Positions 1 to 64,000 of a stretch of 64,000 nucleotides of DNA are shown one piece after another (within the stretch, counting starts at the first letter, position 1; every line of letters starts with the position of its first letter). The stretch lies in assembly GCA_010093605.1 (NCBI GenBank), contig MU004184.1, positions 1,374,801 to 1,438,800 of the forward strand. The letters are read 5' to 3'. Both the position numbers and the translations under genes were made by a program. Source of the stretch: Lophium mytilinum (lineage: Eukaryota). Below the pieces are notes generated by a model that saw only the letters and a list, made by a program, of their open reading frames with translations, was not told the origin of the DNA and did not search any database.

Positions 1-774
1 GCTATCCCAGTACTCATACACAGCCACGCAATCCCGATCCCACATCCTAATCAGCTCCTTAACATACTCCGGCAGATCCTTCCCCAGCTCGCTCTCCAAA
101 AACATGCGCCTGTTATTCGTAAAGAACTTCCGCAGCCACAGCTCGCCGAAGCGGCGGCACCGCGGCCGCACCCACACCATGTCGGCGTCGAAGCGCGGCG
201 AGTTCCAGTACGTCGCGTGGATGCGGGCCTGCGCGATAGCAACCTGGCGCGCGTAGGCGGGCGTGATGGTGTCGCCCATCCAGTGCACCTTGACGTTGCG
301 CGCCTCGAGGTCTTCGAGGATGATGATGAAGCGGCCGCCTGGGTACGCTTTCGCGTAGTAGCATTTCGGGATGAGGCCTTGGGGTTCTAGCTCCACCGAG
401 AGCTCGTTGTACACGTGCGCTTCGAGTTCTGCCATGTGTAGTAGGCTTAGCATCTCGCGGAGGTGTGCGTTCTCGGGCGTGGCTTTGAAGAAGATTCGCA
501 TTGGGAGGTTGGCGGCTTTGCCGGCGTCGTTCCATTCTAGCGTCCAGAAGTGCCGCGAGGTCATGCCTTCGTGGCCGCCGGTGTTATTTGCGGTGACGAG
601 TTTGGCGTCGGGGACTTTTGAGCCGAGCACGGTGGTGAGCCATTCTGGCGTTACTTGGTCAATGGTGTAGACGGCGTCGAGGACGAGGGAGGGGGCGGTA
701 GCGAGGAGGAGGTCAGAGGCTTCAAGGGCGGCGAGGGCGTGCGTGTGCACTGTTGGGGTATCGACGAGAGCCAT
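1..774 (-). CDS. Aminoglycoside phosphotransferase / ecdysteroid-kinase-like protein, truncated by the window edge
   Basis: Hand translation from the ATG at 774 stays open to base 1, so it is missing from the ORF track: MALVDTP...VTPEWLTTVLG...LPMRIFFKA...EAHVY...IPKCYYA...FIIILEDL...AQARIHATYW. These motifs fit the N-lobe of the APH/choline-kinase fold. No intron is visible. Confidence 0.75.
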   Translation of the reverse strand, partial: MALVDTPTVHTHALAALEASDLLLATAPSLVLDAVYTIDQVTPEWLTTVLGSKVPDAKLVTANNTGGHEGMTSRHFWTLEWNDAGKAANLPMRIFFKATPENAHLREMLSLLHMAELEAHVYNELSVELEPQGLIPKCYYAKAYPGGRFIIILEDLEARNVKVHWMGDTITPAYARQVAIAQARIHATYWNSPRFDADMVWVRPRCRRFGELWLRKFFTNNRRMFLESELGKDLPEYVKELIRMWDRDCVAVYEYWDS

Positions 775-1966
775 GATTGGAAAGAAAATAAAGAGAGGAG
801 GTATAGTGTTGTGAGAAGGGATGGTTTGGATATCGAGAAGAACGATCGCGAGATAGAATTAACGAAGTATCTACAAGTACGAAGCTATGAAACTGAACCT
901 TACTTTTCCTTGAAGCCGTGAAGCCGTGAAGCCGTTATTAGGCTCTCTTGGCTGAAGTAGTTCCTTAATTCCGTCGCGTTACCCTCGCGACCCCGCAATC
1001 ATCAAGATTTAATAAGACTAGTTTTAGTCAAAAGAGATCACAGGTATACCTACCCCACATCAACATATGCCGGCATCGTTACAATCTCGGCACGATGACG
1101 CGACGGCATTGACCGGTAGGCCAGTACCTGAGACAATAGTCAGATTCGGAGGTAAGGCGCACAGCTGGTAGGTGCCGAGAGCATCTTCGGAGCAAGTCCT
1201 GGAGTCTGGGTTGCAGGTCATCGATCCGACTGGGTGGGTTTCGCGGCATACCGAAAACCTTAAACGATCCGAAGCCAAGGTGCTGTGTGCTCTTCATATG
1301 CAGTTGAAGCTACCAGCATAGTTGTATGCCGGTCCAGGACTGATAAAGCCGCATGAGGCTGGGTGTCATGACCTAGGAGTGGAAAGTTCCTCACTTCTAA
1401 AGCAGCAACTCACGGGCTTAGGCTAGGATACATTTAAGCATCCTATGGAGAGTAATCGAAGCCGCAGGGACCTGAGGCCAGTAGCAACTCTATCACGTGA
1501 TAGTGGATACTACAGTTCGATCTGAAATGCTAAAAGTCTCTCGGCATTTCTTAGTGAATCATACTCCTTCCGACGACAGCAGGATTATGGCATGCTGGTC
1601 CCTAACAAGCGGAGTAAGTGAGGCTGAGAAATGGTAAACCGCACGTACAAATAGCAAAGCCCAGGGAGTACGATCTAGCTCTTCGTCTTGTTATCTAGTG
1701 ATAACAGTATTATTGGTGGAAAACGGCAACCGCCTACGGAAATGCGGGATACAAATCAGGGGATATAAACACGTCCTCAAGGTGGACACGGCGACTGTTT
1801 TGCCCAAAAAAGAGAACACGAAGTGTCGTTTCCTCTGCTCGTTTCTTGACTTCGTCCACGAACTACCACTTCACCAACCACTCTCCTTTCATGATGCTCC
1901 ACACAGGCCCTTCCAGCCTCAAAATATCAACCTCACATCCCCTCCTGCTCCATCTTGGGTATCTCT

Positions 1967-2164
1967 TTAGGTCTCGCGCAGAGCCTTGCGTGCTTGGAGT
2001 TTCTTCTGGACGAACAGGCCAGTCAGAAGGATCGCGATGGTTCCGACGATGCAGAACACGAGGATGACACCGGGTTCTCGGGCAGCCCAGTTCTTCTTGC
2101 GCTTCATGAGGTGGACGACTTCGGCGTGGCCGCGGGCGACGAGAGACATGTCGAGAGCTGCCAT
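1967..2164 (-). CDS. 65-aa single-pass membrane micro-protein
   Basis: ATG in good context (CAATGG), then a basic patch, NWAAREPGVILVFCIVGTIAILLTGLFV as a transmembrane helix, and a basic tail. Codon usage is C/G-ending. Confidence 0.7.
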   Translation of the reverse strand: MAALDMSLVARGHAEVVHLMKRKKNWAAREPGVILVFCIVGTIAILLTGLFVQKKLQARKALRET

Positions 2165-4519
2165 TGTTGCTGAGGCGGTTTGCTGCAGTTATTGGTTAGT
2201 ACAGCTATTGTGCTTTGTGCAATGCTTGTGTGGTGTTCACTGCTTGGAACAACGGAAGGCGTAGTCAAACGCAGGTTTGCGGGGTTGCAGCCCACGAAAC
2301 CAAGGTCCAATGGACTCGAGTGCCGGGAAAGATGCATACCTTTAGGCTTTGGTATTGACTCGGAGGAATAGAGCAGCGATTATCGTCAAGATGAAGCTGT
2401 GCGAGTAGCCTTTGAGACAACAGAACAATTAGCGAATGAACATACGGCGAGATGGCGCGACAAAGACCAAGGAAGCTCTAATGAGGTGAGCTGACGAGGA
2501 GGGCGCCAATTTGTATAGCTATAGGAGCTTTGCGCGACCCGGGGGTGTATTTGATAGCTCTGTTATTGGGATGCAGCGTGATTGCAGTGAGGCATTTGTT
2601 GTCGGCGATCTGTCTAGGCGCCGGGAAGTGTCGCATGGACGGGAAATTTGAAGGATGCGTTGGAGGCCAGCGTAAAGAAGGCGAGGGAAACATGGACTTA
2701 CAATGGGCGCGAAGCTCTGTCGAAAACGGCCGGCGTGGAGGTGGAGTGGAGAGTGCAGAGGTGATGGAGACGAGAGCTAAGAGGGCTAAGTAGCTGGGAG
2801 GAGCCGGCCCTTAGGCGGAGAAGGCAGAGCTATTCACAGGCGGTAGCTGTTTTAGCTCTAGCGCGCAGGACGATCGAATGGCACGAAATTGCGGGCACTC
2901 CTCCGCAAAACTAAACCACCGAGCTGTCTGTCCGCTGGTGACAAAGACAGCTGAGCGATACGCCCTGCCTTTCCTCTTCGTTGCAGCGTCATTCTCACCC
3001 TTCTATTGCGCTCCAAGACAGCTTCTCGCGGCCTCACAAAGAGGTAGCCCGGCAGCGGTCGCACGGACTCTGCAGGGGGTGGCGTGCCTCAACGCCAGGT
3101 CATGCTTTGAAGCTTATCATCACTGCTGTGAGAGCCGCGGCTGGCCTGGGAAGCTCGAAGCGATCCCAACGGCCTCAATTCGGCTTGCTGAGCTGGAGCA
3201 GACCGCCAGCTTCAAGTCTGCGCTGCTCATTCGATTCTACCAAGCTTCCTTCGGCCGTGGTGCAGCTTCGTGCGACCGTGTTCCTCACTGACATGGTTCG
3301 AATGCACAAGCCTTGCTAATCATCGCCAAGTAAACGGCCTGAGGCGTGTGACCACCGCTGCAGTCTTGCATCATTTCCAAAGCATCTCATCATCACCATC
3401 AACACTCTCCAACAGTCGGAACAACAATGTAGACTCAGGGCCAAGTAGTGAGCACCGACGCGTAAAGGTTCTCGCCGCCTATTCAGTAAGAAGGACGGCC
3501 GACTCGACCACAGGGTCTCCGACCGTCCTTGCATCTCACGCGATTTGGCTTGGTAAGACAGTCTCTATCAGACGGACATCCCAGGGCGTAAGTATTAGTG
3601 CTGCTCGTGTTTGTTGATCCGGAGCGCCCGGGTAGGTACTCGCAGTTGGTTTAGTGCATTCAAGATCAGTCTTCCGTAGAAAGAAAATGAGAGGAGTGGA
3701 ATGGCTGTTGAGTTTACAAGAAGGAATGAGAGCAATGATCCAGATAAAATAATCTTGGGTTAGCAAAGAGCGTGAGGTATAGGAACGAACAACACCGTTC
3801 TATGATTCCTGTCCTTTCATTATTGCCATCCTTCCAGTTCCACCAATCGAATGTTGGCGCTATGTCAAATTTCCTAGTAGTAGGACCTCCTAGGAATATC
3901 ATTGAACGGCCCAATTTGACCGATTTCTGGAAAGACTAGCTGTGTTCGAACCACGAAAGCCCACAAAGGTAGGAGGAGACGGCGTGCCCGATATATGCAT
4001 TCCATGGATGGTGAGTTCTCTTCTGTTGACTGTATCTTCAGCAGCTTCCTTATAGATTCAAGAGCTCTGGATAGCGTGAGACCCTTCTAGGATGCATTGT
4101 CAAGAAAGGCAATTGATTGAGACGCTGAGCTCGTAGATTCCCTGGGGATCTGCTGCTAGGACTTCCAACAACCGGAGGCACAGCCGTGTTGACCGTTAAG
4201 CGGCGTGAAGATTCCAGAGCGTACTATTATGTCTAGAAAATACGAGCACGTAGAGGCAGACTCTAAGCATCAAGAGAATGAGTGTAGCAAATGAAGTTGT
4301 TCGCCATGTGGCCGCCAGATCGCGTGGGTGTTGCCATCCAGCGTAAACACCAGGTAGGCAGGAGCGCGCCGTTTCCGTCACCGCAACAGCTACACCTCGA
4401 CCCCACGACATCTCCACTCTCTCGCCTTCTCTTCCCACCTCTACAGAGACTGCTCGCCACTTCCACGTCTGCTCATCCGCTGAAGCCCCCCCTACAAGCT
4501 GTCGACCGTCTTCACCACC

Positions 4520-7327
4520 ATGGCAGAACCAGTCTGTCCACCCTCTCCACGGGCCTCCTCTCCGCCCTTCCGTCGTCGAAACTCTTCGGCGCCGCCCTCA
4601 TCATCGAGGCGATTCCACCTCAACATCATCAACAACGACAACGAAGTTAACAAGCTTCTGGCCCGTGCGAACTCGGACTTGTCGGCCTACAAGGTCAGAT
4701 CAGCTCTAGCCCTCTACACCGAGGTCTTGGACAAGCTGTCTCCAGGACATCCATGCGCGCTCCTCAATCGCTCGCTCTGCTACCTCACGCTGTACTATCC
4801 GAACCTCGCCGCCATCGACGCCTATCGCGCCATCCTCGCCGCGCATTGGGCGAAGACCGAAGACCAGAAGACTCCACAGACCAAACAAATATTGAACTTC
4901 GGACGATACACCCAATTCGCGAAGACTACATCGAAACATGATTGGGTGACCGAACCAGCATGCTACGTGGGCCTGGGGCTATTCCAGTGGCTAAGTACCG
5001 ACCTTGCCAGCATTGCAGTCGAGCCCCAGTCACGGTTGAAGGTGGAAGGACCAGTTCCGGCCGTGAAAGCTATCAAGATAGGGGCTCTCAACGCCGCCAA
5101 CGACATCATTTTAAAGGGCTTCTATCGGCTAGCATTAGCGTTGTGGAAATGTGGGGGTGGTGCCCTGAAGAGCGCTCTGGATGTGTTGAGCGATGCGCAG
5201 GACCTTGCTTTCTGCGTATCGCAGGATACAGAGCAGTACCGGGATCTGGAGAATGCCATCTTGTTTGAAATCGAGACAGTGCTCAAGGATGAGGAAGAGG
5301 TGAAGCTTTTTCAAATCAAGCGCAACATCCAGACCGATCCTAAGATTCTTCGGGAGTACAAAGAGCTCGGATTCCAGGGACTCGCTAGGACCAGGTTCAC
5401 AAACATCAAGAGAGAGCTATACCCGTGGGATACCTACAGCTTGACCAGCCACAACCAAGAAGCCCTTGCGGCGATAGATGATATGGTCAAGCAACATTTC
5501 GGCGAGTGTTTTGGGGCTGCAACCGCGCCTGCCGATGACGGAAGCCCTCCAAAAGCATTCCTCTATGCCCAAGAGGACATTGCTGTTTCGGAGCCCATGT
5601 TCGAGGAGTTGAGCAGTTTCAACGTGTTGTCAAACGGGTGGGACGGCGGCGGGATTACGTGCGATCTATGCGCTAGCCACCTGAAGATATCTGGAGATCT
5701 CCTGCTTCGAGCGAACAGAATTGCCAGAGATTTGCAAAATACGGAATTCGCTCGTGAAAACTCTGGCAGAGACAGATCCGATCGTAGCCCAGCACCCTCA
5801 GAGGATTCTGAACGAACTCGATCATTTGAAGTATCAACGCCAAAATCTGATCCTTGGGTGTCTATTACAACACAAGATAGTACTGATAAGGGGGAAATCA
5901 TTACCAAGGAAGCTAGAATCAGTCAAGCTATGGTTGACTCCCCACACAATGAAGACGCGGTACATGGCACAATTGAAAGCTCACCGCATCCTCAGCATCC
6001 TCAACCCCCTCCCGATGGATTTCAGCTCTGCACAAAATGCCGCAATATAGCTCTGTGTAGCCCAAAGTGTCGTCAATACGCTTTCAATATCTATCACAAG
6101 AACTGCTGTAAAACCGGTTTGGAACAGTATATTCGATCACGCACCAACGTCTCAGATACTTGGCCGGGCGTCCCTGAGCCAGAACACCAAGTGCTCCTAA
6201 ACCTACTCGTGCTCCGTATCCTCGCACACAGCATGGATTCAGAATCACATCCTCTTTCAAAGCCTTGGATGAGAGGTCTTGATGGTGGTCTTGAAGCTTC
6301 GAGGGACAGCGGACGTGACTGGAAGGAGGAGGATTCTAAAGTCAAAGTCACTTGGAAAGAGCATGTCAATGTCGACCTCGACGACCTCTATCCCGAGCGG
6401 GCGTCGTGGAAGAAGCTCGTTCGCGACGCTGAGAAGACTTCAAAGGACACCCGAAGCTTACTCCCGTGGTCGTTTGACAACAACGTCCGGATACCTCTGC
6501 GCTGCCTGTTCACGATGGGTGGTACGGAGCTTGCCCTAGATACCGCTCGCTTTGACGGTTGGGTGCTTGAGACGATGCGCGCAAAGATCGCGAGTAATAT
6601 GCGGATCACGCTGTATCCTCGGTTCGACAAAGCGTTCGACAACGACGGGACAGCGGTAGCGGAGTGGGCCTTCAAGCAAGACCCAACCCCGAACGCATAT
6701 GCCGATCGCAACATCTACAGTTCCACGGTCAAGATGGATGAAAAGAAGAAAGTGATCTGGATGGCGAGTCTCCATCCCATCGCCTCTCTTGTGCGTGTCG
6801 CAGCGGAGGACGAGACTCCGAATGTCCAGCTGATGGAGCGCGGAGGAATACTTACGTGCGTACCTCCTGCACCTTCCACAGCCCTTAGACCAGAAAACAG
6901 CAAGGGGGAAGGGCGCGTAGATGGTAAGGATGCCGACTACGAATCCGGCGATTCAGACATCTTACTCAGCGATTCTTTAATGGACCTAGACTTCGAATCC
7001 AGTCCTCCACCGGTTATCAAGGCTGGCGAGCCACTGCTAAGAGCTGCGGAAGTGGCGCCGTGGGTTTTGGAGACGGATATCGAGACTGAGGTGTGGGAGC
7101 TGTTCACGAAGAAGGAGGGGAGCAGTGTCTCTAGCTCTGCCGCGACGCAGACCGAGTCGTCGATCTTGTTTGCTGGGGATACGATGCTCGATGCTGATGA
7201 GACAGAATGGGGAGATGACTTTGCGATGGACGATGAAGACTTCGAGGCAATGTTGAAGCTAAGGTCAGAAGAACTGGTGAGTGACGACGATGAGGATGAT
7301 GATTTCATGGACGTCGACGGCTCGTGA
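4520..7327 (+). CDS. TPR-repeat plus MYND-like zinc-finger protein (SMYD-like layout), 935 aa
   Basis: Long intronless ORF with a TPR-like segment (ALLNRSLCYLTLYYPNLAAIDAYRA), Cys motifs CDLC and CTKC-x5-CSPKC...YHKNCC, and an acidic tail. Confidence 0.75.
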   Translation: MAEPVCPPSPRASSPPFRRRNSSAPPSSSRRFHLNIINNDNEVNKLLARANSDLSAYKVRSALALYTEVLDKLSPGHPCALLNRSLCYLTLYYPNLAAIDAYRAILAAHWAKTEDQKTPQTKQILNFGRYTQFAKTTSKHDWVTEPACYVGLGLFQWLSTDLASIAVEPQSRLKVEGPVPAVKAIKIGALNAANDIILKGFYRLALALWKCGGGALKSALDVLSDAQDLAFCVSQDTEQYRDLENAILFEIETVLKDEEEVKLFQIKRNIQTDPKILREYKELGFQGLARTRFTNIKRELYPWDTYSLTSHNQEALAAIDDMVKQHFGECFGAATAPADDGSPPKAFLYAQEDIAVSEPMFEELSSFNVLSNGWDGGGITCDLCASHLKISGDLLLRANRIARDLQNTEFARENSGRDRSDRSPAPSEDSERTRSFEVSTPKSDPWVSITTQDSTDKGEIITKEARISQAMVDSPHNEDAVHGTIESSPHPQHPQPPPDGFQLCTKCRNIALCSPKCRQYAFNIYHKNCCKTGLEQYIRSRTNVSDTWPGVPEPEHQVLLNLLVLRILAHSMDSESHPLSKPWMRGLDGGLEASRDSGRDWKEEDSKVKVTWKEHVNVDLDDLYPERASWKKLVRDAEKTSKDTRSLLPWSFDNNVRIPLRCLFTMGGTELALDTARFDGWVLETMRAKIASNMRITLYPRFDKAFDNDGTAVAEWAFKQDPTPNAYADRNIYSSTVKMDEKKKVIWMASLHPIASLVRVAAEDETPNVQLMERGGILTCVPPAPSTALRPENSKGEGRVDGKDADYESGDSDILLSDSLMDLDFESSPPPVIKAGEPLLRAAEVAPWVLETDIETEVWELFTKKEGSSVSSSAATQTESSILFAGDTMLDADETEWGDDFAMDDEDFEAMLKLRSEELVSDDDEDDDFMDVDGS

Positions 7328-7931
7328 TCATTGAGCGGCTGAATGTTGCTCCAGATTGATGTTTGTTTTGGGAGGGTTTGGCGAAGTCGAGGGGCTGACG
7401 ATTTCCATAATACGGAGAATGTGGCGGAGTAGCGGCATTGAGCTTACGGCTTTGCACTTTGAGCGAGTACTAGGCCATCTTTCTCTGTTTGTTTTCTTGC
7501 TCACTATACCCGTCGACTGGCCTCGGGCTCGTCTAGTGTAGACCAAAATGGTCGACTCAATGGCAGGATTCAAAGTCTGCTCTAATCGCAACAAAATGTT
7601 TTTTAGTGAGATTCTCGCCTTAATACTGTGATCCTCGTCCACTCCTAGACCCATGTTTCCCCAACATCTCGAAACTCACCTTATCTGTTCATCAACTCTA
7701 TTAGCCTCTCCAAGTGTAAGCCCATCGAACCCGATCGCTTAAACAGTATCCTGATAGTCACAAGGGCCGAGCTCGAAACCCGAACACGGCTAATAAATAA
7801 AATAGACTTTGACGCATTTACATACACAAGTGAATACCCATCTCCCAATTCACCGGGAAAACCCCTCGCCGTCAATGCCAATCAACCCGCTCCCAACTAC
7901 GCTTCTCCGCCGACTAATCCGAGCACCAGTC

Positions 7932-8970
7932 CTACGTGAACGCCATGCTCTTCTTAATCTCCGCAATCGCCAGACCTGGGTTCAGTCCCTTCGGACACGT
8001 CCGCGAGCAGTTCATGATGGTGTGGCAACGGTATAGGCTCATGCTGTTGTTGAGCGCGTCCTTGCGCTCGGCGGTGCGTTCGTCGCGGGAGTCGGCGATC
8101 CAGCGATAGGATTGCAGCAGGACGGCGGGGCCGAGGTACTCTTCTTGGTTCCACCAGTATGACGGGCAGGAGGTGCTGCAGCAGGCGCAGAGGATGCATT
8201 CGTAGAGGCCGTCGAGCTTCTTGCGCTCGGCTTTGGATTGGCGGTTCTCGCGGCCCTGCGGATGGTGTTAGCTTTTGAGGGCGAGGGGTAATTATGGGGA
8301 GTTGTTTACGTCGGGTGGTGGGGTGTCACGCTGGAGGTAGGGCTTGATGGATCGGTATTGCTTGTAGAAGTTTGTGAGATCGGGGACGAGATCCTTGACA
8401 ACGTAGGTGTGCGGCAGAGGGTAGATGCGAGATTCCTTGGTAGTGTCGGTGGGAATGCGGCCTAGAAACATAGCATCAGTATGTTATTCTTAAAGTGGCG
8501 ATCAAGGTCCCATACAAAGACATGCGAGCGTATTCACGCCGTCAATGTTCATCGCGCAGCTCCCGCAGATCCCTTCTCGACAACTCCGGCGGAACGTTAG
8601 GGTCGGGTCGGTCTCGTTCTTGATCCTGATGAGGGCATCCAGCATCATGGGGCCTGTCTTGTTCAGATCCAGGGTGTAGCTCTGCATCCGAGGCTTCGAG
8701 GTAGGCTCATCCGGATTCCACCTGTAGACGTGGAAGGTCTTGATCTTGGCATCCTTCTGGGGCGCGGGCTCCTTCACAGTAGAGGTTTTGGTCTCGGAGA
8801 TTGTCGACCTGCTGGGGCTCGCGGGCTCGACGGAGGCAAATGATCGGGTCCAGACAGCGGGCACGGCTGCGGGGCGGGTGTTAGTAGACCGGCGGTTTGA
8901 GGTCAATTGAAGAGGAAGACATACCAGTCCGCCGTGTCGCCAGCCTAGCTAAAGCGCGCGTAGAAGCCAT
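7932..8970 (-). CDS. SDH2: Succinate dehydrogenase iron-sulfur subunit
   Basis: Motifs [13 protein letters not shown] and [14 protein letters not shown]. Introns at 8924-8867, 8515-8462 and 8309-8256 restore a single frame. Confidence 0.98.
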
Positions 8971-9345
8971 TGTGCATGGGCGAGTGGAGAGTGGAGAGTG
9001 CGGGCGTGGTGTTGAGGCGTGCAAACCTTTGGAATGGATGATGGTTCCAAGTCCAGAGGCTCCTCGGCAACCCGATGTGCCGCTGGCGAATCATGTGCAA
9101 CCTTATTCTATCAGGCTAGCCATTTTGAGCCTGCCCGTTCCGCCACCCCGTCCTCTCCATCTTCACAGCGCCCCTCGCTCTTCAAGACTCTATGCTCGGT
9201 ACGAGGGTACCTCTTTCACGTCAGTCTGATATTTTCATCGTTCTCCACTAGTAATCGCCAGATTACAGCCTCCATAGTCGAGAAGAATTTCTTTCCGAGA
9301 TCTCCCGATCTTAGTTTCTCGGGCGCTTCAAACATCTTAAGTAAT

Positions 9346-10311
9346 ATGGTGAATATACTACCTCGTCTCCGCACTAGGAGCATCCATTTCATATTTGACT
9401 GGGACGGCACCATCACGACGAAAGATACCATTGGCTTTATGGGCAAGATTGCTGAGACCAAGTCGACCTCAGAGAGCACGTGGGCCGACCTAGAAGAGTA
9501 CTACCTGGCCACTCATCGCAGCCATGTCGAGAACTATGAGCCTAAGAAAGCTAAAAGAAGAACCGTTGCAGAAGAGCGAGAATGGCTACGCAGCCTGCGG
9601 TCGGTTGAAGAGTCAAGCACCCGCAAAGCCGAGGAAATTAGCCTCTTTAAAGGAGTGACAGCTGCCGACGTTCGAAACATAGCAAATCAAGTTATCAGTG
9701 GGAGCGAAGTTGCGATCAGAGATGGCTGGGTGGAACTGCTCGCAGAGATCGATATCCGCCAGAAGAGTCAAACACCCCCAAATCTGGATATAGTCTCCAT
9801 CGTGAGCGCCAATTGGAGTCAGCTTTTCATCATGGAATGTCTGAAGACCTCAAACTGTCCCATGCATGTGTCAATACCAGAGGAGCCTGGAGAGCTGCGA
9901 GGAGATCAAACCCACACTATTAGAATCTACGGGAACGAGATCCAAGGCCTCCAGTCGAAGGAAGGGTCATCCGGCTTACTGCGCCATCCAAACGGCAGAG
10001 ACTTCAGAACCAGCGATGACAAATCCAAATGGATTCATGAATGTAATGAGGCCAAAGCCAGTGCTGCAGAGCAGCCCTTTGTCATCTATTTTGGAGATAG
10101 CATGGGAGACTTTGATGCTCTGTTAACAGCGGGCCTAGGAGTATGCATCAGAAATGAACCCCCGAGCAGGTCCCAGCAACAGCTACTTGAAACTTTCGAT
10201 AGACTCAACATCCATGTTCCGCACATTTTGGATAGGGATATCAACGCAACGGGGAGCATAGTCTGGGCATTGAATTTCGAAGAAGTGGCGGAGGCTCTTA
10301 AGAAATCATAA
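9346..10311 (+). CDS. HAD-superfamily phosphatase (thiamine-phosphate-phosphatase / Cto1-like)
   Basis: Motif I FDWDGT, motif II VSAN and motif IV YFGDSMGD. First in-frame ATG at 9346. Divergent from SDH2. Confidence 0.85.
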   Translation: MVNILPRLRTRSIHFIFDWDGTITTKDTIGFMGKIAETKSTSESTWADLEEYYLATHRSHVENYEPKKAKRRTVAEEREWLRSLRSVEESSTRKAEEISLFKGVTAADVRNIANQVISGSEVAIRDGWVELLAEIDIRQKSQTPPNLDIVSIVSANWSQLFIMECLKTSNCPMHVSIPEEPGELRGDQTHTIRIYGNEIQGLQSKEGSSGLLRHPNGRDFRTSDDKSKWIHECNEAKASAAEQPFVIYFGDSMGDFDALLTAGLGVCIRNEPPSRSQQQLLETFDRLNIHVPHILDRDINATGSIVWALNFEEVAEALKKS

Positions 10312-11394
10312 CACCGGTCAACTAATTACTTTCTGTAATGTACTCCGGGGACCTCACTGAGTGGTTACTTCAGAAGTGTTTCGAAATCTGATCGAGCTAG
10401 CCATTGACAAAGGTGAACTCTCCTGGGGAATTCCGTCTGAGCAGAATTCCGCAGGGTATCCCGCCTTTCCAGTCCGTTCTCCTGCAGTATAGCGAGAAGC
10501 CTACCCAATTTGGAATGCAGCCTATGGACAGAAAACTGGAGAAATACGCCCTATGTAGCTTGGTAATCCATATTACACGTCGGAGATCGCCACAACTCAA
10601 CTTCAACTAAGCTCCTGTTCCTGGATGCCGATCTCGAAGTGCATGAAATGCCAGAAATATTCTTCTTGCCAACATACCGAATCTTTTTATAACAAGAACC
10701 AAGATCCAGCTAGGTCTGCTTAGATTTGAATAACCCGTTGGCTCGCTGCCTGCTGTGTTCCAGCCTTCGCTTCCCTCGGGGTTTTATTATGCTTCCGTTA
10801 TGGCTATCTTGATTGCCATCGTCCGCTCGCTCATGATCCGCGGCCGACACAGTACCTAGGTGGGGATTAGATTGATTACCTAATTGGTAATGAGGCTAAT
10901 GACGACAACACAAATGCATGGTAGAACAAAGGACTAGTTGATTTTCTGTTGCTTCATACCCTCTCCACCGTCAAACATATCCAGAAACTCTCTACTAACA
11001 CTTGTCGACATCGAATAACATGGGTTAGCCAGCCCGAGGTCTGATCTACATCTAGCGCTAGTCTCCGCACTTCGCAGGCCTCTCACCCCTCTCACTGCGC
11101 ATTCAAATTGGTCATCCGGCACTGTTTGCCGTGCTCATGCCTTTTTAAGACAGGGCGACATCCTCGCCCTGCCTGTATCGACTATCACTTGGACGGCACG
11201 ATATACCATTGTCCGCGGCCTACCCATTGTCCGTGGCCTACCCAAATGTTCTGCTTTGGACCTGCATCCTGACCTCGAAACCACAGCCAATGAACGTTCA
11301 TTTCACTGGACATTTCTAGAGATATAATATTATCGAGCAACATCGCGTCTAATATTCCGGAAACTTGATATCAGCCTTTTGTGCGACCCTGAAA

Positions 11395-13002
11395 ATGCCC
11401 TCAGACCTTGACCTCAGCGAAAAGGCATTCGAGACAGATCTCGAAAAAGACCTGGAATCCGATATTGGAAACACCCCTCTACCAAACCAAGAGAAGGCGT
11501 TCGAAGCAGGTGTACTAGACCCAGACATCCCACCGATACAAGAAGAAGAAGAAGAAAATAGCATCCAGCCTGACCCCAATGCCCTCCCAAGGCCACCCGA
11601 CGGAGGGTTACATGCCTGGATGAAGGTGTTCGGAGGCTTCCTCGTATATATCAATATTTGGGGGTTTACATTGAGTTATGGTGCCTTCCAAACGTACTAT
11701 CAACACGACCTGTTATCCGACTCTACCGCTTCTGCCATAAGCTGGATAGGGACTGTGCAAGCCTGGCTTCTTATCATGGTTGGCGTGCTCTCCGGCCCAC
11801 TGTTCGACCTGGGGTATTTCAGATCTATGCTCTACGTTGGGAACTTTCTGATTGTTATTGGAATCATGATGCTCAGCCTAGCAACCAAGTACTGGCAAGT
11901 ATTTCTCGCGCAAGGAATCTGCATGGGGCTTGGCGCCGGGCTGTTATACATACCTAGTCTCGCCCTCGTTGGTATTTGGTTTGAAAAGAGGAGAGCGCTA
12001 GCGCTGGGAGTCGTGATGTCAGGCACCGCTGTCGGTGAGTTCTACCATATTCCCACCATCTGTAGCGCCCCGAGGTGATCATTGCTCTATCACTCTTCTT
12101 TGGCCTCAGCTCTACATAGTCGGGACACACGAATGCTAACTTCGCCAGGTGGTGTCTGCTATATAATTGCGTTCAACAAGCTCGTCCCCAATATAGGGTT
12201 TCCCTGGACAATGCGCGTCCTCGGCTTCATCGCGCTCGCGCTCGCCATCATGGCCATCCCCTGCCTACTCAGCGGTTCGGCCATGCTTGCCCGCCCCCGC
12301 AAGGCTCGCAGTCTCTTCGACAAGTCTGCCTTTTCCGACCCCCTTTTCATCCTCTTTACATGCTCAACCTTCACAACGTTCTTAGGATACATCGTACCCT
12401 ACTTCTACATCGCAGCGTACGCACAAGACAAGCTACAGACATCTGAATCAACCGCCCTGTACATACTCGTGGTGTGTCTTGCTGGGTCGTTCTTCGGGAG
12501 ATTGTTATGGGGCTATGTGGCGCAAAAGAGTGGAAATATGGTGGCGTGGCTAGGATGTGCGGTTGTGAGTGGGGTTGTCGGTTTTAGTTGGATAGGGATT
12601 GATCATGAGAGCAACTTCATTGCTTTCTCAGTCATGTGGGGTAAGTTGAATAAGAAAAGATGAGTGTTGACTACGTCGGCATGCTAATCTTACCTTGCAG
12701 GTTTCTTCTCCGCCAGTCTCGTCACCCTCCCTGGTTCCGCTTTCCCGAATATCTGCCCCGATCTCTCTAGACTTGGTACCCGGCTCGGCATGTCGTGGGG
12801 AATCTCGTCTATTGCATCCCTCATTGGGGCACCTATCGCTGGAGCGCTTCTTAAGACCCATACAGTTGCTGATGGGACGAAGAAGATGAATTTCCTGGGT
12901 GTGCAGGTGTGGAGCGGGGCGTGCTTGCTTGCGGGGTCGGTGTGGTTGGCAGTGCTCTGGGTCGCCACTGTAAGGAAGCAGAAGACGGGGTGGTTCATTT
13001 GA
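11395..13002 (+). CDS. MFS monocarboxylate-transporter-like (Mch family) permease
   Basis: PPDGGLHAW signature and multiple TM helices. Introns at 12035-12148 and 12641-12700. Confidence 0.93.
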
Positions 13003-13304
13003 GAGGATGGCATGTGGAAAGTTCAGAAGAGAAAGTTGTAGATCCGGACCATGACTGCTCGAGTCGAGACAGGATACGCTCTAGCCGCGTCCGCATCAAT
13101 TTAACCACCGAAGAAATGAAGAGCGAAATAGATTGGCTGGATGTAAGTAACGATGGTTAGGAAAAGAAGAAAACGAAGTGATGTATAGCTTCAAGAAGGA
13201 AGAGCTGGAATATCAAGACAAACGCGCGGGAGCAGGAGTACGAGAAAGTGAGAAAGAGAAGGAAATCAAGATACCATTTTGCTTGAAGCATAGCGGGACC
13301 CGAC

Positions 13305-13915
13305 ACTGAAGCTGAATCTGTGAAAAGTCTTTCATACAGTTGAGATTGTAGCTTCTTGAAGAATATCGTTCTGCATCGTGGTCGGAACTTTCTTACAAAA
13401 CACTACTTCATCCTCTCTCTATCTTGGATATACGGTTGAAGTATACGGTCACTACCCAGTTGATGACCACACTTGGTAAATGTGTTTTGGAGTACTTATT
13501 TGCCAAGAGTATTATTAATAGTATAGGCATGGCAGGAAAGCTATGTTAGTTAAAGATAAGTGCTGACTGCAAGAGACATAGGCGCTAGATGGGTACTGTG
13601 TCTATGATGAATGTGGTTACACGGTTTTATCTGTAAGTCTTTGCAACATTAATATCCAGGGCGTAACCGCAGAGGCTTCCCTTCTTCACCGCAACCTGAA
13701 TGCGCTATGCCCATGTAAGGTCTAAGTTAAAATATGTACCTACAAACACACGACTAGGTCTTATATTTCCCGACGTTTGCACCTCGTGTGTAGCGCATTT
13801 TTCTAATCTGACATGATACTGAGTGTTCATTAGATCCACCCAGCGTCTTCTAAAAAGGTGGTTACACGGTTAGATCCGTAACTCTTTCCAACAATTTGAC
13901 CCATTCCGTGGCCTC
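13305..13915 (-). repeat. Array 1 of the ~80-bp fixed-spacing repeat family (3 clear copies, 2 eroded)
   Basis: Minus-strand cores start at 13881 (TTACGGATCTAACCGTGT), 13636 (TTACAGATAAAACCGTGT) and 13351 (CTACAATCTCAACTGTAT). Each has YACG 29 bp upstream and a GAY motif 33-34 bp downstream. Weaker copies at about 13765 and 13447. Confidence 0.8.
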
Positions 13916-15061
13916 GCAGTCTCCATAAATCTCAATCAAGCAAGCAAAACTCATATACTCCATGACTCGGCGCCTAAGAGCAACAGCAAGCCCTCGCAAG
14001 ATCATTACATAGCCCCTTCACGAATTCAAGTTCCATTATCCCACGCAATCAACTCCAGTCTTTCTACCCTACTTCGCTGCACTCCCTCCCTCGCCTTTCG
14101 TCCAACTACACCCATTAGCCCACCATTCTCTACTAAAAACCGCAATTCAGGCAAGGCTAACTCACTTATTCCACATCTTCCCAATGATCCCAGGCTGCCC
14201 GACCTTCTGCTCCCCAAAACTAGCACGCCGCGCCGCCGTATCCGGGTTCCGATTATGTGCAGCGAGATTCGCGAAGAGGGGTTTGGTCACTGAAGACTAA
14301 TATCACTGTCATCACTACCAGGTCGATTTACAGCACGAGAGGTAAGATGGGTGAATTAGGCGTGAAAGGAGCATACCCTCCGCCGCTCACTCGTGCTCTC
14401 CGCAGGCTTGTCCGGGCTCGCTTGGTCGTTTGAGGCCATGTCTATCGCTCTTTATGCTTGAAGTTGTTACTTCAGGGTTCCAATTGAGTTCCGAGGGTGG
14501 CAGGTTATAGAGAGGTGTGCTGTGGTCTCGTAGCTGTGGGACAAAGAGCTGGACTCTCGCGGGCTTTATATCACACCACTGCTCTACCACTAGGAGCTTA
14601 GATCTTGGTAGCTACCCCGCACACGTCACCAGTTGAGCTCTTCGATCAGCAAGGGCCTAATGACAGGAGCGAATCGGGATGCATCGTCGACTACCCGATT
14701 TAGACTAGCGCGGATTGGATGGGTTTGCGGGGTAGCTTTTGTCAGCGGGCTGTGTCCATCTGAGCAGTTGTGGGAATCGAAAGGAGAGAAGCGAGCTACA
14801 CGGTGTAGTGGTCTGACACTTTACGAGGAACCCGTTACAAGGAGAAGATGGGACAGCTTTGATGAAATCTAGATTCGACCAATGCGATTCAATCACATGA
14901 CTACCCACTGCACATTAACTACCCCTTTTCACGTCTACAATCTTTCTTTTCCTTCCCTCATAGGTCCTTGTGAGTATACACCTCCTCCCGAGAAGCTGCT
15001 GTCATCCGCGAGGCGCTGCGCTAGTTGACATCGATCGCAACGAGCTATGTTTAGCTTGATC

Positions 15062-16787
15062 TTACGCCTTCTTAGCAAGACGCGCTTTGGACGCCTTTAA
15101 CGCAGCCGACAACGCAAACTGGGTGTCGATGCCCTCAACCCGGTGTGTAGAGTTGATGTTTTTGACGAGAGTAATTTGGAAGCAGGTAGCAGAGCCCTGG
15201 CGAGATATGATAGTTGAGTAGGCGAGGAAGAACTCCCAAATCTGGATGAACGATTAGTATCAAGATTCGAGAATGAACTGAGAGAATTGGCTTACCCTGA
15301 ACCACCTAATGCCATACTTTGCAACGACCTTGTCTTTGTTCGCTATCCAGTTCCTATACCAGCGCCACAACGTAGCGGAGTAGTGTACGCCAACAGTGTC
15401 AACTTGCTTGACCTCAAAACCCGCACCTTCAAGTTTGTCGATCACGAAGCCTAGCGGAGTTGATGCATCGGCGCCAGGGAAAATGTGTTTGTTCATGAAT
15501 AGACCCCAGATGAGATCCTCGTACTGCCAGCTCTTCCTCAAGCCAGCGATCTGCAGGAAGAAGATACCGTCGTCGTCAAGCATGTTGTAAACCTGTGAGA
15601 AGAAGCCGCCCAAGTGTCGTACGCCAACATGCTCGGCCATTTCGAGGCAGGTGATCTTGTTGTACTTACCTTCTGGGACAGTGATGTCGCGGTAGTCCAT
15701 GCAGAGGATGCGGCTCTGATCTTCGGCGATGCCAGACCGGCGAAGACCGCTGTTTCCCCAGGCAGTTTGGTTGCGGCCCAGTGTGATGCCCGTGACGTGC
15801 GCACCGTAGTTGACAGAGGCAAACTTGGCCAAGGTGCCCCACCCGCAGCCGATGTCGAGCATGCGTTCGCCTGGCTTGACCTCGATTTTCTCGCATACAA
15901 TGCCGAGCTTGTTGTCCTGGAGCTGTTCAAGAGACTCCTCCTTATTGATGTCAGAAATTATACCAGACGTATAAATCATACGTGGGCCTAGGAACCAGCC
16001 ATAGAAGTCGTCACCGCGGTCGTAGTGGTCGCGGACCTGTTCCTCGTCTGGTAGAGGTTAATGTATACTCAAGGTTTGATTTAGAGTAGAAGGAGCAATG
16101 AGAATGTCCACGTGCCTTGGCTGCGAGTGTGCAGGATTACTTCTGGCATCATACCAGTCAAGAAGTACTTAATGAGACCGATGGTGAAGCGGAAGTTGAC
16201 CCAGTCGTGGCGCTGCTCCAAGATTTCAAGACAATCGCCATTGAAGTCCACTTGACTATCAAAGTACATCTCATGGAAGGTCTCCATGGGAATGGTCCGC
16301 TTGCCCTGGTATTTCTCCTTGTCCTCTGCCTTGTGGAAGGTGAGGTAATGCTCGATGGGCTTTCCGGGAAACGAGGCCTTGTCAGTTTTGCGGGGCGACA
16401 ATGCAGACATTGTCATCCAGAAAGCGGCGAGGAGAGGCAGGTCGACAATTATGCCAATGAACACAGCCGTCTTCCATCCTCCACCAATTTTCCAGGACAA
16501 GTATAGCGGGACACCACCCAGGATGGTGAAGAGCAAAATATTAGAGAATTGCTCGCCTCCAGGGCCGTCTGCGGGAAGGGGTGCATTCTTTATGGCTGGG
16601 TACTACAGGAGAATGAGTATCAAAATGCGTTATCTGCGTGGTGTGGCTCAATGGCTCGAAAGGACAGTGTGCATACCGAAGTGGTCCTCACACCGCAATC
16701 CTGTGCTGGTGGAGCTGGGGACGGAGCTGGGGGCGTCTCAATCCACGCGAAGGACTCCTCAGAGGAGGCCTGGCTTTTTTCCGACAT
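15062..16787 (-). CDS. MTS1: Sphingolipid C9-methyltransferase (cyclopropane-fatty-acid-synthase family)
   Basis: SAM motif MLDIGCGWG, plus CLEMAEHVG and HIFPGAD, an N-terminal TM segment and NAPLPADGPG. Three short introns. Confidence 0.93.
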
Positions 16788-17893
16788 GGCGTAGAATATG
16801 GGAGAAGCTCAGGAGGAGGAGGCAGAGCTGCGAGGTTTTGGAGGCGGTGGGCGTATCAATCAATTATCGGGGTCCATGGCCCAAGCGCAACATTTGCTGG
16901 GATCGGCTGTGTGTGCGCAGCGTAGCTCCAACGGCGGCGCTACAAAGTTAGCACTCGACTGTTACAGACATAGCGAGGTCGTAACTTGATGCAGCAGTTA
17001 AAGAAGATTGGAGTTGGGACAGATCGCACAAGGTTGTATAACTATTTACTACTTGATGTATCAATGTTGATTGGCGTCGGAGAGCAGCATGCAGGAGCAT
17101 GTAAACTGACTACGGCAACGGAACCTAGGTAGCGCAGCCAGATCGTAGCACATGATACCTCTCCTAGAACGCGTTCCGGACCGCTATAGATATAGCCCGT
17201 TTGCATGTGCTGAATTGGATGTTTCGGCTTTACCTTTGTTTGACACTGTCTGAGGTGCTCCGACACACTTTGAAAAAACTTGGGTGCTATGTAAAGCTCC
17301 CACACTGTGAGGCAGCTATATTCAATTGGGAATTCGCGATACTTGTAGTATAAAATACCTGTTTCCCAGCTGTATAATGTTCAGGTTGTATGGAGAAGGC
17401 GCCCCCAAACGTAGCGACCTTCATTTCCACAACACAGACTTTTAGGATTTGCCTTTCCTAGCAGATTGATGATCCGGGTCGTTGTGACTCTTGGGAACTC
17501 TGAACCTTGGATTGGGACCCCGAGCACCAAACTTTGTGTTTGACTTGACGCTGATAGGCGCAAGACGGCGGATAGGGGATTGCGGTGACGAGGTTCAATC
17601 AGCCGTCACGTGCAACAGGGATCAGCGCCAAGATTGAGCCAGGTGTTTCTTATACATTTCGGGAGCCTCTACTCAAGCTAGGACTCCTTTCTCACAACCC
17701 ATCACCACAACACACCTCTCTTTTTCCTCTTCCCTTCTATTCAGCGCATGGGCGTTTGTCTCTACGGGGTCTTATTCTGCTTCTGCTCTTTCACCTGCCC
17801 TAATTCTCCGCCACCTGGCGCCCATTGACAAGGTCGAGCTGGCCTGCCTGCAACCCCCGTTCATCAACACAATCGCCTCGACCAGCCGCCAAC

Positions 17894-20800
17894 ATGGCTC
17901 CTCTACCCATAGCCTTCCAAGAACTGCTCTCGGTAAGCTAATCTACGCGCCTCACTTGTTGCGCGCTTTGCTAACATCTGTGACCTCTCAGTTAACTGCG
18001 GTCGACATCCTCGTACGTGTCTTCCTCCGCTGACCCCCGAAGCGCAAACGGGCCCGTTACTAACGCAACAAGCAGCCGGCTTCGATAGGATTCAACTCAT
18101 GCGTACGTGACAAGTTGCCCAAATTAACGCGCTCCGAAGCTTACGTCTGCCTAGACACTCGAGTCCGATAGCTACATCTGCGTACGACAGCAGGCCGAAA
18201 ACACAGCATCACCCGAAGTCATCATCATCGACCTCAAGAATGGAAACAACATCATTCGGAGGCCAATCAAGGCCGACAGTGCCATCATGCACTGGAACAA
18301 ACAGATCATTGCGCTCAAGGCACAACAGCGCACTCTCCAGATCTTCAACTTGGAAGCCAAGGCCAAGCTGAAGTCCACCACAATGAACGAGGACGTGGTG
18401 TTCTGGAAGTGGTTCAGCGAGACTAGCCTGGGTTTGGTGACAGATAACTCTGTCTACCATTGGGACATCTTCGACCCAGCCCAGGCCGCGCCTCAGAAGA
18501 TGTTTGATCGGACACCCAACCTGATGGTACGTTCAAACATGCCCGGAATAGGTGAACTCCAGCTAACGCATGAACTCCTAGGGCAACCAAATCATCAACT
18601 ATCGAGTCAGCGATGATGGAAACTGGTCAGTAGTCGTCGGCATTACCCAGAACCAAGGCCGCGTGGTCGGAAACATGCAGCTATACTCGAGGGAGCGGGG
18701 CATTCCGCAAGCCATCGAAGGACATGCCGCTGCATTCGGCTCCATTCGATTGGAAGGTGCTCCTGCTGATACTAAGCTCTTCACATTCGCAGTCCGCTCC
18801 GCGACGGGAGCTAAGCTACATATCGTTGAGGTTGACCACGCGCCCTCGAACCCTCCATTCCCAAAGAAGGCTGTCGATGTCTACTTCCCAACTGAGGCTA
18901 CGAATGACTTCCCTGTCGCAATGCAGGTGTCGAAGAAGTACAGCGTGATCTACTTGGTCACAAAATACGGATTCATTCACCTGTACGATCTAGAAACCGG
19001 TACCTGCATATTCATGAACAGAATCTCAAGCGAAACTATATTCGTCACCTCTTCGGACTCAGAAGGAGCCGGCATTATCGGAGTGAATAGGAAGGGACAA
19101 GTCCTGTCGGTCAAGGTCAACGAGGATACAATTGTTCCATACCTCCTGCAAAACCCGGCGAACGGAGAGCTTGCATATAAGCTTGCATCGCGCGCTGGTC
19201 TCCCCGGTGCTGACAACCTATACGAGCAACGATTCGAGGGACTCATCAATTCTGGCCAGTACATTGAAGCCGCACGAGTTGCGGCGAATTCTCCGAGAGG
19301 TTTCCTACGAACTCCTAAGACCATTGAACGATTCAAGGCGGCTCCTCCACAAGCTAACCAGCTTTCTGTCATCTTGCAATACTTCGGCATGCTCCTGGAT
19401 AAAGGGGCATTGAATAAGTATGAGACTCTGGAACTTGTAAAGCCTGTTCTGGCGCAAGGACGCAAACACCTCCTCGAGAAGTGGCTCAAGGAGGACAAAC
19501 TCGAATGCACAGAAGAGCTCGGAGATCTTGTTCGTTCCCAAGACCTGACTCTCGCCTTGATGATCTACCGGAAGGGCCTGGTTCATCAGAAGGTGGTGGC
19601 AGCTCTTGCGGAGCTTGGTCTCTTCGACAAAATCCTGCCTTACAGCTCAGAGAATAACTACCACCCGGACTACACGGTTCTGCTCCAGCACATTGTTCGT
19701 ATCAACGTCGAGAAGGGAGCAGAATTCGCCTCATCTCTGGCGAAACACCCATCTGGGCCACAAGTCGATATTGACCGTGTTGTAGACATTTTCACGTCTC
19801 AAGGAGCGTACCAGCAAGCCACCGCGTTCTTGCTGGATGTGCTTTCAGGAAACAAGCCCGAACAAGCTCATCTGCAGACAAGACTCCTTGAGATGAACTT
19901 GCTCAACGCCCCCCAGGTCGCCGATGCTATCTTGGGTAATGAGATGTTCTCTTACTACGACAAGCCACGCATTGCCCAGCTTTGCGAGAACGCAGGTCTA
20001 CTGACGAGGGCGCTAGAGCATAACGATGATCCCGCTGCCATTAAGCGTATCATTGTGCAAACCGATAAGCTTCCGGAGGAGTGGCTAATAACCTACTTCG
20101 GCCAGCTTACGGTTGAGCTGTCCCTGGACTGCTTGAACGAGATGCTGAAGGTCAACATTCGCCAAAACCTACAGCCAGTCGTGAGGATCGCTCAGAAATA
20201 CTCGGATCTACTAGGCCCGACTCGTATCATCGAACTCCTCGAGAAGTACAGAACTGCCGAAGGCTTATACTACTACCTGGGTGCAATTGTTAATCTGAGC
20301 GAGGACAAGGATGTCCACTTCAAGTATATTGAGGCAGCAACCCGGATCGGCCAACTCAACGAAGTCGAGCGCATCTGCCGAGAGAGGTAAGTGTACTATC
20401 TGAAAACTCATCAGACCACCCCAGATAGCGTCAAACTACTCTGCTAACACTCTTTAGCAACTTCTATAATCCAGAGCAAGTCAAGAACTTCCTCAAGGAA
20501 GCTCAGCTCACCGAACAGCTGCCACTCATCATTGTTTGCGACCGATTCAACTTTATCCACGACCTGGTACTCTATCTCTACAAAAACCAGCAGTTCAAGT
20601 CCATTGAAGTCTACGTTCAACGTGTAAACCCTTCCAGAACTCCTGCTGTTATCGGCGGTTTGCTGGATGTGGATTGCGAAGAGAGCATCATCAAAGGCCT
20701 GCTTCAGTCCGTCAACCCTGCATCAATACCAATCGATGAGCTCGTTTCTGAGGTCGAATCGCGTAATCGTCTCAAGCTGTTACTTCCCTTCCTCGAGGCC

Positions 20801-23335
20801 ACGCTTGCTAGCGGCAACCAGCAACAAGCTGTTTACAACGCGTTGGCCAAGATCTACATCGACAGCAACAATAACCCGGAGAAGTTCCTGAAGGACAACG
20901 ATCAATACGATTCCTTGGTCGTCGGTAAATACTGCGAGAAGCGTGATCCAAACCTCGCGTATATCGCCTACCGCAAGGGACAGAACGATCTGGAATTGAT
21001 CAGCATCACCAACGAAAATGCCATGTTCAAGGCTCAGGCTCGTTACCTCCTCGAGCGTGCTGATGAGGAAATCTGGCTCTTTGTGCTCAACGACAACAAC
21101 ATGTACAGGCGATCATTGGTTGATCAGGTCATCTCCACTGCCGTTCCAGAATCCCAGGACCCGGACAAGGTTTCCATCGCGGTCAAGGCTTTCATCAACT
21201 CAGATATGCCTGCTGAGCTGATCGAATTGCTTGAGAAGATCATCCTGGAGCCTTCTACCTTCAGTGACAATCCTACCCTACAAAATCTTCTCATGTTGAC
21301 TGCTGCCAAGTCTGACCGAGGCCGAATGATGGGATACATCCAGAACCTGAACAACTACGCTCCGGATGAAATCGCCGCACAGTGCATTGAGCTTGGGATG
21401 TACGAAGAAGCATTCGAGATCTACAAGAAGCACGACGATCATATCAATGCTTCAGGCGTTCTCATTGATCACATCGTCAGCGTCGACAGGGCACAGGAAT
21501 ATGCAGACCGTGTCGATCTTCCCGAGGTGTGGAGTAAAGTAGCCAAGGCTCAACTCGATGGTCTGCGTGTCACTGATTCCATTGAATCTTACATTCGTGC
21601 TGGCGATGCCTCGAATTTCCTCGAAGTCATTGAAATCGGTACACATGCTGGAAAAGATGAAGACTTGATCAAGTTCTTGAAGATGGCGAGGAAGACTCAA
21701 CGCGAGGTGCCAATCGATACCGCGTTGGCTTTTTGCTATGCTCGAACTAATCAGCTTCCCGAGCTCGAGGATTTCCTACGTTCGACTAACACCGCTGATG
21801 TTGAAGCATCCGGAGACAAGGCGTACGAAGAGGGTTACCACGAGGCGGCTAAGATCTTCTACACCAGCATCTCAAACTGGGCTAAGCTCGCGACCACTCT
21901 CGTTCATCTTGAGGAATATCAAGCGGCAGTCGAGTGCGCTCGCAAGGCTAACAGTACAAAGGTCTGGAAACAGGTCAACGAAGCTTGCGTTGCTAAGAAA
22001 GAATTCCGTCTTGCCCAGATTTGCGGTCTCAATCTTATTGTTCACGCTGAAGAGCTTGCCGACCTCGTCCGTCAGTACGAGCGCAATGGCTACTTTGATG
22101 AACTCATTAGCCTTCTTGAGGCTGGTCTTGGTCTTGAGCGCGCCCATATGGGCATGTTCACGGAACTTGGAATTGCTCTATCGAAGTATCACCCCGACCG
22201 TGTCATGGAGCACCTGCGTTTGTTCTGGTCTCGTATCAACATTCCCAAGATGATCCGCGCGTGCGAGGAAGCTCATCTGTGGCCTGAATTGGTCTTCCTC
22301 TACGCTCACTACGACGAATGGGATAACGCGGCACTTGCTATGATGGAACGCTCGTCAGATGCTTGGGAACACCACTCTTTCAAGGATACGATTGTCAAGG
22401 TCACCAACTTGGAGATCTACTACCGCGCGTTGACACACTATCTCGAGCAACAACCATCGCTGCTGACCGACCTACTGCAAGCCCTTACACCTAGGATCGA
22501 CGTGAACCGCGTCGTGCGAATGTTCAAGAACTCGGATAACATCCCACTGATCAAGCCATTCTTGCTCAACGTTCAGCCCCAGAACAAGCGCGAGGTCAAC
22601 AATGCCATCAACGACTTGTTGATTGAGACTCTTGACTATAAGACTCTCCGTGATTCGGTCGAGAATTACGACAACTACGACCCGGTGGAACTGGCGCAGC
22701 GCCTTCAAGGTCACGACTTGGTGTTCTTCCGCCAGATTGCAGCAAACATCTACCGCAAGAACAAGCGGTGGGACAAGTCGATTGCGCTCTCCAAGCAAGA
22801 CAAGCTCTTCAAAGACGCCATCGAGACTGCGGCACTGTCTACCAAGCCAGATGTCGTTGAAGAACTACTCCGCTACGTAAGTTGATTCAACTCCATGAAG
22901 AAAGAACTACCACTAACATTATATCCAGTTCGTGGACATTGGTAGCCGGGAGTGCTACGTCGGCATGCTATATGCTTGCTACGACCTTATTCGCCCTGAT
23001 GTCGTTCTGGAAGTCTCATGGCGCAACGGTCTCAATGACTTCACGATGGTAAGCGTTCACTGCTATTTTTATCGCTATCACAGAGCTGTACTAACAACTA
23101 ATAGCCATACATGATCAACTTCCTGAGCCGACAAGCGGCCACGATTGAAACGCTCAGGATTGACAACGAGGAGCGCAAGGCTCGGGAGGCGTCGCAGCAG
23201 AAGGATGAAGAGAGCACTCCCATCTTAGGCTCTCGGTTGATGCTCACCCAAGGACCAGTGGGTGCCCCGTCCCCAGGCCCGTACGGCCAAGCCAATGGAA
23301 TTGCTCCCCAGCCAACTGGGTACCGGGCTTTCTAA
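17894..23335 (+). CDS. CHC1: Clathrin heavy chain
   Basis: [10 protein letters not shown]...TLESD...[13 protein letters not shown] start and CHCR repeats (e.g. [18 protein letters not shown]). Micro-exons at 17992-18012 (21 nt) and 18076-18102 (27 nt); 7 introns. Confidence 0.99.
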
Positions 23336-24476
23336 ATAAGATACCGCGATAGACCGACAGGGCGGGGCGGGACGTGTCTCGGACGAATGAAAAGCGTGTT
23401 AATTATGCTCACATACCTTCACATTACGGCCCGGGATGGAGTGGGATGGACGGATGGGTTTCTGAGATTTGACGAGGGCGATCGATGGGTTAGGTGGTTG
23501 CATTTGTGCACTAGGCTTCACCCACTACTGTATTTTAGTCTGTTCATCTGCTGATTTCGAATTGCTTTTCCCTCACTCAACATTCTTTGACATGGTACCA
23601 TGGCGGTGAAGCAGACACGCAGTCCACAGGCAAGACATCCCGAGCAATGGGCCGTGAGAAAGCGCAGCCCTAGCGGAGATCAGGCGTCGCAGGCATCAAG
23701 CTAGTGGTCAGGTCCCAATGCGCATATACAGCGCGCATCGCTGCCGACGGCACAATGGACCTGATTTGCTCTGTAAATGACGCTGGCAGGCCCGTTCGCC
23801 GGCTACAGAGCGTTCAAGTGCCAGAAGTTGTCCGGGCGATACCGACACAGACGCCCCGACCTGTTCCGCTGATCCGTCGTGCTGCCGAGCTTGTGTCGGG
23901 ATGCCCCAGATCTGCGCGGAAAAGAGCGTCCTGGGGAAAGCTGTGAGGCGGCGAGACATTGAGGTGTGCTCCCCCACGGTATTGATAGTTGTTGAACCAA
24001 GAGCGTGGAGGGAGACGGGCACGGAGACGACGCAGCTTGGTCACGCCGGCGGCATGAAAAATGAGATGCAGCCGTGGGGAGCACGACAAGACCAATAGCA
24101 TGTCCAGAGGCGTGAGGCAGCTTTATCGAGCGTATTGCTGGGGTCCGATGCGGGAGGGGTAGAATAGGGAGCTCTGGCCAGCTCCTGCCGCCGCCTTGAG
24201 CTTATTCCTTTTGCTCTGTCTGGGTCCACGGTACTCATCAAAAACCCTCAACCGCCGCCTTGATTGTGCACTTTCTCGAGATTCAGTTTGCTCATTCTTG
24301 CTGCCAGAACCACACTCGCGTCCCAAGCTACTCTGCCTACTGTGGGGCACGCTTCCGCGTGAAGTACTTAAGGAACCGGCCCCTCCCCCCTCCAGAGCCC
24401 TCGCACCCCTTCGCCGTCACCACTACCGTCGCAGCCTCGAAACTCTAGCTGCAGCGTCTCTGCCTTGTTGTGCAAT

Positions 24477-27400
24477 ATGTCTGGTCTTGCAATTGACCAA
24501 GCGGCCGCCGCGCAGGCTATCATTGACGACGAGCACGATACCCAGCACGATGAGCATCACATCCACCGGCACTCGGTTCACCACCGGCTGCGGGCAAGCA
24601 GCTCTATCATGCAATTGAAGAAGATTTTAGGCACGCCTCTCTTCTCCTGCACCTCGTCCAGCTCTATGGCTAACATTTTGAAGTTGCCAACCGCGGCGAG
24701 ATCCCAATTCGCATCTTCCGTACCGCCCACGAGCTGTCCCTCCACACCGTGGCCGTCTACAGTCATGAGGACCGCCTCAGCATGCACAGGCAAAAGGCCG
24801 ACGAAGCCTACGAGATTGGACACCGGGGACAGTACACGCCTGTTGGAGCTTACCTTGCCGGCGACGAGATTATCAAAATTGCCCTTGCCCATGAAGTAAG
24901 AATATATTCAACACGGGGACGACGATGTCAAGCTGACCCGAAATAGGTCAATATGATACATCCAGGCTATGGATTTTTATCTGAGAACGCTGAATTTGCG
25001 CGCAACGTGGAGAAGGCAGGTCTCATTGTAAGTCTCACAGCAGCATCTCCTTGTATCGCGTCGGCAGCTCGCAGTGTTTTTGTTGAGGGCGGGGCGGAGT
25101 CCGAGGGGCATACGGCCGCCGGCCCAATTGACGCAGCTCGGCCTGTCTCAGCGGGACCCTTGGCGAGATCGACCGCGTGGGACACAGCATGCCCATTGTT
25201 ACTTTTGCTACGCGTGGACACCTGCTCACCGAATCTAGTTTGTGGGACCGTCCCCCGACACCATTGATGCCCTTGGCGACAAGGTCTCCGCGCGCAGGCT
25301 CGCCGTCAAGTGCGACGTCCCGGTTGTCCCCGGCACCCCCGGGCCGGTCGAGAAATTCGAGGAGGTCAAGGAGTTCACTGACCAGTATGGCTTCCCGATC
25401 ATCATCAAGGCTGCCTTTGGCGGCGGCGGGCGAGGCATGCGTGTGGTCCGAGAGCAGGGAGAACTGAAAGAGGCGTTTGAGCGCGCGACGTCAGAGGCCA
25501 AATCGGCATTCGGCAATGGCACCGTCTTCGTCGAGCGCTTCTTGGACAAGCCGAAGCATATCGAGGTCCAGCTGCTGGGCGACAACCTCGGCAACGTCGT
25601 GCATCTGTACGAACGTGACTGCAGTGTGCAACGCCGGCACCAGAAGGTCGTCGAGCTTGCTCCCGCCAAGGATCTACCCCAGGAGACCCGTGAGGCTATC
25701 CTCAACGACGCCGTCAGGCTCGCCAAATCGGTCAACTACCGCAACGCAGGCACCGCTGAGTTCCTCGTCGACCAGCAGAACCGCTACTACTTCATCGAGA
25801 TCAATCCAAGAATGTAAGTCTCACCGCTCCTCTATAGCCATGCCAAGCTGCTATGCTCCGGAGGTATCACTGCCAAGGTATTGTGTTGCTGATCCATAAG
25901 ACAGCCAAGTCGAACACACCATCACTGAGGAGATCACCGGCATCGACCTAGTCGCCGCCCAGATCCAGATCGCCGCTGGTGCGTCGCTCGAGCAGCTTGG
26001 TTTGACCCAGGACTCCATCTCCACCCGCGGCTTTGCCATTCAGTGCCGTATCACCACCGAGGATCCTGCCAATGGCTTCGCCCCGGACACGGGAAAGATC
26101 GAAGTCTACCGTTCTGCTGGCGGCAACGGTGTTAGGTACGTCTCATCTCGCGCAGTTCATACAGTCCTAGGCCACAAGTCTGGGCACGGGCTCGCTCCAA
26201 CTTGCCCACCCAACACCACTGTTGGGGGTAGCCTGGTTGCTGAGTAGGCAATTAGTCAAGAAGCAGCCTAATCTGCACTGCTTGAAGCTTGACATCGCCC
26301 CTGCGTCTTCGAAACCCTGTGGGGGTACCCCAAGCAGTGGCGGACCAGTGTGCCCAGACGTGTGGCCTGTCACTATAGCTGGCGCAACCCACTAATCTCA
26401 CATCTCGTAGACTGGACGGAGGCAACGGCTTTGCTGGTGCCATTATTACCCCCCATTACGACTCCATGTTAGTCAAGTGCAGTTGCCATGGCTCCACATA
26501 TGAGATTGTACGACGAAAGATGCTTCGCGCCCTCGTTGAGTTCCGTATCCGTGGCGTCAAGACCAACATTCCCTTCCTGATCAAGCTTCTCACCAACCCC
26601 ACTTTCATCGAAGGAACTTGCTGGACCACCTTCATCGACGATACGTAAGTTGCCAAGCTGGCTTGTACTCACACCAGAATTACCACTGACTTCTACTAGC
26701 CCTGCGCTTTTCGACTTGGTTGGCAGCCAGAACCGTGCTCAGAAACTCCTTGCTTACCTTGGTGACCTTGCCGTCAATGGCAGTCAGATCAAAGGCCAGA
26801 TTGGTGAGCCCAAGTTCAAGGGCGAAATCATCATGCCAGTTCCCCACGATTCCAATGGCAACAAAGTCGACACTTCACGGCCTTGCCAGAAGGGATGGAG
26901 GAATATCATCGTCAAGGAAGGTCCTGAAGCCTTCGCCAAGGCGGTTCGAGCAAATAAGGGGTGCCTGGTCATGGATACAACATGGCGCGACGCTCACCAG
27001 TCGCTCTTGGCCACCCGTGTCAGGACTGTTGACATGTTAAACATTGCCACAGAGACCAGCCACGCCTACAGCAATGCTTGGGCACTTGAGTGCTGGGGTG
27101 GAGCTACTTTCGACGTAGCCATGCGATTCTTATATGAGGATCCGTGGGACAGACTGAGGAAGATGAGGAAGCTTGTACCCAACATCCCCTTCCAGATGCT
27201 TCTCAGAGGTGCCAATGGTGTTGCGTATTCATCGTAAGTGTCACGTGCTTTCGCGATTCTCACGTGCTAACAATTATAGGCTTCCCGACAATGCCATCTT
27301 CCACTTCTGTGAGCAGGCAAAGAAACAGTACGTAAGCCCCCAATATAGATAACCGGTTTCCCAGCAATATTTCTGTTTGAAAACTACTCAGAGAGTATTC

Positions 27401-29317
27401 CAAGGCAACCACTGTCCACTGTACGCCACTGCTTGGGGTACCCCCATAGGTTTCGAAGACTTGAGGGCGATGTCAAAGTTCAAGCAGTGCATATTAGACT
27501 GCCTCTTGACTGATTGCCTGCTCAGCAGTCAGGCTTACCCTAACAGTGGTGTTAAGTGGGTAAATTGGACAGTGGTGTCTTGGAATTCCCTAAAGGAGTG
27601 TTTTACGCAGCATAACTTGTCCTTAATATCGGTTTCCTTACTCTGGTTTTGAAAAATTTGCTGACTTTATTGCCACCTTAAGCGGAGTCGATATATTCAG
27701 GGTATTCGACGCCCTCAACGATGTTGACCAGCTGGAAGTCGGTGTCAAGGCCGTCCTTAAGGCTGGTGGTGTGGCTGAAGGCACCGTCTGTTATTCGTAA
27801 GACCCTGATTACCCTTACATCCTGAACAGCCTACTGACTGGTTTGTAGCGGTGATATGCTGAACCCCAAAAAGAAGTACAATCTTGAGTACTACATGAAC
27901 GTGGTCGACAAGATTGTAGGCATGGGTGCACACGTTTTGGGCATCAAGGACATGGCCGGTGTCCTAAAGCCCAGGGCTGCTACCTTGCTTATTGGAGCTA
28001 TCCGAAAGAAGTATCCGGATCTTCCAATCCACGTCCACACCCATGACTCTGCCGGTACTGGTGTCGCCTCCATGGTTGCCTGCGCTTATGCTGGCGCTGA
28101 TGCTGTGGACACAGCGATTGATTCGATGAGTGGTATGACTTCCCAGCCCAGCGTTGGCGCCCTCCTGGCTTCCCTCGAGGGTACTGATCATGACCCTGGT
28201 CTCGATGGACACATGGTCAGGCATCTGGACAGCTACTGGGCACAGCTCCGCCTGCTGTACTCTCCCTTCGAAGCCGGTCTTACTGGCCCCGATCCCGAAG
28301 TCTACGAGCATGAAATCCCTGGTGGACAGCTTACCAACCTCATCTTCCAGGCCTCGCAACAAGGTCTTGGCGAGCAATGGGCCCAAACTAAGAAGGCTTA
28401 CGAGCAAGCCAATGACCTCCTCGGCGATATTGTCAAGGTCACTCCCACCTCCAAGGTTGTCGGCGACCTGGCCCAGTTCATGGTCTCGAACAATCTCTCC
28501 TATGACGACGTGCTCGCAAAGGCCGAGCAACTCGACTTCCCCTCCTCCGTCCTCGAGTTCTTCGAGGGCCTTATGGGCCAGCCCTACGGCGGATTCCCCG
28601 AGCCCCTCCGCTCGCAGGCCCTCCGTGACCGCCGCAAGATGGATAAGCGCCCCGGCGCTTACCTCGAGGCTGTCGATCTCGTGAAGGTTAAGGCTGACCT
28701 TAAGTCCAAGTGGGGCGATGCCACCGAGTGCGACGTCGCGTCGTACGTCATGTACCCCAAGGTCTTTGAGGACTACAAGAAGTTCACGACGAAGTACGGC
28801 GACCTCTCTGTTCTGCCGACACGCTACTTCCTCGCCCGTCCTGAGGTTGGAGAGGAGTTCCACGTCGAGCTGGAGAAGGGCAAGGTGCTTATCCTCAAGC
28901 TTCTTGCCATCGGCCCATTGAGCGAGCAGACTGGGCTGAGGGAGGTGTTCTACGAGATGAACGGCGAGGGCCGAACCGTCACAGTCGAGGACCAGCACGC
29001 GGCGGTTGAGAACGTCAGCAGGCCGAAGGCCGATCCGACGGATAGCAGCCAAGTCGGCTCGCCAATGGCTGGTGTGGTCGTTGAGGTGCGCGTACATGAC
29101 GGCTCGGACGTCATGAAAGGAGATCCGATTGCTGTGCTCAGTGCTATGAAGATGGTAAGTTCTCTCACAATCATTCCAGCTAGCTTGACAAAATGCTTAC
29201 ATCAATTCACAGGAAATGGTCATCTCGGCACCGCACTCCGGCAAGGTCAGCAACCTAGGCGTGCGCGAGGGCGACTCAGTCGGCGCGCAGGACTTGGTGT
29301 GCAAGCTTGTCAAGTAA
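24477..29317 (+). CDS. PYC1: Pyruvate carboxylase
   Basis: [29 protein letters not shown] and the biotin site AMKM. Ten introns: 24631-24683 (GC-AG), 24896-24946, 25028-25238, 25814-25904, 26136-26410, 26645-26699, 27234-27279, 27328-27682, 27797-27848 and 29155-29212. Confidence 0.99.
26136..26410 (+). mobile_element. Introner-like intron, family B (PYC intron 5, 275 nt)
   Basis: Inverted repeat AGGCCACAAGTCTGGGCAC (26169-26187) / GTGCCCAGACGTGTGGCCT (26350-26368), 18 of 19 matching. Homologous to the MFS intron at 50256-50578 and to the insert in PYC intron 8. Confidence 0.8.
27328..27682 (+). mobile_element. Introner-like intron, family A, carrying a nested 161-nt insert (PYC intron 8, 355 nt)
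   Basis: Ends GTACGTAAGC...TGCCACCTTAAG align end to end with the MFS intron at 49494-49293. The insert at 27412-27572 is homologous to the family B core. Confidence 0.9.
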
Positions 29318-30453
29318 ATGGATGGCTAATTTTTAGCACGGTGAAAACTTCAACAGCGCTGCGCTCGGTTGTTGGATTGAGGTTTATGTTGGTACGATAT
29401 TGATGCGCTAGGGTGTGATGATTGGTAGTCGGTTGAATTGACCGCCGCGGGTCTGGTTATGTAGCTAGTTCTATAACGATATGAAGATCCTTATTCATAC
29501 AGTACTTGACTCTTGGCAGGGCTCGTTGGACTGAAGGTGGTAGTCTATGCTGACACCGTCTGAGGTGGCCCGAAGAGCTATCTGGCTTGTCCGAATCACC
29601 TTTTTCCCATTCACGATGCAATACCAGGGGACCTCAAGCGGTGCCAGACATGTGTACATACGTAACACCAAAGCAGGTTTAGATCTATTCTATCGCAGAT
29701 CTTAGAAAATAATCACCCATTGGCGCATTGCCACTGCTTGTTCGACAAACCCTGCGAGGGTTGCTGTTGGTATGTTGAGGCGGCCTGGCTCCTGCTTTAC
29801 GCACTTTGACGCAGCTGTAATCACTTCTTTTTCTATAGTCTAATCTGATGTGAGATGGATGATCCCATGATGGTATACTGATTCACAAGCTTCGTGAACC
29901 CAAATTCTTAGATGGCAGTATAAATGTGCACGGAGTGGCTCCCGTACGTTCAGATTAACGATGATGCTTTACCTGTTAATTTATATACTGATTGAGGATG
30001 TCTGTCCCACAACCCGGCCTCCGCAATCCGATTTAGCCTCCTTATAGAAAGCACTACGTTTGGGCTTGATTCTCGCTCTCTTCTAATACCATGCTGAAAG
30101 GATGTCCTAATCGCACAGACTGGCTCACGTTGATTCATCTTTGCGGCGTCCGTGTTGTTTCAGAGCTGTGATCTCAGGAGAAACGCCTATCGATACAGGT
30201 CCACTGTCGAACGATATCAAGTCAAGGCCTGATTTCCACTCTCTTTCAATGTAATGCTTACATCGCGTTGAAAAAGCGCGGAATGGCCTCCATACACCCA
30301 AACGCGCTAGAACATAATTCATATCAGATCTAACTGCTAAACTATCTCGCAACAAGCCGTGTCTTAACTACAACCAATGCAGCTCCTCTAATCCTACAAC
30401 CAAGTCACACCGCAACCACGATAAAACCACGGTTCCAATTCCATCACTAGCAA

Positions 30454-30665
30454 ATATGTGCACACCGTTTTAGTCCGCAAGCCCACTGAACCCAGGAACG
30501 CAAGCAGGTCTGAAATAACAGGCGCCGTCCGCCCCCGAACAACCCCACAGAGCAGGGAGACTTCCCCTTGCGGGGTTCCTCACTTCCGCTAAGGGGGGGC
30601 AGGGTAACGAGCGTTGATCTTGCGCGTGTGCGAAATCGCACAGAGGTAAAGCGTCGGCCAACATG
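30454..30665 (-). ncRNA. Candidate structured box H/ACA-type RNA (snR30/U17-like layout)
   Basis: 5' hairpin TGTGCG/CGCACA, H-box-like AGATCA (30620-30615), a long G:U-rich hairpin capped by CCCC-GCAA-GGGG, a 3' segment with TTCCTG...TAAAAC, and ACA at 30459-30457. The 5' end is uncertain. Confidence 0.45.
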
Positions 30666-31006
30666 GGGAGGAGTTGGAGACGCTTTGGTGTGTGTAGACC
30701 CGCGCTGGGTTGGGAGCATAGAGGGAGATAGGGAAGATGAGGGACGGGAGCACTAACAGGGTGGAGGAATGGGGGGATCTGTTATAGGTAAAGGGTGACT
30801 TGGTAGTTGAGAAGGCGGGGTAGTTTTAAAGGATGTTGAAAGTGTCATGTGTAGATAGAAGATTCGTATTGAGCGCTTGCGATGCTGGAAACCCTAGATG
30901 ACGCCTGCTATGCTGGTGAGTAGAGTACAAGTTATATACAACATCTAAATGCGTGTGCATCTTTTATACATGCCAACGAAAGGAAAATCGTGAACGGAAT
31001 ATAATT

Positions 31007-34000
31007 TTATTCCTCTGGCGACTGTGCAGTGATTTCTTTGATCTTGTCGGCCATGCCTAGGTCACGTATGTCCCACCCAGCTTCTTTGGTGGCCCAGTCT
31101 TTGCGTTCACCTAGGATGGCGAGGTTGCTGCGCGAAGCACCCTGTACGAGGTACTTGTCCGCTACCGCCTTGATCTGTTCGGCGGTGACGTCGAGGAGAA
31201 GCTCTCTCCGCCTTTGGAGCATGTCGTCGTCGATTCCAGAGAGGAAGAGTCGCATGCCCTCCTGGCTGACGCTCTGTGGCGCGTCATAGCCCTGGAAGAC
31301 GCTCAGCTTGGCCTCTTCCAGGTCTTGAGCTGTCCAGGTGCGATCGCGGGCCCAGGCGCCGGCTTCAGTCATGATCTTGATGGTGTTTTGGGGGTTCGGA
31401 TCACGATAGCTGTAGTAGCCAAATACGCCGCCGAGGGACCGGCTATAAGCCCCACCTCCATACGCACCGCCCTTCTCACGAATCTCGTGATGTAGATGCT
31501 TGTGAGTCAGGAGCTGAGCTAGAATCTCCAGCGGAGCTCCTGCGTCATTGGTATATGGTACAGTGGGAATGGCGAGACCAGCATAGTAGACCTGATATGG
31601 TAGGGGAAAGAACGATTTGGAGTTTCGGGGGTACTGTATTGGTTCAGAGGTTGAGGTGACGTTAGAAGATTCGGTCGGTAGCCCAGTCAAAAAGCGTTGC
31701 AAGGCCTCCTGGTTTGACGTTGAGCTCTCATTCCCGCAGTTGAGAGCTACCCGAAATGTCTTGCTATTGGAGATGGCAATGGACTGTATGGCCTTCAACT
31801 TCTGTATAACGTCATCCAGTGACTCTGAAACGGGACGCGATGCTAGACCAGTGGTGAGTTTGATCTGTGACAGGCCACCCGTCTGCTCGTTCAGGCGTCC
31901 AATCGGAGTCAATCCAGCCTCTGCAAACGTGCGAGCAAAAGAGTGACCGGTTTCTGCAATGGAATTGACAGCTCCACTTGCAGAACTCTGGAGTAGTTCC
32001 CGGATCTGCTTTTCTGCCTCAGATCCGTCGAAATCTGTCTCGAAGATGACTGTCCGAAGTAGGTCATACATTGCGGGCACGTTTCGATCTAATGCATAGC
32101 CAGTGAAAGAAAGACCTTCCTGGTACGACTCCACAGAATCCGGAGAAGGCGAGGAATGATAGCCAACGGATATCCCGCCAGTCTTGAGCTTAATCAACTC
32201 TTCGAGCTGTTCCATAGTCTTGTCTTTGGTGCCAAGTCGCATTATCGCGCTGCTGAATAAAGGGATCATTTCTCGTAGCTCATCCGGGAGATTATCGAGT
32301 TGCTGGATAGCCCGGAAATAGGTCAGGCCGTTGGTGTGAGCTTCCCGCCACTGGACCTTCACATCGCCTAGGGAGCTGTGTCGAACTTCTTTCCTTTCTT
32401 TTTGACGAGGTATGTCTTTGACATGCACACTTGGGAGGCAGCTGAGATCTGCATTTCTTGCAGTCTCTTGGACCTCTAAGAGTTCGAGCTCTCGCTTCTC
32501 TAGGTATTGTTCGGCCTCTTCTTTGCTTGAGAATTTCTCTGTGGCCTCGGAAATTTTATCCACAAGTCGCTGGCTCTCTTCGGCAACTAATTCTTCGCTG
32601 TATGTTTCCGATGGCTCCATGGTGAAGGTGAGCGTGTTGTCGTTTAGTAGATACTTATCGAGTAGACTCTCAAGATAGCCTCCCTTGGCATAACTGTTTT
32701 GGAAAGCGGAGACAGTTTCTTGCCAGGCTAAAGCATCCATCGGGTCGACACCGTTGAACCAGCCAGGTTGTAGTCTCTGCATGACACCCATACCAAAATG
32801 GGCCGTCTTATGCTTCAAGGAAAGCTCAAGCTGATGTAGGATACCGTCAACTTTGATTTTATCGAACCCGTTTGTCCTGGCTTCCGCAAATGTTTTGGCG
32901 ATCGCTTCTTTGACTTTAGGAACGTCTTCCGCCTTGACACCATTTAACCCAACGGAGAAAACGCCAACTTTTCCAGCACTATCATACCCAGTGTTTGGGC
33001 TGAAATCTGCACCAAGCCCTGATTCAATAAGGTTGCGATAGAATGGCGAACCGTAACCGTCGAGCAAAAGGTTACTCAATAGTCCTAGAGAGAAGTTTTC
33101 AAGAACATCCGTAGTGTCTCCCATGAGCCATGTGGTGGAGGTCTTGTATTGCATATCTGGCGGCATGAGGAGATCTGTCGGTCCCTTGACCGTGACAAAC
33201 TTCGGACCATCATCCAGACTTATTGGCGCTTTAATGTCGCTGTCCACTTGTATTTGGCTGAATTGACCTAATCTAGCATCGATTTCTTTGAGATGGTCGG
33301 CCAGTGGGAGGTCGCCATATGTGAAGACCTTTGCATTGCTCGGATGGTAGTGGTCTGCGTGGAACTTCCGCAATTGCTCCCATGTGAGATCGGTAATCTT
33401 TTGTGGGTCGCCGCCCGAATTGTTGATATCTGGAAAGAGGTGGTCCTGGAATCTGATATAGAACAGATAGCTCGCATCCGACATTTGGCCCTTCATTTCG
33501 TTGTAGACAACGCCTTTGAAGACCAGTTTCTTTTCCTCTCCCCCTCCTCCTGATGCGACTGCTAAAGGGTTCTCGGGGCCTATTCGCCATCCCTCCTGCG
33601 TGAAGTCGTTTGAGTTGAGTAACGGATGAAGAGTCGCATCGAGATATACCGACATCAAGTTCCTGAAGTCTTGCGCATTTGTGGTGGCGAAAGGATAGGA
33701 AGTATGATCGGCGGAAGTGAAGGCGTTCATGAAATTCGACAGTGACCGAGGAAGCATCTTGAAGAAGGGATCGCGAACGGGGTATCTAGAGTTCGTTTAG
33801 CGTGTATTCACAGGGTTATGAAGAGTGCACCAACTTCTCGCTGCCACAGAGGGTAGTATGTTCCAAGATGTGCGGAACCCCAGTATCATCCGGTGGATTC
33901 GTCTTGAAGCCGATGGAGAAGACATTGTTGGAGTCGTCGCGGGCGATGTGGAGGTAGTCGGCACCGGTTTTGTCGTGCTGAAGCTGGAAAGCCGTGAGCT

Positions 34001-34184
34001 CCAGCTCAGGGACCTGTTTGACGCGCTTGAGAGTGAAGCCATGAAGTTGTTCTCCGATTTTTGGCTGGCCGGAGACATCGCTCACTGCGGCAAATCCTCG
34101 ACGGAATGGACGGCCCGTCGAGAGTCTCGAGGACGGCGCAGCAATGCGCGACGCCCATAGAGATGATCGAGAGCACCGAAGCAT
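31007..34184 (-). CDS. CYM1: Mitochondrial presequence protease (M16C pitrilysin family)
   Basis: [11 protein letters not shown] inverted zinc motif, GVVYNEMKG and IREKGGAYG, with an Arg/Ser-rich presequence. Intron at 33834-33786. Confidence 0.97.
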
Positions 34185-35104
34185 GGCAAACTCGTAGATG
34201 TGAAGTATTGACAGCGTGAAGAAAAGAATCGCGGGAGCATGACGCGATGTAGTGGGACTCGAAATCGTAGAGTGACGAGGGGCCGGAAGTTACGGGTGCA
34301 TAAGATGCTGAACCTGCATAGCGCTTCCCGAGCAGCCTCGAACGCCCGCCATAGCCCTTCTAGTTTAAGAAGTACTATTGCTTTAACGGCTGTTATATTG
34401 TAGAGATGTATATAGCGGAATAAGTGTCTTGCTTAGTATATAGCTGTAAGCTTATATCTTTGTAAACTTATAGGTTCTATACTGGCTAGTTAGAAATATG
34501 TAATATTACGTAATTATTACTTTATGGGGGCCTCTTAAACGGTGTATCGAATTGACTTCAGCCTGGAATCAAGACGACTGGACGAGGAATCGCTATTTGG
34601 ATGGGATATAAGGACTCTAGTCAATCTGCTACTGCTCTGAGAAGCGTGTCGCCTTGTTGCTCTTGCGGGTGGCCTGGTTGTCAAGTGAAGCATCTCATCA
34701 CCCCTTGGTTCAGACTGAAGTCTCTTGCCGAGCGCCCTCTCCACTCCGATCGTGCACTGTTGGTCTTGTCGCAAGTCTTTCCTCACCTGCATGCGACCCC
34801 CAATAGAGCAACGATTCTTCTCTCCCGCTTCTCCTCTCGTGTTGAAGCTTCCATTCTTACCGCACGACGAGCTTCAGTGCGCCATCGAGGACTCAGCTTC
34901 ACCCTTCAACCCGACGACTCCGAGAAGCCCGAACAACATCACGACGCCACCCTCCCGCCAAAGCTTCTAATCCGCCCGGCCTGTTGCTTGGTCCTATGTG
35001 AACATCGACACGCTGCCACTGAAGGCTGTTGGGTGTTGAATCTGGGCGGATTGCAGACGTCATTTGGGTCTGCAAATTGAAGTCCTAGATTCGGGTCTAA
35101 GCAT

Positions 35105-36943
35105 ATGGCGACCGTCGCCCATCAACACCAAGCAACATCTGCACACGCTCGCTCAAGCCCCGGTCATGTTATGGAGAGCAGCCGCAACTCTTCCATCTCC
35201 CGCGAACCCTCCGCGTCGTCAGCTCCCATGGCTTCCCATCAGCACGCCACTCCTGCGGGAGCCCCCCCTCCGAAGAAAGGGAAGGGCAAGAAAAGCACGG
35301 ACCCGTTAGAGCAGCAGAAGCAGATCCAGGCGAAGATCGCGCAGTTGGAATCCGATGCTGCGGGTGACAAGGAGCAAGATGCTGAAATTGGTGGGTGCTG
35401 TTCCGTTGGTTGACCCCATCTATTCAACGCCTGGGTACTCTGGTAGCGAGTCTCGCGCCGTGGTTGAAAAACCGCAATTTGCGACAGTCCCATAGTTCCC
35501 AGTTTTGCAACCAAGGAGCGTTTAACTTGATAGACATGTATGGCTAATATGTTATGATCTCAAATAGAGCGCGAAGTCAAGAAGGCGAATCGAGACCTAT
35601 CCCACCTCCTGTCAACCATGGAAACGCCAATGTCGCGCCTTGAAGTTGTCCAGAAGAAATACACCGAGTTGCTTCAGGACATGAAACGGACGGAGCGAGA
35701 TCATATCAAGGCCAAGAAGCGGGGAGATCAGTTGCAAAAGGAGAAAGATGCTGGGAGGACGGAGCTCAACAGGGTCACGACAATGAAGGACAAGCTCGAG
35801 AAGCTGTCCCGCGACGTAACTAAGGACAACAAGAAGCTGAAAGTTAGTGGGAATCGGCCTTTGCGTGGATTTGACGTGGCCATACGCTTATTGAACCCAG
35901 GATGAATATCACAAGCTCGAAACGAACGAATCCAAGGCTCGCGCAGAGCTGCATGCCAGGCTTGAGGCTATGGTAGCCAATGTGGACGATGTCATCAATT
36001 CACAGGGCCAGCCCGAAGCCCAGGATCTAAATATGGAACTTGACGATTTGTACGCCCTCTCGACCCTGGATCTGCAGGACTCTACTAAACGTTCCCCAGA
36101 TTTCGCCAGAAATTCAAGTCATTCATTGACCAATACGAATTACGGGAGCTTCAGTTCCACTCTCTCCTCCGAACGAAGGAACTCGAAATCCAATATCAGA
36201 TGGCGCGGCTGGATCAACAGCGCAAAGCTCAAGAAGTGGAATCTTCCAAATCCCACCAATTGACAAGACAGGTATCCACTTTCTCCCAAACAGAGTCCGA
36301 ATTGCGTACTCAGCTAAACATCTATGTTGAAAAGTTCAAGCAGGTAAGGTATCCACCATTTAGCCCTGCTGTCCTCGTTTTTCAGCATATAGAGGTTAAT
36401 GCTGACCAGATGCAGGTCGAAGAAACCCTCAACAATTCCAACGATTTATTTCTGACGTTCCGAAAGGAAATGGAGGAGATGTCTAAGAAGACGAAGCGCC
36501 TCGAGAAGGAAAACCACAACCTGACCAGGAAACAGGAAGCGACGAGCCGAAACATACTTGAGATGGCCGAAGAGCGAACTCGAGCCCAGAAAGACATGGC
36601 TAGGAAGGACAAGGAGATGGAGCTTCTGCGCAAGAAGAACGAGAATCTAGAGAAGCTCTGTCGCGGGATGCAAGCTCAAGGTCGTGGACAAGTCAACGTG
36701 AATGATTTGGACGCATATGACGAGGAAGGTACGGAAAGCGAATATGCGTATGAGGATGACGATGACGAAGAAGTCAGTGGAGAGGAAGATGATGAAACAG
36801 AGGAAGATGTCATAGATCCTCCAGAACGCCGACCATTTGGTCCGGTGCCACCACCTCCGCCCCCACCACAGAATCTTGTGAATGGGGGGAAAGTCAATGG
36901 TCACAGGCAGACCAACGGACAGGTCAATGGCATCAAGCGTTGA
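35105..36943 (+). CDS. Taxilin-family coiled-coil protein
   Basis: KDKLEKLSR, ELRTQLNIYVEKFKQVEETLNNSNDLFLTFRKEMEEMSKKTKRLEKEN and LEKLCRGMQ. Four introns, the first at 35391-35567. The start codon is uncertain. Confidence 0.9.
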
Positions 36944-37520
36944 GATGTGGTATGCGAGTGCGGTCCGCTAGCTTTAGTGAAGCCGTTTGCAAGCATTGGC
37001 TTTCGGGGGTTCTGCCCGCCTTTAGTTTTAAACCGACCTGATATCTACTCCCCATTTGTGTTTGACTTGTTAGATCGCTTGCCCAACCATGCTTCAAATT
37101 TCAGGTGATTTGACTGCTCACGGACGGAGGAATTTCAGTATATCCATACAGTGTCGGCCTTGCAGCTAGTTCCTGTATAGTTGTACAGCGAGAAGACGAT
37201 GACGATACGGTCTAGCCCTCCCAACACTCTCGTCTGGCAATTTTCGGCACGAGTAAGCGGTTTGGTGTTGAGTCGATGAACGCTACTTGCCCCAGCTTAG
37301 TTCTACCTCGGCGCCCCGCAAACTGACCACTCTTCGCATTACTGCTAACACGCGACCCCCAACTTCATATTTACCCTTGAATTGCCATGCCTCGGTGTCT
37401 GCCGGTCTTTTATATGTGCTTCTACAATTCAAACATACCCCCATCAATTGCAACAGAGCCTCCATAGTTTCACAAGCCTTCATCCACCAACCACATCTCC
37501 CCCCATCCTAATCCTCCACC

Positions 37521-38567
37521 ATGGCGACTCCCTCGCTCGAAACGCCGCTCTCGAAGCTCCTAGGGATCAAATACCCCATCATCCTCGCCGGTATGGCTCG
37601 AACCTCCGGCGGCCCTCTCGCAGCAGCCGTGTCGAATGCAGGCGGCCTGGGGGTCATCGGTGGCCTAGGGTACACCCCAGAACAGCTCCAGACCATCATC
37701 GACGAGCTGAAAGCAAACCTCACCGACAAATCTCTCGGCTTTGGCGTCGATCTCGCACTACCGCAGGTCGGAGGCAATGCGCGCAAGACCAACCACGACT
37801 ACACCCACGGCCATCTGGACGAGCTCATCGAGGTCACGATCAAGAACGGCGCGAAGCTGTTCGTTAGCGCTGTTGGTGTGCCACCCGCACGAACGATTAA
37901 GAGGCTACATGAAGCGGGGATCCTGATCATGAACATGGTGGGAGCGCCGAAGCATGCTATCAAGGCGCTGGAGGCGGGTGTGGACATTGTGTGCGCACAG
38001 GGCGGCGAAGGAGGAGGGCACACGGGCGATATCGCGAACAGCATCCTCATTCCCTCAGTAGTGGATGTGGCGAGGCGGTACAAGAGCCCACTAACGGGTG
38101 AGCCAGCAATGGTGGTCGCGGCGGGAGGAATCTACAACGGGCGCAGTCTGGCAAGCAGTCTGATGCAGGGCGCGCAGGGCGTGTGGGTAGGCACGAGGTT
38201 CGTCGCCAGCACGGAAGCAGGCTGCTCAGAGTTGCACAAGAAGGATGTTGTCAGCGCGTCATTCACGGACACATTGAGGACGCTGGTGGTTACGGGACGG
38301 CCGCTGCGGGTGAGGATGAATGACTATATTCGGGAGTGGGAGAACAGGCCGGAAGATATCAAGAATCTAACGGAGCAGGGCATTGTGCCCATGACGAAGG
38401 ATATGGATGATGGGAAGGATACGGACAAGCCCTTCTTGATGGGCCAAGTTGCTGCTGTCATAGACAAGGTCCAACCGGCCAAGGAGATCGTGGATGAGAT
38501 GGTCGCGGAGGCCGTGGCGATGCTGAAGCTGGGCCAGACGTATATCAGTGTGTCGAGCAAGTTATAG
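37521..38567 (+). CDS. Nitronate monooxygenase / 2-nitropropane dioxygenase family FMN enzyme
   Basis: PIILAGM, LAAAVSNAGGLG, QGGEGGGHTG, AAGGI and GTRF motifs. Confidence 0.95.
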   Translation: MATPSLETPLSKLLGIKYPIILAGMARTSGGPLAAAVSNAGGLGVIGGLGYTPEQLQTIIDELKANLTDKSLGFGVDLALPQVGGNARKTNHDYTHGHLDELIEVTIKNGAKLFVSAVGVPPARTIKRLHEAGILIMNMVGAPKHAIKALEAGVDIVCAQGGEGGGHTGDIANSILIPSVVDVARRYKSPLTGEPAMVVAAGGIYNGRSLASSLMQGAQGVWVGTRFVASTEAGCSELHKKDVVSASFTDTLRTLVVTGRPLRVRMNDYIREWENRPEDIKNLTEQGIVPMTKDMDDGKDTDKPFLMGQVAAVIDKVQPAKEIVDEMVAEAVAMLKLGQTYISVSSKL

Positions 38568-39161
38568 GGGGCTGGCGGGGTGTGTGAGTAAAATGTATAA
38601 CCAAATAAGCAAATATTACTTCCTTGGAGGTCCGATCTGCTTCCTGAGGTCCACTTGTAATCAAAGGACCTGGGCAGTGCAGTCTTCAGAGCTGTCGTGC
38701 CCGTGAATTACGTACATCTAGGTGCTCAGAATTGTGAGTCTTGAATCACGAACGGATGTCCTCAGCGTTGAAGCCGATCCTAGTCGGGCAAGCATATAGG
38801 TATTTGAGTTGTCGATACGTCCGTAGCATATTCCGCAACTGTATAGTAAACACGCTGTGCCAAAAGTCTTATTTATTTATGGATTTCCGTTAGGCGGAAG
38901 CCCGGGCTGAGAACTAATGGGGCCGGTGGAAGACGACACGGCCAATCAGCAACGCAAAATCGGGATGCCGTGCAAATGGGGCGATGCCCAAGAACCTCCG
39001 CGAAACACCATCCAAAGATCTCGACCACTGCCATTCTTCCCCTCTTCGCGCCCTCTCCAGCTTTCTATTCTTCCTCCGCCCCCGCCCTCCCATCTCGAGT
39101 CTGTTCCGCCGACGGCCGCCAACACACATGATCCTCCGCGCAGCCTCGTCCACCTCGACCC

Positions 39162-41727
39162 ATGCAGGCCTCGCTGAAGAACCATCAAGAAGCCCAGCGA
39201 AAAAAGCTTGCCAATTCCTACAAGCAACTTCTCGAGTAATAGCTTGCCCTCCCCCTTGCGTCCGCTTATCGCTAACCCAGCCGTAGTGAGTTCTCGTCGA
39301 AGGACCTCACCAGCGTCGGGAACTACACCCTGGGGCGCCTCATAGGCAAGGGATCGTTTGGCAAAGTCTATCTGGCATCTCACAAGCTCACCAATGGCTC
39401 AAAGGTGCGCTAGATTCTAGGCAACAACAATGACGGAGTTGTGAGCTAACATGCGCGCAGGTCGTGCTCAAGTCGGCGAACAAGGACGATGCGAACCTGG
39501 CGAGAGAAATACACCACCACCGGCAATTCCTCCATCCACACATTGCTAGGCTATACGAAGTCATTGTGACCGAGTCTTTAGTATGGCTGGTGCTGGAGTA
39601 CTGCCCAGGTACGTTGCAGCGCCCAACCCTTTCTTTCCTTTTAGTGAGAACAAATTCTGACGCGGTACCAAATTTTAGGAGACGAGCTGTACAACTACCT
39701 TCTCGCCAAGGGCGCAATTGAGCCGGCAAAAGTCCAGCGAATATTCACGCAACTCGTCGGCGCCGTAACATACGTCCACAACAAGTCATGCGTCCACCGA
39801 GATCTGAAGCTGGAAAATATCCTCCTGGACAAGCACGAAAATGTCAAGCTGGTAGATTTCGGTTTCACAAGGGAATACGAGGGCAAGTCGAGTTACCTCC
39901 AAACGTGGTGCGGGACCGTGTGCTACAGCGCGCCAGAGATGCTGAAGGGGGAGAAGTACGCTGGTGAAAAAGTGGATGTTTGGAGCTTAGGGATTATCTT
40001 ATATGCGCTGCTCGCTGGAGAATTGCCATTTGACGACGATGACGAAAATATCACGAAGATGAGGATTCTGAAGGAGGAACCAAACTACCCGGAGCACTTC
40101 CCTCCGCAGGCAAAGGAACTGATCGGACAATTACTTTCCAAACGACCCATTTTACGGCCTTCCTTGGCTGACATTCTGCAACACCCCTGGCTTGCAGACT
40201 ACGCCCCTCAACAACAAGCAATCTTGAAATTACAACAACCGGCTCAGTTCACCACCGACCTAGAGAAGGAAACGCTGCAACGAATGCGAAGCGCCGGTGT
40301 TGATATTGATATGGTTATTGAGAATGTCCTTGCCCAGCGATGCGATGCCCTAGCTGGATGGTGGGCACTATTGATAGAAAAGGAAGAAAGAAAAGCCAAA
40401 AGAAGAGAGCGTAAGCGCAAGGAACGCGAGGCAGAGGCAAAGAGTTTAAGACGGCTGAGCGCAGCTAGTAGTCGACTTGAAAGGCTTGCTCCTACTATCA
40501 GAGAGACTGATGAAGAAGGCCAGCATACTCCCTTGATCGGTGATCCCCCAAAAAGTCGCGGTCGCAACATGAAAAGGAAGAGCGTCACCAGTGAGTAAAT
40601 CTAGACAGGCATCATCTATTGCTAGGGCTAATATGTTCATAGGCGGCATATCAGATCTGCCACGCCTGCTCGAGACACAATTGACTCCAGACTCAGAACA
40701 GCCACCTCCTCCAATCGAGAAAGATGCCCGATCGTCAGACTCCTCAAGAAATCGACCCCCTTTGCCTCCAAAAGAGGTGAGAAGATCGAGGAGTAGCATG
40801 CTTCAGGTGGTGTCCAATAATCCTGACCTACTCAACCCGAATGGTTTCGTTCCAAAGCGCCGACGGAAATACCAACAACCGTTCATCAACCAACTAGCTG
40901 CATTCCGAAACTGGCTCAAAGAGACATCCAAACGAGCAAAGTCGCCAGGTTCAAAATCAAGCAGCACCATGTCTCCAAAATTATCGCAAGGCAAGAAATC
41001 TCCAGATACCCGACGTCTCTCAAGCGCTGGCGCCCTCTCCAACCGACCTTCTGGCAACAATAGTCGCCCTGACCTCCAAACCCGCGCCTCCTTTCCCCAA
41101 CGCCCTCGAATCTCCACAAATGGCAGCACCGTCTCTACAAAACGGCCCTCACTATCACCCTCCCCCTTGACGCCACGTTCTTCCTACCGCCGCAGCTCAG
41201 TTGGCCTCCGTGGCCGCAAATCCACCTCGTCATCTGTATCGTCTGTCCGGTCTATCCACCACCATCACTCCCACTCCAAAGCCTCATCCACCTCATCTGC
41301 CTCCCTCGCCTCGCCGTCTGTCTCTACGACCTCCAAACCCACCAAATCCCCCCACACCTCGGTCAAAGTCCTCCCCGCCACACCAACCACCTCCTCCTTC
41401 CCCTCCAACGTCCGCATTGTACGCGCGCCAGTCAGCGAAGGCGGCGCCGCATTTGGCGGCGGCGGTCTTGCTAGCCCGGGTCTCGTCTTCGCGAAGAGGA
41501 AACGCTCGCCCTTCAAGGGGCCGATGCTGCATGTGAGTCAGCACGGCAGCCCGAGCACGTCACGGCAGCGGAGCGAGAACAACTCGAGGAGCGCGAGCGT
41601 ACAGGGGCGACGAAGTGGGGAGATCATCGAGGAGGAAGACGAGGATGAAGTAGAGGAGGTGGAGGAGTTTTCGAATATCATGCGAGCAGGGGAGTTCATA
41701 GAGGAGACATCGATCGCGGAGAAATGA
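39162..41727 (+). CDS. CAMK/AMPK-related Ser/Thr protein kinase (Ppk16-like)
   Basis: GKGSFGKV, HRDLKLEN, DFG, APE and DVWSLG across four introns, followed by a long Ser/Arg-rich tail. Confidence 0.93.
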
Positions 41728-44700
41728 ACCGCGACGTCACGGAGACTCAGCGAAGAGGCTTAGGGGATGCCTCTAGATTCACGTATTCACTTCATGTTGG
41801 GATTTTAGGATGATTGGGCTGCTAGGAGCTTTTCTTCTTCTTTTCTTTTGTAAGCTGGTTCTGACGCCTACCGCTTTGAGGCGGGGTTGTGTTGAGTTCA
41901 GCGGGGGCGTCTTGCGGTGCTTCTTCTTCTTCTACTGCTTTCTTCTTTCTTTCACGTCTACTTCTTTTACCGATACTTTTCTTCTTCGATTCTCAGTCTT
42001 CCTCCCTCCCTTTCTTTTCGCTTCATGTGGTGGGATTTCCTCTAATGCATAATGTAAGGGAGAAAGAGGATGCCGCTCCCAACATTTCCAAATCCTCGTT
42101 TCCTATGTCGTTTGGGTAGCGGTTGCAAAAGTTGCATTGGGGCCAAAGAAAGCTGGGTACTGGGGCTGGGTACAGATGAGATGGTGGGGGATGTTGTGTC
42201 AGAGTCTATGTGTCGATGTTGAATATCGGTTGGATGGGAGATGGAGGGCGGTGCGTAGATACCACGTCAATGAGATCGGGCTTTTTGGGTTTGAATTGTG
42301 TTATTGTTGATGCTCATGGTGGTTGGGCTGTTTTTGGAAAATGCAGTGGGCGGGTTGTGAGACGTTGCAGTAGTGCGGAGGCAAGTGGAAGCGTGCTTCT
42401 GCAAGGACGCGCTCTTGGGTTCATGGATTGCATGGATTGAATGTGAGCATGAGAATCACGGGTGGAGAATTGCCGTATGCAAGGACGCGACTCTTTAGGA
42501 AGGATTGGAGTTGTGGACTTCGAAATGATAGAGTAAAGGCACGTGAGCGACTAGAAGGAGGTACAGCATATCCAACAAGCTCGCACCACATAACCGCTCC
42601 CCATCTTGTGGGCACCATGGGTCGCAAACGTTACCACCATGCTCCTGCCACGCTTTCACGTGGATACAACCGGCTCCGCATCACATGGCCGGCTACCACA
42701 CCTCTTATCACCAATGTTGCAAATTTCCAGCACCGCTATTGCTAGCCCCGCGTCATGCCGTTCTAGAAGACAGGTCTAGAGAGCCCTAGCTGGAGCTAAG
42801 TCAGGTACGAAAGTCGGCCCATTCGGACATTACTGCCAACAGCAATCACATGCGCGAAGCTCGTCGGTAGGTCGCCTAAAGGTAATTTATGGATGTATGT
42901 ACCTGCGAACTCCTGTCACAGCGCCGTTTGGACCTCCTGCATGGCAGGCTTTGACAGCCAGCCACGCGGTGGTGGTCCTGCCTGTTTTGTGCTACGGCAC
43001 GTCAAGAAGCGGGTGGGCCCGTGGGGTGGGTGATGCTCGTGATTGCGGGATGGTAGCAATGAATGGTCTGAGCGGGTGCGGTTCGGTGCTCCTGCGACGT
43101 GTAAGAAGAGTGAAAGAGATGGAACATGCTGATGCTTGGGAGGCGAGTCAAAGAAGCAAACACGTAGATGGGCGAAGGATCGATGGCTAAAAGAGAGGCA
43201 ATGGTACGACCATCACTGTTCCAATGCATAAAGCAGGCGCGGGAGACGGGATGGAGGGGTCACACGCGGTGTTCGTGGTGAATCAGCCCTGTTTGGGCAA
43301 TGTTCTCGACTCTCGAGACGGTTCCTGCAGCTGCTCTTGTTGATCTGATTCCTAACCCAAGTCCGTTGCCACGCGCGTCGGGGCCACTCCTCGACAGGAA
43401 CCGAGCGATTGACCGGCAGGAATCAAGATTAAAAATTGAGGTGCTCCGTGGTCTACTACTGCACCTTCTCGTCGCCAAAGCCACACAGACGGGGCTCGTG
43501 ACGCTTTTGTAAGGAGACTGTGGGAAGACTGAGGCCTGAAGGCAAACCAGGGTAAAGCTTAACCAGATGTCGTGTGCCACCAAGCCCCAAACGGTTGGCA
43601 GCAGCCGGTGGCATCGGGCACGGCCGCCAATCCGATTCTTATCGGTGGCGCAAGAGGGCCTGCTCGGATGCAGTATGGCGCGTCAAGGATGACAGCCGAC
43701 GACGGCACCGGTAGCCGTTGATATCGTTCGAGTGTCGACACGATATCTGTCCGATGGTACGTACAGTAGTCGGTCGCACACGCCTGCACGCTGACGGCCG
43801 TTATTGCAAGACGGCACAACGGTTGCTGCGAGACTCTCATCTGCGCCGTCATGCTGTGATGCCGTCTCCCAAGGCTTTGGCTCAGGGCTTTTGCGGGGCC
43901 GAGGATTCGTTCAATCTCGCGCTTCTGCTAGAGTCCCCACAGCCGTTAGAGCGCCGGGCTGGCGGTCGTGACACTTCGACCTGCCCGAAGCAGACCTGGG
44001 GCAGTTCGTCCACCCCCGAGTGCCTCGCGTCTGTTTTGCCAATCGGACCTGGCCACCGGCTGACGACTCTTCACCCGTGGACGTCTCGGAGTGGCGTTAA
44101 TTTTGGACTGGCTGCCTCGGCGACCACTGAGCACCCAGGAGCCGCTTTCGAATGCTGTCGTGCTGAACATCAGTGTGACGAGCGTCAGGATTCGATACTC
44201 GGGTCTGCACCTATGAGCGGCGTCGTGCTGGGTCTCGCAGGACGTCTCTCATGACAGGTACAGACTCGAAAAAGACGCAGAGGATTCAATGAGGATTCAA
44301 TGGCGGCGATAAGAAGGCGGGTTGCAGATGATGGTGGCCTTCTACGTCTCTTCTAGAACCGGTGGCGGCGTGCGCTTGCCTCGTTCTGCTCTCGCCATCA
44401 ACGCCCTCCGCCAGCCGGGCGTCTTCGCGCGTCGGACAAGGTGTTGGAATTGCGCTTCTGTCGCGTCTGTGGTTGGTCGCAGAGACACTGGTGGTTGGGA
44501 GATCGCTGCAGCCCCCCGGAGCGTGGGATGGTGGCAGCATCAGTATCGAGGGGCGGGACTCGACACCGGCCGCCCGTGTATCAAATGGTTGCTCCCTGCT
44601 AGTCCGGCATCCCGGCGAGCCCTTTGCTGCTGCTGGTATCGCGCGCAGGGCCCCGAGTGGAGTGCCTTGTCGAGCCAGACGAGCACCCTTCAGCTGCCCT

Positions 44701-44883
44701 TTTAATAAGTCTGACTGCGCCTCGGCGCGACTGCTCAACCCCATATCACCACCGCGGTACCCAGACGCCCATCCTGGCCCAACAACCTCACCTCGTCGCT
44801 GCCACCACGGCGGCCGTCTGCCTGATCGCTGCGGCCCGCTGAACACCACCACTGTCTGTCTGTCTGTCTTCGTCACCACCGCC

Positions 44884-46783
44884 ATGCCCGCCGGTAGCAT
44901 GGACACGGAAAAGGGCCTGCGCAAGAACTCAGAAGGCCGATACTCACCCGACTCCATGTCGCCCGACTACTATGGCGAGTCCTCAGTGCACCGTGACGCC
45001 CTCGGGCGGCGCATCTTCGACAGCTTCAAGCGCAGCCCCAACTATTCCATGACGCCGAAAGGCACTCTGGGCGCTGACGGCAAGGTCTTCGATCTGGAGA
45101 GCGCGGCACGGAACACGGCGACGTCGCCCCTCTCGCGGACGCTGAAGGGGCGGCATCTGCAGATGATCGCAATCGGCGGATCCATTGGTATGGTGTTGCT
45201 GTTCTGCTTTTCTGGTACCGACGAGTGCTAATTTTGCTGTTCAGGGACCGGCCTCTTTGTCGGGTCCGGGAGTGCTCTGTCCCACGGTGGACCGGCCTCC
45301 GTCGTTATCGCCTTCTGTCTGATTGGCGTCATGTTGTACTGCACCGTCCACGCACTGGGCGAGATGGCAGTGCTGTTTCCCGTCGCCGGTTCATTCTCGG
45401 CCTATTCCACCCGTTTCTTGGATCCGGCCTGGGGCTTCGCCATGGGATGGAAGTAGGTCCTCCCCCGTCAATGTCAATGCGTGTCGAAACAAGACTGACC
45501 GTGACAGCTATGCCCTGCAATGGCTGGTCGTGCTACCCTTGGAGATTGTTGCTGCAACCCTCACGATTGAATTCTGGAACCACGGGAAAGTCAACAACGA
45601 CGCCTGGGTCGCCGTATTCCTCGTATTGATCGTTGGCATCAACCTGTTCGGTGTCAAAGGCTACGGCGAGGCCGAGTTCGTCTTTGCTATTGTCAAAGTC
45701 ACTGCTGTTATCGGCTTCATCGTCCTCGGCGTAGTTATCAACGTCGGAGGCGGCCCAGATGGCGCCTACATCGGAGGCAAGCTGTGGCGCGACCCAGGAG
45801 CCTTCAACAACGGCTTCAAGGGGCTCTGCAGCACCTTCGTGACCGCTGCCTTCGCCTTTGGGGGCACTGAGTTAGTAGGACTCGCTGCCGCCGAGACCGC
45901 TAACCCGCGCAAGTCGCTCCCCACGGCCGTCAAGCAGGTCTTCTGGAGAATCACTCTCTTCTATGTCGTCTCCCTCATCCTGGTCGGTCTACTCGTCCCC
46001 TACACCGACAAACGTCTTCTCAATAGCTCCACCCCCGGCAACTCTGTCGCCTCTCCCTTCGTCATTGCGATCCAAAATGCCGGCATTGAAGGCCTCCCAT
46101 CCGTCTTCAACGCCGTCATCATGGTCGCCGTCCTCTCCGTCGGCAACTCCTCCATCTACGGCTCCTCTCGCACTCTCGCAGCGCTAGCAGAGCAAAATCA
46201 AGCACCCAAAATCCTCGCATACATCGATCGCCAGGGCCGCCCTATAGTCGCCATCATCGTGGCGTCCATCATCGGCTTCCTCGCCTTCCTCGCCGGCTCC
46301 AGCAAGCAAGAAGACGCCTTCAACTGGATGATGGCCATATCGGGCCTCTCATCCGTCTTTACCTGGATGAGCATCTGCGTCTCCCACATCCGCTTCCGCA
46401 AGGGCTGGGCGGTGCAGGGTCATTCGCTCGACGAGCTAGCCTTCAAGTCGGCCGCTGGTGTCATCGGATCGTACATCGGCGCCATCTTCAACGCCCTCGT
46501 CCTCATCGCCCAGTTCTGGACCGCCTTCTCCCCGCTCGGCTACGAGACGATGTCGACGAAGGAACTCGTCAATACCTTCTTCCAAGCCTACCTCGCCTTC
46601 CCCGTCGTCTTGATCATGTACATCGGGTATAAGCTGTGGTACCGGACCCCCTTCATCCGGTCGCACAATATGGACCTCCACACGGGCATCCGCGAGCTGA
46701 ATCTCGCGGAGCTGATCGCGGAAGAGCGGCTAGATCGGGCGAATTGGCCGCGGTGGAAGAGGGTGTATAAATTCTTCTGCTAA
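44884..46783 (+). CDS. Amino acid permease (YAT family, Gap1-like)
   Basis: RHLQMIAIGGSIGTGLF, FAFGGTELVG and 12-TM hydrophobicity. Two introns near 45188-45244 and 45453-45507. Confidence 0.96.
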
Positions 46784-47234
46784 TTCGGGTATCGATCTGC
46801 GTCTTTTGCTGTTTATATCTCGATTTGGTTTCATAAACTATGGTGTGGCCGATCTAATGCGATCTTGGTGGCTGTGATATCTATCTTCCTCGGCGATTTA
46901 GCGCATGGGCGGGCTGCTGCTGTTGTTGTATTTTTAGACTACGAGATATCCCCAGATGACTTTGATGCCGGTAATGATAGCCTTGGTTCAAACCTCTTAA
47001 GTGTCTGTTTGGGGCTATTGTTGTTTGTTGTAACTGTGTTTTGTCTGCAAGTTGCTCGAGTCGTTTGAGGTCACTCGTCAAACGGGACGAGTATGCCCCC
47101 TATCCGTTACAGCTATGTCCAGCCCGCTCGACCTCAACAACGCTAGGAGCCACTCTGCTGCGTGAAGTATCCACTGTGAGAGCTGACTAGCGGAAATAAG
47201 GGACTTAAAGGGGGTCTCGAGGGGGGTACTTGCT

Positions 47235-48255
47235 GTACCGCATTAGGTGAAACCATTGCAAGTTCTTACGGATTGAACCGTGTAATGCCCAAATTTGTAA
47301 AGGCGGCGTCAATGCAGCAACGTGGAGGGGATCGGTCACGTATCCAGTGCAAAGGGGGAAACATTCACATATTGAACTGTCTGAGGAGCTTTATACCAGA
47401 CGCGATTTAGAGGTACCGTCCTCATTATCTCGAACCTTTTGAACCACGCGTCGGTTGAAAATGGTAGAAAGAATCACAGATCAAACTGTCTGATGCGCTT
47501 TTGTATAGACGTGGCGTGTACACCGAACCCCTTTTGGTGTGATTTTTACTTGGCCTACCGTAGTCACACATTGGGCGCGAGTAGTGGAAGAGTCACAGAG
47601 TTAACCACGTAACTACTTTTGTTTGTTTGATACAGCGTTTGTTAAGTGTCACCTTGATGTAGTGATTCCCCTTACGCTCTCTGGTCACGCGTTGGAGTTA
47701 TATGGTGGGAATAGTTACAGGTCTAACCGCCTGATGATAGCTTATTCAGACGCGGCGTGCACGCGAGAGGCACATGGTGGACACTTTACGTAGTTGTTGA
47801 TAGTGGTATAATCAATCATCTATGCAATACCGTCGATTGAGGCTAGTTGAATGGTTGCGATCATGTGGAGGGTGGAGGTAAGTCGAGGGCACGCCCTGGG
47901 TCAATATGTTAGAAGGAGTCACAGATTCAACCGCGTAGATGAGATCTTAGAGTACGGGCGTACGCGCCGCTTAGTGGTTATTCCAGGCTGCTCAAGCAAC
48001 GCGATGGTGCTATGAGGGAGGAGAAGTTACAGAATGAACCGAGTGATTGTATTTTTCGAGAGACACGGCGGAGATGCGGTAAAGTTGGTGAACGCCGTTT
48101 GATCGGCAAAAAATTACATCAAAGGAGACTAGAGTTGGAGAGAGAATGGAGTGGAGGTAAAGTAGAGTGGACTGAGGCCACGCGTTGAGTCGAAGAGTTG
48201 CAAAGTTTTACACATTTGTTGGTGGAATCAGTTTTAGTAGAGGCGGCATGGCCGT
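47235..48255 (+). repeat. Array 2 of the ~80-bp fixed-spacing repeat family (8 clear copies, 1 eroded)
   Basis: TYAC cores at 47266, 47365, 47474, 47593, 47715, (47816), 47919, 48027 and 48208. A CACGC-like motif lies 28-29 bp upstream and a GACGCGGCGTG-like motif 32-36 bp downstream. Spacers are unrelated to each other. Confidence 0.9.
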
Positions 48256-48628
48256 GGCATGGACGCGCAGTGACCATGAATGGGAGATGACTGGCTCTGT
48301 ATTAAGTAGAGAGCTAAGGACAGACAGTGCCTATATTAATGTACAATTATGTTCGGAGCCATATCTACAGAACAAGGGTAGTCTAATGGTATCGTTGTGA
48401 AAGTCTATAGTCACCGAAAGAAGAAGTAAAGAAGACGTAGGAGACGTGCTTATGCAGTAGAGGTGAGAATCACCTGAGGAGGTTGGTCGCACAGAGGGAT
48501 TCGCAGACCCTAGGGGCTCCCATGGACGCCCGAAAATGCTAATTAAAGGAAATGGACAAGGCTGTCAAGTGGTGCCGGTGTGTGAGTTCTGATGCCAGCT
48601 TTTCAAAGTGATTCAACCCCAAGTCATC

Positions 48629-50961
48629 TCAAAGCTTCAATTGGAACCTCGGATTTGTCCGAATTCGCTCACCGTATATCTTAAAGATAACGGGGACGGG
48701 GATCAAGGCAAGGGCAACGAAGCCTAGAAGGGAATTACCCCAGCCAAGACCGAGCTTGTTGTACATTGATAGACCTGCTAGAGGAAGTAGAGCACCGAAG
48801 ATGGAACGGATGACCGTATTGGCGGCCATCGCGGAAGCAGCGTGCAGAGTAAAGGCATCAACGAGGTAAGTTTGGATGGTCAGCTGTGAGAAATCCGTTA
48901 GCTAAGCCCACTGCTATAATTGAAGAGTGTTCACTCGGAAGGACACATACAAAGTTGCTCAGCATTCCTATTCCGACAAACGATGTACCAATGAGTGGGA
49001 CAATCCAGTGGACGTGTTTATCTGTTCCCCAGCCGTACATAAAGAGCCCGACGGGCAAGCAAATGCCGCCAGGAACAGTCAATATCATTGGCAGCCGATC
49101 TTCCGGCTTCAGAGCCTTGCCCTTCGCCTTCTGTCTCTTGAGGACTCGATCGCTAGCAACACCTAGAATGGCGAGGCCGAGAATCATACCTATGCCAGTG
49201 GCAATGTAGGTAAGTCCGACTGTTCCAGACGAGAAATGATAGTTTTCTTCAAAGACAAAGGTGATGGTCGTGAACAGGAGGTAGAGTATGCCCTTAAGGT
49301 GGCAGTAAAGTTAGCAAATATTTCAGAACCAGAATGAGGAAAACGATATCGACTTCTTGAAACAACTGTCGCGTGAGACACTTCTTCGGGGGATTCCAAG
49401 ACACCAATATGGTTGTCTCAGAATACTCCCTGAGTAAGTTTTCAAACGAACAAATTGCTGGGAAAGTTTTCATCTTTATCGTGAGCTTACGTACGTACGC
49501 AACGGCCGAGTAAAAGGACATGCAAAAGACGATAGGTGATGTCAGGAGCATCTTCGTGGGCCGCACAATGCTGAGACGGAACAGCTCCTTCGGCGAGATG
49601 GGTGACGTGAGCTTGGATCGGAGATTCGGGTTTCCGGTCTCTTTTCGAAGCCTTGCGGCTTTTCGTTCCAGGATTACGGGTGCGTACGTCTCCCGCAAGA
49701 AGACGAAAGCTAGAATAGTGACAACACCGCCCTGTGCGCCAGTGTTAGTATAAGGGGAAATGAAAAAGTAATCGGAAATAGGCTCAGATAAAACATACCA
49801 ATATCGCGATTAGGTAGAATACCCATCGCCATCCTTTTGCTTGTACTAGAAAACCCCCAATTACTGGCCCCACTACAGGTCCTATGAGTGGGCCCATAGC
49901 CCATATAGCCATGGCGCCGCCTCGTTTTTCCACGGGCATCAAGTCTGCGATCGTTCCGCCTCCAATCGTAAGAGGGGCAGATCCGACTGAGCCTTGAAGG
50001 AATCGGAATCCGACAAGCATGTTGAAGTTGCTCGACACTCCACAGGCAATAGTGAAGATGATGAAGAGTATGTTGCAGGCATGGTAGATCCACCTTCGGC
50101 CGTAGAGTTCACTCAGAGGTGCGACAATTAAAGGTCCGAACGCGAAGCCGAGCAGGAAGACGGATACGACGAAGGCTGCAAGAAGGTCTGATTTCTCGTG
50201 AAAGCCAGCCATGACTTCAGGGACGCCAGGGGCGAACATAGAGGATGCGAGAGGGCTGATGAGGTCAGCTGTAGCTCTGACTGGGAATAATAGTACTGGG
50301 CCGTAAGTCTGAGCACACGGTTTTATCACCGCTCAGGTAGCACTCCTAACAGATGAACGCCACTTCGTCGCTTTCGGTTGCAAGCTAGAACGAGATGACA
50401 CTGTCAAGAGGCTACCCGTTGCCAAAGAGCCGGTCTGTCAAGATGCAGCCCGGATTCCATTTCTTGAGAGTTGAGATCGCGTCTAGATTTTATGGAACCC
50501 ACAGGAGTGCCTCGAGCAGCGGCAGGCAAGTGTACAAAGACTCGTGGCTTGTTATGAACGAGGATGGAATGTACTCACGTCACGAAGGTGATAGATGAGA
50601 GAATGGCGATATTTCCCCACTTCAAACCATTCGAAAAGTTCATAGGGTTCTCTGGATCATTTGGGCCGTCCCAAAATATCACATTCGGGTCTGATTCCTC
50701 GGCACCCTCCTCTGGCAGCTTCTCTGTTGTATCCCCCGCATCGTCTATCTCCCCGCTAGACGTGGTGGGATGGCTGATTGCACCTTTTTCGAGGTCGCCC
50801 TTTTCGTGGTCGTGAATTGACGAGCGCTGTCCTGGGGTGTAGACACCTAGATTGGAAGGTACGTCCGCATCGTGGCCTTCTTCGTAGGCAAGCTCGAGCC
50901 TTGGGTTATCAAGGTCATGAATGTGATACGCCGGATTTGAGTAGGAGCCAGGAGTCGCCAT
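48629..50961 (-). CDS. MFS drug:H+ antiporter (DHA1 family)
   Basis: [28 protein letters not shown] and ETYAPVIL motifs. Four introns, including 50578-50256 and 49494-49293. Confidence 0.96.
49293..49494 (-). mobile_element. Introner-like intron, family A, empty form (202 nt)
   Basis: GTACGTAAGCTC...CTTTACTGCCACCTTAAG with a central hairpin GAGACAACCA-TAT-TGGTGTCTT. Homologous to PYC intron 8. Confidence 0.9.
50256..50578 (-). mobile_element. Introner-like intron, family B (323 nt)
   Basis: Nested stems GCCACGAGTCT..GTACAC / GTGTGC..AGACTTACGGC and GCACTCCT / AGGAGTGC. Plus-strand 50399-50555 is collinear with plus-strand PYC intron 5. Confidence 0.75.
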
Positions 50962-53106
50962 GGTGGAGTATTGCCGCGGTCTGTCATTCCTGGATTAGTA
51001 TGTTGCGACACACATAACTCTCTACGTGGTGAATCCATTGAGGCACGTCTAACGACTTCTTCGCGGTGGAAAAGTGGGTGAATAGTGAGCTCAATGAGTA
51101 CAGGGCTGCTCACCAGTAGTCCAAGCGCAGTGGGTTTGACAAGCGTTCAGGCGGGCCGACGTGGGTACAGGCAAGTTCCCGTCTTCTGGGTCAGCAGTTG
51201 ATTATCGTTATTAAACACCCTCTCTCCTTCAAAGAATCGAAGATCACAAGAATAGGTAGAATCAGGAACATCGCAAGTCCAGGGAGCCAAAAGAGGCTAC
51301 AAAGGAGCGCGTCCATCTCCGTCGCCGTCTTTCACAACAGGCCCAAGTCCCATGAATGCGGTTCAGATAGCTCCCGGTTACGTTTTATGCGGTTAATGCA
51401 GGCTTTGTGCAAAACTGGGTGTTCGCTGCTCCGAGCAGCTCCATCACGCCACCAATCATAGCAGCCACACGCCCCTTTGGGCCTTGGGACCTCAGCTCGG
51501 CCGAGGCCATAGAGGGTTTGGGAAATGGCGACAGATCGCAAAGGTGCCCATTCTCAGGTGCCACCAAGGTGAGAAGTCCGACGATGACGGTGCGCTCAGT
51601 AGCAAAGGGGTGTCGCTGTCTGGAAACTTGCGAAGTGAAGAAGCCTTGGTTAGCGGTCAAGATTGGGAAGACGGGCGGAAAAAGGTGGAGTGGAGGGCCA
51701 CGCCAGACTTATATAGCACGACGGCAATTTACAGGTAAATCTGCGTCACCAACGTTGTCAAACTATGGAGACCGCACGACACTATAGGTTGCGACACCCC
51801 TCGGCTGAACTGACCGTTCTTTCTCTGACATTTGAGAATCCCAAGGTTGTGGTGACGCTGGCTCTCTGATTGCAGCGACGTCGAAACACATGTCTGGCAG
51901 ACCCCCTTGCACTTCAAGTGGCAGTCCAACACCGGCAGAGGTGACCTAGAGAGCTTTGGAGCTTGCCTACGCTGTCGCTGTACAATTCGCAATGAGTTCA
52001 GAACAGCAACTCGGGTGTTCGACAAGTGCACACAAGCCTAGAGAGTAGGTGCCTTGGAATTGGAGTTTGAGACAGAGCGTTGACTGCCACTTTATTGTCA
52101 ATGCAGCCTGTCACACAAACTCTTCTTCCCCTCATACCAAGTCCGGCGCGGTAGTATCGTATGAAATTCGACTGCTTGTGCTTCATCGTGTCGCACACGG
52201 TGTACTAACCAATTCTAAACTCTGTTGCAGCTTGCGCGTCTGCTGAATTGCATATCGCGGCCGACAAGTGCGTGCTGCGCATGTCATGCGACGGCTCCAA
52301 ACCTCTTCTTCACCTTCCACGAGCTTCTGGTTCCAAAGTTGCTTCGTGATTAAACGCCGATGAAGTGATAGTGTGAGTAGACGGGACTCGTTTAGGAAAA
52401 AGGACGATCGGCAGGGCTTGAGAGACTTCTGCATCCCAATTCTATTGCTTCATCAAGTAACAGATTTAGGCAAAGTAGCAACATAATACACTGTACTCTC
52501 TGTCGCGAGGATAGACTCATGCTCATGCTCATGCGAAGAGCCGTCGTTCACGGGTCTCCGACGGATGGCTGTTGAAACACTCGGCGACTTAAAATCCTTG
52601 ATTTGTAGGAAATATATTGAATGCAGTGTGATGACTAGGGTCACATTCTCAAGTCGTAGTCAGCAAATCAGCGATAGCATTGAGTCGTTTCGGGAACGGT
52701 CCGAGAGCAGATCGGTCGCCAAGCACCGCCAAGCTGGCAACAAGCGTCTTGCCGGTCGCCTAATCAACGTGATAAGAGTGGGGTGTCTCACCTCTGATTG
52801 ATGACGACGTCGAGGTGGTTGGAGGCGTGGAGTCGTGCGTAGATAGTGGCTGAGTGTGGCTGGTTCTTCAGCGCCCAGCCTCCAAAACACCACCAAAACC
52901 CCTGCCTCTCGGCGGCCCCGGTGTTGCCCCTAGCAGCATTTGGCACCATTTGGCAGCATCCGGCCAGCTTATCGCAATTTATTGGCTGGGAAGTGGGCAA
53001 CGCCATGACGGAGGCGCTCCACTATCGCCTAGGGTACTTCTATTAATGCCATGGCAACTGGGAGGAGGCTGGGACCTGGCCGTTGCTAGGATGGCTGTAC
53101 CACTCA

Positions 53107-53112
53107 TATAAA
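53107..53112 (+). promoter_or_regulatory. Probable TATA box of the small GPI-protein gene
   Basis: TATAAA about 175 bp upstream of the ATG at 53282, followed by a CT-rich tract. Confidence 0.45.
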
Positions 53113-53281
53113 CCTGCCGTAGAGCCGCATCTTTATTTTCCTTCACCATCGTTCCACCACATCAAAGTCTCTCACTCTTCTCACATATACGCCAGTCGTA
53201 CCACATATCGCTACCTCGAACGAGATCAACCCTACCTCATCCGACCCAGTCAACTTTTTGCTCTCCCTCACACAAGCAATC

Positions 53282-53584
53282 ATGCAGTTCTCCATCCTCG
53301 CCATCGCCGCTGTGCTCGCCTCTACCGCCTCAGCTGCCTACTACCCCAGGCACGCCACTGGCTACCCTACCGGTATCTTTCCCACCGCGACCGGCGTCTA
53401 CCCTACCGGTACTGGGGTCGCACCCACTGCCACCCTGCCCGCTTTCACTGGCGCTGCGGAGCCGGCCTCCCAAGTCGCAGGCTCGGCTTTGGGATTCGTC
53501 GTTGCCGCTGGCTTCGTTCTGGTATGTATCTCTTCAGTGTGACAGAAGAAGGAAACGTGCTAACCTCACTCACAGATGATATAA
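53282..53584 (+). CDS. Small secreted Thr/Pro/Gly-rich, probably GPI-anchored cell-wall protein (82 aa)
   Basis: Signal peptide MQFSILAIAAVLASTASA, YPTG repeats, a FTGAA omega-like site and a hydrophobic tail. Intron at 53522-53575, then ATG ATA TAA. Confidence 0.85.
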
Positions 53585-54000
53585 AAGCACAAGTGCCTGA
53601 TTTGATTCAAACTTCGCATATTTTCGCGAGCGAGCAAGCGCATGTTTTTTCGACTCTTCTCAAGAGCTTCTACTCCTACAAATGACGGACATTCGTAGAT
53701 GACTTTCAGGATGGCGGGATGCCAACACGATACCGCTAGCTTCTAGCGATGATGGAAGGAATAATGGATGGGATGGATTGGAAGGAAACCTTAGATGATA
53801 AATAGGACGGGCATTCATGGCTCCTACATACTGGATATAGATACAGGACATAATAACAATAATTATTACCTACCGAATATGAAGCTTGATGATAAACGTG
53901 AAATCCACTGTGTTGTAGGAATGGTGACTGGCCCATTAAATAGAGGTGTCTACTTATTACCTGTTTCTAACAAAAAGCGACGACCCCACACCATGATACC

Positions 54001-54585
54001 ACGTGCAAGCTGCGTCCAACGAAAACGAGTTCACATGTTTGAGTATGTGACCTTTACAACAGAAAGGCATGAATTTCTCTTGCAAGTATCTCTGCGGGTC
54101 TTTCTAAGGTTTTTGTCATCGACCTGATTTCGATTCTTCGGTTTTGTCTCAAGAAGTAACCACAGCATCTACCCTTTGCGTGCACGCCGCGTCCAGCAAA
54201 ATTATATCTATGTCGTTGAACTTGTCACTCTTTTCAATCTAACGGCTTTACTCATCCCAGGGAGGCCTTCAATTAATCCTCCTCAGCTTCCTACCGGACC
54301 TTTGGTTCTGGGACACAAGTTGACTACAACGCGTGCACATTGCGTCGAACAAGATAAATCTTCAGCGGTTCGAAATGTGACTACTTGTAACTAGGCGGCT
54401 CCAGTTTCCATAGGAAGCCATTCAGTGACTTATTATAAGCCTCCTCACTCAGAGCTGATTTGGAGTCTTCGGAGTTCGGGTAAGAAACGACCAGAATGAG
54501 CAAACGCAGCGTACCTTTGTATACGCTGCGTCTAACAAAAACAGCTTTGTACGGTTAGATCGGGGAGTTTTTATAACTGATGTCA
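54001..54585 (-). repeat. Array 3 of the repeat family (4 copies, ~60 bp conserved)
   Basis: Minus-strand cores at 54050, 54227, 54380 and 54566. In all four, GACGC begins exactly 34 bp downstream (54016, 54193, 54346, 54532). Copy 2 shares GACGCGGCGTGCACGC exactly with the 47715 copy. Confidence 0.88.
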
Positions 54586-55061
54586 ACGGAAGCACTCCCA
54601 AGCGCCTGTGGTCGATCGTCAACTTCCATGGTCCGATTCATGACCTCCAGGCAGTCGAGTTCTGATTTGCACCCAAAAGCACAAGGGTTTTGCCGTACAC
54701 CCCGAATGGAGACCGAATTCTCGGGTTGCGCATCAGGGGCAACTTGACGCCTCAAAACGTTCTAAGGAACTCTAGCTTCCACACTTTTCGGGCTAACAAG
54801 AGTTGCCTTTCTTGGAAGTGAGCCGAGTACAGTCACATGGCAAATGAAAACACATTGTACCGGGAACAAAAGACCGTAGCACACGATCTTTACCATTACA
54901 CCATTCATACCAAAGATGAGACATTATGCAGAACGTCGTCGACCAACCCAACGCCTATCGTGTTTCCGTCCCAACCGCAGCCATCGAGACCCCAACGCCG
55001 CCCATCCCAAGCACGCCGCCACAAATGCACCTATGTTTATTACACAATACCTGAACAACGC

Positions 55062-57605
55062 TTAGTCCCCGCCAGCGCTAAGATCAGCGGAGAAGTCTCT
55101 GCGAATAGTCAAGTCCTCGAAATTTTCCTGGTTGGTGATGACCAGCCCCTTTTCGTTTGCTAAATGTAGTAGACAAATGAAGCAATACGAGGTTGAGATA
55201 TCCGCCATAGCTTGCTTGGGGTATACAGATTGAAGCCCGTTGATCACATCAGTGAACTTCAGAGTCGCGTCGTCGGGTGTGATAATGGTTTCTGGAGCGG
55301 CTTTGGTAGGAGTAGATGTTTGATCCGACGTCGTCTGCATCTCATTAGATTGGAACTTGTTGTAGGTAGTATCTTTAAACTTACGTCCTTGAAGCCAATG
55401 CCGCGCCATAGCTCCTCTTTCAACCGCCGCACGTCGACCTTCTTTGCTACCCGCGCGTACTGGACGTACTCCGGCCGTAATCGCCGGCTCTGTGTGACAA
55501 GCTGTGCTCCGAACGCGCCATCCTGCTGGGTGCCGAGCACGCCATCCATGGCGATGGGACCTGCGTCCATGCCTTCTAATGCGGGCGAGAAATGCTCACG
55601 AGCATCGGCGAAATCGTCATCGTCGTCGTCCATGCCACCTGGCATGTCCAGCGCGTCATCGTTGAAGAAGTCGGCGTTGTAGTTCCCTTCAGCGCCCTCC
55701 TCTCCCGGCGCCATAGGATCGGGATTATTCTCCGCGTTCGCCCAATACGCCTCGTCGACTTCTTCGGTTGGGGGTTTCGCCTGCTGCGTGCCGTTCCCAG
55801 CTTTTCTAGAGCCCATGCGGGCCTTTGGCTTGAGGAAAAGCCGAAGTAGCTGACGCGAGTTGAAGTGCTTGTCGTCTGGTAGAAGGTTCCTCGTTTTCGA
55901 TTTCCACTGTGCTTTGGGCATAGAGATCGTTGAGTTTGTGGTTGCTGGGGTGTACAGAGCGTCCGCGACGGGCTGAGAGAGAGGTGCTAGGAAATCCAGT
56001 TCAAAGGGCTCCTTTTCTTTCCGCTTCGTCGGTGTAGTTGTTTTGGCAATATCTTTTATCCTCCTAATGCGCCAATGCTCAGGGCCAGCCCAATTCTTCT
56101 GTAGAGCTTGGTCAAAGTAGTTTAGTATGTTCTCTTGTTCGTCTCCTTTGCCATGCTGAAGTGAAATTCCGTATTGCGCGCTTCCAGTCTCAAAAGCCCC
56201 CACCTCACCATTCCCTTCTTCATCCCCGTTGCCCAAGCCCATGGTATGCACACGCATCTGAGGTTCTAGTGCGGCTTCTCTTGCCCATGCCTCTCCTCCT
56301 TCGCCAAAGCCGGCATCAGCAGGGATGTCGAAACCACCGAGTCCGCCATCGTCATCATCGTCGAACCCCATCGCGTTGTCCTCATCCAGTAGAATTCCAG
56401 AGCGGTCTCCTTCTGGTTCCGCATTGTCCTTATCTTGCCTCCAGTCCTCCGGAGCTCTGAGGAAAGGTAGGTCTAAGGAACCGCTTGGGTCGCCAAGGTC
56501 GAGGTTTTTGAGAGACGGGCATATGTCTTGCTCATCTAGCCGTGCTAAGTCAGGGAAGTATTTCGAAGCAAGGCCGGATATGTCGATGTCGACGTTCCGT
56601 TCCTCCTCAGGCTGGGCTTCTGGTGTTTCTGATGTTTCGAGAGAGAGACTTTCTTCGCGTTCCTTGGCAGACGCGTCTTGGACATCGTCACTGCTATCGA
56701 AGACTATCCGCCCCTGGGAATCGATAGCAAGGTGGTTGAGTAAGAGTCCCTTGGCACCACCCTCGTCAAAATCCGCGGAAGCTTTTTTGAACAGGGGGTC
56801 GACAGAGAACTCCAGTTCCATCTTTTTCAACTGCAACTGGGCGAATCCTGTCGCAAGAGTAGCCTCTGACGACCTTTGTGCCCGCTTCTTCCTCTTTTTT
56901 GTGCCGTCCTCGTTCTCCTCTTCCTCATCATCGCCCTCGCCGTCTCCGTCCTGGTCTGCGTTGTCCCCGCGCTTTTTCTTGTTCCCGCTGTCTGCTAGGC
57001 CACTCAATAGTTTGCCCGTCTCGGTTGCAACGCTGTCTACTCGACTGGTATAAATCTTGACGCAGCCATCCAGGGTGCAACTGGCCCGCTGGAAATTGAC
57101 GCCGTCCCCCTCTTTGAGTAGTGACATGTCGTGAAAATAATCTATGAGCGCAAAATTCCAAGAGTTCGCTGCATTAATTTTCTAGCACCATCATTAGCCC
57201 TCACGATCTAGTCTCGGCCCAACGAGTCTGGGGACTTACATTGTCCGTTGCCATCTTCATCCACTCCTCAAAGTTTGCGAGGATTGGCCCGCGTTTCATG
57301 GGAGTTACGGCATTTCCACCAACGCGTGGCATCCGGTCTTCATCGTCCAGCGGTGTGTGCGGACTGCCTCCCGCGGCCAGGGAGAGTCTTTTCCGGATCG
57401 GGGTCGCGGCGGCTTTGATCGAATTGAGCTGTGCTTCGTGGAGCACCTGCCGCGAGTGCATGCGGTTCGCTTTCTCCTGGCGATCATCGTTGAGGGGAAT
57501 TCTGAGAGTTTGTTTAGTGGTGAGAATAGAGGGGCTCGCGGAGAGAACTCACTTCATGGGCGATTGGATCGCTGCCACGGAATACCTGTCGCGCGCACGC
57601 GGCAT
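55062..57605 (-). CDS. BRN1: Condensin kleisin subunit (Barren/Cnd2/CAP-H)
   Basis: NFEEWMKMATDNKINAANSWNFALIDYF, NFQRASCTLDGCVKIYTSRVDSV, WAGPEHW, KKVDVRRLK and SYCFICLLHLANEKGL. Three introns. Confidence 0.97.
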
Positions 57606-58147
57606 TCTGTCACGGTGTATATTATGTCGAAATGGGGTTAAAAGGCTCAGCGTGGTGGCGTGGCGTGGAAAGACGGCGATGCGGTTGTCAATCAACACAG
57701 TAAACAAACGAACGTTCGCGCTAGAGAAGCCATCACGTGACCGTTTTGCTGACTACCACTTTGGCAACGAAATCACTGCGGGGGACTTTATTGTCTCCGT
57801 GCTTCTTTAAACAGATAGCATTATTGTGTTCTTATCAAGAGTACTATCATTTTCCTGAGCTTGCTCTCCATTAGAAATCTATTCTCCTTATAGGCCCTTT
57901 GTCCCTGCATCCGTCTCGGCTCCGCAACCTTGGCCTCGGTCTGTCTCCGCTTTCCGCCAAGGGTCCAGCTGTTCCAAGGTTCCTTGGAAAGCAGAAAGTG
58001 CCCCCCTGGTGGCTGTGCGCCGCCGTCAGATAGTCTCGCCACGAGAGCTTCCCTGACGTACTATCTCCCTGCCAACATGCATCGTCACCCTATGTCTTTT
58101 GTGCCTTTTAGATCCTCTGTTCACAATCTTTACTCCACAATGCCACT

Positions 58148-61100
58148 ATGAGGCGCCTCTCCAATCCCGTACCTTCCTTGCGCCGGCCGGCTACCACCTC
58201 TACGCTCCGGCGCCCAAAGTACTCTGCGCGACCGTTTGTGCTCAGTATACTAGCCATTGTTACTCTCACTCTCCTCAGCGTTGCCGCGCAGAAATGGGGT
58301 CGCGACACTGGCCTTGGTCATGGCAGGCTTCAGTCGCGACAGCTTGCGATCCTGTCTCCGGACAATCTAGAAGTAGACTCTCCCGATGCGCTCCAATTAA
58401 CACCAAAGCTAATTGAGCTCTAATTACAGTGCCGCCTTGTACACGATGCCCCCGATAAATGCGACTTTGTAAGAGCAAACTGCCCGGATGAAGAAGCCGG
58501 AATCGTCTCATACCTCACTCTTTACTATTGCCGCCTGCCGAACTTGAAACCCCTCACGTTCATAATCCTTACCCTATGGCTCTCTCTGCTTTTTAGCACG
58601 ATTGGAATCGCCGCGAGCGATTTCTTCTGTGTCAATCTCAGCACAATTTCATCCCTTCTTGGCATGAGCGAGAGCATGGCCGGTGTCACTTTCCTAGCTT
58701 TTGGGAACGGAAGCCCAGACGTCTTCTCTACATTCGCGGCAATGAGTACAAACAGTGGCAGTCTAGCAGTGGGAGAGCTGATGGGCGCCGCGGGCTTCAT
58801 AACGGCCGTTGTCGCAGGGTCTATGGCTCTGGTCAGGCCCTTCAAAGTTGCACGGAGAAGCTTTGTTCGTGACGTTGGCTTCTTCATCGTCGCTGCAAGC
58901 TTTAGCATGGTCTTTCTCTGGGATGGAAAGCTTTACTTCTGGGAGTGTGCCACGATGGTTGGCTTCTATGTCTTTTATGTGGTCACAGTCATGGTGTGGC
59001 ACTGGTGGCTCGGCAGGAGACGGGCACGCAGGCAACGGACTGCAACGATGAGAAGTCAATATGTCCTACCTGGGGGAGACGAGGAAGAAGTGCAGGAAGC
59101 CTATCAGGACGATGAAGATGGCCCGGCTGGCGATGCCCGAACCCCCCAGCGCGGCCTTTCGGCGGACGACTTCTCCGCATTGGAACGTGCTGATGATGAA
59201 GACTCCTTAGAGCTTGATGACGATGATGGAGAAGAAGTACGCGAAAGATGGCTTGGGGAACTGAACAGCAACATGCGATTGAGCAGGCCGCGTATGGGCG
59301 AACGTCGAAACACACAGACACCAATACGTCCCAGCTTGGTGGGTGCATTGGAGTTCCGCGCTGTGCTGTCCTCTCTGAAGAAGTCCCGGAACATGCAAAC
59401 TATTCCGATACACCTTCGACGATATTCAGACGATCCTACTTTTACTACTGCGCAGCAACAAGACCTCCTATCCACGCCCTCAGACCCAGCTTCACGTCCA
59501 CCATACGCAGTAACAGATGTGGGTTCAGACGAGTCGCCTGGAGTTTCTAGACCGAGTGCAGCCATCAGGAACGTCGGTGTGAATCGTACTCGAGCTGTCT
59601 CTACAAATGACGTTGACAACGCTCTCCTGGATCCCAGTACTCTTCAACGAGGAGCTGTACCAAGTTTTGACCTTCTTGGGCCGTTACCTGAAGATGATCG
59701 TGGCTCGACGCATTCACACCTCGACCGAGCGCCATCACCAAGCTTCTCCGTTTCCCCGCCACCATCTAACCGTGGATCACAGGCTACGAGTCCAGCTCCC
59801 CCACAAGTAAAGGTCTCGCTACCAAACACTCTGGCGCCGCCTGTTCCGGGTGCTCCCGGGCTTCAGCCAATACGCCTTGGCGTTCCCAGTCCGACATCAC
59901 CAGATCCTAATCTACATCCTGGGCCTCGCCGTTACCCCAAGCTTAACATCCCCGGAGCATCGCCACCGTCTCCATTTCCAGCATACTTTGACCGTTCGCC
60001 TTCAAGTTACACTTCCTCTAGAGCACCTAGCTTGCGACTTCCACCAGCTAGCCTCTCTCCCGAGTCGATATTGCACCATGGTGATTTTGCCCATTCCGAT
60101 CAAGACGAGAAACCTCTGAAATGGTGGCCCTACAAGGTGTTACCTCCTCCGCAGGTCCTAATGTCTACTCTCTTCCCGACGCTGTACAACTGGTCAGATA
60201 AAAACATATGGGAGAGGATGTTAGGCATCGTTGCCGCGCCCAGTGTGTTTCTACTGACAATCACCCTACCTGTGGTCGAAGCAGAGAGGGACGAGGAGGA
60301 CTCTGCAGGTCCCCCAAACCTTAGCTTACCGCACAGCGTGACTTCAGCGACTGGAAACGGCGCTAGCTTCAGCCGAAGTACTATCACAATCCTGCCGCCC
60401 GACAGCCCAGCGTCAACTGACGCGGCGATACTCAATGGTGACGGTCATGGTCCCGAAACGAACGGAGGCCGAAGGAGTAGCAAGGGTCAAGCAAAGCAAG
60501 GAATCTCTACTGAGTCAACAGAGCACCACCATCTGCACCTCCACCATGCGGAACCAGTGCTTCTTTCTCCCACCAACCCTCGCATCCTGCAATCCCCCGA
60601 GCAACTGCCAATGGATGGCAACACCTCGCCTGAGCCAAAGCAGTGGAACCGTTGGCTGGTTATCTTGCAAGCTTTCACAGCTCCTTACTTCATCGTGCTG
60701 ATTGTTTGGGCCAACACCTCCCTCGACTCACCGCAGGCTCTTGTGATGCCAACGCTATACTCCCTCATTGTCTCATTGGTTCTGCTCGCTATCATCCTTA
60801 CCACGACAACGCCCACCCGGCCACCACGATGGAGAACAGTGCTGTGCTTCCTGGGGTTCGCGGTAGCTATATCTTGGATCAGCAGTATTGCCAACGAGGT
60901 GGTGGGCGTTCTCAAGACACTGGGTGTGGTTCTCAACATGAGCGATGCGATTCTGGGGCTGACCATCTTCGCCGTCGGCAACTCACTCGGCGATCTCGTG
61001 GCGGACATCACCGTGGCGCGACTCGGGTTTCCGGTGATGGCACTGTCGGCGTGTTTCGGGGGCCCGATGCTCAACATTCTGCTGGGCATCGGCATCAGCG

Positions 61101-61372
61101 GGTGCTATATGACGCTCAAAGGCGGGAAGCACGACCAGAAGAAACACCCGGGCCACCCGCTGAAGATGAAGCCATACCATGTGGACGTGAGCACCACGCT
61201 GGTTATTTCTGGGATAACGCTGCTGGTCACTCTGGTTGGGCTCCTGGTAGCGGTCCCAATGCGGAAGTGGAAGATGGATAAGATGATTGGATGGGGGCTG
61301 GTTATCTTATGGACGCTCAGCACAGTGGGGAATGTCATAGTAGAGATTTTCGGCTGGGGCAACGACAGCTGA
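58148..61372 (+). CDS. Cation/Ca2+ exchanger (Na/Ca exchanger family, Ydl206w-like)
   Basis: Alpha-1 repeat GVTFLAFGNGSPD and alpha-2 repeat GLTIFAVGNSLGD. Intron at 58373-58429. Confidence 0.95.
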
Positions 61373-63014
61373 GGACGCAATGCAGCGATTCTTGCTTCTG
61401 GGGGGACTGCTCAGTGAATTGGATATACCCATCGCCGGCGTTTCGGGTGGCTTTTCATAGCGCGTACATATAATGCATGGATGGTCCTGGGTTTGAGGCC
61501 AGCAAGTGTCTAGGAAACGCTGAGCTGTTCACGTTTTGAAGGCTGAGTGAGGCGCGCGAAGGTTCCAGCACTCTTGAATTGACCGCGCTGCCACACACGT
61601 GTCTGCTAAAGAGATCATCCCGGCTCCGCCTTGGGGCTCCAATTCATTCGATAGCAAGCTCCCACGGCCGCGGATTGGGCACCGAATGTTGGGCTTTCGT
61701 CCCGGCCCGGTCATCGAGGCTCTGTCCAGGCGTCCTGCAGCTGGCAGCTGGCAATCGCAAGCGTCTCGATTGGCTAGATTGGAGGTTTTAGCGCCGTAGC
61801 GTCTCTCTCGCGGTCGCCCAGAGGCTGCCACGTAGTAGGGTTGTAGAGTGACTTGCTGCCCGAAAACTACACAGGATCCATACGCGACCGTCGACGAGAA
61901 TGCCAGGGCATCACTGTGCCACGGCCCGCAGCGTGCTGAAAATAGGGCGGTGACTCCCAGCGCTTCGACAGTTTCGCGAGGCCATAAATACAGAGAAGAA
62001 GGCTGGAAAGCGCTTCAAATAATACCCAACTCAATCGTGTCCGCAGCTGTCATTCTGGCCTGCATATCTCATCCTCACGACCGCTTTTTCTGCACATCTT
62101 GCTGCTAGCCCACCGAAACAGCTAAATGTTCCAATCAGACCAGAGAGTTTACTGTTATCTAATTCGCCGGAGAGGTCGTCGCAAGCCCTGAAATCCTTGC
62201 ATTGTTGACTGCATGCCCCGACCTTCGCCCACAACAACTCACCATCCCCGAGGAGACTAGACGGATTGTTACAATCCCACAGCACTCGCCAGCACCCTTC
62301 CTCAAACACCACCCAAACATCATCACTCAATCCACACTCAGCCCCCGCCGGACCGGCCTGCCTGTTCCTCTGCAGCCGCATTGCCGACCTTTGACGCCAG
62401 ACATATATGACAGCAGGGGAGTCCCCGCATCAGCCAATACACCACCCTTTCGCGCTGTCCCCGATCGTCATATCCACACAACCAAGGCTGCACCCAATCC
62501 CCCAGGCCCCGTTTCTCTCGCCGCCCAAAGTCCAATTCCAGCCGTCGTCTGCCAACCCGAACCGCTCTTCGTGCCGATCCAGGAGCCAGGACAAACTTGA
62601 CAGGCTGCCTCAATCGCGATTTGCGTCAGCACCTGCTCAAACAGCCTCCAGACACGGCCGAGCCACACAGCGATCCCGCCCTACCGCACTCTCGAGACAA
62701 CCCCCCTATCGGCCTAAGCCATAAGATATACCCCCGAGGCCTCGCCCCTCTCTCCCCGCGCCTGAGTGAGCCCTACAACTCTCTCACCAACACGACTACG
62801 ACCTCTCGTTTGCAAGACGCAGCCCCCTCGCCGCAAACACCCTCCGCCTGCCACTCGTCCTGCAGTCCTGCGCTGCGCCCCTCCACACCAACGCCGGCCC
62901 GCGCCGCCTGTGCAGCATCCCTCGAGTACCGTCGTCTCGCTCAAGGTTATCGCATCTCGCCCTCTCTCTGGTAGAAAGGGTTGAGTGCGATAATTCCTTG
63001 CACCACACAGCTCC

Positions 63015-64000
63015 ATGCCGTTAGTCGTTGCCCTTCCTAACCGTCCGCCTGCTTCTCGCGCTGCTTCTCGTCCTGCTTCACGTCCTGCTTTGAATCCCCG
63101 CCGGTCGCTTTCGCGCCGTCCCCCTGTTTCGCGCCGCGCTGCTTCTTCTTCGTCTGGTGCCAGCCCGCCGCCCACGACCACCGTCATCACCTCCACCATG
63201 GGCCAAGGCAATACTGACGTCTTGCTCTCTTTTAGGAGAAACATCACAGTCAACCACTCGACTGGCTCCGAGCAGAATTCCTATTCCGACGAGGAAGATT
63301 CCTCTGGCGTCCAGGTGTCGGCGCATTCTGGCAGCCACGACGAATACACCGACTCAGCCGAGGAGGAGGAAGAAGAAGAAGACTGGGACTACATAGAGGA
63401 CGAGATCGAGCCGTCCGACTCTGCGTCGCGCCCACGAGCACCGCCAAAGCAGCACCGCTCCGTCCCGCAACCCGCGCCTCGTCCCCCGCCTGCCCCCCGT
63501 GCCCGATCCCATCGCGCTCCCGCCCGAGACCCACCCGTCCGCCATAGGTCCGCCAGGTCCTCCAGGTCCTCGAGCAGACATCCCCGAGAGAAGGAGCCGA
63601 GGCAGCGACATAGGCGGCCCGAGTCCGTCCACTCTGACAGCCTGGACGGCCACGACGACTATCCGGGCTACGCCCGTGGCGGCCACCAACCTCACCCAAG
63701 CCAGCAATGGGCTCACGTACAGCAGCAGCAGCCGCCTCCCAGCGGCTATGCGCCCAGTTTAATGTCGGGTGCGGGTGGTCCTCCGTATAATCCCTTCACT
63801 AATGGAATGGCACCGCCTGGCAACTCGTTGGTTCCCTTCTCTCAGGGGGGCGATCCTTACGGCGGCTATGGTCCGAACCCGTTCGCATCGCCGCCTCCTC
63901 TTGCACCCAATGCAAACCCATTTGCTCCAGCTGGCGGCGTTGGCGCAAATGGTGGTTATTTCCCTCCTCCGGATGGACAGCGCCCAGGCAGGGGAGGACA
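63015..64000 (+). CDS. Partial low-complexity acidic, Pro/Gly-rich hypothetical protein running off the window
   Basis: Frame from the ATG at 63015 reads through an acidic tract and DEIEPSDSASRP into Pro/Gly/Tyr-rich sequence. The true start is uncertain because ACTGAC...TTTTAG near 63235 resembles an intron 3' end. Confidence 0.6.
   Translation, partial: MPLVVALPNRPPASRAASRPASRPALNPRRSLSRRPPVSRRAASSSSGASPPPTTTVITSTMGQGNTDVLLSFRRNITVNHSTGSEQNSYSDEEDSSGVQVSAHSGSHDEYTDSAEEEEEEEDWDYIEDEIEPSDSASRPRAPPKQHRSVPQPAPRPPPAPRARSHRAPARDPPVRHRSARSSRSSSRHPREKEPRQRHRRPESVHSDSLDGHDDYPGYARGGHQPHPSQQWAHVQQQQPPPSGYAPSLMSGAGGPPYNPFTNGMAPPGNSLVPFSQGGDPYGGYGPNPFASPPPLAPNANPFAPAGGVGANGGYFPPPDGQRPGRGG

What the first reader, a model, noticed from the sequence alone, without database searches (positions are those of the whole stretch)
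13305..13915. Second array of the same unit, 34 kb away and in the opposite orientation
The reverse complement of 13862-13902 (GGGTCAAATTGTTGGAAAGAGTTACGGATCTAACCGTGTAA) aligns without gaps to 47898-47938 (GGGTCAATATGTTAGAAGGAGTCACAGATTCAACCGCGTAG). The 13636 copy shares ACGCCCTGG with that same unit. The 29/34-bp spacing recurs in three copies (33 bp in one). This makes the unit a dispersed family rather than a local duplication. I saw no flanking homology or transposon ends linking the loci.
Basis: seen in the sequence. Interest (0 to 1): 0.8.

Follow-up and report, generated by a model that had tools for sequence, protein, structure and literature searches.

The report
Conserved-core repeat arrays between fungal genes
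The repeat is real and belongs to a family of short head-to-tail arrays scattered between the genes of this fungus; each copy keeps a fixed 34-base pattern while nearby bases drift, which suggests a landing site for a DNA-binding protein that is not yet identified.

Summary
Confirmed and wider than reported. The copies at 13862-13883 and 13617-13638 (minus strand) are firm; the third (13332-13353) is decayed. They match the 47-48 kb array far above shuffles. A third array lies at 54.0-54.6 kb, and 296 units were found in 56 of 61 stretches examined genome-wide (0 in 1.09 Mb shuffled). Units run head to tail, with periods of about 99-121 or 130-192 bp, never inside a coding call. A rigid 34-bp core (GTTRCAAR-nnn-TYACRnWTYnAACCGYRTRA) changes about five times more slowly than neighbouring columns, even at CpG sites and despite a mild RIP signature. 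There is no RNA structure, no Rfam match, no TIR or shared flank, and no canonical B-box. Best reading: an old dispersed satellite-like family kept as a protein-docking platform, with a Myb-type AAC-N-G reader as a guess. Rivals are a specialised replication origin, a selfish repeat, or biased decay. The preference for gaps between gene tails (32 of 52) is at least partly shared by unrelated arrays in this genome, so it is not specific evidence. The scan earlier noted similar conserved-box arrays here and in other fungi. No binding was tested.

The parts
13832..13913 (-). Unit A1 (22-bp core 13862-13883), best-kept copy at this locus
   Evidence: (E 3e-14); lies inside a spliced contig of run X3 (13722-14297) with no skip over it
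13587..13668 (-). Unit A2 (core 13617-13638)
   Evidence: (E 3e-06)
13302..13383 (-). Unit A3 (core 13332-13353), decayed, not significant alone
   Evidence: 8.3 bits; E = 2; covered by the MFS contig of X3
13481..13571 (.). Probable foreign insertion of about 91 bp between A2 and A3; without it the gap is 194 bp, near the long unit class (inference)
   Evidence: matches part of another contig of X3 whose flanks do not fit here; no second copy in the assembly
11365..13002 (+). MFS transporter gene; its 3' end faces array A
   Evidence: Pfam MFS_1; introns and contig to 13510
14069..14439 (-). Small 76-aa gene with two introns; its 3' end faces array A
   Evidence: joints 14105/14166 (X3) and 14296/14377 (X4, X5); open frame
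47234..48260 (+). Array B: eight units, cores at 47264, 47363, 47472, 47591 (weak), 47713, 47917, 48025, 48206 (weak); between an amino-acid permease (+) and an MFS gene (-)
54000..54600 (-). Array C: four long-type units, cores 54031-54052, 54208-54229, 54361-54382, 54547-54568, with second block at 54072-54167, 54253-54337 (weak), 54401-54492; between a small + gene and condensin Cnd2 (-)

Best explanation
An old, probably lineage-restricted, satellite-like family of short arrays whose units are kept as docking sites for a sequence-specific DNA-binding protein. Shown: (1) the unit is dispersed over many contigs in head-to-tail arrays of 1-15 copies; (2) it grows by local tandem duplication, with gain or loss of an internal 11-12-bp ACGC module and internal deletions, and is sometimes copied elsewhere, as between 47 kb and 13 kb; (3) a rigid core from -12 to +22 changes much more slowly than columns beside and inside it; (4) there is no RNA-level signal. 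Inferred: purifying selection acts on many copies at DNA level, so a protein reads the core.
For: With the AACCG columns masked from detection and pattern-seed units removed, A14, C15 and G17 are still kept in 0.94, 0.93 and 0.85 of 194 units. Among 186 non-seed units columns 0-2 and 24-28 carry 34-51% transversions, against 2-5% at columns 13-17. In 91 nearest-neighbour pairs chosen on the spacer only, held-out constrained columns differ in 0.163 of cases and free columns in 0.524 (corrected ratio 0.21); the core CpG is kept in 59 of 84 pairs against 190 of 673 spacer CpGs. Arrays show a mild RIP signature (1.21/0.90 against 0.85/1.18 in non-coding control), yet the core C positions persist. 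Register is fixed from -12 to +22 in 280-295 of 296 units. No covariation or folding signal. NAACNG stands in 218 of 296 units and the N is the looser position. The genome encodes a two-repeat c-Myb-like protein with KQCRER and NAVKN kept.
Against: No binding, chromatin or replication data exist here. The Myb consensus is recalled, not from a call; it covers 6 of about 34 constrained bases, strict YAACNG holds in only 148 of 296 units, and such Myb proteins are common in these fungi (recalled). Unit strand is not tied to gene direction (19 against 13 in convergent gaps, 9 against 7 in tandem gaps), so a polar block to transcription is not supported, and a contig runs through A1. The convergent bias is not shown to be specific: arrays of any family occupy 8 of 36 convergent, 8 of 74 tandem and 0 of 26 divergent gaps (two of the convergent ones are this family). 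An unrelated array on C1 is built from arms of a hairpin intron element, so this genome makes such arrays from mobile DNA. Ungapped detection favours rigid units, and upstream free columns may be inflated by indels. Conservation across species could not be tested.
Confidence: 0.45

Rival explanations
1. A class of sequence-specified replication origins: ORC-Cdc6 reads the long patchy core, several same-strand sites raise occupancy, and back-to-back pairs help load the MCM double hexamer.
For: A long core made of short patches recalls the 50-bp K. lactis ACS (PMC8290112, passages). The strongest S. cerevisiae Mcm sites prefer convergent gaps (PMC10945306, passages). Units are independent of gene strand. 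Seven of eight back-to-back pairs lie 70-93 bp apart (70, 80, 80, 82, 83, 92, 93; 244 is the eighth) at five loci, with unrelated DNA between them. Six arrays lie in about 285 kb of C4 around the window.
Against: No unit in 200 kb of C1, where yeast origin spacing is 30-70 kb. The Y. lipolytica motif matches 0 of 296 units; the P. pastoris TYGAAC core 60 of 296. 0 hits in 824 kb from 78 loci of other fungi, a weak test because arrays are sparse. No skew switch across arrays. Long same-strand arrays are not needed by known origins (recalled).
Confidence: 0.15
2. A selfish or formerly mobile repeat: the core is read by a transposase or recombinase (or promotes duplication), so only copies with an intact core multiply; the host merely tolerates arrays where there is no promoter.
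For: Another array family in this genome derives from arms of a hairpin intron element (77% over 173 bp). Five loci share 60-150 bp upstream at 72-81%, a younger subfamily. Arrays of other families also avoid divergent gaps. Mild RIP signature.
Against: No TIR, target duplication or common end. A RIP-tolerant pattern finds 32 hits (control 8), none heavily mutated, so no RIP-wrecked parent element shows. Nearest neighbours within arrays are only about 68% alike in the spacer (median; shuffled baseline 52%) while the core stays near 85%, so constraint continued after duplication. The 12 PIF/Harbinger transposase matches all carry stops and none lies at an array I mapped.
Confidence: 0.22
3. A neutral decaying minisatellite; the apparent core comes from detection bias, context-dependent mutation and patchy gene conversion.
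For: Array A is decaying (A3 weak, an insertion, irregular gaps). Many variable columns show CpG- or RIP-type transitions. The genome holds many unrelated arrays.
Against: Conservation survives masking of the core and removal of seeds; CpG in the core is kept 2.5 times as often as in spacers; free and fixed columns alternate at single-base scale, which conversion tracts would not give.
Confidence: 0.1
4. Arrays of extra TFIIIC (ETC/COC) sites: the reverse strand GGTTMGATC is a B-box.
For: The reverse strand resembles GGTTCRANYC, and ETC sites are extended B-boxes (PMC3395662, passages).
Against: Only 19 of 296 units match GTTCRANYC. The column equal to the contacted B-box C (PMC11724288, passages) is C in 70 of 296 and is among the freest. 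ETC sites lie in divergent gaps; these lie there in 4 of 52 cases.
Confidence: 0.05
5. RNA-level element: small-RNA genes or intron-like cassettes (CTAAC as branch point, TTTT..TAG as 3' splice site).
For: CTAAC, a T-tract and TAG occur in that order; A14 is the most invariant base.
Against: YTRAC in 122 of 296, both signals in 65 of 296; unit strand independent of gene strand; no skip over A1 in the contig that covers it; no structure, covariation, Rfam or tRNA hit.
Confidence: 0.03

Closest known systems
Short euchromatic arrays of satellite DNA with a conserved protein-binding box (Tribolium TCAST, dispersed alpha satellite: search listing and abstract starts only; CENP-B box recalled)
   Same: Dispersed short head-to-tail arrays near genes, monomers of about 100 or 165-190 bp, subfamilies, one better-kept box.
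   Different: No long parent array was found; units are only 50-70% alike; the constrained part is a rigid 34-bp patchwork; host is a filamentous ascomycete, for which my searches listed no such family.
S. pombe RTS1 region B bound by the Myb protein Rtf1 (PMC10473836, passages)
   Same: Several repeated motifs within a few hundred bases; a Myb-like word in the core; intergenic.
   Different: RTS1 is one locus with shown polar fork arrest. Here there are dozens of loci, no shown function, no orientation rule relative to genes, and no Rtf1/Reb1 orthologue was identified.
Sequence-specific yeast replication origins: K. lactis 50-bp ACS, P. pastoris GC-ACS, Y. lipolytica motif (passages)
   Same: Long patchy DNA motif, intergenic, independent of gene strand, occasional inverted pairs.
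   Different: Sequence does not match; tandem arrays of homologous units; patchy and sparser distribution.
S. cerevisiae ETC and S. pombe COC sites (PMC3395662, passages)
   Same: B-box-like letters on the reverse strand; no Pol III gene anatomy.
   Different: The key B-box C is not kept; convergent instead of divergent gaps.

Membership tests
Dispersed short-array satellite with conserved box | Head-to-tail non-coding monomers at many loci | tested here: met
   296 units, 222 of 232 neighbours on one strand, no overlap with coding calls
Dispersed short-array satellite with conserved box | A box conserved above the rest of the monomer | tested here: met
Dispersed short-array satellite with conserved box | Long heterochromatic parent array | tested here: inconclusive
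   largest cluster seen has 15 units; pattern lists show no long block, but the assembly may collapse one
Dispersed short-array satellite with conserved box | Known protein bound to the box | not testable with these tools
   no binding data
TFIIIC ETC/COC site | Intact B-box GTTCRANYC | tested here: not met
   19 of 296
TFIIIC ETC/COC site | Preference for divergent gaps | tested here: not met
   4 of 52 divergent, 32 of 52 convergent
Yeast-type sequence-specific origin | Match to a known ORC motif | tested here: not met
   Y. lipolytica motif 0 of 296, TYGAAC 60 of 296; S. cerevisiae and K. lactis matrices not tested
Yeast-type sequence-specific origin | One site every 30-70 kb along all chromosomes | tested here: not met
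   0 in 200 kb of C1, six in about 285 kb of C4
Yeast-type sequence-specific origin | ORC/MCM binding and initiation | not testable with these tools
   no data
RTS1/Reb1-type polar barrier | Repeated same-strand motifs with a Myb-type word | tested here: inconclusive
   NAACNG 218 of 296, YAACNG 148 of 296; consensus recalled
RTS1/Reb1-type polar barrier | Polar arrest of forks or polymerase | not testable with these tools
   no orientation rule relative to genes; forks not testable
MITE or other TIR element | Terminal inverted repeats and target-site duplication | tested here: not met
   no common ends among 58 single-strand arrays, nor in five related loci and seven solo units read by eye
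Structured ncRNA or tRNA-derived SINE | Covarying structure or Rfam/tRNA match | tested here: not met
Introner-like cassette | Branch point, 3' splice site and observed splicing | tested here: not met
   65 of 296 with both signals; no skip over A1

The most novel reading that the evidence does not exclude
The arrays are an undescribed class of chromosome-maintenance element in a filamentous ascomycete: multi-site platforms, with back-to-back pairs at 70-93 bp, that specify a subset of replication origins or polar fork barriers by DNA sequence. My searches listed no mapped origin motif for these fungi.
Probability: 0.17. Interest if true: 0.85.

Novelty: new variant of a known kind. Interest (0 to 1): 0.52.

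Why it matters
Compact fungal genomes under RIP are not expected to keep dispersed satellite-like families, and the cis-elements that organise chromatin or replication in filamentous ascomycetes are poorly mapped (recalled; one search listed four papers, none on this by title or abstract start). A 34-bp constrained core at dozens of mapped loci gives a ready probe for a pull-down, a ChIP or a plasmid-maintenance test. If it is only a tolerated selfish repeat, it still documents how this genome turns short elements into intergenic arrays.

Tried and rejected
Helical phasing: spacings are quantised with a period near 11.4 bp, but alignments show that gain and loss of an internal 11-12-bp ACGC module explains much of it; not used as evidence. 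Palindromic pairing TYAC-N12-GTRA: no compensatory change. Ankyrin-like coding of the 99-bp unit: read by eye, stops in frame and periods of 110 and 121 are not multiples of three. First identity test over-aligned (shuffled spacers 0.56) and was replaced. Exact 22-mer in JGI metagenomes: 0; profile on 78 metagenome loci: 0 in 824 kb; direct repeats behind Cnd2 in 8 of those loci: no such array; all weak tests. No run was on record as RNA; X3 is treated as RNA only because its contigs skip introns. The tree of units (72-bp alignment, window units plus eight loci) is poorly resolved; one clade (0.88) joins A1, A2 with three B units. Skew switch at arrays: none. The Harbinger Myb-like binding motif was a recalled lead; the paper search found nothing. 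One Myb match proved to be Eaf1; a third was not read. Sequence look-ups in earlier findings returned nothing. A further random sample on C10 and C13 was not obtained, so genome-wide density rests on 400 kb, whose C4 part left out two known arrays.

Full report
Setting. The window is G000:C4:1374801-1438800 of a 43.4-Mb assembly in 49 contigs. It holds core genes: clathrin heavy chain, pyruvate carboxylase, an M16 peptidase, condensin Cnd2, MFS and amino-acid transporters, a CMAS methyltransferase. The Cnd2 protein is identical to one that its source labels Lophium mytilinum, and its next named relatives are labelled Cenococcum and Glonium; that these are Dothideomycetes is recalled.

Observation. 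Against 150 dinucleotide shuffles the best 41-mer is 32 against at most 28, and the local score 43 against 23.1 +/- 1.8. A matrix trained on seven 47-kb copies recovers the 13862 and 13617 copies at 42.5 and 31.3 bits (shuffled maximum 9.7 +/- 3.4). A profile from 53 units of 20 other loci, found with a pattern drawn from the window but holding no window unit, gives E 3e-14 and 3e-06, and E = 2 for the third copy. So two copies are firm and one is decayed. The gaps are 245 and 285 bp. The second gap contains about 91 bp (13481-13571) that match part of another contig of run X3 and have no second copy in the assembly; without them the gap is 194 bp, near the long unit class (inference). BLAST of the whole gaps finds only the unit (best 54 bp, 76%).

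The family. The same profile finds eight units at 47.2-48.3 kb (two weak) and an unreported array of four at 54.0-54.6 kb. Genome-wide, core patterns give 58 against 0 and 116 against 5 control hits; a pattern for a second block gives 69 against 11, with further loci. Of 60 fetched stretches around pattern hits, 55 hold units; with the window this makes 296 units, against 0 in 1.09 Mb of shuffles. Of 232 neighbouring pairs 222 lie on one strand. Periods cluster at 97-101, 108-112, 120-121, 134-146 and 165-193 bp. The unit reads T-tract, GTTRCAAR, three free bases, TYACRnWTYnAACCGYRTRA, six free bases, TTTT, TAGACGC, then one to three 11-12-bp ACGC modules. Long units add a block TAAATC..AGGAT..GAAGC.CCTC, which precedes the first core in 21 of 58 single-strand arrays and follows the last in 7; short units look like internal deletions (inference). 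Distribution is patchy: six arrays in about 285 kb of C4 around the window, none in 200 kb of C1.

A and B are one subfamily. B ranks first of 57 loci for the variable upstream 21 bp (0.50); the nearest of 298 other units to A1 is the 47917 copy (0.73), and C ranks last of 57 over the longer span. A local inverted copying event between A and B is the simple reading; its direction is unknown.

Constraint. With columns 13-17 masked and pattern seeds removed, A14, C15 and G17 are kept in 0.94, 0.93 and 0.85 of 194 units; with the whole core masked the figures are 0.84, 0.85 and 0.76 in 185 detections, with 18 hits in the shuffled control. Columns 0-2 and 24-28 carry 34-51% transversions. In 91 nearest-neighbour pairs picked on the spacer alone (from 143 long units), held-out constrained columns differ in 0.163 of cases and free ones in 0.524, a corrected ratio of 0.21; the core CpG is kept in 59 of 84 pairs, spacer CpGs in 190 of 673. 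Arrays carry a mild RIP signature relative to other non-coding DNA. Caveats: ungapped detection favours rigid units, upstream free columns may include indels, and these are paralogues, not orthologues.

Not RNA. No consensus structure, mean folding z 0.24 and -0.02 on the two strands for 99 units, no compensatory pairs, no Rfam or tRNA hit. Branch-point plus 3'-splice-site words occur together in 65 of 296 units. In run X3, whose contigs skip introns, one contig covers the MFS gene to 13510 and another runs 13722-14297 across A1 with no skip over the unit. The right-hand neighbour is a 76-aa minus-strand gene with two introns, so array A lies where two 3' ends meet.

Position. By a self-trained coding model, none of 59 arrays overlaps a coding call; of 52 that could be typed, 32 lie in convergent, 16 in tandem and 4 in divergent gaps, against 30 convergent of 119 gaps in the 400-kb sample (Fisher p 1e-5). 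The one new array in that sample is also convergent. Unit strand does not follow gene strand (19 to 13; 9 to 7). A control weakens the functional reading of position: tandem repeats of any family occur in 8 of 36 convergent, 8 of 74 tandem and 0 of 26 divergent gaps (2 of 136 in shuffles; two of the convergent ones are this family, and some others are simple repeats). None of the other arrays scores on this core. One of them is made of arms of the hairpin element in the pyruvate carboxylase gene (77% over 173 bp), so this genome builds arrays from short mobile DNA.

Mobile-element tests. No common ends or TIRs among 58 arrays; five loci share up to 150 bp upstream, a younger subfamily whose similarity fades without a sharp end. 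A RIP-tolerant pattern finds 32 hits (control 8), none heavily mutated. Twelve PIF/Harbinger transposase matches all carry stops. Eight back-to-back pairs lie 70, 80, 80, 82, 83, 92, 93 and 244 bp apart, the close ones with unrelated DNA between; only 9 of 222 same-strand spacings are 93 bp or less. This is unexplained; with five loci it is a lead only.

Candidate readers. TFIIIC: 19 of 296 units match the B-box, the contacted C is a free column, and ETC sites prefer divergent gaps. ORC: no match to the Y. lipolytica motif, TYGAAC in 60 of 296; strong S. cerevisiae origins do prefer convergent gaps, but yeast spacing of 30-70 kb does not fit the empty C1 block. Myb: NAACNG in 218 of 296, with the N looser than its neighbours; the consensus is recalled, and none of the 12 papers listed contains it. 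The genome encodes a two-repeat protein close to c-Myb (E 2e-33). RTS1, four repeats bound by the Myb protein Rtf1, is the nearest working analogy, not a membership.

Other species. No hit in the metagenome scan or in 824 kb from 78 loci of other fungi. At the density seen here only one to a few arrays would be expected in that much DNA, so restriction to the lineage is likely but not shown.

Literature. Seen: passages of PMC3945215, 10.64898/2026.03.10.710760, PMC3395662, PMC11724288, PMC10473836, PMC10945306, PMC8290112; search listings and abstract starts only for the satellite papers. Searches listed no description of this family; subscription journals and supplements (including those of the 2026 preprint and genome papers for these fungi) were not seen and may bear on this.

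Verdict. Real, genome-wide, constrained at DNA level, function unknown by experiment. Docking platform 0.45 (within it the Myb-type landmark is a guess), selfish repeat 0.22, specialised origin 0.15, neutral 0.10, TFIIIC 0.05, RNA-level 0.03. New variant of a known kind; interest 0.52.

Noticed in passing
window 13481-13571: About 91 bp that match part of a deep contig of run X3 whose flanks fit nowhere here; no second copy in the assembly. Could be a mitochondrial or RNA-element fragment inserted in the array; source not identified.
   Followed up: partly
window 26160-27682 and 49293-49494: Long inverted repeats inside the pyruvate carboxylase gene, part of which also match an MFS intron; already noted by the scan as a hairpin intron with a small transposon core.
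   Followed up: partly
G000:C1:2162500-2163720 (L205): Head-to-tail array with period 205-226 bp built from arms of that hairpin element (77% over 173 bp): a direct link from a short mobile element to an intergenic array.
   Followed up: partly
G000:C1:2047500-2048600, 2096350-2096850, 2097480-2100400: Unrelated intergenic arrays with periods of about 106, 149, 151 and 108 bp; the last two are related to each other.
   Followed up: partly
window 14069-14439 (-): Small 76-aa gene with two introns, the first joint seen in runs X4 and X5; missed by plain ORF lists; family not searched.
   Followed up: partly
L038, L039, L040, L056, L059: Back-to-back unit pairs at 70-93 bp with unrelated DNA between them.
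   Followed up: partly
G000:C4 near 1612550-1612810: A diverged three-unit variant of the family with an upstream ATGTGAGT-like word, also seen in L052 and L073.
   Followed up: no
G000, 12 places: All PIF/Harbinger-type transposase matches carry stop codons, most of them many, as expected after RIP.
   Followed up: no

Follow-up and report, generated by a model that had tools for sequence, protein, structure and literature searches.

The same intron in two unrelated genes of Lophium mytilinum, probably copies of a small introner-like element family

The window analysed here, 64,000 nucleotides of DNA from Lophium mytilinum, a wood-dwelling fungus of the Mytilinidiales (Dothideomycetes), contains a pyruvate carboxylase (PYC) gene and, on the other strand, a transporter gene of the MFS type. 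One intron in each gene is a copy of the same repeat, here called family A, and two of the PYC introns hold a second, foldback-type repeat. The features are as follows.

24477..29317, + strand: PYC gene with 10 introns; splice model gives P0215 (KAF2499503.1, Lophium mytilinum) exactly
26136..26410, + strand: PYC intron 5, 275 nt; older intron position with a complete foldback repeat of 215 bp
26160-26374: the foldback repeat in PYC intron 5, with terminal inverted repeats GGCCACAAGTCTGGGCAC / GTGCCCAGACGTGTGGCC
27328..27682, + strand: PYC intron 8, 355 nt, phase 2, after aa 689 (K-K/H); composite family A copy
27328..27409, + strand: family A 5' part, donor GTACGTAAGC and hairpin 5' arm (69/78 identical to 49494-49412)
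27410..27572, + strand: 163-bp insert at the hairpin apex, the core of which (27417-27569) is a piece of the high-copy foldback repeat
27573..27682, + strand: family A 3' part, 3' arm (38/44 identical to the MFS copy), then a tail with branch point and acceptor TTAAG (50/58 identical)
48629..50961, - strand: MFS (DHA1-type) transporter gene with 4 introns; splice model gives P0216 (KAF2499511.1) exactly
49293..49494, - strand: MFS intron 3, 202 nt, phase 0, after aa 359 (AVAY/GILY); short family A copy

The PYC introns measure, in order, 53, 51, 211, 91, 275, 55, 46, 355, 52 and 58 nt and those of the transporter gene 323, 67, 202 and 67 nt. The two family A copies (202 and 355 nt) compare with a median of 62.5 nt for the remaining 12 introns of both genes, so that the unit is three to six times as long as a usual intron. 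Because the two splice models yield the annotated proteins exactly, they confirm the phases (2 versus 0) and the name PYC intron 8 given in an earlier sequence-only reading, whose intron coordinates and listed motifs are all present in the DNA. In run X3 one contig connects 27327 directly with 27683, skipping 355 nt with GT..AG edges at a depth of 1420, and no such joint occurs among the contigs of DNA run X1. Run X3 is an RNA run by the tool's guess only, and its contigs are spliced; the junction check for the PYC copy thus shows exact removal of 27328-27682 in an RNA-like contig. For MFS intron 3, annotation and protein continuity support a real intron. Pfam domains PF07690, PF00083 and PF06609 are precomputed for homologues of the transporter, including P0121, which is 94.6% identical to it.

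The likeness between PYC intron 8 and MFS intron 3 spans the whole intron, from donor GT to acceptor AG. Both introns start with GTACGTAAGC and end with TGCCACCTTAAG, and their first 23 and last 58 nt lie inside the shared sequence, up to the splice sites. A gap-tolerant global alignment gives 162 identical bases out of 185 aligned (87.6%; divergence 12.4%, Jukes-Cantor 0.136), whereas local blastn gives 78.8% over 85 columns and 75.4% over 114 columns. The 75-80% previously estimated by eye falls below the global value. When the 64-kb window is compared with itself, the arms have E-values of 3.9e-12 and 7.6e-15, and the likeness is far above chance. In contrast, the 30 exon bases on either side are identical at chance level (6/30 and 10/30), in line with the earlier claim that one intron sits in two unrelated genes with unrelated flanking exons. 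The PYC copy is 153 nt longer than the MFS copy because of the insert at 27410-27572. Both copies in the window are in sense orientation within their host genes. The self-comparison of the window returned one further repeat only, which is the core of the PYC intron 8 insert, and no second pair of similar introns. Both copies carry the same set of splicing signals, namely a donor GTACGTAAG, an acceptor TTAAG and, 18 nt ahead of the latter, a branch point TGCTRAC. In PYC intron 8 the branch point reads TGCTGAC, with its A at 27664, 18 nt before the intron end, and in MFS intron 3 it reads TGCTAAC, with its A at 49311.

The family A unit is predicted to fold into an imperfect hairpin of about 140 nt followed by a 50-nt tail. 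In this prediction the paired arms leave about 12 nt free at the 5' end and about 50 nt at the 3' end. The unit has no inverted repeats at its termini, and the 12 nt (5') and 50 nt (3') outside the hairpin are conserved between the copies as well. The fold of the short MFS copy has no significant excess stability (z = -1.29, with 19/200 shuffles as stable). The composite PYC copy reaches z = -4.41 (0/100 shuffles as stable), and it owes this largely to the nested foldback repeat. Among the 59 pairs of the predicted hairpin, 33 are the same in both copies, 8 are changed on one side, 2 are compensated, 9 are broken and 7 are gapped, which leaves 52 comparable pairs, 9 of them broken and only 2 compensated.

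The foldback repeat is found in full in PYC intron 5, 1.2 kb upstream of intron 8. Its edges, 26160 and 26374, were set from loose ends and lie inside the intron, and the position and phase of intron 5 are common to a 50-nt intron of a relative (locus L016); the foldback repeat thus sits here within a pre-existing intron. The repeat has a contig depth of 22,598-42,827, and the DNA fold has a z of -4.96. The core of the intron 8 insert aligns with 26350-26196 on the opposite strand at 84.5% over 155 columns, and its summed contig depth in X1 is 10,372-18,773, compared with 155-177 for single-copy sequence. The insert derives from this foldback family of intron 5.

An intron at aa 689/690 of PYC is present in 0 of 77 fungal PYC loci, a set of 79 fetched and 77 scored loci (65 distinct) with the closest relative, Mytilinidion resinicola, outside the comparison; 67 of the 77 have introns elsewhere in the gene. 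The neighbouring 46-nt PYC intron, at aa 673/674, is common to 8 loci. All transporter homologues (94/94) are continuous across aa 359/360, and 13 non-NCBI ORF-type calls among them end at aa 471-479, which is where the next intron of the transporter gene lies. As far as these homologues can tell, the comparison supports a PYC intron 8 position that is not ancient and an intron gained in the Lophium lineage, and it indirectly suggests that MFS intron 3 also stands at a gain position. The presence/absence comparison proposed with the sequence-only reading therefore came out in its favour, with intron 8 missing from 77/77 loci and the transporter homologues uninterrupted.

Further copies are seen as variant contigs and raised depth in DNA run X1 and as two Logan ORFs. 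The summed contig depth of the family A arms in X1 is 991-2,259, that is, 5-13 times the single-copy 155-177, although by the depth tool's own warning a summed contig depth is no copy number. Variant letters at 27592, 27602, 27617 and 27622 in the 3' arm occur in 11, 7, 7 and 7 X1 contigs. One X1 contig, 13,718 nt long, aligns with 27392-27682 and shows 33 differences from it, and the resemblance breaks off exactly behind 27682; by its sequence, this 13.7-kb contig places the composite form (family A plus foldback fragment) at a minimum of one further locus. A third locus is represented by P0218, a Logan ORF that agrees with the translated MFS intron at 61/66 residues; its likeness starts at the first intron codon and is preceded by an unrelated flank of 18 residues, and P0222 is its sister copy. 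At least four family A loci are represented: those in PYC and MFS and, as sequence copies, the locus of P0218 and that of the X1 contig diverging after 27682. The copy number is low, roughly 5-20 by contig depth. With the PYC site intronless in 77/77 loci and further copies present, the situation that would have spoken against the family, two ancient positions and no more copies, is not the one found.

A 26-base motif from the 3' part of family A had 0 matches in a scan of metagenome contigs. When both introns were compared by blastn with the 79 fungal loci, neither family A nor the foldback repeat turned up anywhere beyond the window, and the translated MFS intron had no match at E <= 1 among the longer proteins of a word-indexed collection. 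Three of the four hits of a representative search (P0219-P0221) were rejected as family A copies, being repetitive proteins that match over 28-31 residues. Runs X4 and X8 have zero cover of the family A arms and are uninformative on absence. Rfam gave no family at E <= 1 over 24400-29400 and 48600-51000, and therefore no known small RNA in these introns.

Among the sources of new spliceosomal introns in fungi, introner-like elements (ILEs) are the best supported, and those of Dothideomycetes, including Hysterium pulicare, were reportedly described by van der Burgt et al. 2012. The introners of Micromonas and Aureococcus, which are of the MITE type, are said, after Huff et al. 2016, to produce target-site duplications and to build one splice site from the duplication. 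Family A resembles the latter as a short non-coding mobile unit creating spliced introns but differs in having no duplication and both splice sites inside the unit. For Dothideomycete ILEs, again including Hysterium pulicare, Collemare et al. 2013 (PMC3609843) give 24-377 copies per species and, as criteria, a cluster that more than doubles in a profile search, a length of about twice that of regular introns or more, and a stable fold with compensatory changes; Collemare et al. 2015 (PMC4457414) also concerns these elements. Several of the traits used there are found in family A: near-identical introns in unrelated genes, the signals GTACGT, TGCTRAC and AG (donor, branch point and acceptor all inside the unit), a length several times the ordinary one, and the lineage-specific gain site in PYC. 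Like ILEs, it occurs in the Dothideomycetes, is predicted to be hairpin-rich and has a shorter and a longer form. Unlike them, it appears to stay far below the range of copies given in PMC3609843, the fold of its short form is not significantly stable, and one copy has a fragment of another repeat family at the hairpin tip. In copy number it falls between two classes of that paper (PMC3609843), the 'low-copy intron' and the 'ILE'.

Gozashti et al. 2025 (PMC12130899) list in the table of their Dataset S2 one introner family, fam2, for Lophium mytilinum GCA_010093605.1, with 4 copies, gt in 4/4, ag in 4/4, splice sites 202 nt apart and a 3-mer that occurs twice, at nt 7-9 of the intron and as its last 3 nt. 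Family A, in the same species and with gt/ag throughout, has AAG at exactly these two places, and its MFS copy is 202 nt long. The table row comes without sequence and gives the four host genes by JGI identifiers only. Going by these table numbers, and not by sequence, fam2 is probably family A, although its label 'co-opt both, 3-bp TSD' does not fit the PYC and MFS copies.

We regard it as likely that family A is a small introner-like element family of Lophium mytilinum whose repeated unit is a complete intron. On the best reading it is low-copy, has its own splice signals and created at least PYC intron 8. The introner-like reading made earlier from the bare sequence is supported to this extent, with the caveats of low copy number and a short-copy fold no better than shuffles. 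A new copy would land in a coding exon and be spliced out without harm because it carries every signal that the spliceosome needs, and such self-contained splicing would explain why the family is found at different phases in two genes that are unrelated. The PYC copy would have been gained in the Lophium lineage and holds, at its hairpin tip, a 163-bp fragment of an unrelated foldback repeat. Given the exact GT..AG edges, the lack of a target-site duplication and the sense orientation in both genes, we infer that spread may have gone via an RNA intermediate, by reverse splicing followed by reverse transcription and recombination. This 'spliceosomal retrohoming' is the route favoured for ILEs in PMC3609843.

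It is unlikely that family A is instead a non-autonomous DNA transposon of the foldback or MITE type, which would, as algal introners do, generate introns at the DNA level, with the long inverted arms as terminal repeats and a transposase supplied in trans. A unit that is largely one hairpin would suit such an element, as would the true foldback repeat nested in one copy and in the neighbouring PYC intron; the general statements of the survey (PMC12130899) derive introners from transposons, and its automatic routine gave a 3-bp duplication and 'co-opt both' for the family of this species. However, direct reading of both copies shows that the exon ends (...GAAACA and ...GCGTAC) and starts (CGGAGT and GGCATA) do not repeat the intron ends, so there is no target-site duplication, as the sequence-only reading had noted. 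The hairpin moreover falls short of the unit edges, with the outer 12 nt (5') and 50 nt (3') also conserved, and the survey's 'AAG...AAG' sits within the intron behind GTACGT and therefore cannot flank an element that must bring GTACGT.

Repeats do enter older introns (a class of Collemare et al.), and PYC intron 5 with its 215-bp repeat is just such a case 1.2 kb upstream. That the same happened to two pre-existing ordinary introns here is hardly credible, since the likeness reaches the splice sites, first 23 and last 58 nt included, and the PYC site is intronless in 77/77 other loci. Transposition or conversion of an intron between genes once or a few times, without a self-propagating family (the 'low-copy introns' of PMC3609843), is very improbable. 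It would agree with the mere 4 copies in the survey table and with window copies 12.4% apart, a divergence by which nothing shows recent activity, but there are four or more loci and 7-11 variant contigs over the 3' arm, and a length three to six times the usual fits ILEs rather than the low-copy class as set out in PMC3609843.

Family A, taken as an introner-like element, is an already known kind of element. Because the kind is known and the family of this species is probably catalogued, the locus leaves the general picture unchanged. It offers a clean pair, with a datable gain in a housekeeping gene and the short and composite forms together, and may serve as a worked example and for the choice of copies for mobility tests. 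Since a second locus carries the same junction, the composite form might itself be a propagating unit, which we consider doubtful. If true, modules at hairpin tips would be exchanged between the introner-like elements of fungi and foldback transposons, and an introner may in this way gain the DNA-level mobility of a transposon, or the locus may show how new introner families are assembled.

Two unrelated genes in the window, a pyruvate carboxylase gene (PYC) and a DHA1-type transporter gene (MFS), each carry a copy of one introner-like intron family, family A. We built splice models from GT/GC..AG introns to reproduce the annotated L. mytilinum proteins, and both proteins are reproduced exactly; the coordinates, phases (2 and 0) and PYC intron number (8) of the sequence-only reading are therefore right. 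The L. mytilinum members of both 90% protein clusters match the window exons at 100%, and the pyruvate carboxylase of Mytilinidion resinicola matches the large PYC exon at 99% identity, a few residues being different.

Features of the window used here
24477-29317, + strand: PYC gene, 10 introns, exact splice model
26160-26374: foldback repeat in PYC intron 5, 215 bp, 18-bp terminal inverted repeats
27328-27682, + strand: PYC intron 8, 355 nt, phase 2, K689/H690 junction, exact splice model
50961-48629, - strand: MFS (DHA1-type) transporter gene, 4 introns, exact splice model
49494-49293, - strand: MFS intron 3, 202 nt, phase 0, Y359/G360 junction, exact splice model

The two introns share their start (GTACGTAAGC) and end (TGCCACCTTAAG), and in a gap-tolerant global alignment they agree at 162 of 185 paired positions (87.6%). 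The 23 differences comprise 18 transitions and 5 transversions (Jukes-Cantor distance 0.136) and are spread over the 5' arm (69/78 identical), 3' arm (38/44) and 3' tail (50/58), so that the whole unit is alike, as the claim of one intron running from donor to acceptor in two genes had it. Likeness ends at the splice sites: over 30 bases on each side the exon flanks agree at 6/30 and 10/30, in keeping with the view that they are unrelated. A self-comparison of the 64 kb found three repeated segments only, the two family A arms (E = 3.9e-12 and 7.6e-15) and the core of the foldback repeat, which rules out chance for the family A likeness and means that the window's other introns are unlike one another. 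Neither copy has a target-site duplication, as had been noted from the sequence, with exons ending in ...GAAACA and ...GCGTAC and restarting with CGGAGT and GGCATA, respectively; the MFS donor junction reads GTAC|GTAC, a repeat that the PYC junction lacks.

Removal of the PYC introns was followed over 25900-27900, with which contigs of four public sequencing runs (X1, X3, X4 and X8) were compared at 80% likeness; over this stretch X1 and X2 (one sample) are DNA-like and X3 is RNA by guess. One X3 contig joins 27327 to 27683, skipping 355 bases with GT..AG at a depth of 1420, the kind of junction for PYC intron 8 that the sequence-only reading had proposed to confirm by RNA-seq. Another joins 26132 to 26408 (275 skipped; shifted by 3, this equals PYC intron 5 at 26136-26410), and further joints lie at 26644/26700, 27233/27280 and 27796/27849. 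None of the five occurs in the X1 contigs, and all five PYC introns of the stretch are thus removed exactly as modelled. A 414-nt X3 contig over 27298-27682 holds 30 exon bases and the whole of intron 8 with 33 differences, the same count as in an X1 contig that covers only 27392-27682. It could be either a chimera, assembled from another copy and unspliced PYC RNA, or the trace of a second locus whose 5' arm and upstream exon bases would be identical to those of PYC.

Presence or absence in orthologues had likewise been proposed as a check, and for PYC intron 8 the outcome among the sampled fungal loci is absence. A PYC protein scan of metagenome contigs gave 79 fungal loci (75-92% identity in the scan's own table), in a sample outside which the nearest relatives Mytilinidion, Glonium and Hysterium lie; in all 77 that cover aa 686-700, the junction that follows K689 is free of introns. 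The site is spanned gap-free in 70 loci, is continuous in 6 that read through the short S673|L674 intron, and is continuous in one that begins at aa 685. Of the 77, 67 carry one or more introns at other places in the gene, so those loci are genomic DNA, and 65 are distinct around the site; the window's own 46-nt intron at 673|674 is common to 8 loci, so the method detects conserved introns. The family A position in PYC is therefore seen in no sampled relative. For the transporter, all 94 homologues align over AVAY|GILY without insertion, those from NCBI gene models being uninformative on introns. Thirteen entries whose only sources are JGI, ENA or Logan stop at query aa 471-479, where the next intron falls (after aa 473), as ORF-type calls on genomic DNA do; these ORFs, some of which may be paralogues, are continuous through aa 359|360, which bears indirectly on the age of the transporter intron.

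PYC intron 1 (24631-24683, 53 nt) has a GC donor (GCACGC..AG) in the exact model. PYC intron 3 (25028-25238, 211 nt, phase 0, after aa 149) matches no Rfam family and occupies a position common to many relatives, whose intron at aa 147-157 measures about 190-260 nt in 11 loci and about 52-80 nt in 5. Between PYC aa 414 and 434 (window about 26120-26460), fungal loci (L004, L015, L016, L023, L028, L045, L053 and L072) show at least four different intron positions within ~25 nt (in N and R at phase 2, in V and G at phase 1), with lengths of 215-273 nt for several introns, a local hot spot of the 'parallel gains' type described in Collemare et al. 2015. Transporter intron 1 (50578-50256, - strand) measures 323 nt, five times what is usual; nothing else in the window resembles it, and it may be a further degenerate introner or owe its length to an inserted repeat.

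Further copies of family A are evident in X1. Against a single-copy summed contig depth of 155-177, the 5' arm reaches 991 (27307-27373) and 1,757 (27374-27440) and the 3' side 2,259 (27575-27641) and 2,059 (27642-27708); summed depth does not equal copy number, and we read these values only as several further copies, perhaps 5-20. Variant letters occur in 11 contigs at 27592 and in 7 each at 27602, 27617 and 27622, the majority letter at 27592 and 27602 being that of the MFS copy. A 13,718-nt X1 contig aligns to 27392-27682, where it shows one gap and 33 differences, and is then unlike the window; it is a further locus, at which likeness ends exactly at the acceptor AG. MFS intron 3 is open in frame 0 for 66 codons, and its translation was searched against 1.84 billion representative proteins. 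P0218, an 84-residue ORF from a Logan assembly, is identical at 61/66 residues from the first intron codon onward (V-R-K = GTA CGT AAG), preceded by 18 residues found nowhere in the window; P0222 (93 aa), from the same cluster, carries this flank too, with 7 differences. P0218 thus marks a third family A locus, of the short form without the hairpin-tip insert. The other three hits were repetitive proteins and were dismissed.

The predicted fold of the short copy begins with 12 unpaired nt that include the donor. An imperfect ~140-nt hairpin follows, with ATTCTGAGACAACCA / TGGTGTCTTGGAAT at its tip, and the last 50 nt form a tail in which TGCTAAC lies 18 nt ahead of the acceptor. Its folding energy is no better than that of shuffles (z = -1.29); that of the composite PYC copy is significant (z = -4.41). 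Of 59 predicted pairs compared between the copies, 33 are the same, 8 differ on one side, 2 show compensation, 9 are broken and 7 fall in gaps, weak evidence of selection on structure because transitions alone convert Watson-Crick pairs to wobble.

In the PYC copy the hairpin is interrupted precisely at its tip by 163 additional bases (27410-27572). The core of this insert (27417-27569) aligns at 84.5% identity with the opposite strand of 26350-26196, the middle of the foldback repeat in PYC intron 5. In X1, 14 and 35 contigs have loose ends that mark the two edges of this repeat, and over the repeat the summed depth is 22,598-42,827, >100x single copy; copies also occur in contigs of X4, a run labelled as another organism. 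The relative L016 has a 50-nt intron at exactly this position and in this phase, and intron 5 is thus an older intron that received the repeat and was swollen to 275 nt, a class kept apart from introner-like elements (ILEs) by Collemare et al. 2013 (PMC3609843). Intron 8 holds only the inner part of the repeat, without terminal repeats, and the 13,718-nt contig shows the same core-to-arm continuity at another locus. The composite form may have had a single origin and then been copied, or the short form may be a deletion derivative.

ILEs are near-identical introns in unrelated genes that reach a high copy number, carry canonical signals, have low folding energy and are about twice as long as ordinary introns; they lie at gain positions and tend to become shorter, and 144 of them occur in another Dothideomycete, Hysterium pulicare (PMC3609843). 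Family A resembles them in likeness, signals, length and gain position. The tables of Gozashti et al. 2025 (PMC12130899) give one introner family for L. mytilinum GCA_010093605.1, fam2, whose 4 copies all have gt and ag (4/4 each), with consensus splice sites 202 nt apart, at 23 and 224, and an automatically called 3-bp duplication at 29-31 and 222-224; a sister species has its own family there, fam1, with 5 copies, and a literature search for that species' name with 'introner' found no paper. Family A has AAG at intron nt 7-9 and as its last three nt, and its MFS copy is 202 nt; going by these figures, in a table that carries no sequence, fam2 is very probably family A. The label 'co-opt both' given to fam2 in the table does not fit, because GTACGT, which belongs to the repeated unit and is missing from the mRNA, lies outside the supposed duplication.

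Alignment, flanks and exact splice models confirm the observation in the sequence-only reading, and likeness, signals, length and the PYC gain position support its introner-like interpretation: a low-copy family with its own splice signals, within which one lineage-specific gain is demonstrable. This kind of element is well known and the L. mytilinum family is probably already catalogued; the one thing about it that is less ordinary is the composite copy, with its captured foldback core.

Follow-up and report, generated by a model that had tools for sequence, protein, structure and literature searches.

A spliced introner-like intron of Lophium mytilinum carries the interior of a MITE-like element at its hairpin tip

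Do the long hairpins of introners gain sequence, or do they only lose it? The question is raised by intron 8 of a pyruvate carboxylase (PYC) gene of Lophium mytilinum, a member of an introner-like family (family A) that holds 161 nt at its hairpin tip where a second copy, in an MFS transporter gene, holds 3 nt. The family bears on this choice, and the answer has a bearing in turn on the nature of the intermediate, DNA or RNA. We analysed a 64,000-nt stretch of the genome (the window; GCA_010093605.1, MU004184.1), and all coordinates are positions within it.

Splicing and architecture of PYC intron 8

The window encodes a 1197-residue pyruvate carboxylase (P0129). Six of its ten tblastn pieces were 100% identical, and the remaining pieces overran exon ends into introns. 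Gaps between the pieces placed intron 5 at 26136–26410 and intron 8 at 27328–27682. Alignment of PYC exon to L. mytilinum protein gave 438 of 438 identical positions, except for one gap column at a splice boundary. Splicing was seen in the X3 contigs, which come from an independent run and a different study; they are presumed to be RNA, and five PYC introns are absent from them. These contigs joined 26132/26408 (275 nt) and 27327/27683 (355 nt) at GT..AG, and also removed three neighbouring PYC introns at GT..AG. The two sides of joint 27327/27683 share 0 bases. In contigs from relatives (X4 and X5), the three PYC introns with visible joints were all spliced out; gaps in the coverage of the A arms by these contigs were left out of the evidence. 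The features of intron 8 and of its short counterpart are as follows.

27328–27682, plus strand: PYC intron 8, a composite (filled) introner-like element of 355 nt, placed by the GT..AG joint 27327/27683 in an X3 contig and by the exon map against P0129.
27328–27411, plus strand: family A 5' part, comprising the 5' splice site module and left hairpin arm (78.8% identity to 49494–49410).
27412–27572, plus strand: hairpin-tip insert of 161 nt, in which 27417–27569 is the reversed interior of family B.
27573–27682, plus strand: family A 3' part, comprising the right hairpin arm, branch site (TGCTGAC) and 3' splice site (75.4% identity to 49406–49293; translated match to residues 25–61 of protein P0003).
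27409–27422, plus strand: tandem CCACTGT (two copies) at the left joint, read from the sequence.
27543–27578, plus strand: two direct copies of ACAGTGGTGT, at 27543–52 within the core and at 27569–78 spanning the right joint.
49293–49494, minus strand: short (empty) family A intron of 202 nt in the MFS transporter gene, with loop TAT at 49409–49407.

Intron 8 and the MFS-gene intron (49494–49293, minus strand) are 78–80% identical from GT to AG. In blastn within the window, the left block 27328–27411 matched 49494–49410 (78.8% of 85 columns, E 2e-14; 17 mismatches over 84 aligned bases of the 5' arm), and the right block 27573–27682 matched 49406–49293 (75.4% of 114 columns, E 4e-17). Between the blocks the short copy has only TAT (49409–49407), and intron 8 has the 161 nt of 27412–27572. 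The blocks thus bear out the coordinates that the preliminary description had given for a 161-nt insert replacing TAT. The short intron corresponds to the two outer parts of the long one, and no direct repeat accounts for its AACCA-TAT-TGGTG. The flanks of these two copies share nothing. Both introns (355 and 202 nt) are long beside three neighbouring PYC introns, which measure 46, 52 and 55 nt. The exon downstream of the short intron scored 31.8 bits against MFS_1, under the Pfam cutoff of 33.4.

The insert has a separate source. Positions 27417–27569 match the reverse complement of intron 5 at 26350–26196 (84.5% of 155 columns, E 3.5e-43, blastn). The 153 aligned bases include 22 mismatches, and 2 columns are gaps, in agreement with the earlier estimate of about 85%. 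The perfect 11-bp inverted repeat described before is likewise present, with ACCACTGTCCA at 27408–27418 pairing with TGGACAGTGGT at 27566–76. A repeat search lengthened this stem to 17 nt at 88%. The insert ends form a 7-bp inverted repeat (CTGTCCA / TGGACAG), and the palindrome runs continuously over both joints (31 of 34 columns). The A/B breakpoint is uncertain by a few bases because of the tandem CCACTGT at the left joint. Splice signals are canonical (GTACGT...TGCTGAC...AG). The predicted RNA fold of intron 8 reached −114.1 kcal/mol (z −4.65; 0 of 100 shuffles equally stable), and that of the MFS-gene intron −45.8 kcal/mol (z −1.29; 19 of 200 shuffles equally stable).

Intron 8 is therefore a genuine mosaic, in which a family B interior sits mirror-symmetrically at the tip of a hairpin with family A arms. 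The chimera first proposed, with a B core at the apex of an A hairpin, was confirmed, as the A arms match the MFS-gene intron from GT to AG and the insert is B interior. Within the window, blastn at E≤1 revealed no further copy of A or B. The A arms showed no similarity to the B flanks beyond that of shuffled sequence, with 39 to 499 of 500 shuffles scoring equally in eight local alignments. The idea that the A arms are diverged B terminal repeats was set aside; shuffles did as well, and the visible AGGC.AC.C..GTC likeness was not significant. PYC intron 3 (25028–25238) was also rejected as an introner, being unlike A and B and folding at z +1.68 (folded from 25029).

Family B and further composite copies

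Intron 5 holds the B copy that the insert matches.

26136–26410, plus strand: PYC intron 5, 275 nt, which carries the family B element; placed by the X3 joint 26132/26408 shifted 3 bases to the right and by the exon map.
26160–26377, no strand assigned: family B element including TA flanks (TA/CAGT...ACTA/TA), with terminal inverted repeats at 26160–26187 and 26350–26377.
26196–26350, minus strand: B interior common to intron 8, defined by its match to the insert.

Without B, intron 5 is an ordinary short intron of about 60 nt. The element measures 218 nt with its TA flanks (26160–61 and 26376–77) and about 214 nt without them. Its terminal inverted repeats have 28-nt arms that begin CAGT and are 82% complementary, the inner 19 nt pairing at 18 of 19 positions. 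Loose ends of X1 contigs pile up at 26160 (14), 26374 (35) and 26377 (7), and the contig consensus past 26374, which is a consensus and not a set of single copies, begins GTA, that is, the last base G followed by TA. As the copies end at 26160 and 26374/26377 and not at the intron ends, B is a MITE-like element lodged in intron 5. Family B had been described as an introner, a view that these ends do not support. Summed X1 contig depth was 22,600–36,900 over 26170–26391 against 155–177 in single-copy flanks; the resulting 130–230 times single copy is a rough index, not a copy number. Copies with internal deletions of about 75 nt were also seen in contigs (joints 26241/26243 to 26318). Family B is a short, non-coding, high-copy, TA-flanked, MITE-like inverted-repeat element, separate from family A and far more abundant. 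From its TA and CAGT ends, which are typical of that superfamily, we tentatively assign it to Tc1/mariner.

The DNA of B folded at z −4.53. A screen of its core for known RNA (snoRNA or tRNA-derived SINE) returned neither a tRNA nor any Rfam match at E≤1. An open frame runs through the core in both the intron 8 and the intron 5 copies and is taken as chance. Relative to B, the insert in intron 8 starts 8 nt inside the left repeat boundary and ends at the right boundary. The terminal inverted repeats of B are absent from 27412–27572, and neither TA..TA nor any direct repeat was found at the borders 27411/27412 and 27572/27573. The absence of terminal repeats and of a target duplication therefore argues against ordinary nested transposition. 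It likewise makes unlikely the mobile cassette targeting introner loops that had been suggested for this intron.

The mosaic is not confined to PYC; it recurs at two or more further loci. One X1 contig of 13.7 kb (record 6) covers 27392–27682 with 33 mismatches and 1 gap at a second locus, and diverges from intron 8 exactly at the 3' splice site. A third locus is represented by P0003, a mis-annotated L. mytilinum protein of 61 residues that runs from the core into the entire A 3' arm and ends at the TAA of the 3' splice site. Its two tblastn pieces overlap at NSGV, lie 98 nt apart and are in different frames. The P0003 locus has a single copy of ACAGTGGTGT, the 26 nt between the two copies being gone. 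Core and A arm are thus present at three or more loci including PYC. The extra 161 nt is compatible with splicing at PYC.

Summed X1 depth over the A arms was 1,365–2,231 versus 160–177 for single copy, which suggests about 8–20 copy-equivalents of family A at ≥80% likeness, depth not being copy number. Three filled copies and one empty copy were found by searches that favoured filled copies, as reads were taken at ≥80% likeness to intron 8 (the MFS copy lies below this) and the protein query held the core. The X1 contig evidence comprises 8 of 544 pieces listed. The empty-copy joint from 27411 to 27573 was absent among the matches listed (15 of 56 contig joints). A filled/empty count from depth across 27411/27412 was dropped, since B-type contigs and the tandem CCACTGT blur depth there. 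The residues D15 and S20, common to the intron 8 and P0003 cores, were judged too weak to indicate a single origin; another B subfamily reads SS, at the contig loose end at 27511.

An exhaustive protein search gave eight matches, of which P0003 and P0006 were accepted (81–82% identity). Four were rejected after inspection of their sequences, P0001 and P0007 as tandem repeats, and P0002 and P0005 because they match via a bacterial repeat containing the motif ..FVNWTV... P0004 and P0008, both long proteins, were set aside from the match table, where their matches break up into 5 and 14 short stretches (46% and 31% identity). A word-indexed protein search with the 99-residue frame across intron 8 gave no candidate, and metagenome scans with the family A 3' end pattern and a B-core 20-mer gave 0 matches each. 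The only match of that 20-mer in a prokaryote genome scan, in a bacterial chromosome (L001), was taken as chance.

Gain or loss of the hairpin tip

Our leading reading, tentative and held at a little under even confidence, is that intron 8 is one copy of a composite family in which an A hairpin gained the interior of B by capture and then multiplied. We infer both the direction of gain and the repair mechanism. The frame is a family A introner-like element in which a long hairpin stands between the 5' splice module and the module of branch site and 3' splice site, and which is copied without a seam into genes unrelated to one another. A short-looped A hairpin, of the type in the MFS copy, may have broken or stalled at its centre, and the gap would have been filled by copying the ~155-nt interior of a B element. 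The joints would lie at short shared motifs, the A tip reading ..ACCA / TGGTGT.. and the B inner arms ..CCACTG / CAGTGGTGT.. in the proposed scheme. The resulting composite would have multiplied as an intron, and later copies would have shed pieces of the tip via small direct-repeat deletions. Against capture, internal loss is seen at the P0003 locus (the 26-nt direct-repeat deletion) and in B (the 75-nt deletions). The joint microhomologies are also only 3–6 nt, and the TAT of the empty loop is explained by neither direction. The CATATT at the insert centre was rejected as its source because CAGATT stands in that place in the B copy and in P0003, so that the T occurs in intron 8 alone. The CTGT/ACAG at the joints was also considered as palindromic (P-nucleotide-like) additions.

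Three other routes to the mosaic can be weighed against the joints and the further loci. A collapsed or mis-joined repeat could have placed a B fragment in intron 8 during assembly, and the listed X1 contigs do stop at 27409 and restart at 27506, within the repeat. Such an artefact is nonetheless scarcely credible. An X3 contig, from the different study, spans 27298–27682; record 6 has arm, core and arm in a single contig at another locus; and the independently annotated P0003 reads from core into A arm. Record 7 of X1 also starts at 27506, in the core, crosses the right joint and reaches the next PYC exon downstream with no mismatch, although it lends no independent support because X1 may be the assembly source. 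Insertion of a whole B element into the TA of the loop (CCA-TA-TTGG), followed by loss of both repeats and of the TA duplications, would fit the abundance and evident past mobility of B, the presence in the empty loop of the TA that B duplicates, and the CTG..CAG of the insert ends, which could be the inner ends of the B repeats (CTGGGCAC / GTGCCCAG). It would, however, require two mirror-image deletions of ~20–30 nt removing both repeats and both TAs. The outer repeat has left no trace, and record 6 spans both joints with one 1-nt gap, so that its ends are identically trimmed; we consider this history very unlikely. Recombination at the RNA level, with a reverse transcriptase on A intron RNA (spliced or unspliced) switching at short shared motifs to a B-containing RNA and back, and the cDNA then fixed by recombination, seems unlikely, if less so. 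B-bearing introns such as PYC intron 5 are transcribed along with their host genes, and three arm differences beside the tip keep pairing only via G-U pairs in our own reading. Seamless insertion of A without target duplication also points this way, being taken to suggest RNA intermediates in ascomycete introners (PMC9860276, PMC3609843). The reverse-transcription step is purely hypothetical, however, and template switching and DNA repair predict identical joints.

Deletion is a serious possibility that we would still place short of even. Here the filled form is the original family A and the MFS-gene intron a cropped derivative without the hairpin tip, possibly produced by a break at the palindrome centre with end joining or by slippage; in that case the A/B mosaic would be as old as family A itself and not the product of a later capture. 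The several filled copies (three loci against one empty among those seen) and the known "cropping" of introns favour this reading. The 26-nt loss at P0003 between 10-nt direct repeats at the core/arm joint is tip erosion of the kind expected, B copies with ~75-nt internal deletions exist, and the fold of the MFS copy is no more stable than that of shuffled sequence (z −1.29), in keeping with a degenerate copy. The length of introner-like elements (ILEs) reportedly degenerates quickly (PMC3609843), and symmetrical proliferating introns of Hypoxylon yield centrally deleted, cropped introns that proliferate (PMC8469720). On the other side, no direct repeat at the borders would leave AACCA-TAT-TGGTG, the stem of the empty copy is clean up to its 3-nt loop, and one A/B recombination is still required for the shared core. 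Divergence also differs in the direction opposite to that expected. With a filled ancestor for both A copies, core divergence should equal or exceed arm divergence, but the core differs from the intron 5 B copy by p = 0.144 (22/153) and the arms of intron 8 from the MFS-gene intron by p = 0.21 (41/194), or 0.25 (35/140) for hairpin parts alone. Fisher's test gave p = 0.12 with all arm positions and 0.027 with hairpin parts only, a split chosen post hoc, in a comparison that presumes equal core and arm rates and no gene conversion with B. The lower core divergence (14% versus 21–25%) would thus weakly favour capture.

If capture is correct, a more general process can be proposed, which we regard as possible though rather doubtful. 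Long introner hairpins would break at their centre and be repaired by copying palindromic repeats, thereby gaining MITE modules yet still multiplying as introns. The break may occur in DNA cruciforms, or in stalled replication or reverse-transcription intermediates. The composite, with its mirror-symmetric microhomology joints and its spread to several genes, shows that these hairpins recombine with other palindromic repeats. Were such exchange at the hairpin tip true, intron 8 would provide the first structural footprint of an intermediate step in fungal introner mobility, and would tie ascomycete introners, which lack target-site duplications, to the DNA-transposon world of other introners. 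If the short copy is a plain deletion, the locus would instead record ordinary introner decay and an old chimeric origin.

Comparison with known systems

Family A behaves like the Dothideomycete ILEs (van der Burgt et al. 2012; summaries in PMC3609843 and PMC4457414). Its unit of repetition, present in unrelated genes, is the entire intron with GT and AG at its ends. The splice signals are canonical, with splicing seen at PYC intron 8, and its introns are several times longer than their neighbours and form a long predicted hairpin (z −4.65 and −1.29). Among introners, those of ascomycetes stand out by lacking terminal repeats and target duplications, and how they copy themselves is not known (PMC9860276, PMC3609843); in the two family A copies compared, the intron ends likewise show neither feature (compare PMC9860276). 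Family A appears low in copy number, at roughly 8–20 copy-equivalents by contig depth against tens to hundreds of ILE copies per genome. No ILE whose hairpin tip carries interior sequence from a distinct transposon family was found in the main texts of the literature searched. Family B, in turn, is like a Tc1/mariner-type (Stowaway-like) MITE in its size (~214 nt), its 28-nt repeats starting with CAGT and its flanking TA at either end. It is also like them in being present in many copies, some of them internally deleted, and in having relatives in a related species. Intron 8 differs in having the B interior alone, and MITEs do not nest in this way.

The Hypoxylaceae, with their symmetrical sister stwintrons and type-2 cropped introns (Fekete et al. 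2021; PMC8469720), offer a parallel for a long and a short form. These introns likewise proliferate, have long inverted repeats and insert seamlessly, with no target duplication; their long and short forms, both of which proliferate, differ by the centre (PMC8469720). There the centre is native and is lost by microhomology-mediated joining, a 10-nt repeat marking the deletion (PMC8469720). In contrast, the centre of intron 8 comes from another repeat family and the 161-nt difference is unmarked by a repeat; family A also has no sequence relationship to stwintrons and no twin-intron structure. Long DNA palindromes in yeast and mammalian cells can undergo rearrangement by breakage at the centre and templated repair. 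The breakpoints of intron 8 are similarly mirror-symmetric about the palindrome centre, with short homologies at the joints, a likeness that we offer as an analogy.

Host introns and the mosaic structure of PYC intron 8

The pyruvate carboxylase (PYC) gene was complete in the window, the annotated 1197-aa Lophium mytilinum protein P0129 aligning by tblastn as ten exon-sized pieces. Six of the ten were 100% identical, with the remainder extending beyond exon ends into introns, and the domains were as expected (Pfam). One 438-residue exon was identical to P0129 at 438/438 positions, bar one gap column at the splice boundary, and matched a Mytilinidion resinicola protein at 435/439. The second host gene encodes an MFS transporter (MFS_1 at 31.8 bits, under the Pfam cutoff of 33.4). 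The introns considered here are:

26136-26410, PYC intron 5, 275 nt (gap between tblastn pieces of P0129)
27328-27682, PYC intron 8, 355 nt (gap between tblastn pieces of P0129)
49494-49293, minus strand, MFS-gene intron, 202 nt

Contigs of X3, a public sequencing run from a separate study, carried exons identical to those of the window and, among the joints listed, 26132/26408, 26644/26700, 27233/27280, 27327/27683 and 27796/27849, all GT..AG. Both long PYC introns, 5 and 8, are therefore precisely removed; that X3 represents RNA is a guess only. PYC intron 3 (25028-25238) is also long at 211 nt; it resembles neither family A nor family B, and its fold is unremarkable (z +1.68). Elsewhere, a 68-nt direct repeat (13610-13677 and 13855-13922; 71% identical, spacing 245 nt) lies in a region that looks non-coding or intronic.

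Intron 8 and the MFS intron are copies of the hairpin intron family A, and their alignment spans both introns from first base to last. Within-window blastn matched 27328-27411 to 49494-49410 (78.8%) and 27573-27682 to 49406-49293 (75.4%); the blocks are separated by TAT in the MFS intron and by 161 nt in intron 8. Within this insert, 27417-27569 matched the reverse complement of 26196-26350, the core of the family B element in intron 5, at 84.5% (E 3.5e-43), with 22 mismatches and 2 gap columns over 153 aligned bases. A perfect 11-bp stem spans the insert joints. Blastn and sequence inspection thus bore out the preliminary description of a 161-nt insert in place of TAT, an 11-bp inverted repeat and an approximately 85% match to intron 5, and the P0129 exon map agreed with its numbering of introns 5 and 8. 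No additional family A or B copies were found by blastn within the window.

Intron 8 was predicted to fold as a single long hairpin with the insert at its tip (-114.1 kcal/mol, z -4.65). The MFS intron gave the same predicted hairpin with a 3-nt loop, not better than shuffles (z -1.29). Near the tip (27395-27411/27573-27586 versus 49410-49424/49393-49406) the right arm is identical between the two copies, and the left arms differ at three positions, each of which still pairs but only as G-U, a hint that what is preserved there is the RNA fold and not the DNA palindrome, three sites being too few for a test.

The family B element and the insert joints

Contigs of four coded public runs were aligned to 25800-28000 at 80% likeness; the X1 results, from what may be the assembly source, draw on 8 of 544 pieces, 15 of 56 joints and 24 of 311 loose-end rows. 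Summed contig depth, a rough index only, was 22,600-36,900 over 26170-26391 compared to 155-177 in single-copy flanks. Among the loose ends listed, matches of other B copies stopped at 26160 (at least 14 contigs), 26374 (at least 35) and 26377 (at least 7). The intron 5 copy ends in inverted repeats:

26160-26187 and 26350-26377, terminal inverted repeats of B, 28 nt, 82% complementary

Its ends read TA-CAGT...ACTA-TA; the consensus past 26374 starts G-TA, so the family ends ...ACTG and then TA. Removal of B leaves an intron of about 60 nt keeping its own GTACGT, CACTAAT and TAG. B is a high-copy element whose repeat unit differs from the intron. Because the copy ends at inverted repeats plus TA, with a short intron remaining after removal, it is a TA-duplicating, MITE-like element sitting in an ordinary intron. 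The earlier label of a "family B intron" was wrong in kind, since the copies end at TA-flanked inverted repeats and the intron ends lie outside them. Given the TA and CAGT ends, B may belong to Tc1/mariner.

Among the joints listed, contigs also revealed internal-deletion variants of B of 74-76 nt (26241/26243 to 26318) and a variant with a 71-nt internal duplication (27557 to 27487). Two B copies lay on one contig, 2.3 kb apart. Three contigs of X4, a run from a related organism, matched B, and the family is therefore common to both species.

In intron 8, the B portion starts 8 nt inside the left-repeat boundary and stops at the right-repeat boundary. Sequence inspection found no B repeats, no TA..TA and no other direct repeat at the insert borders, which excludes a simple nested transposition of B as well as a cassette bringing ends of its own. 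The A arms were unrelated to the B flanks and terminal repeats: across eight local alignments, between 39 and 499 of the 500 shuffles reached the real score. Inverted symmetry nevertheless runs unbroken from the A arms across the joints into the B inner arms (31/34 columns). The joints fall in short shared motifs (A tip ..ACCA / TGGTGT..; B inner arms ..CCACTG / CAGTGGTGT..), with a tandem CCACTGT at the left joint (27409-27422). Mirror-symmetric breakpoints with microhomology would be the expected trace of a break at the palindrome centre. After such a break, another palindromic repeat could be copied in or the tip could be lost.

Composite copies at other loci

The mosaic of intron 8 is real, spliced and multi-copy. 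Record 6, a 13.7-kb X1 contig, covers 27392-27682, comprising the end of the A 5' arm, the entire core and the entire A 3' arm. It differs from intron 8 by 33 mismatches and one 1-nt gap, and the match breaks off exactly at the 3' splice site. In at least two X1 contigs an additional A follows 27379, within the A 5' arm; the first difference listed for record 6 is at 27420.

A 99-aa frame, open by chance across intron 8, was searched against 1.84 billion representative proteins. Two of the eight matches were genuine (81-82% identity), both annotated L. mytilinum hypothetical proteins: P0003 (KAF2502549.1, 61 aa) and P0006 (KAF2500190.1, 96 aa). Four others were rejected on inspection as bacterial repeat proteins or tandem repeats, and P0004 and P0008 were set aside on the match table alone. 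By tblastn, P0003 starts from an ATG within the core, with residues 1-28 matching 27470-27553 (89%) and residues 25-61 matching 27568-27678, the whole A 3' arm (68%), up to a TAA overlapping the 3' splice site. NSGV, where these pieces overlap, is encoded by the 10-nt motif ACAGTGGTGT. Intron 8 has two copies of this motif (27543-52 and 27569-78) and the P0003 locus evidently a single one, so that 26 nt between direct repeats are missing there. As record 6 lacks this gap, the two represent different loci. In P0006 the core is followed by unrelated sequence, with similarity stopping after ACAGTGGTGT, as in the core piece of P0003. The core region of both proteins corresponds to 27470-27553 and 26212-26295 in the window. 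P0003 (B core plus A arm) and P0006 (B core plus unrelated sequence) are translated repeat copies and, starting at an ATG inside the core, probably annotation artefacts. In both window copies (26167-26391, minus strand, 74 codons; 27353-27652, plus strand, 99 codons) and in both proteins, the same frame stays open across the core; we regard this as fortuitous or as left over from the origin of the element.

Contig depth over the A arms was 1,365-2,231, about 8-13x single copy, and family A appears to be low copy. Depth was higher across the final 33 nt of intron 8 (27650-27682, branch site to 3' splice site), by our own arithmetic perhaps about 20x; more introns or families may share this 3' splice module than share the arms. 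In one X1 and one X3 contig the match covers the opening 25 nt of intron 8 (to 27352) and picks up again in the core at 27455, which may reflect another composite structural variant or a copy whose 5' arm has diverged.

Origin of the mosaic and relation to known elements

The preliminary description proposed capture at the hairpin apex. The mosaic at the tip is real, and capture itself is one of two live readings. We tentatively favor gain of the core by an empty A copy, at somewhat under even probability; that the filled form is ancestral and the MFS intron lost its tip is also quite possible, with a slightly lower probability. Had both A copies descended from a filled form, divergence in the core would be expected to match or exceed that in the arms. 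The core differs from the intron 5 copy at 14.4% of sites (22/153), against 21% (41/194) for the arms of the two A introns, or 25% (35/140) for their hairpin parts alone, which counts for capture (Fisher p 0.12 for all arm positions; 0.027 for hairpin parts, a split chosen after seeing the data). Deletion gains from the copies found, three filled versus one empty in searches biased to filled copies, from the direct-repeat deletion documented at a joint of the P0003 locus, and from the internal-deletion variants of B. It also agrees with a study of Hypoxylon, where symmetrical proliferating introns lose their centre via microhomology-mediated joining, after which the cropped introns go on to proliferate (PMC8469720), and with a report that introner-like elements shorten quickly (PMC3609843). 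No repeat accounts for the TAT loop of the empty copy under either reading. Whichever the direction, an A-type frame must have recombined once with a B interior, with the product then reaching three or more genes.

Full-text literature searches found neither an introner-like element containing part of another transposon family nor introners in L. mytilinum, although supplementary tables might list such families; neither nested, chimeric nor hairpin wording turned up in the introner papers examined for it. Apart from its apparently modest copy number, family A agrees with fungal introner-like elements as published. Ascomycete introner families are reported to have neither terminal inverted repeats nor target-site duplications (PMC9860276), and family A likewise fits this absence. 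Family B, in turn, fits a TA-duplicating MITE.

Follow-up and report, generated by a model that had tools for sequence, protein, structure and literature searches.

Genes and repeat copies in the window

The DNA analysed here (referred to as the window) is a stretch of 64,000 nt from Lophium mytilinum (GenBank assembly GCA_010093605.1, contig MU004184.1, positions 1,374,801 to 1,438,800 of the forward strand), and the fragment of a condensin Cnd2 gene that it carries shows 100% identity to a protein of this Dothideomycete. The longest stretch of the window that is devoid of a long reading frame (46781–48852) lies between convergent genes for an amino-acid permease (AA_permease, + strand, with its stop codon at 46781–46783) and an MFS transporter (MFS_1, – strand), and is filled by an array of direct repeats (array 1). 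Two other arrays of the same non-coding, ~80-nt family were located elsewhere in the window: array 2 is flanked by two – strand genes, and array 3 starts ~456 nt beyond the stop of the Cnd2 gene, with which it shares its strand.

An iterated nhmmer profile detected 14 copies of the family (E-values from 2.4e-18 to 8.9e-6; Table 1), after which the next match in the whole window came at E = 0.33. Eight + strand copies make up array 1 (47235–48248), two – strand copies array 2 (13591–13913), and four – strand copies array 3 (54001–54580), orientation being uniform inside each array (8/8, 2/2, and 4/4 copies, respectively). A sequence-only reading of this DNA had announced 8–9 direct copies of an ~80-bp unit at the site of array 1, and had counted ~15 copies as the basis for a profile model. 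Eight copies were indeed present at that place, all on the + strand, and nhmmer did detect the family, but the ninth copy was not recovered and the profile yielded 14 copies.

Table 1. Positions of the repeat copies, and of one X3 contig stretch, within the window
Feature	Position	Strand	Remarks
Unit 1, array 1	47235–47315	+	nhmmer E = 7.6e-13
Unit 2, array 1	47337–47414	+	nhmmer E = 1.6e-11
Unit 3, array 1	47444–47522	+	nhmmer E = 4.7e-16
Unit 4, array 1 (most diverged strong copy)	47564–47624	+	nhmmer E = 9e-9; 37/72 positions off consensus
Unit 5, array 1	47684–47764	+	nhmmer E = 1e-16; perfect 3′ block, palindrome GCGTGCACGC at its end
Unit 6, array 1	47887–47957	+	nhmmer E = 1.5e-13
Unit 7, array 1	47996–48070	+	nhmmer E = 1.4e-11
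Unit 8, array 1 (weaker, core partly lost)	48176–48248	+	nhmmer E = 8.9e-6; 4-nt core deletion
Array 2 unit (nearest to family consensus)	13832–13913	–	nhmmer E = 2.4e-18; 14/72 positions off consensus
Second unit, array 2	13591–13668	–	nhmmer E = 3.6e-14
Array 3 unit (3′ two-thirds)	54519–54580	–	nhmmer E = 1.9e-10; perfect 10-bp inverted repeat after 3′ block
Array 3 unit (3′ two-thirds)	54331–54392	–	nhmmer E = 3e-9
Array 3 unit (3′ two-thirds)	54178–54241	–	nhmmer E = 3.8e-10; 3′ block identical to that of unit 5 at 16/17 positions
Array 3 unit (3′ two-thirds)	54001–54060	–	nhmmer E = 6.6e-9
X3 contig stretch, no break or difference	46300–47825	not given	bridges permease stop and units 1–5, unspliced

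All 14 copies were situated outside long reading frames, and none lay inside a gene of this window. Each array was oriented like the gene on its 5′ side (3/3), an agreement that has a chance of 0.125 and, with n = 3, is not significant. The flanks of the arrays had nothing in common with each other (best E = 0.52), and a scan of promoter and terminator patterns did not rise above shuffled sequence.

The pattern of the 16-nt core, allowing up to 3 mismatches, matched the window 18 times, compared with 4.24 ± 2.30 times after shuffling (100 shuffles, none of which reached 18), so that the enrichment over shuffled sequence anticipated for the motif was borne out; seven of the 18 matches stood in one row (47265–48041). 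When the copies were aligned without gaps and anchored on this core, the 5′ and 3′ blocks fell in line as well. Moreover, a profile built from array 1 only (7 seed copies) recovered both copies of array 2 (E = 3.2e-13 for 13832–13913 and E = 7e-8 for 13591–13668) and, weakly, the four 54-kb copies of array 3 (E = 0.005–0.03), and a profile built from the two array 2 copies recovered six of the array 1 copies (E ≤ 1e-4). Since the family was recovered by a profile trained on array 1 only, it is not a training artefact. Applied to 20 random windows as a control, profile searching gave a best E above 0.1 in 19 and of 0.006 in one. Tandem Repeats Finder reported no array in the interval 47235–48255, because the copies, with a mean column identity of 52%, are too diverged. 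The repeat family is real and dispersed.

A unit consists of three parts, i.e., a 5′ block (..CACGCGTTGG..), a core (T-AC-GAT--AAC-G) located ~30 nt further on, and a 3′ part made up of a T-rich run and the GACGCGGCGTG block, exactly 20 nt past the core in most copies. The run reads TTTT in 9/14 copies. Unit 5 matched the 17-nt 3′ block with 0 mismatches, and 16 nt of this block were identical among unit 5, the array 3 copy at 54178–54193 and a copy on another contig (see below), while the rest of these units had diverged. In about half of the copies, the 3′ block was degenerate, and the four 54-kb copies kept the register in their 3′ two-thirds only, with 5′-block-like sequence 12–18 nt further off. 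Given these degenerate 3′ blocks, and the loss of the 5′-block register in the 54-kb copies, many copies would be defective, which speaks against a recognition element (see below). Across the 10 copies of arrays 1 and 2, by comparison, 716 aligned positions contained 229 differences from the consensus and only 3 indel events. The rigid motif spacing proposed from the sequence therefore holds for arrays 1 and 2, but does not extend to the four 54-kb copies.

Within array 1, the core-to-core periods were 99, 109, 119, 122, 204, 108, and about 180 nt. The 204-nt period had earlier been divided into periods of 101 and 103, but no copy was found in 47765–47886 or in 48075–48175 when each of these intervals was searched alone. 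Helical phasing of the periods of 99, 109, and 119 nt was marginal (worked by hand). The linkers of array 1 measured 21, 29, 41, 43, 122, 30, and 101 nt. The five short ones (21–43 nt) were no more alike than their shuffles (0.074 vs. 0.092 ± 0.015), in agreement with the earlier claim of unrelated spacers, whereas the units scored far above theirs (0.143 vs. 0.043 ± 0.004).

Beyond the window, genome run X1 revealed at least two more copies, separated by 1.2 kb on a different contig of this genome. One of them matches the 3′ block of unit 5 exactly over 18 nt, and the other is identical to the core of unit 1 at 23/25 positions (25 nt with 2 differences). The loose ends beside both matches (at 47280 and 47748) show the unit layout. 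Outside the contig of the whole stretch, which may be the source of this DNA, the array was matched in this run at 80% likeness by nothing longer than these pieces of 18 and 25 nt. A metagenome scan with the pattern returned four loci with a single match each, none of them with extra copies or a 3′ block; three of the four carry one common unrelated sequence, and all four matches are read as chance. No description of the ~80-nt unit was encountered among the papers listed for L. mytilinum, for introner-like elements of Dothideomycetes, or for intergenic or tandem introners of fungi.

Divergence and constraint among the copies

Pairwise identity among the copies ranged from 30 to 66%. Copies of the same array were as alike as copies of different arrays (0.543 vs. 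0.544; P = 0.53), and identity was 0.528 between adjacent and 0.509 between non-adjacent copies. There is no local homogenisation, and the relationships are star-like. These values bear on the CRISPR-like layout that the sequence-only reading had seen at array 1, i.e., repeats in the same direction separated by unrelated linkers. For a CRISPR-like array with acquired spacers, this layout is the single point of agreement. The units are ~80 nt long and merely 30–66% alike, the linkers range from 21 to 122 nt, and the genes on either side of the array, in a fungal host, encode an amino-acid permease and an MFS transporter, so that such an array can for practical purposes be dismissed.

To put the number of indels in perspective, a comparison of non-coding DNA between L. 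mytilinum and organism C gave a ratio of ~5 indel events to ~41 substitutions among the differences listed, an estimate that rests on a small and partial table (72 further differences lie outside it). At this estimated ratio, 27.9–37.5 indel events would be expected in the units, and 11.5–15.4 at a conservative ratio of 1:20, vs. the 3 that were seen. Moreover, the ratio of transitions to transversions among the differences was 0.66, vs. 1.34 expected from uniform decay at equal divergence (P = 1.4e-7). Such an excess of transversions is expected where saturated positions are mixed with conserved ones, and the free positions of the copies have nearly reached saturation. Together, the indel deficit and the transversion excess point to old divergence, with constraint on the core and on the spacing. 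Indel-rich copies would escape the search, although this bias is limited because lost copies could lie concealed in just the two long linkers of array 1, where no copy was detectable. The unit register was shown to be kept while the linkers became unrelated in both sequence and length. With 3 indels against the 11.5–37.5 expected, differences rich in transversions, and no excess of likeness within arrays, the initial preference for constraint over a drifting minisatellite is sustained.

Conservation was unevenly distributed when all alignment columns were considered (variance of 2.95 vs. 1.76 ± 0.24). After exclusion of the 16-nt discovery core, the variance was 2.15 vs. 1.68 ± 0.27 under a uniform-rate model, which is marginal (P = 0.043), and six columns outside this core were conserved in at least 8/9 copies, vs. 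3.7 expected (P = 0.16). Since conservation outside the discovery core is only marginally uneven, the motif picture is partly a matter of ascertainment; the uneven conservation of motifs claimed earlier accordingly stands over all columns and is weaker outside the core. This near-uniform conservation, and the degenerate blocks of many copies, would suit a neutral relic, i.e., the unconstrained remains of a tandem repeat or of a dead element, with motifs that are an effect of how the copies were discovered. The indel deficit and transversion excess, the contrast between units and linkers, and the 16-mers that are identical within otherwise diverged copies all argue against such a relic, and render it quite improbable.

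The main rival explanation is a selfish non-autonomous mobile element, whether SINE-, MITE-, or Helitron-like. The blocks and their spacing would then reflect the needs of the mobilising enzyme and the differences among copies would stem from old master lineages, the copies themselves being inert and the clusters forming as new copies land beside old ones in a fixed orientation. The spread of the family over at least four loci, its star-like kinship with copies no closer within than between arrays, and its unrelated linkers are consistent with this explanation, as are two past transposable-element expansions in L. mytilinum, which are reported in a paper on a related fungus (PMC12910237). The nearest relative of unit 1 is situated on another contig (23/25 in the core), and such sister copies in different arrays count against a site in the DNA (see below), being easier to reconcile with a mobile element than with duplication that is purely local.

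Nevertheless, a terminal inverted repeat or closing stem above shuffles (P < 0.05) was found in 0/14 copies, which also disposes of the proposed pairing between a 5′ CACGC and a 3′ GCGTG as a general feature of the unit. Target-site duplications were not found either, the longest word shared by the two flanks of a copy being 4.0 nt vs. 3.56 ± 0.94 nt for random pairs (10 copies, arrays 1 and 2), and the flanks of the arrays are without common sequence. Moreover, orientation is uniform inside every array (14 copies in total), for which the chance under random insertion is ~1 in 2048. Young copies were not encountered in genome run X1, nor was an autonomous partner seen in the window. Helitrons have a 5′ TC and a CTRR behind a 3′ hairpin; in ~5/15 copies, the palindrome is succeeded on the opposite strand by a CTRR-like word (by eye), and conserved sequence runs on beyond it. 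Taken on both sides, the evidence makes a selfish element a serious though doubtful explanation.

RNA evidence, splicing, and coding potential

Run X3 contains a spliced form of the MFS gene, from which 67 nt have been removed (joint 48883>48951, with CT..AC corresponding to GT..AG on the gene strand). Because of this spliced form, run X3 probably represents RNA. The X3 contig stretch listed in Table 1 shows that units 1–5 can occur, without splicing, on a contig of RNA type beside the 3′ end of the permease gene, which implies neither a strand nor a function. Holes in coverage (47826–48576 in X3, and 47007 to about 48040 in X4 and X5) do not constitute evidence.

A search of the whole window against Rfam returned no match at gathering score. 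When E-values up to 10 were admitted, arrays 1 and 2 remained without a match, and the matches in array 3 did not rise above chance level (snR75 at 12.1 bits and E = 8.8, vs. a gathering score of 40). ARAGORN predicted 0 tRNA genes in the window. When the 14 units were folded, their z-scores lay between –1.56 and +1.45 for the unit strand and between –1.13 and +1.30 for the other strand, and RNAalifold found 0 consensus pairs. A 4-bp core hairpin (ACNG/CNGT) was kept in 32/56 cells on the unit strand and in 48/56 on the other strand, but does not represent covariation because the consensus itself produces it. The suggestion of a processed small-RNA array is therefore not upheld, as Rfam matches, tRNAs, stable folds on either strand, and consensus pairs were all missing.

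These data also weigh on an element that acts at the RNA level on the strand of the upstream gene, whether as protein-binding modules repeated along extended 3′ untranslated regions or as a small-RNA precursor. Such an element would agree with the X3 contig that runs unbroken from the permease frame through units 1–5 (in a run that also has the spliced MFS form), with the three arrays running in the direction of the gene that lies 5′ of each, and with the T-rich run in each unit. It is at odds with the lack of a stable fold and of conserved pairs, and with the failure of all three arrays to match an Rfam family, and rigid distances of ~70 nt would be hard to explain with unstructured RNA. Furthermore, the X3 contig may represent either strand, and taking run X3 for RNA is a guess. 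We consider an RNA-level element improbable.

A number of known motifs were considered by eye in the copies and rejected. A self-cleaving ribozyme satellite was set aside, as there was no Rfam ribozyme match and the hammerhead CUGAUGA (CTGATGA in the DNA) was seen by eye in one copy only. The Zn-cluster site CGG-N6-CCG (2/14 copies) and an Sm-site-like AAUUUUGG (3–5/16 copies, by eye) were dropped as too weak or too short, as were the Myb core AACNG, the Pol III B box, the Starship target TTAC(N7)A, and the Helitron CTRR.

The possibility that the units are intron-derived was raised by a branch-point-like CTAAC, a pyrimidine run, and an AG, with a GTAAGT-like donor upstream in two copies. Introner-like elements were reportedly first described in a 2012 paper. 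By eye, CTAAC, TCAAC, or TGAAC occurs 20–24 nt ahead of the T-run and the AG, and GGAG|GTAAGT precedes unit 6 and GGAG|GTAAAG unit 8; moreover, introner-like elements are known in Dothideomycetes (PMC4457414). Against such an origin, the aligned AG was present in just 8/14 copies and YAG in 6/14, yet the next five bases (GACGC) were kept in 11/14. A GT stood at the 5′ edge in 5/14 copies, units 1–5 are unspliced in the X3 contig, and no copy lies within a gene in the window. Introner-like modules are thus very unlikely.

Small coding pieces were considered as well, each unit then contributing the terminal ~16 codons (..T-W-V-.-M-L-E-R-V-T-D-.-T-V) of a frame that ends in TGA, TAA, or TAG. A stop triplet is indeed found at the aligned place in 12/14 copies, and the frame is open over 16–19 codons in several copies and over 33 codons from an ATG at 13963–13865. 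Codon periodicity, on the contrary, was absent (conservation of 6.53, 5.88, and 6.47 by frame position), in-frame stops occurred three codons earlier in 3/9 of the frame-aligned strong copies, and the occurrence of one TGG among 13 T-R-R triplets equals the expectation from independent variation (by hand). In addition, a phmmer search with the 33-residue frame against 1.84 billion proteins retrieved 2 unrelated repeat proteins, which matched its N-terminal part. A coding role is consequently hardly credible.

A candidate recognition element and its known counterparts

As a tentative best explanation, we propose that the unit is an oriented, modular, and ancient recognition element that more likely acts on DNA than on RNA. 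The family would then comprise old, lineage-restricted, non-coding modular elements of ~80 nt, the head-to-tail and co-oriented clusters of which sit in the longest gene-free stretches. These clusters could have arisen via ancient tandem duplication, with the core and the spacing of the blocks presumably kept since then by purifying selection. The saturated free positions, the kept register, the unrelated linkers, and the strict co-orientation fit core and block distances that are held by selection. Purifying selection on the core and the spacing would in turn imply that the unit works as a recognition site, each unit being a long, oriented, and multipartite putative site for a sequence-specific factor. 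Double-stranded DNA would be the favoured target, because a stiff double helix would make rigid distances of ~70 nt meaningful, and conserved RNA folding is lacking. Candidate effects are boundary formation, termination, or recombination, and the units may also play a part in the RNA in which units 1–5 are found.

A more specific version of this recognition element, to which we give a clearly lower probability and which is rather unlikely as such, holds that the units are host-kept, multipartite candidate binding sites of ~75 bp for a multi-finger or TFIIIC-like factor, and that the arrays serve as boundary, termination, or fork-pausing elements between convergent genes in Mytilinidiales. If the sites are kept by the host, they would form a fungal counterpart to clustered insulator sites. 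With 14 copies in 64 kb, the family is densely represented, and it is located in spacers between convergent genes. If selection keeps its spacing and core, it would represent an uncharacterised family of cis-elements in a poorly studied fungal order, and could offer a handle on termination or on the organisation of chromatin boundaries in filamentous fungi. If the family is selfish, clusters of strict co-orientation that lack both inverted ends and target duplications would suggest that it inserts in an unusual way.

Under either reading, the family is not a eukaryotic CRISPR analogue. It resembles the CRISPR arrays of prokaryotes in its direct repeats of one orientation with unrelated linkers in between, but CRISPR repeats are 23–50 nt long and near-identical, whereas the L. 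mytilinum units measure ~80 nt, are 30–66% alike, are separated by uneven linkers, and come without cas genes. With minisatellites and satellite DNA, the family has in common the head-to-tail arrangement and, in the tight part of array 1, a period of ~100–120 nt; it differs from them in that only ~80 nt of each period are alike, neighbouring copies do not exceed distant ones in likeness, and Tandem Repeats Finder reports nothing.

Non-autonomous transposable elements (SINEs, MITEs, and short derivatives of Helitrons) are likewise short and dispersed, with diverged copies in star-like relationships, but the units lack inverted termini, target-site duplications, and a tRNA-like part, and their clusters are co-oriented. 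The introner-like elements of Dothideomycetes (PMC4457414) share the fungal class and a similar length with the units, and a part of the copies also displays a branch-point-like motif, a pyrimidine run, and an AG. In contrast to introner-like elements, the units are intergenic or in a 3′ extension, their splice signals are not the best-kept positions, and five of them remain unspliced in the X3 contig of RNA type. The polycistronic snoRNA clusters that occur in fungi and plants are similar in their period of ~100–120 nt, their single orientation, and their short blocks with variable sequence in between, but the units are without C/D or H/ACA boxes (by eye), a terminal stem, or an Rfam match.

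Clusters of long, modular protein-binding sites are formed by the TFIIIC B boxes at yeast boundaries and by CTCF-type sites. Although the core of the units fits the B-box consensus at only 5–7/9 specified positions (by eye), the L. mytilinum arrays would, under the best reading, be analogous to such clusters in being oriented, multipartite, and intergenic, with fixed spacing inside the units and free linkers between them.

The array region in a related species

Among the contigs of organism C, a related species with sequence matching the window, one of low depth aligned to array 1 (units 1–8) from the 3′ part of unit 7, through the linker, and into the start of unit 8; over these 148 nt it showed 12 differences and one gap. 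The array region is therefore present in organism C. Three of the metagenome loci returned by the pattern scan (L001–L003) had nearly identical sequence surrounding the pattern match. This sequence seems to be a single conserved gene seen in organisms related to each other, and it is unrelated to the fungal unit.

Features discussed in this part, in window coordinates
Feature	Position	Strand
Weak unit match	13323–13368	−
33-codon frame	13865–13963	−
Run X3 contig beyond permease stop codon	46784–47825	
First core-to-core periods of array 1	47265–47714	
Organism C contig match	48041–48188	
MFS gene intron	48884–48950	−
GC-rich words	54950–55035	−

Spacing and possible further traces of the unit

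The first core-to-core periods of array 1 were 99, 109, and 119 nt, i.e., they differed by steps of exactly 10 nt, or about one helical turn; phase clustering across all core-to-core periods was marginal (by hand calculation). Downstream of array 2, a very weak match to the unit (5.1 bits; E = 0.0032 when its 151-nt stretch was searched alone) is taken as the relic of one more unit. The best-kept unit, which lies in array 2, is entered by a 33-codon frame with an ATG start, which terminates at the stop triplet of that unit and for which phmmer found no meaningful protein relatives among 1.84 billion proteins.

Directly after the Cnd2 stop codon, four short GC-rich words follow each other in a row (of the type GGCGGCGT(G/T)..TTGGG(G)T), and these look as if the unit's 3′ block had been fused with its 5′ block.

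Probable transcript contigs at array 1

An intron of the MFS gene, with the sequence signals GTATGT .. GCTAAC .. CACAG, was spliced away in contigs from sequencing runs X3 (probably RNA), X4, and X5. On the permease side, a run X3 contig reached ca. 1040 nt beyond the stop codon. If this contig represents the permease mRNA, the transcript would have a 3′ untranslated region of a length unusual among fungi.

Follow-up and report, generated by a model that had tools for sequence, protein, structure and literature searches.

The introner-like elements of Dothideomycetes, reportedly described by van der Burgt in 2012, are said to be long, hairpin-rich introns that are related to each other and sit in unrelated genes. 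A fungal introner occurring in both orientations would strongly support a DNA route. Surveys call the ascomycete introner-like elements an outlier without terminal inverted repeats (TIRs) or target site duplications (TSDs) and take their spread to be RNA-based (PMC9860276). Fungal introners are described in the same source as devoid of TIRs and TSDs and probably RNA-based (PMC9860276), and six introner elements are given there for Mytilinidion resinicola (PMC9860276, Supplementary Table 5). The sister introns of Hypoxylaceae are presented as symmetrical, free of TSDs and functional on the coding strand only (PMC8469720). No mention of orientation, MITE, inverted repeat or transposon was found in term searches of two papers by Collemare, of 2015 (PMC4457414) and 2013 (PMC3609843).

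Fungal MITEs that duplicate a TA are assigned to Tc1/mariner; they are described as 81-524 nt long, with end repeats of 24-61 nt and tens to hundreds of copies, and as often located in or near genes, introns included (PMC3227409). The mimps measure 180-220 nt and their ends begin with AGT (PMC5579170).

The window (the whole 64-kb stretch of DNA analysed here) is a gene-dense stretch of an ascomycete (Dothideomycete) genome, whose long open reading frames (ORFs) match clathrin heavy chain, a PreP-type peptidase, an amino-acid permease, condensin subunit 2 and others. The pyruvate carboxylase gene, PYC, occupies about 24.4-29.4 kb of the plus strand and encodes the domains CPSase_L_D2, HMGL-like, PYC_OADA and Biotin_lipoyl. 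DHA1, an MFS transporter gene, lies on the minus strand (48630-50961); its exon 2 matches MFS_1 and displays 99% identity to a protein attributed to M. resinicola, a Dothideomycete, as the closest named match. The five-exon model of DHA1 gives an open protein of 557 residues, with four of four junctions gap-free against seven homologues. Intron 1 of this model extends from 50578 to 50256 on the minus strand (323 nt, GTGAGT...CAG, phase 2); the frame is restored only by the predicted splice of 50256..50578, after which the model reads ...ITFVT|PLASSMF....

We placed contigs of four runs on positions 25900-27800 (1.9 kb) at a likeness of at least 80%. A contig of 2305 nt from run X3, whose kind, RNA, is a program's guess, carries no other letter on the PYC exons. 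It joins 26132 to 26408, skipping 275 nt and giving GT..AG with the cut three places to the right, and it also joins 26644 to 26700, 27233 to 27280 and 27327 to 27683 (the last joint skipping 355 nt), with exact exon joints across introns 5, 6, 7 and 8. Because this contig joins the exons exactly there, intron 5 is placed at 26136-26410 (plus strand, 275 nt, GTACGT...TAG, phase 2 in an Arg codon) and intron 8 at 27328-27682 (plus strand, 355 nt), and both are removed precisely. In run X4, which comes from a relative, all four PYC introns are skipped; this is RNA-like behaviour and is uninformative on the introns in the DNA of that organism. Folding of PYC intron 5, PYC intron 8 and DHA1 intron 1 gave long, imperfect hairpins (z among the three of -3.5, -3.1 and -4.2). 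The folding of DHA1 intron 3 (49494 to 49293 on the minus strand, 202 nt, phase 0) is unremarkable (z = -1.1), and PYC intron 3 (211 nt) forms no hairpin (z = +1.9).

An earlier note on this DNA had singled out 50256-50578, which is exactly DHA1 intron 1, and had proposed that its core is collinear on the plus strand with that of PYC intron 5. We found the strings it quoted at 50437-50552 and 26255-26371, and our alignments bear this proposal out. The two introns have a hairpin-forming unit in common, referred to here as family B, which is collinear on the plus strand; since the two genes are on opposite strands, the unit lies in opposite orientations relative to splicing. When the whole introns were compared in plus/plus orientation, the local score was 36 versus 17.5 ± 2.2 for shuffled sequences and was reached by none of 300 shuffles; in the opposite orientation a score of 22 was obtained, which 10 of 300 shuffles reached. 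The interiors without arms score 29 in plus/plus orientation (16.0 ± 2.3 when shuffled, 0/500 shuffles reaching it) and 18 when one is reversed (114/500). DHA1 intron 1 and PYC intron 5 match only weakly (about 65% over some 117 nt), and the pair goes unreported by blastn with a threshold of E ≤ 0.01. Far clearer is the inverted match found by blastn between PYC intron 5 (26196-26350) and PYC intron 8 (27569-27417), with 84.5% over 155 nt and an E value of 3e-43. The DHA1 interior also matches that of PYC intron 8 in the consistent orientation, with a score of 24 (4/500 shuffles) as compared to 17 in the other orientation (148/500). Orientations agree across these comparisons, DHA1(+) being equivalent to intron 5(+) and to intron 8(-). 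Relative to the host gene, one B interior is sense (PYC intron 5) and two are antisense (PYC intron 8 and DHA1 intron 1).

The copy hosted by DHA1 intron 1 (50288..50554, plus strand) has the same chromosomal orientation as the intron 5 copy and is antisense to DHA1. By global alignment its arms are located at about 50299-50318 and 50531-50550, with decayed ends that are uncertain by a few bases, and the arms of the two copies have their motif order in common. Moreover, the DHA1 copy has, just inside its right-hand arm, an asymmetric sequence with a counterpart on the same strand in the right-hand arm of the PYC copy. An nhmmer profile made from the three B copies detected no fourth one in the 64-kb window (the best others had E values of 0.012 and 0.061), self-blastn of the window gave nothing beyond the three known pairs, and a 23-base word taken from the B interior had no match in a scan of metagenomes.

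The unit is best delimited in PYC intron 5, where it occupies 26160..26377 on the plus strand and consists of a TA (26160-61), an element of 214 nt (26162-26375, CAGT...ACTA) and a second TA (26376-77). The longest inverted repeat of the window is found here (26160-26187 / 26350-26377); it comprises 28 nt including the TA, is 82% complementary and reads TACAGTCC... / ...CACTATA, i.e. TA-CAGTCC... and ...CACTA-TA. The 214-nt unit is non-coding, with no ORF of note; it ends 24 nt and 33 nt from the splice sites, and no splice signal or branch site is present inside. The terminal inverted repeats, present in this copy, have decayed in DHA1 intron 1 and are missing from the B copy of PYC intron 8. 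As for the target duplications that the earlier note proposed to look for outside the arms, only the PYC intron 5 copy has a readable TA at either side, with which the clusters of contig ends at 26160 and 26374/26377 described below agree; the ends of the DHA1 copy are off by one to three bases and therefore ambiguous, and we infer a TA duplication there too. No empty target site was seen. A transposase with matching TIRs had also been envisaged; no transposase family was matched by any of the 23 long ORFs of the window, and an autonomous parent of B was not found there.

Run X1 comes from the same organism and consists of DNA-like contigs, 544 pieces of which were placed; the listed pieces on the single-copy flanks have no other letters. 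The summed contig depth of X1, which is no copy number, amounts to 15,644-35,036 over 26156-26411 versus 155-177 on the flanking exons, and the bin 26092-26155, which includes the first 20 bases of PYC intron 5, is at single-copy depth. At each of five sites between 26210 and 26301, another letter is carried by 48-69 different X1 contigs. The loose ends of the contigs form clusters on the left at 26160 (14 contigs), 26194 (19) and 26213 (6), and on the right at 26374 (35) and 26377 (7). At the outer ends 26160, 26374 and 26377 the agreement of the flank consensus is 0.39-0.43, and the flanks of the B copies are therefore unrelated. In the group of contigs at 26194 the arm motif continues outward after a longer spacer, indicating that this cluster stems from an indel rather than from a boundary of the unit. 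The similarity between B copies ends at 26160 and at 26374-26377, with no span over a full intron, and the pattern at the right-hand end would fit a unit between two TAs in which the last base is usually another one than in the PYC intron 5 copy. The mobile B unit is thus TA + 214 nt + TA and ends before both splice sites. Shortened forms are represented by contigs that skip 74-76 nt of the centre. The relative sampled in run X4 also has B copies, at about 87-92%.

We then considered what remains of the introns outside the unit. Without the unit and one TA, PYC intron 5 would be an intron of 59 nt (24+2+33) that keeps GTACGT, the branch site CTAAT and TAG, and DHA1 intron 1 without its unit measures about 59-61 nt, with GTGAGT, CTGAC and CAG. 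The earlier note had stated that the outer parts of the two introns resemble each other on the sense strand. However, the motifs that it quoted, GCCACRAGTCT, GTGTGCYCAGAC and ACTAT, sit in the terminal inverted repeats, which read alike both ways. For the true outer segments, beyond TA...TA, no significant similarity was observed, neither between the 5' parts (score 10 versus 9.2 ± 2.1, 214/500 shuffles) nor between the 3' parts (score 8 versus 10.9 ± 2.4, 496/500 shuffles). The outer sequence common to both introns is GTTCA adjoining the unit (GTTCA|TA), exactly 24 nt from the 5' splice site; its occurrence at this distance in both full copies is either a coincidence or a sign of common outer sequence. 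Since no residues are missing at the exon junctions of either gene, the outer parts of the introns are not former exon.

In order to compare the position of PYC intron 5 with that of introns in other fungi, we searched metagenomes and retrieved 80 PYC loci of fungi in which exon 7 is 81-92% identical. The intron 5 site is covered in 70 of them, 55 being intronless there and 15 having an intron within 6 residues. In three of the 70 loci the intron is at the identical base and in the identical phase, with a length of 58 nt in one (L001) and 50 nt in two others that are identical to each other (L023 and L028); the remaining nearby introns are 2-13 bases off the site. Judging from these alignments, ordinary short introns are present at the exact intron 5 site in other fungi, which favours a host intron that was already in place and is older than the B insertion. 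Parallel gain at this site is possible, only three of the 70 loci having an intron at the exact position. Over the aligned part, none of the 80 orthologous loci has as many introns as PYC of the window.

Taken together, these data lead us to propose, with a probability of roughly 75%, that family B is a Tc1/mariner-like MITE that sits, in either orientation, as a passenger in ordinary introns. It would be a MITE without coding capacity, about 214 nt long, whose terminal inverted repeats are imperfect, whose ends are of the type (C/T)AGT...ACT(G/A) and which duplicates a TA at its target; the end type, the terminal repeats and the TA duplication fit a parent of the Tc1/mariner superfamily, to which B would probably belong. 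B is abundant in this Dothideomycete genome. Its copies would have gone, either way round, into ordinary introns some 60 nt long, downstream of the 5' splice site and upstream of the branch point, to be spliced out passively along with the host intron. The copy in DHA1 intron 1, an intron that was probably present before the insertion, would be old, decayed and antisense to its gene by chance, and the one in PYC intron 5 would be younger and turned the other way with respect to its gene (sense, as we call it here). That the two differ would therefore reflect DNA insertion irrespective of orientation and no inversion within an introner.

The earlier note had offered two explanations for the collinear cores. 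One of them, a MITE-like TIR unit inserting in both directions, is supported by the imperfect inverted ends of 28 nt, the many contigs, the unrelated flanks and the two orientations that we observed. The other, a flip of the interior between fixed arms, is not needed, the inner arm sequence travelling with the interior and the outer parts being unrelated. The note had itself listed unrelated outer segments, the mark of an ordinary MITE insertion, among the outcomes that would refute its claim, and unrelated is what they are (214/500 and 496/500 shuffles). Its conclusion that the orientation favours a DNA-level process over reverse splicing for the intron family does not follow, the unit being short of the splice sites and without splice signal, and PYC intron 5 lying where other fungi have ordinary introns of 50-58 nt. 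Because this two-way unit is a passenger in ordinary introns, the finding is uninformative on the mechanism of intron gain; the opposite orientation of B does not bear on the origin of the host introns and gives no such support for a DNA route as a two-way introner would. The sole whole-intron unit in the window, family A (see below), keeps the sense orientation. In practice, a MITE nested in an intron can be mistaken for an introner family, and introner families can be obscured or overcounted in surveys because of such MITEs.

Family B is similar to mimp of Fusarium (PMC5579170) and EFT-m of Epichloe (PMC3227409) in being non-coding and about 200 nt long, with inverted ends of 25-35 nt and TA flanks. 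As in these elements, its ends start with (C)AGT, it has tens to hundreds of copies with unrelated flanks, and these lie in or near genes, introns included, in either orientation. Unlike mimp, its end sequence is another motif, and unlike both mimp and EFT-m, one of its interiors occurs without end repeats. In the algal MITE-type Introners, too, DNA elements with TIRs and TSDs lie in genes in both orientations and are spliced out (PMC9860276); however, these supply or recruit splice sites, so that the element is the intron (PMC9860276), whereas the signals around B lie outside, in unrelated host sequence. The (stw)introns of Hypoxylaceae likewise are dominated by inverted repeats and have centre-less short forms and two related introns per gene (PMC8469720), but they are described as whole-intron units without target duplication (PMC8469720), whereas B is a sub-intron unit with TA flanks. 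From the introner-like elements of Dothideomycetes B differs in that it ends before the splice sites are reached, is found in both orientations and has TA flanks; nor is the position of its host intron in PYC a new one.

Counting against the MITE reading, the three B copies of the window are all intronic and none is intergenic, which is above an unbiased expectation, with n = 3 only. Also on that side are the spacing of exactly 24 nt between the 5' splice site and either full copy, each preceded by GTTCA|TA, and the intron 8 copy without B end repeats, for which canonical cut-and-paste gives no account.

Alternatively, B could itself be an introner acting at the DNA level, which, like certain algal MITE-type Introners, makes new introns when it inserts into an exon, either way round, its 24-nt and 33-nt outer parts being carried along or recruited. 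The occurrence of all three window copies in introns of two genes 22 kb apart would agree with this proposal, as would the number of PYC introns, above that of all 80 orthologous loci over the aligned part, and the small introner set that the survey gives for M. resinicola (PMC9860276). However, the unit carries neither a splice site nor a branch site, and its flanks differ from copy to copy; moreover, the exon junctions miss no residues, the outer parts are not former exon, and introns of 50-58 nt lie at the exact intron 5 position in L001, L023 and L028. We consider such an origin distinctly unlikely.

It has also to be envisaged that both introns are copies of one whole-intron element, always inserted in sense, one interior of which was inverted by way of its inverted arms. 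Long hairpins are prone to such rearrangements, a B interior can exist apart from the B end repeats, as it does in intron 8, and in both introns the 5' splice site and GTTCA|TA are exactly 24 nt apart. Yet the outer parts beyond TA...TA have no significant similarity, and arms and interior turned together, the right-hand arm sequence of DHA1 matching the PYC right-hand arm on the same strand. The similarity of dozens of contigs ends at TA...TA and not at the splice sites, and short introns occur elsewhere at the position of PYC intron 5, which makes an internal flip very improbable. Finally, a chance resemblance of two GC-rich hairpins, with no B copy in DHA1 intron 1, as the identity of only about 65% and the silence of blastn at E ≤ 0.01 on this pair might suggest, is most improbable in view of the scores reached by 0/300 and 0/500 shuffles in one orientation only, the independent and orientation-consistent match to the intron 8 interior (4/500 shuffles) and the same motif order of the arms.

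Coming back to the passenger MITE that we favour, what remains of interest is its end-less interior, nested in an introner-like family. This family, A, comprises PYC intron 8, with the B interior nested at its hairpin tip, and DHA1 intron 3, a family A unit without B interior. By blastn, 27328-27411 matches 49494-49410 (78.8% of 85) and 27573-27682 matches 49406-49293 (75.4% of 114). In these two copies, read base by base, the similarity goes from the first to the last intron base, both are in sense, and the flanking exons are unrelated. The summed X1 depth on the A arms is 1,002-2,500 versus 160-177 on the flanks. On the basis of these sequence features, family A bears the signature of a fungal introner-like element and is separate from family B; with its whole-intron similarity and two sense copies it fits the introner-like elements of Dothideomycetes. 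Of the 80 orthologous loci, 79 are intronless at the position of intron 8, and the one left, L045, has an unrelated intron of 112 nt at the identical base and in the identical phase.

The B interior of intron 8 (27417..27569, minus strand), inverted with respect to the intron 5 copy of the same gene, is devoid of the B terminal repeats; where intron 8 has this interior, the hairpin tip of DHA1 intron 3 has TAT. The inner arms of A are not similar to the B end repeats (199-714 of 1000 shuffles were as good), nor is the centre of DHA1 intron 3 (837 and 991 of 1000 shuffles). We had considered that family A might be an intron plus a complete B-type MITE, an idea dropped on account of this dissimilarity of the A inner arms. 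The interior in intron 8 may result from a nested insertion followed by the loss of both ends, or from recombination or template switching between hairpins, or it may represent the progenitor state from which the MITE arose. One could also imagine that the B interior is a hairpin module common to the TA-flanked, many-copy MITE and to the family A introner-like elements, one having given rise to the other. Although we regard this as unlikely, ascomycete introner-like elements would, if it were true, be rooted in a DNA transposon. An intron family might start to spread once a hairpin derived from a MITE has come to lie in an intron, or else transposon ends acquired by the hairpin of an introner might have turned it into a MITE.

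The two A and three B copies of the window fall in two genes that are separated by 22 kb. The interior together with the right A arm is also carried by an X1 contig of a different locus, the match of which ends exactly at 27682, and the composite of A and B interior is present at a second locus or more.

Two introns of the window, intron 8 of the pyruvate carboxylase gene PYC (27328-27682, plus strand) and intron 3 of the MFS transporter gene DHA1 (49293-49494, minus strand), match each other at 75-79%, with the similarity beginning at the first base of the intron and ending at its last, both in the sense orientation, and the two host genes are unrelated and lie 22 kb apart. Additional copies of this family, which we call family A, are present in the contigs of the organism, and it is an introner-like family. 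Since two of its members stand so close together in a family that is low in copies, a local spread is suggested.

We also observed that the hairpin formed by PYC intron 8 carries, exactly at its tip (27417-27569), the interior of the MITE (a TA-flanked unit of 214 nt) without its end repeats, in the place of a TAT in DHA1 intron 3. The same composite is found on a contig from a second locus.

In the two introns that bear the MITE, PYC intron 5 (26136-26410, plus strand) and DHA1 intron 1 (50256-50578, minus strand), the distance from the 5' splice site to the insert is exactly 24 nt (26136-26161 and 50553-50578) and GTTCA plus TA directly precedes the insert. This common spacing and motif may stem from a preferred target, from chance or from a remnant of common ancestry.

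Among the genomic copies of the MITE, on DNA-like contigs of the same organism and in a run guessed to be RNA, some lack 74-76 nt of its centre (26241-26318 in the window) and some contain a repeat of 41 or 71 nt. These shortened and internally duplicated forms are reminiscent of the shortened symmetrical introns of Hypoxylaceae (PMC8469720). At another locus, two copies in opposite orientation lie about 2.3 kb apart (record 4 of the DNA-like run); this locus was also found in the RNA-like run (record 19).

The window PYC gene (24400-29400) has, in the aligned part, more introns than any of 80 orthologous fungal loci from metagenomes, many of which are intron-free there. The window gene itself has at least five introns within residues 77-387 of the fragment. 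Near the intron 5 site, hairpin introns are recurrent in different lineages. Four bases upstream of it, metagenomic PYC genes of other fungi carry introns of 273 nt (L042:59-333 and L051:2487-2761), which are rod-like hairpins along almost their full length (z -5.4 and -4.6, respectively); at the same place, the 215-nt intron of a third locus (L005:2495-2711) forms no rod-like hairpin (z -0.2).
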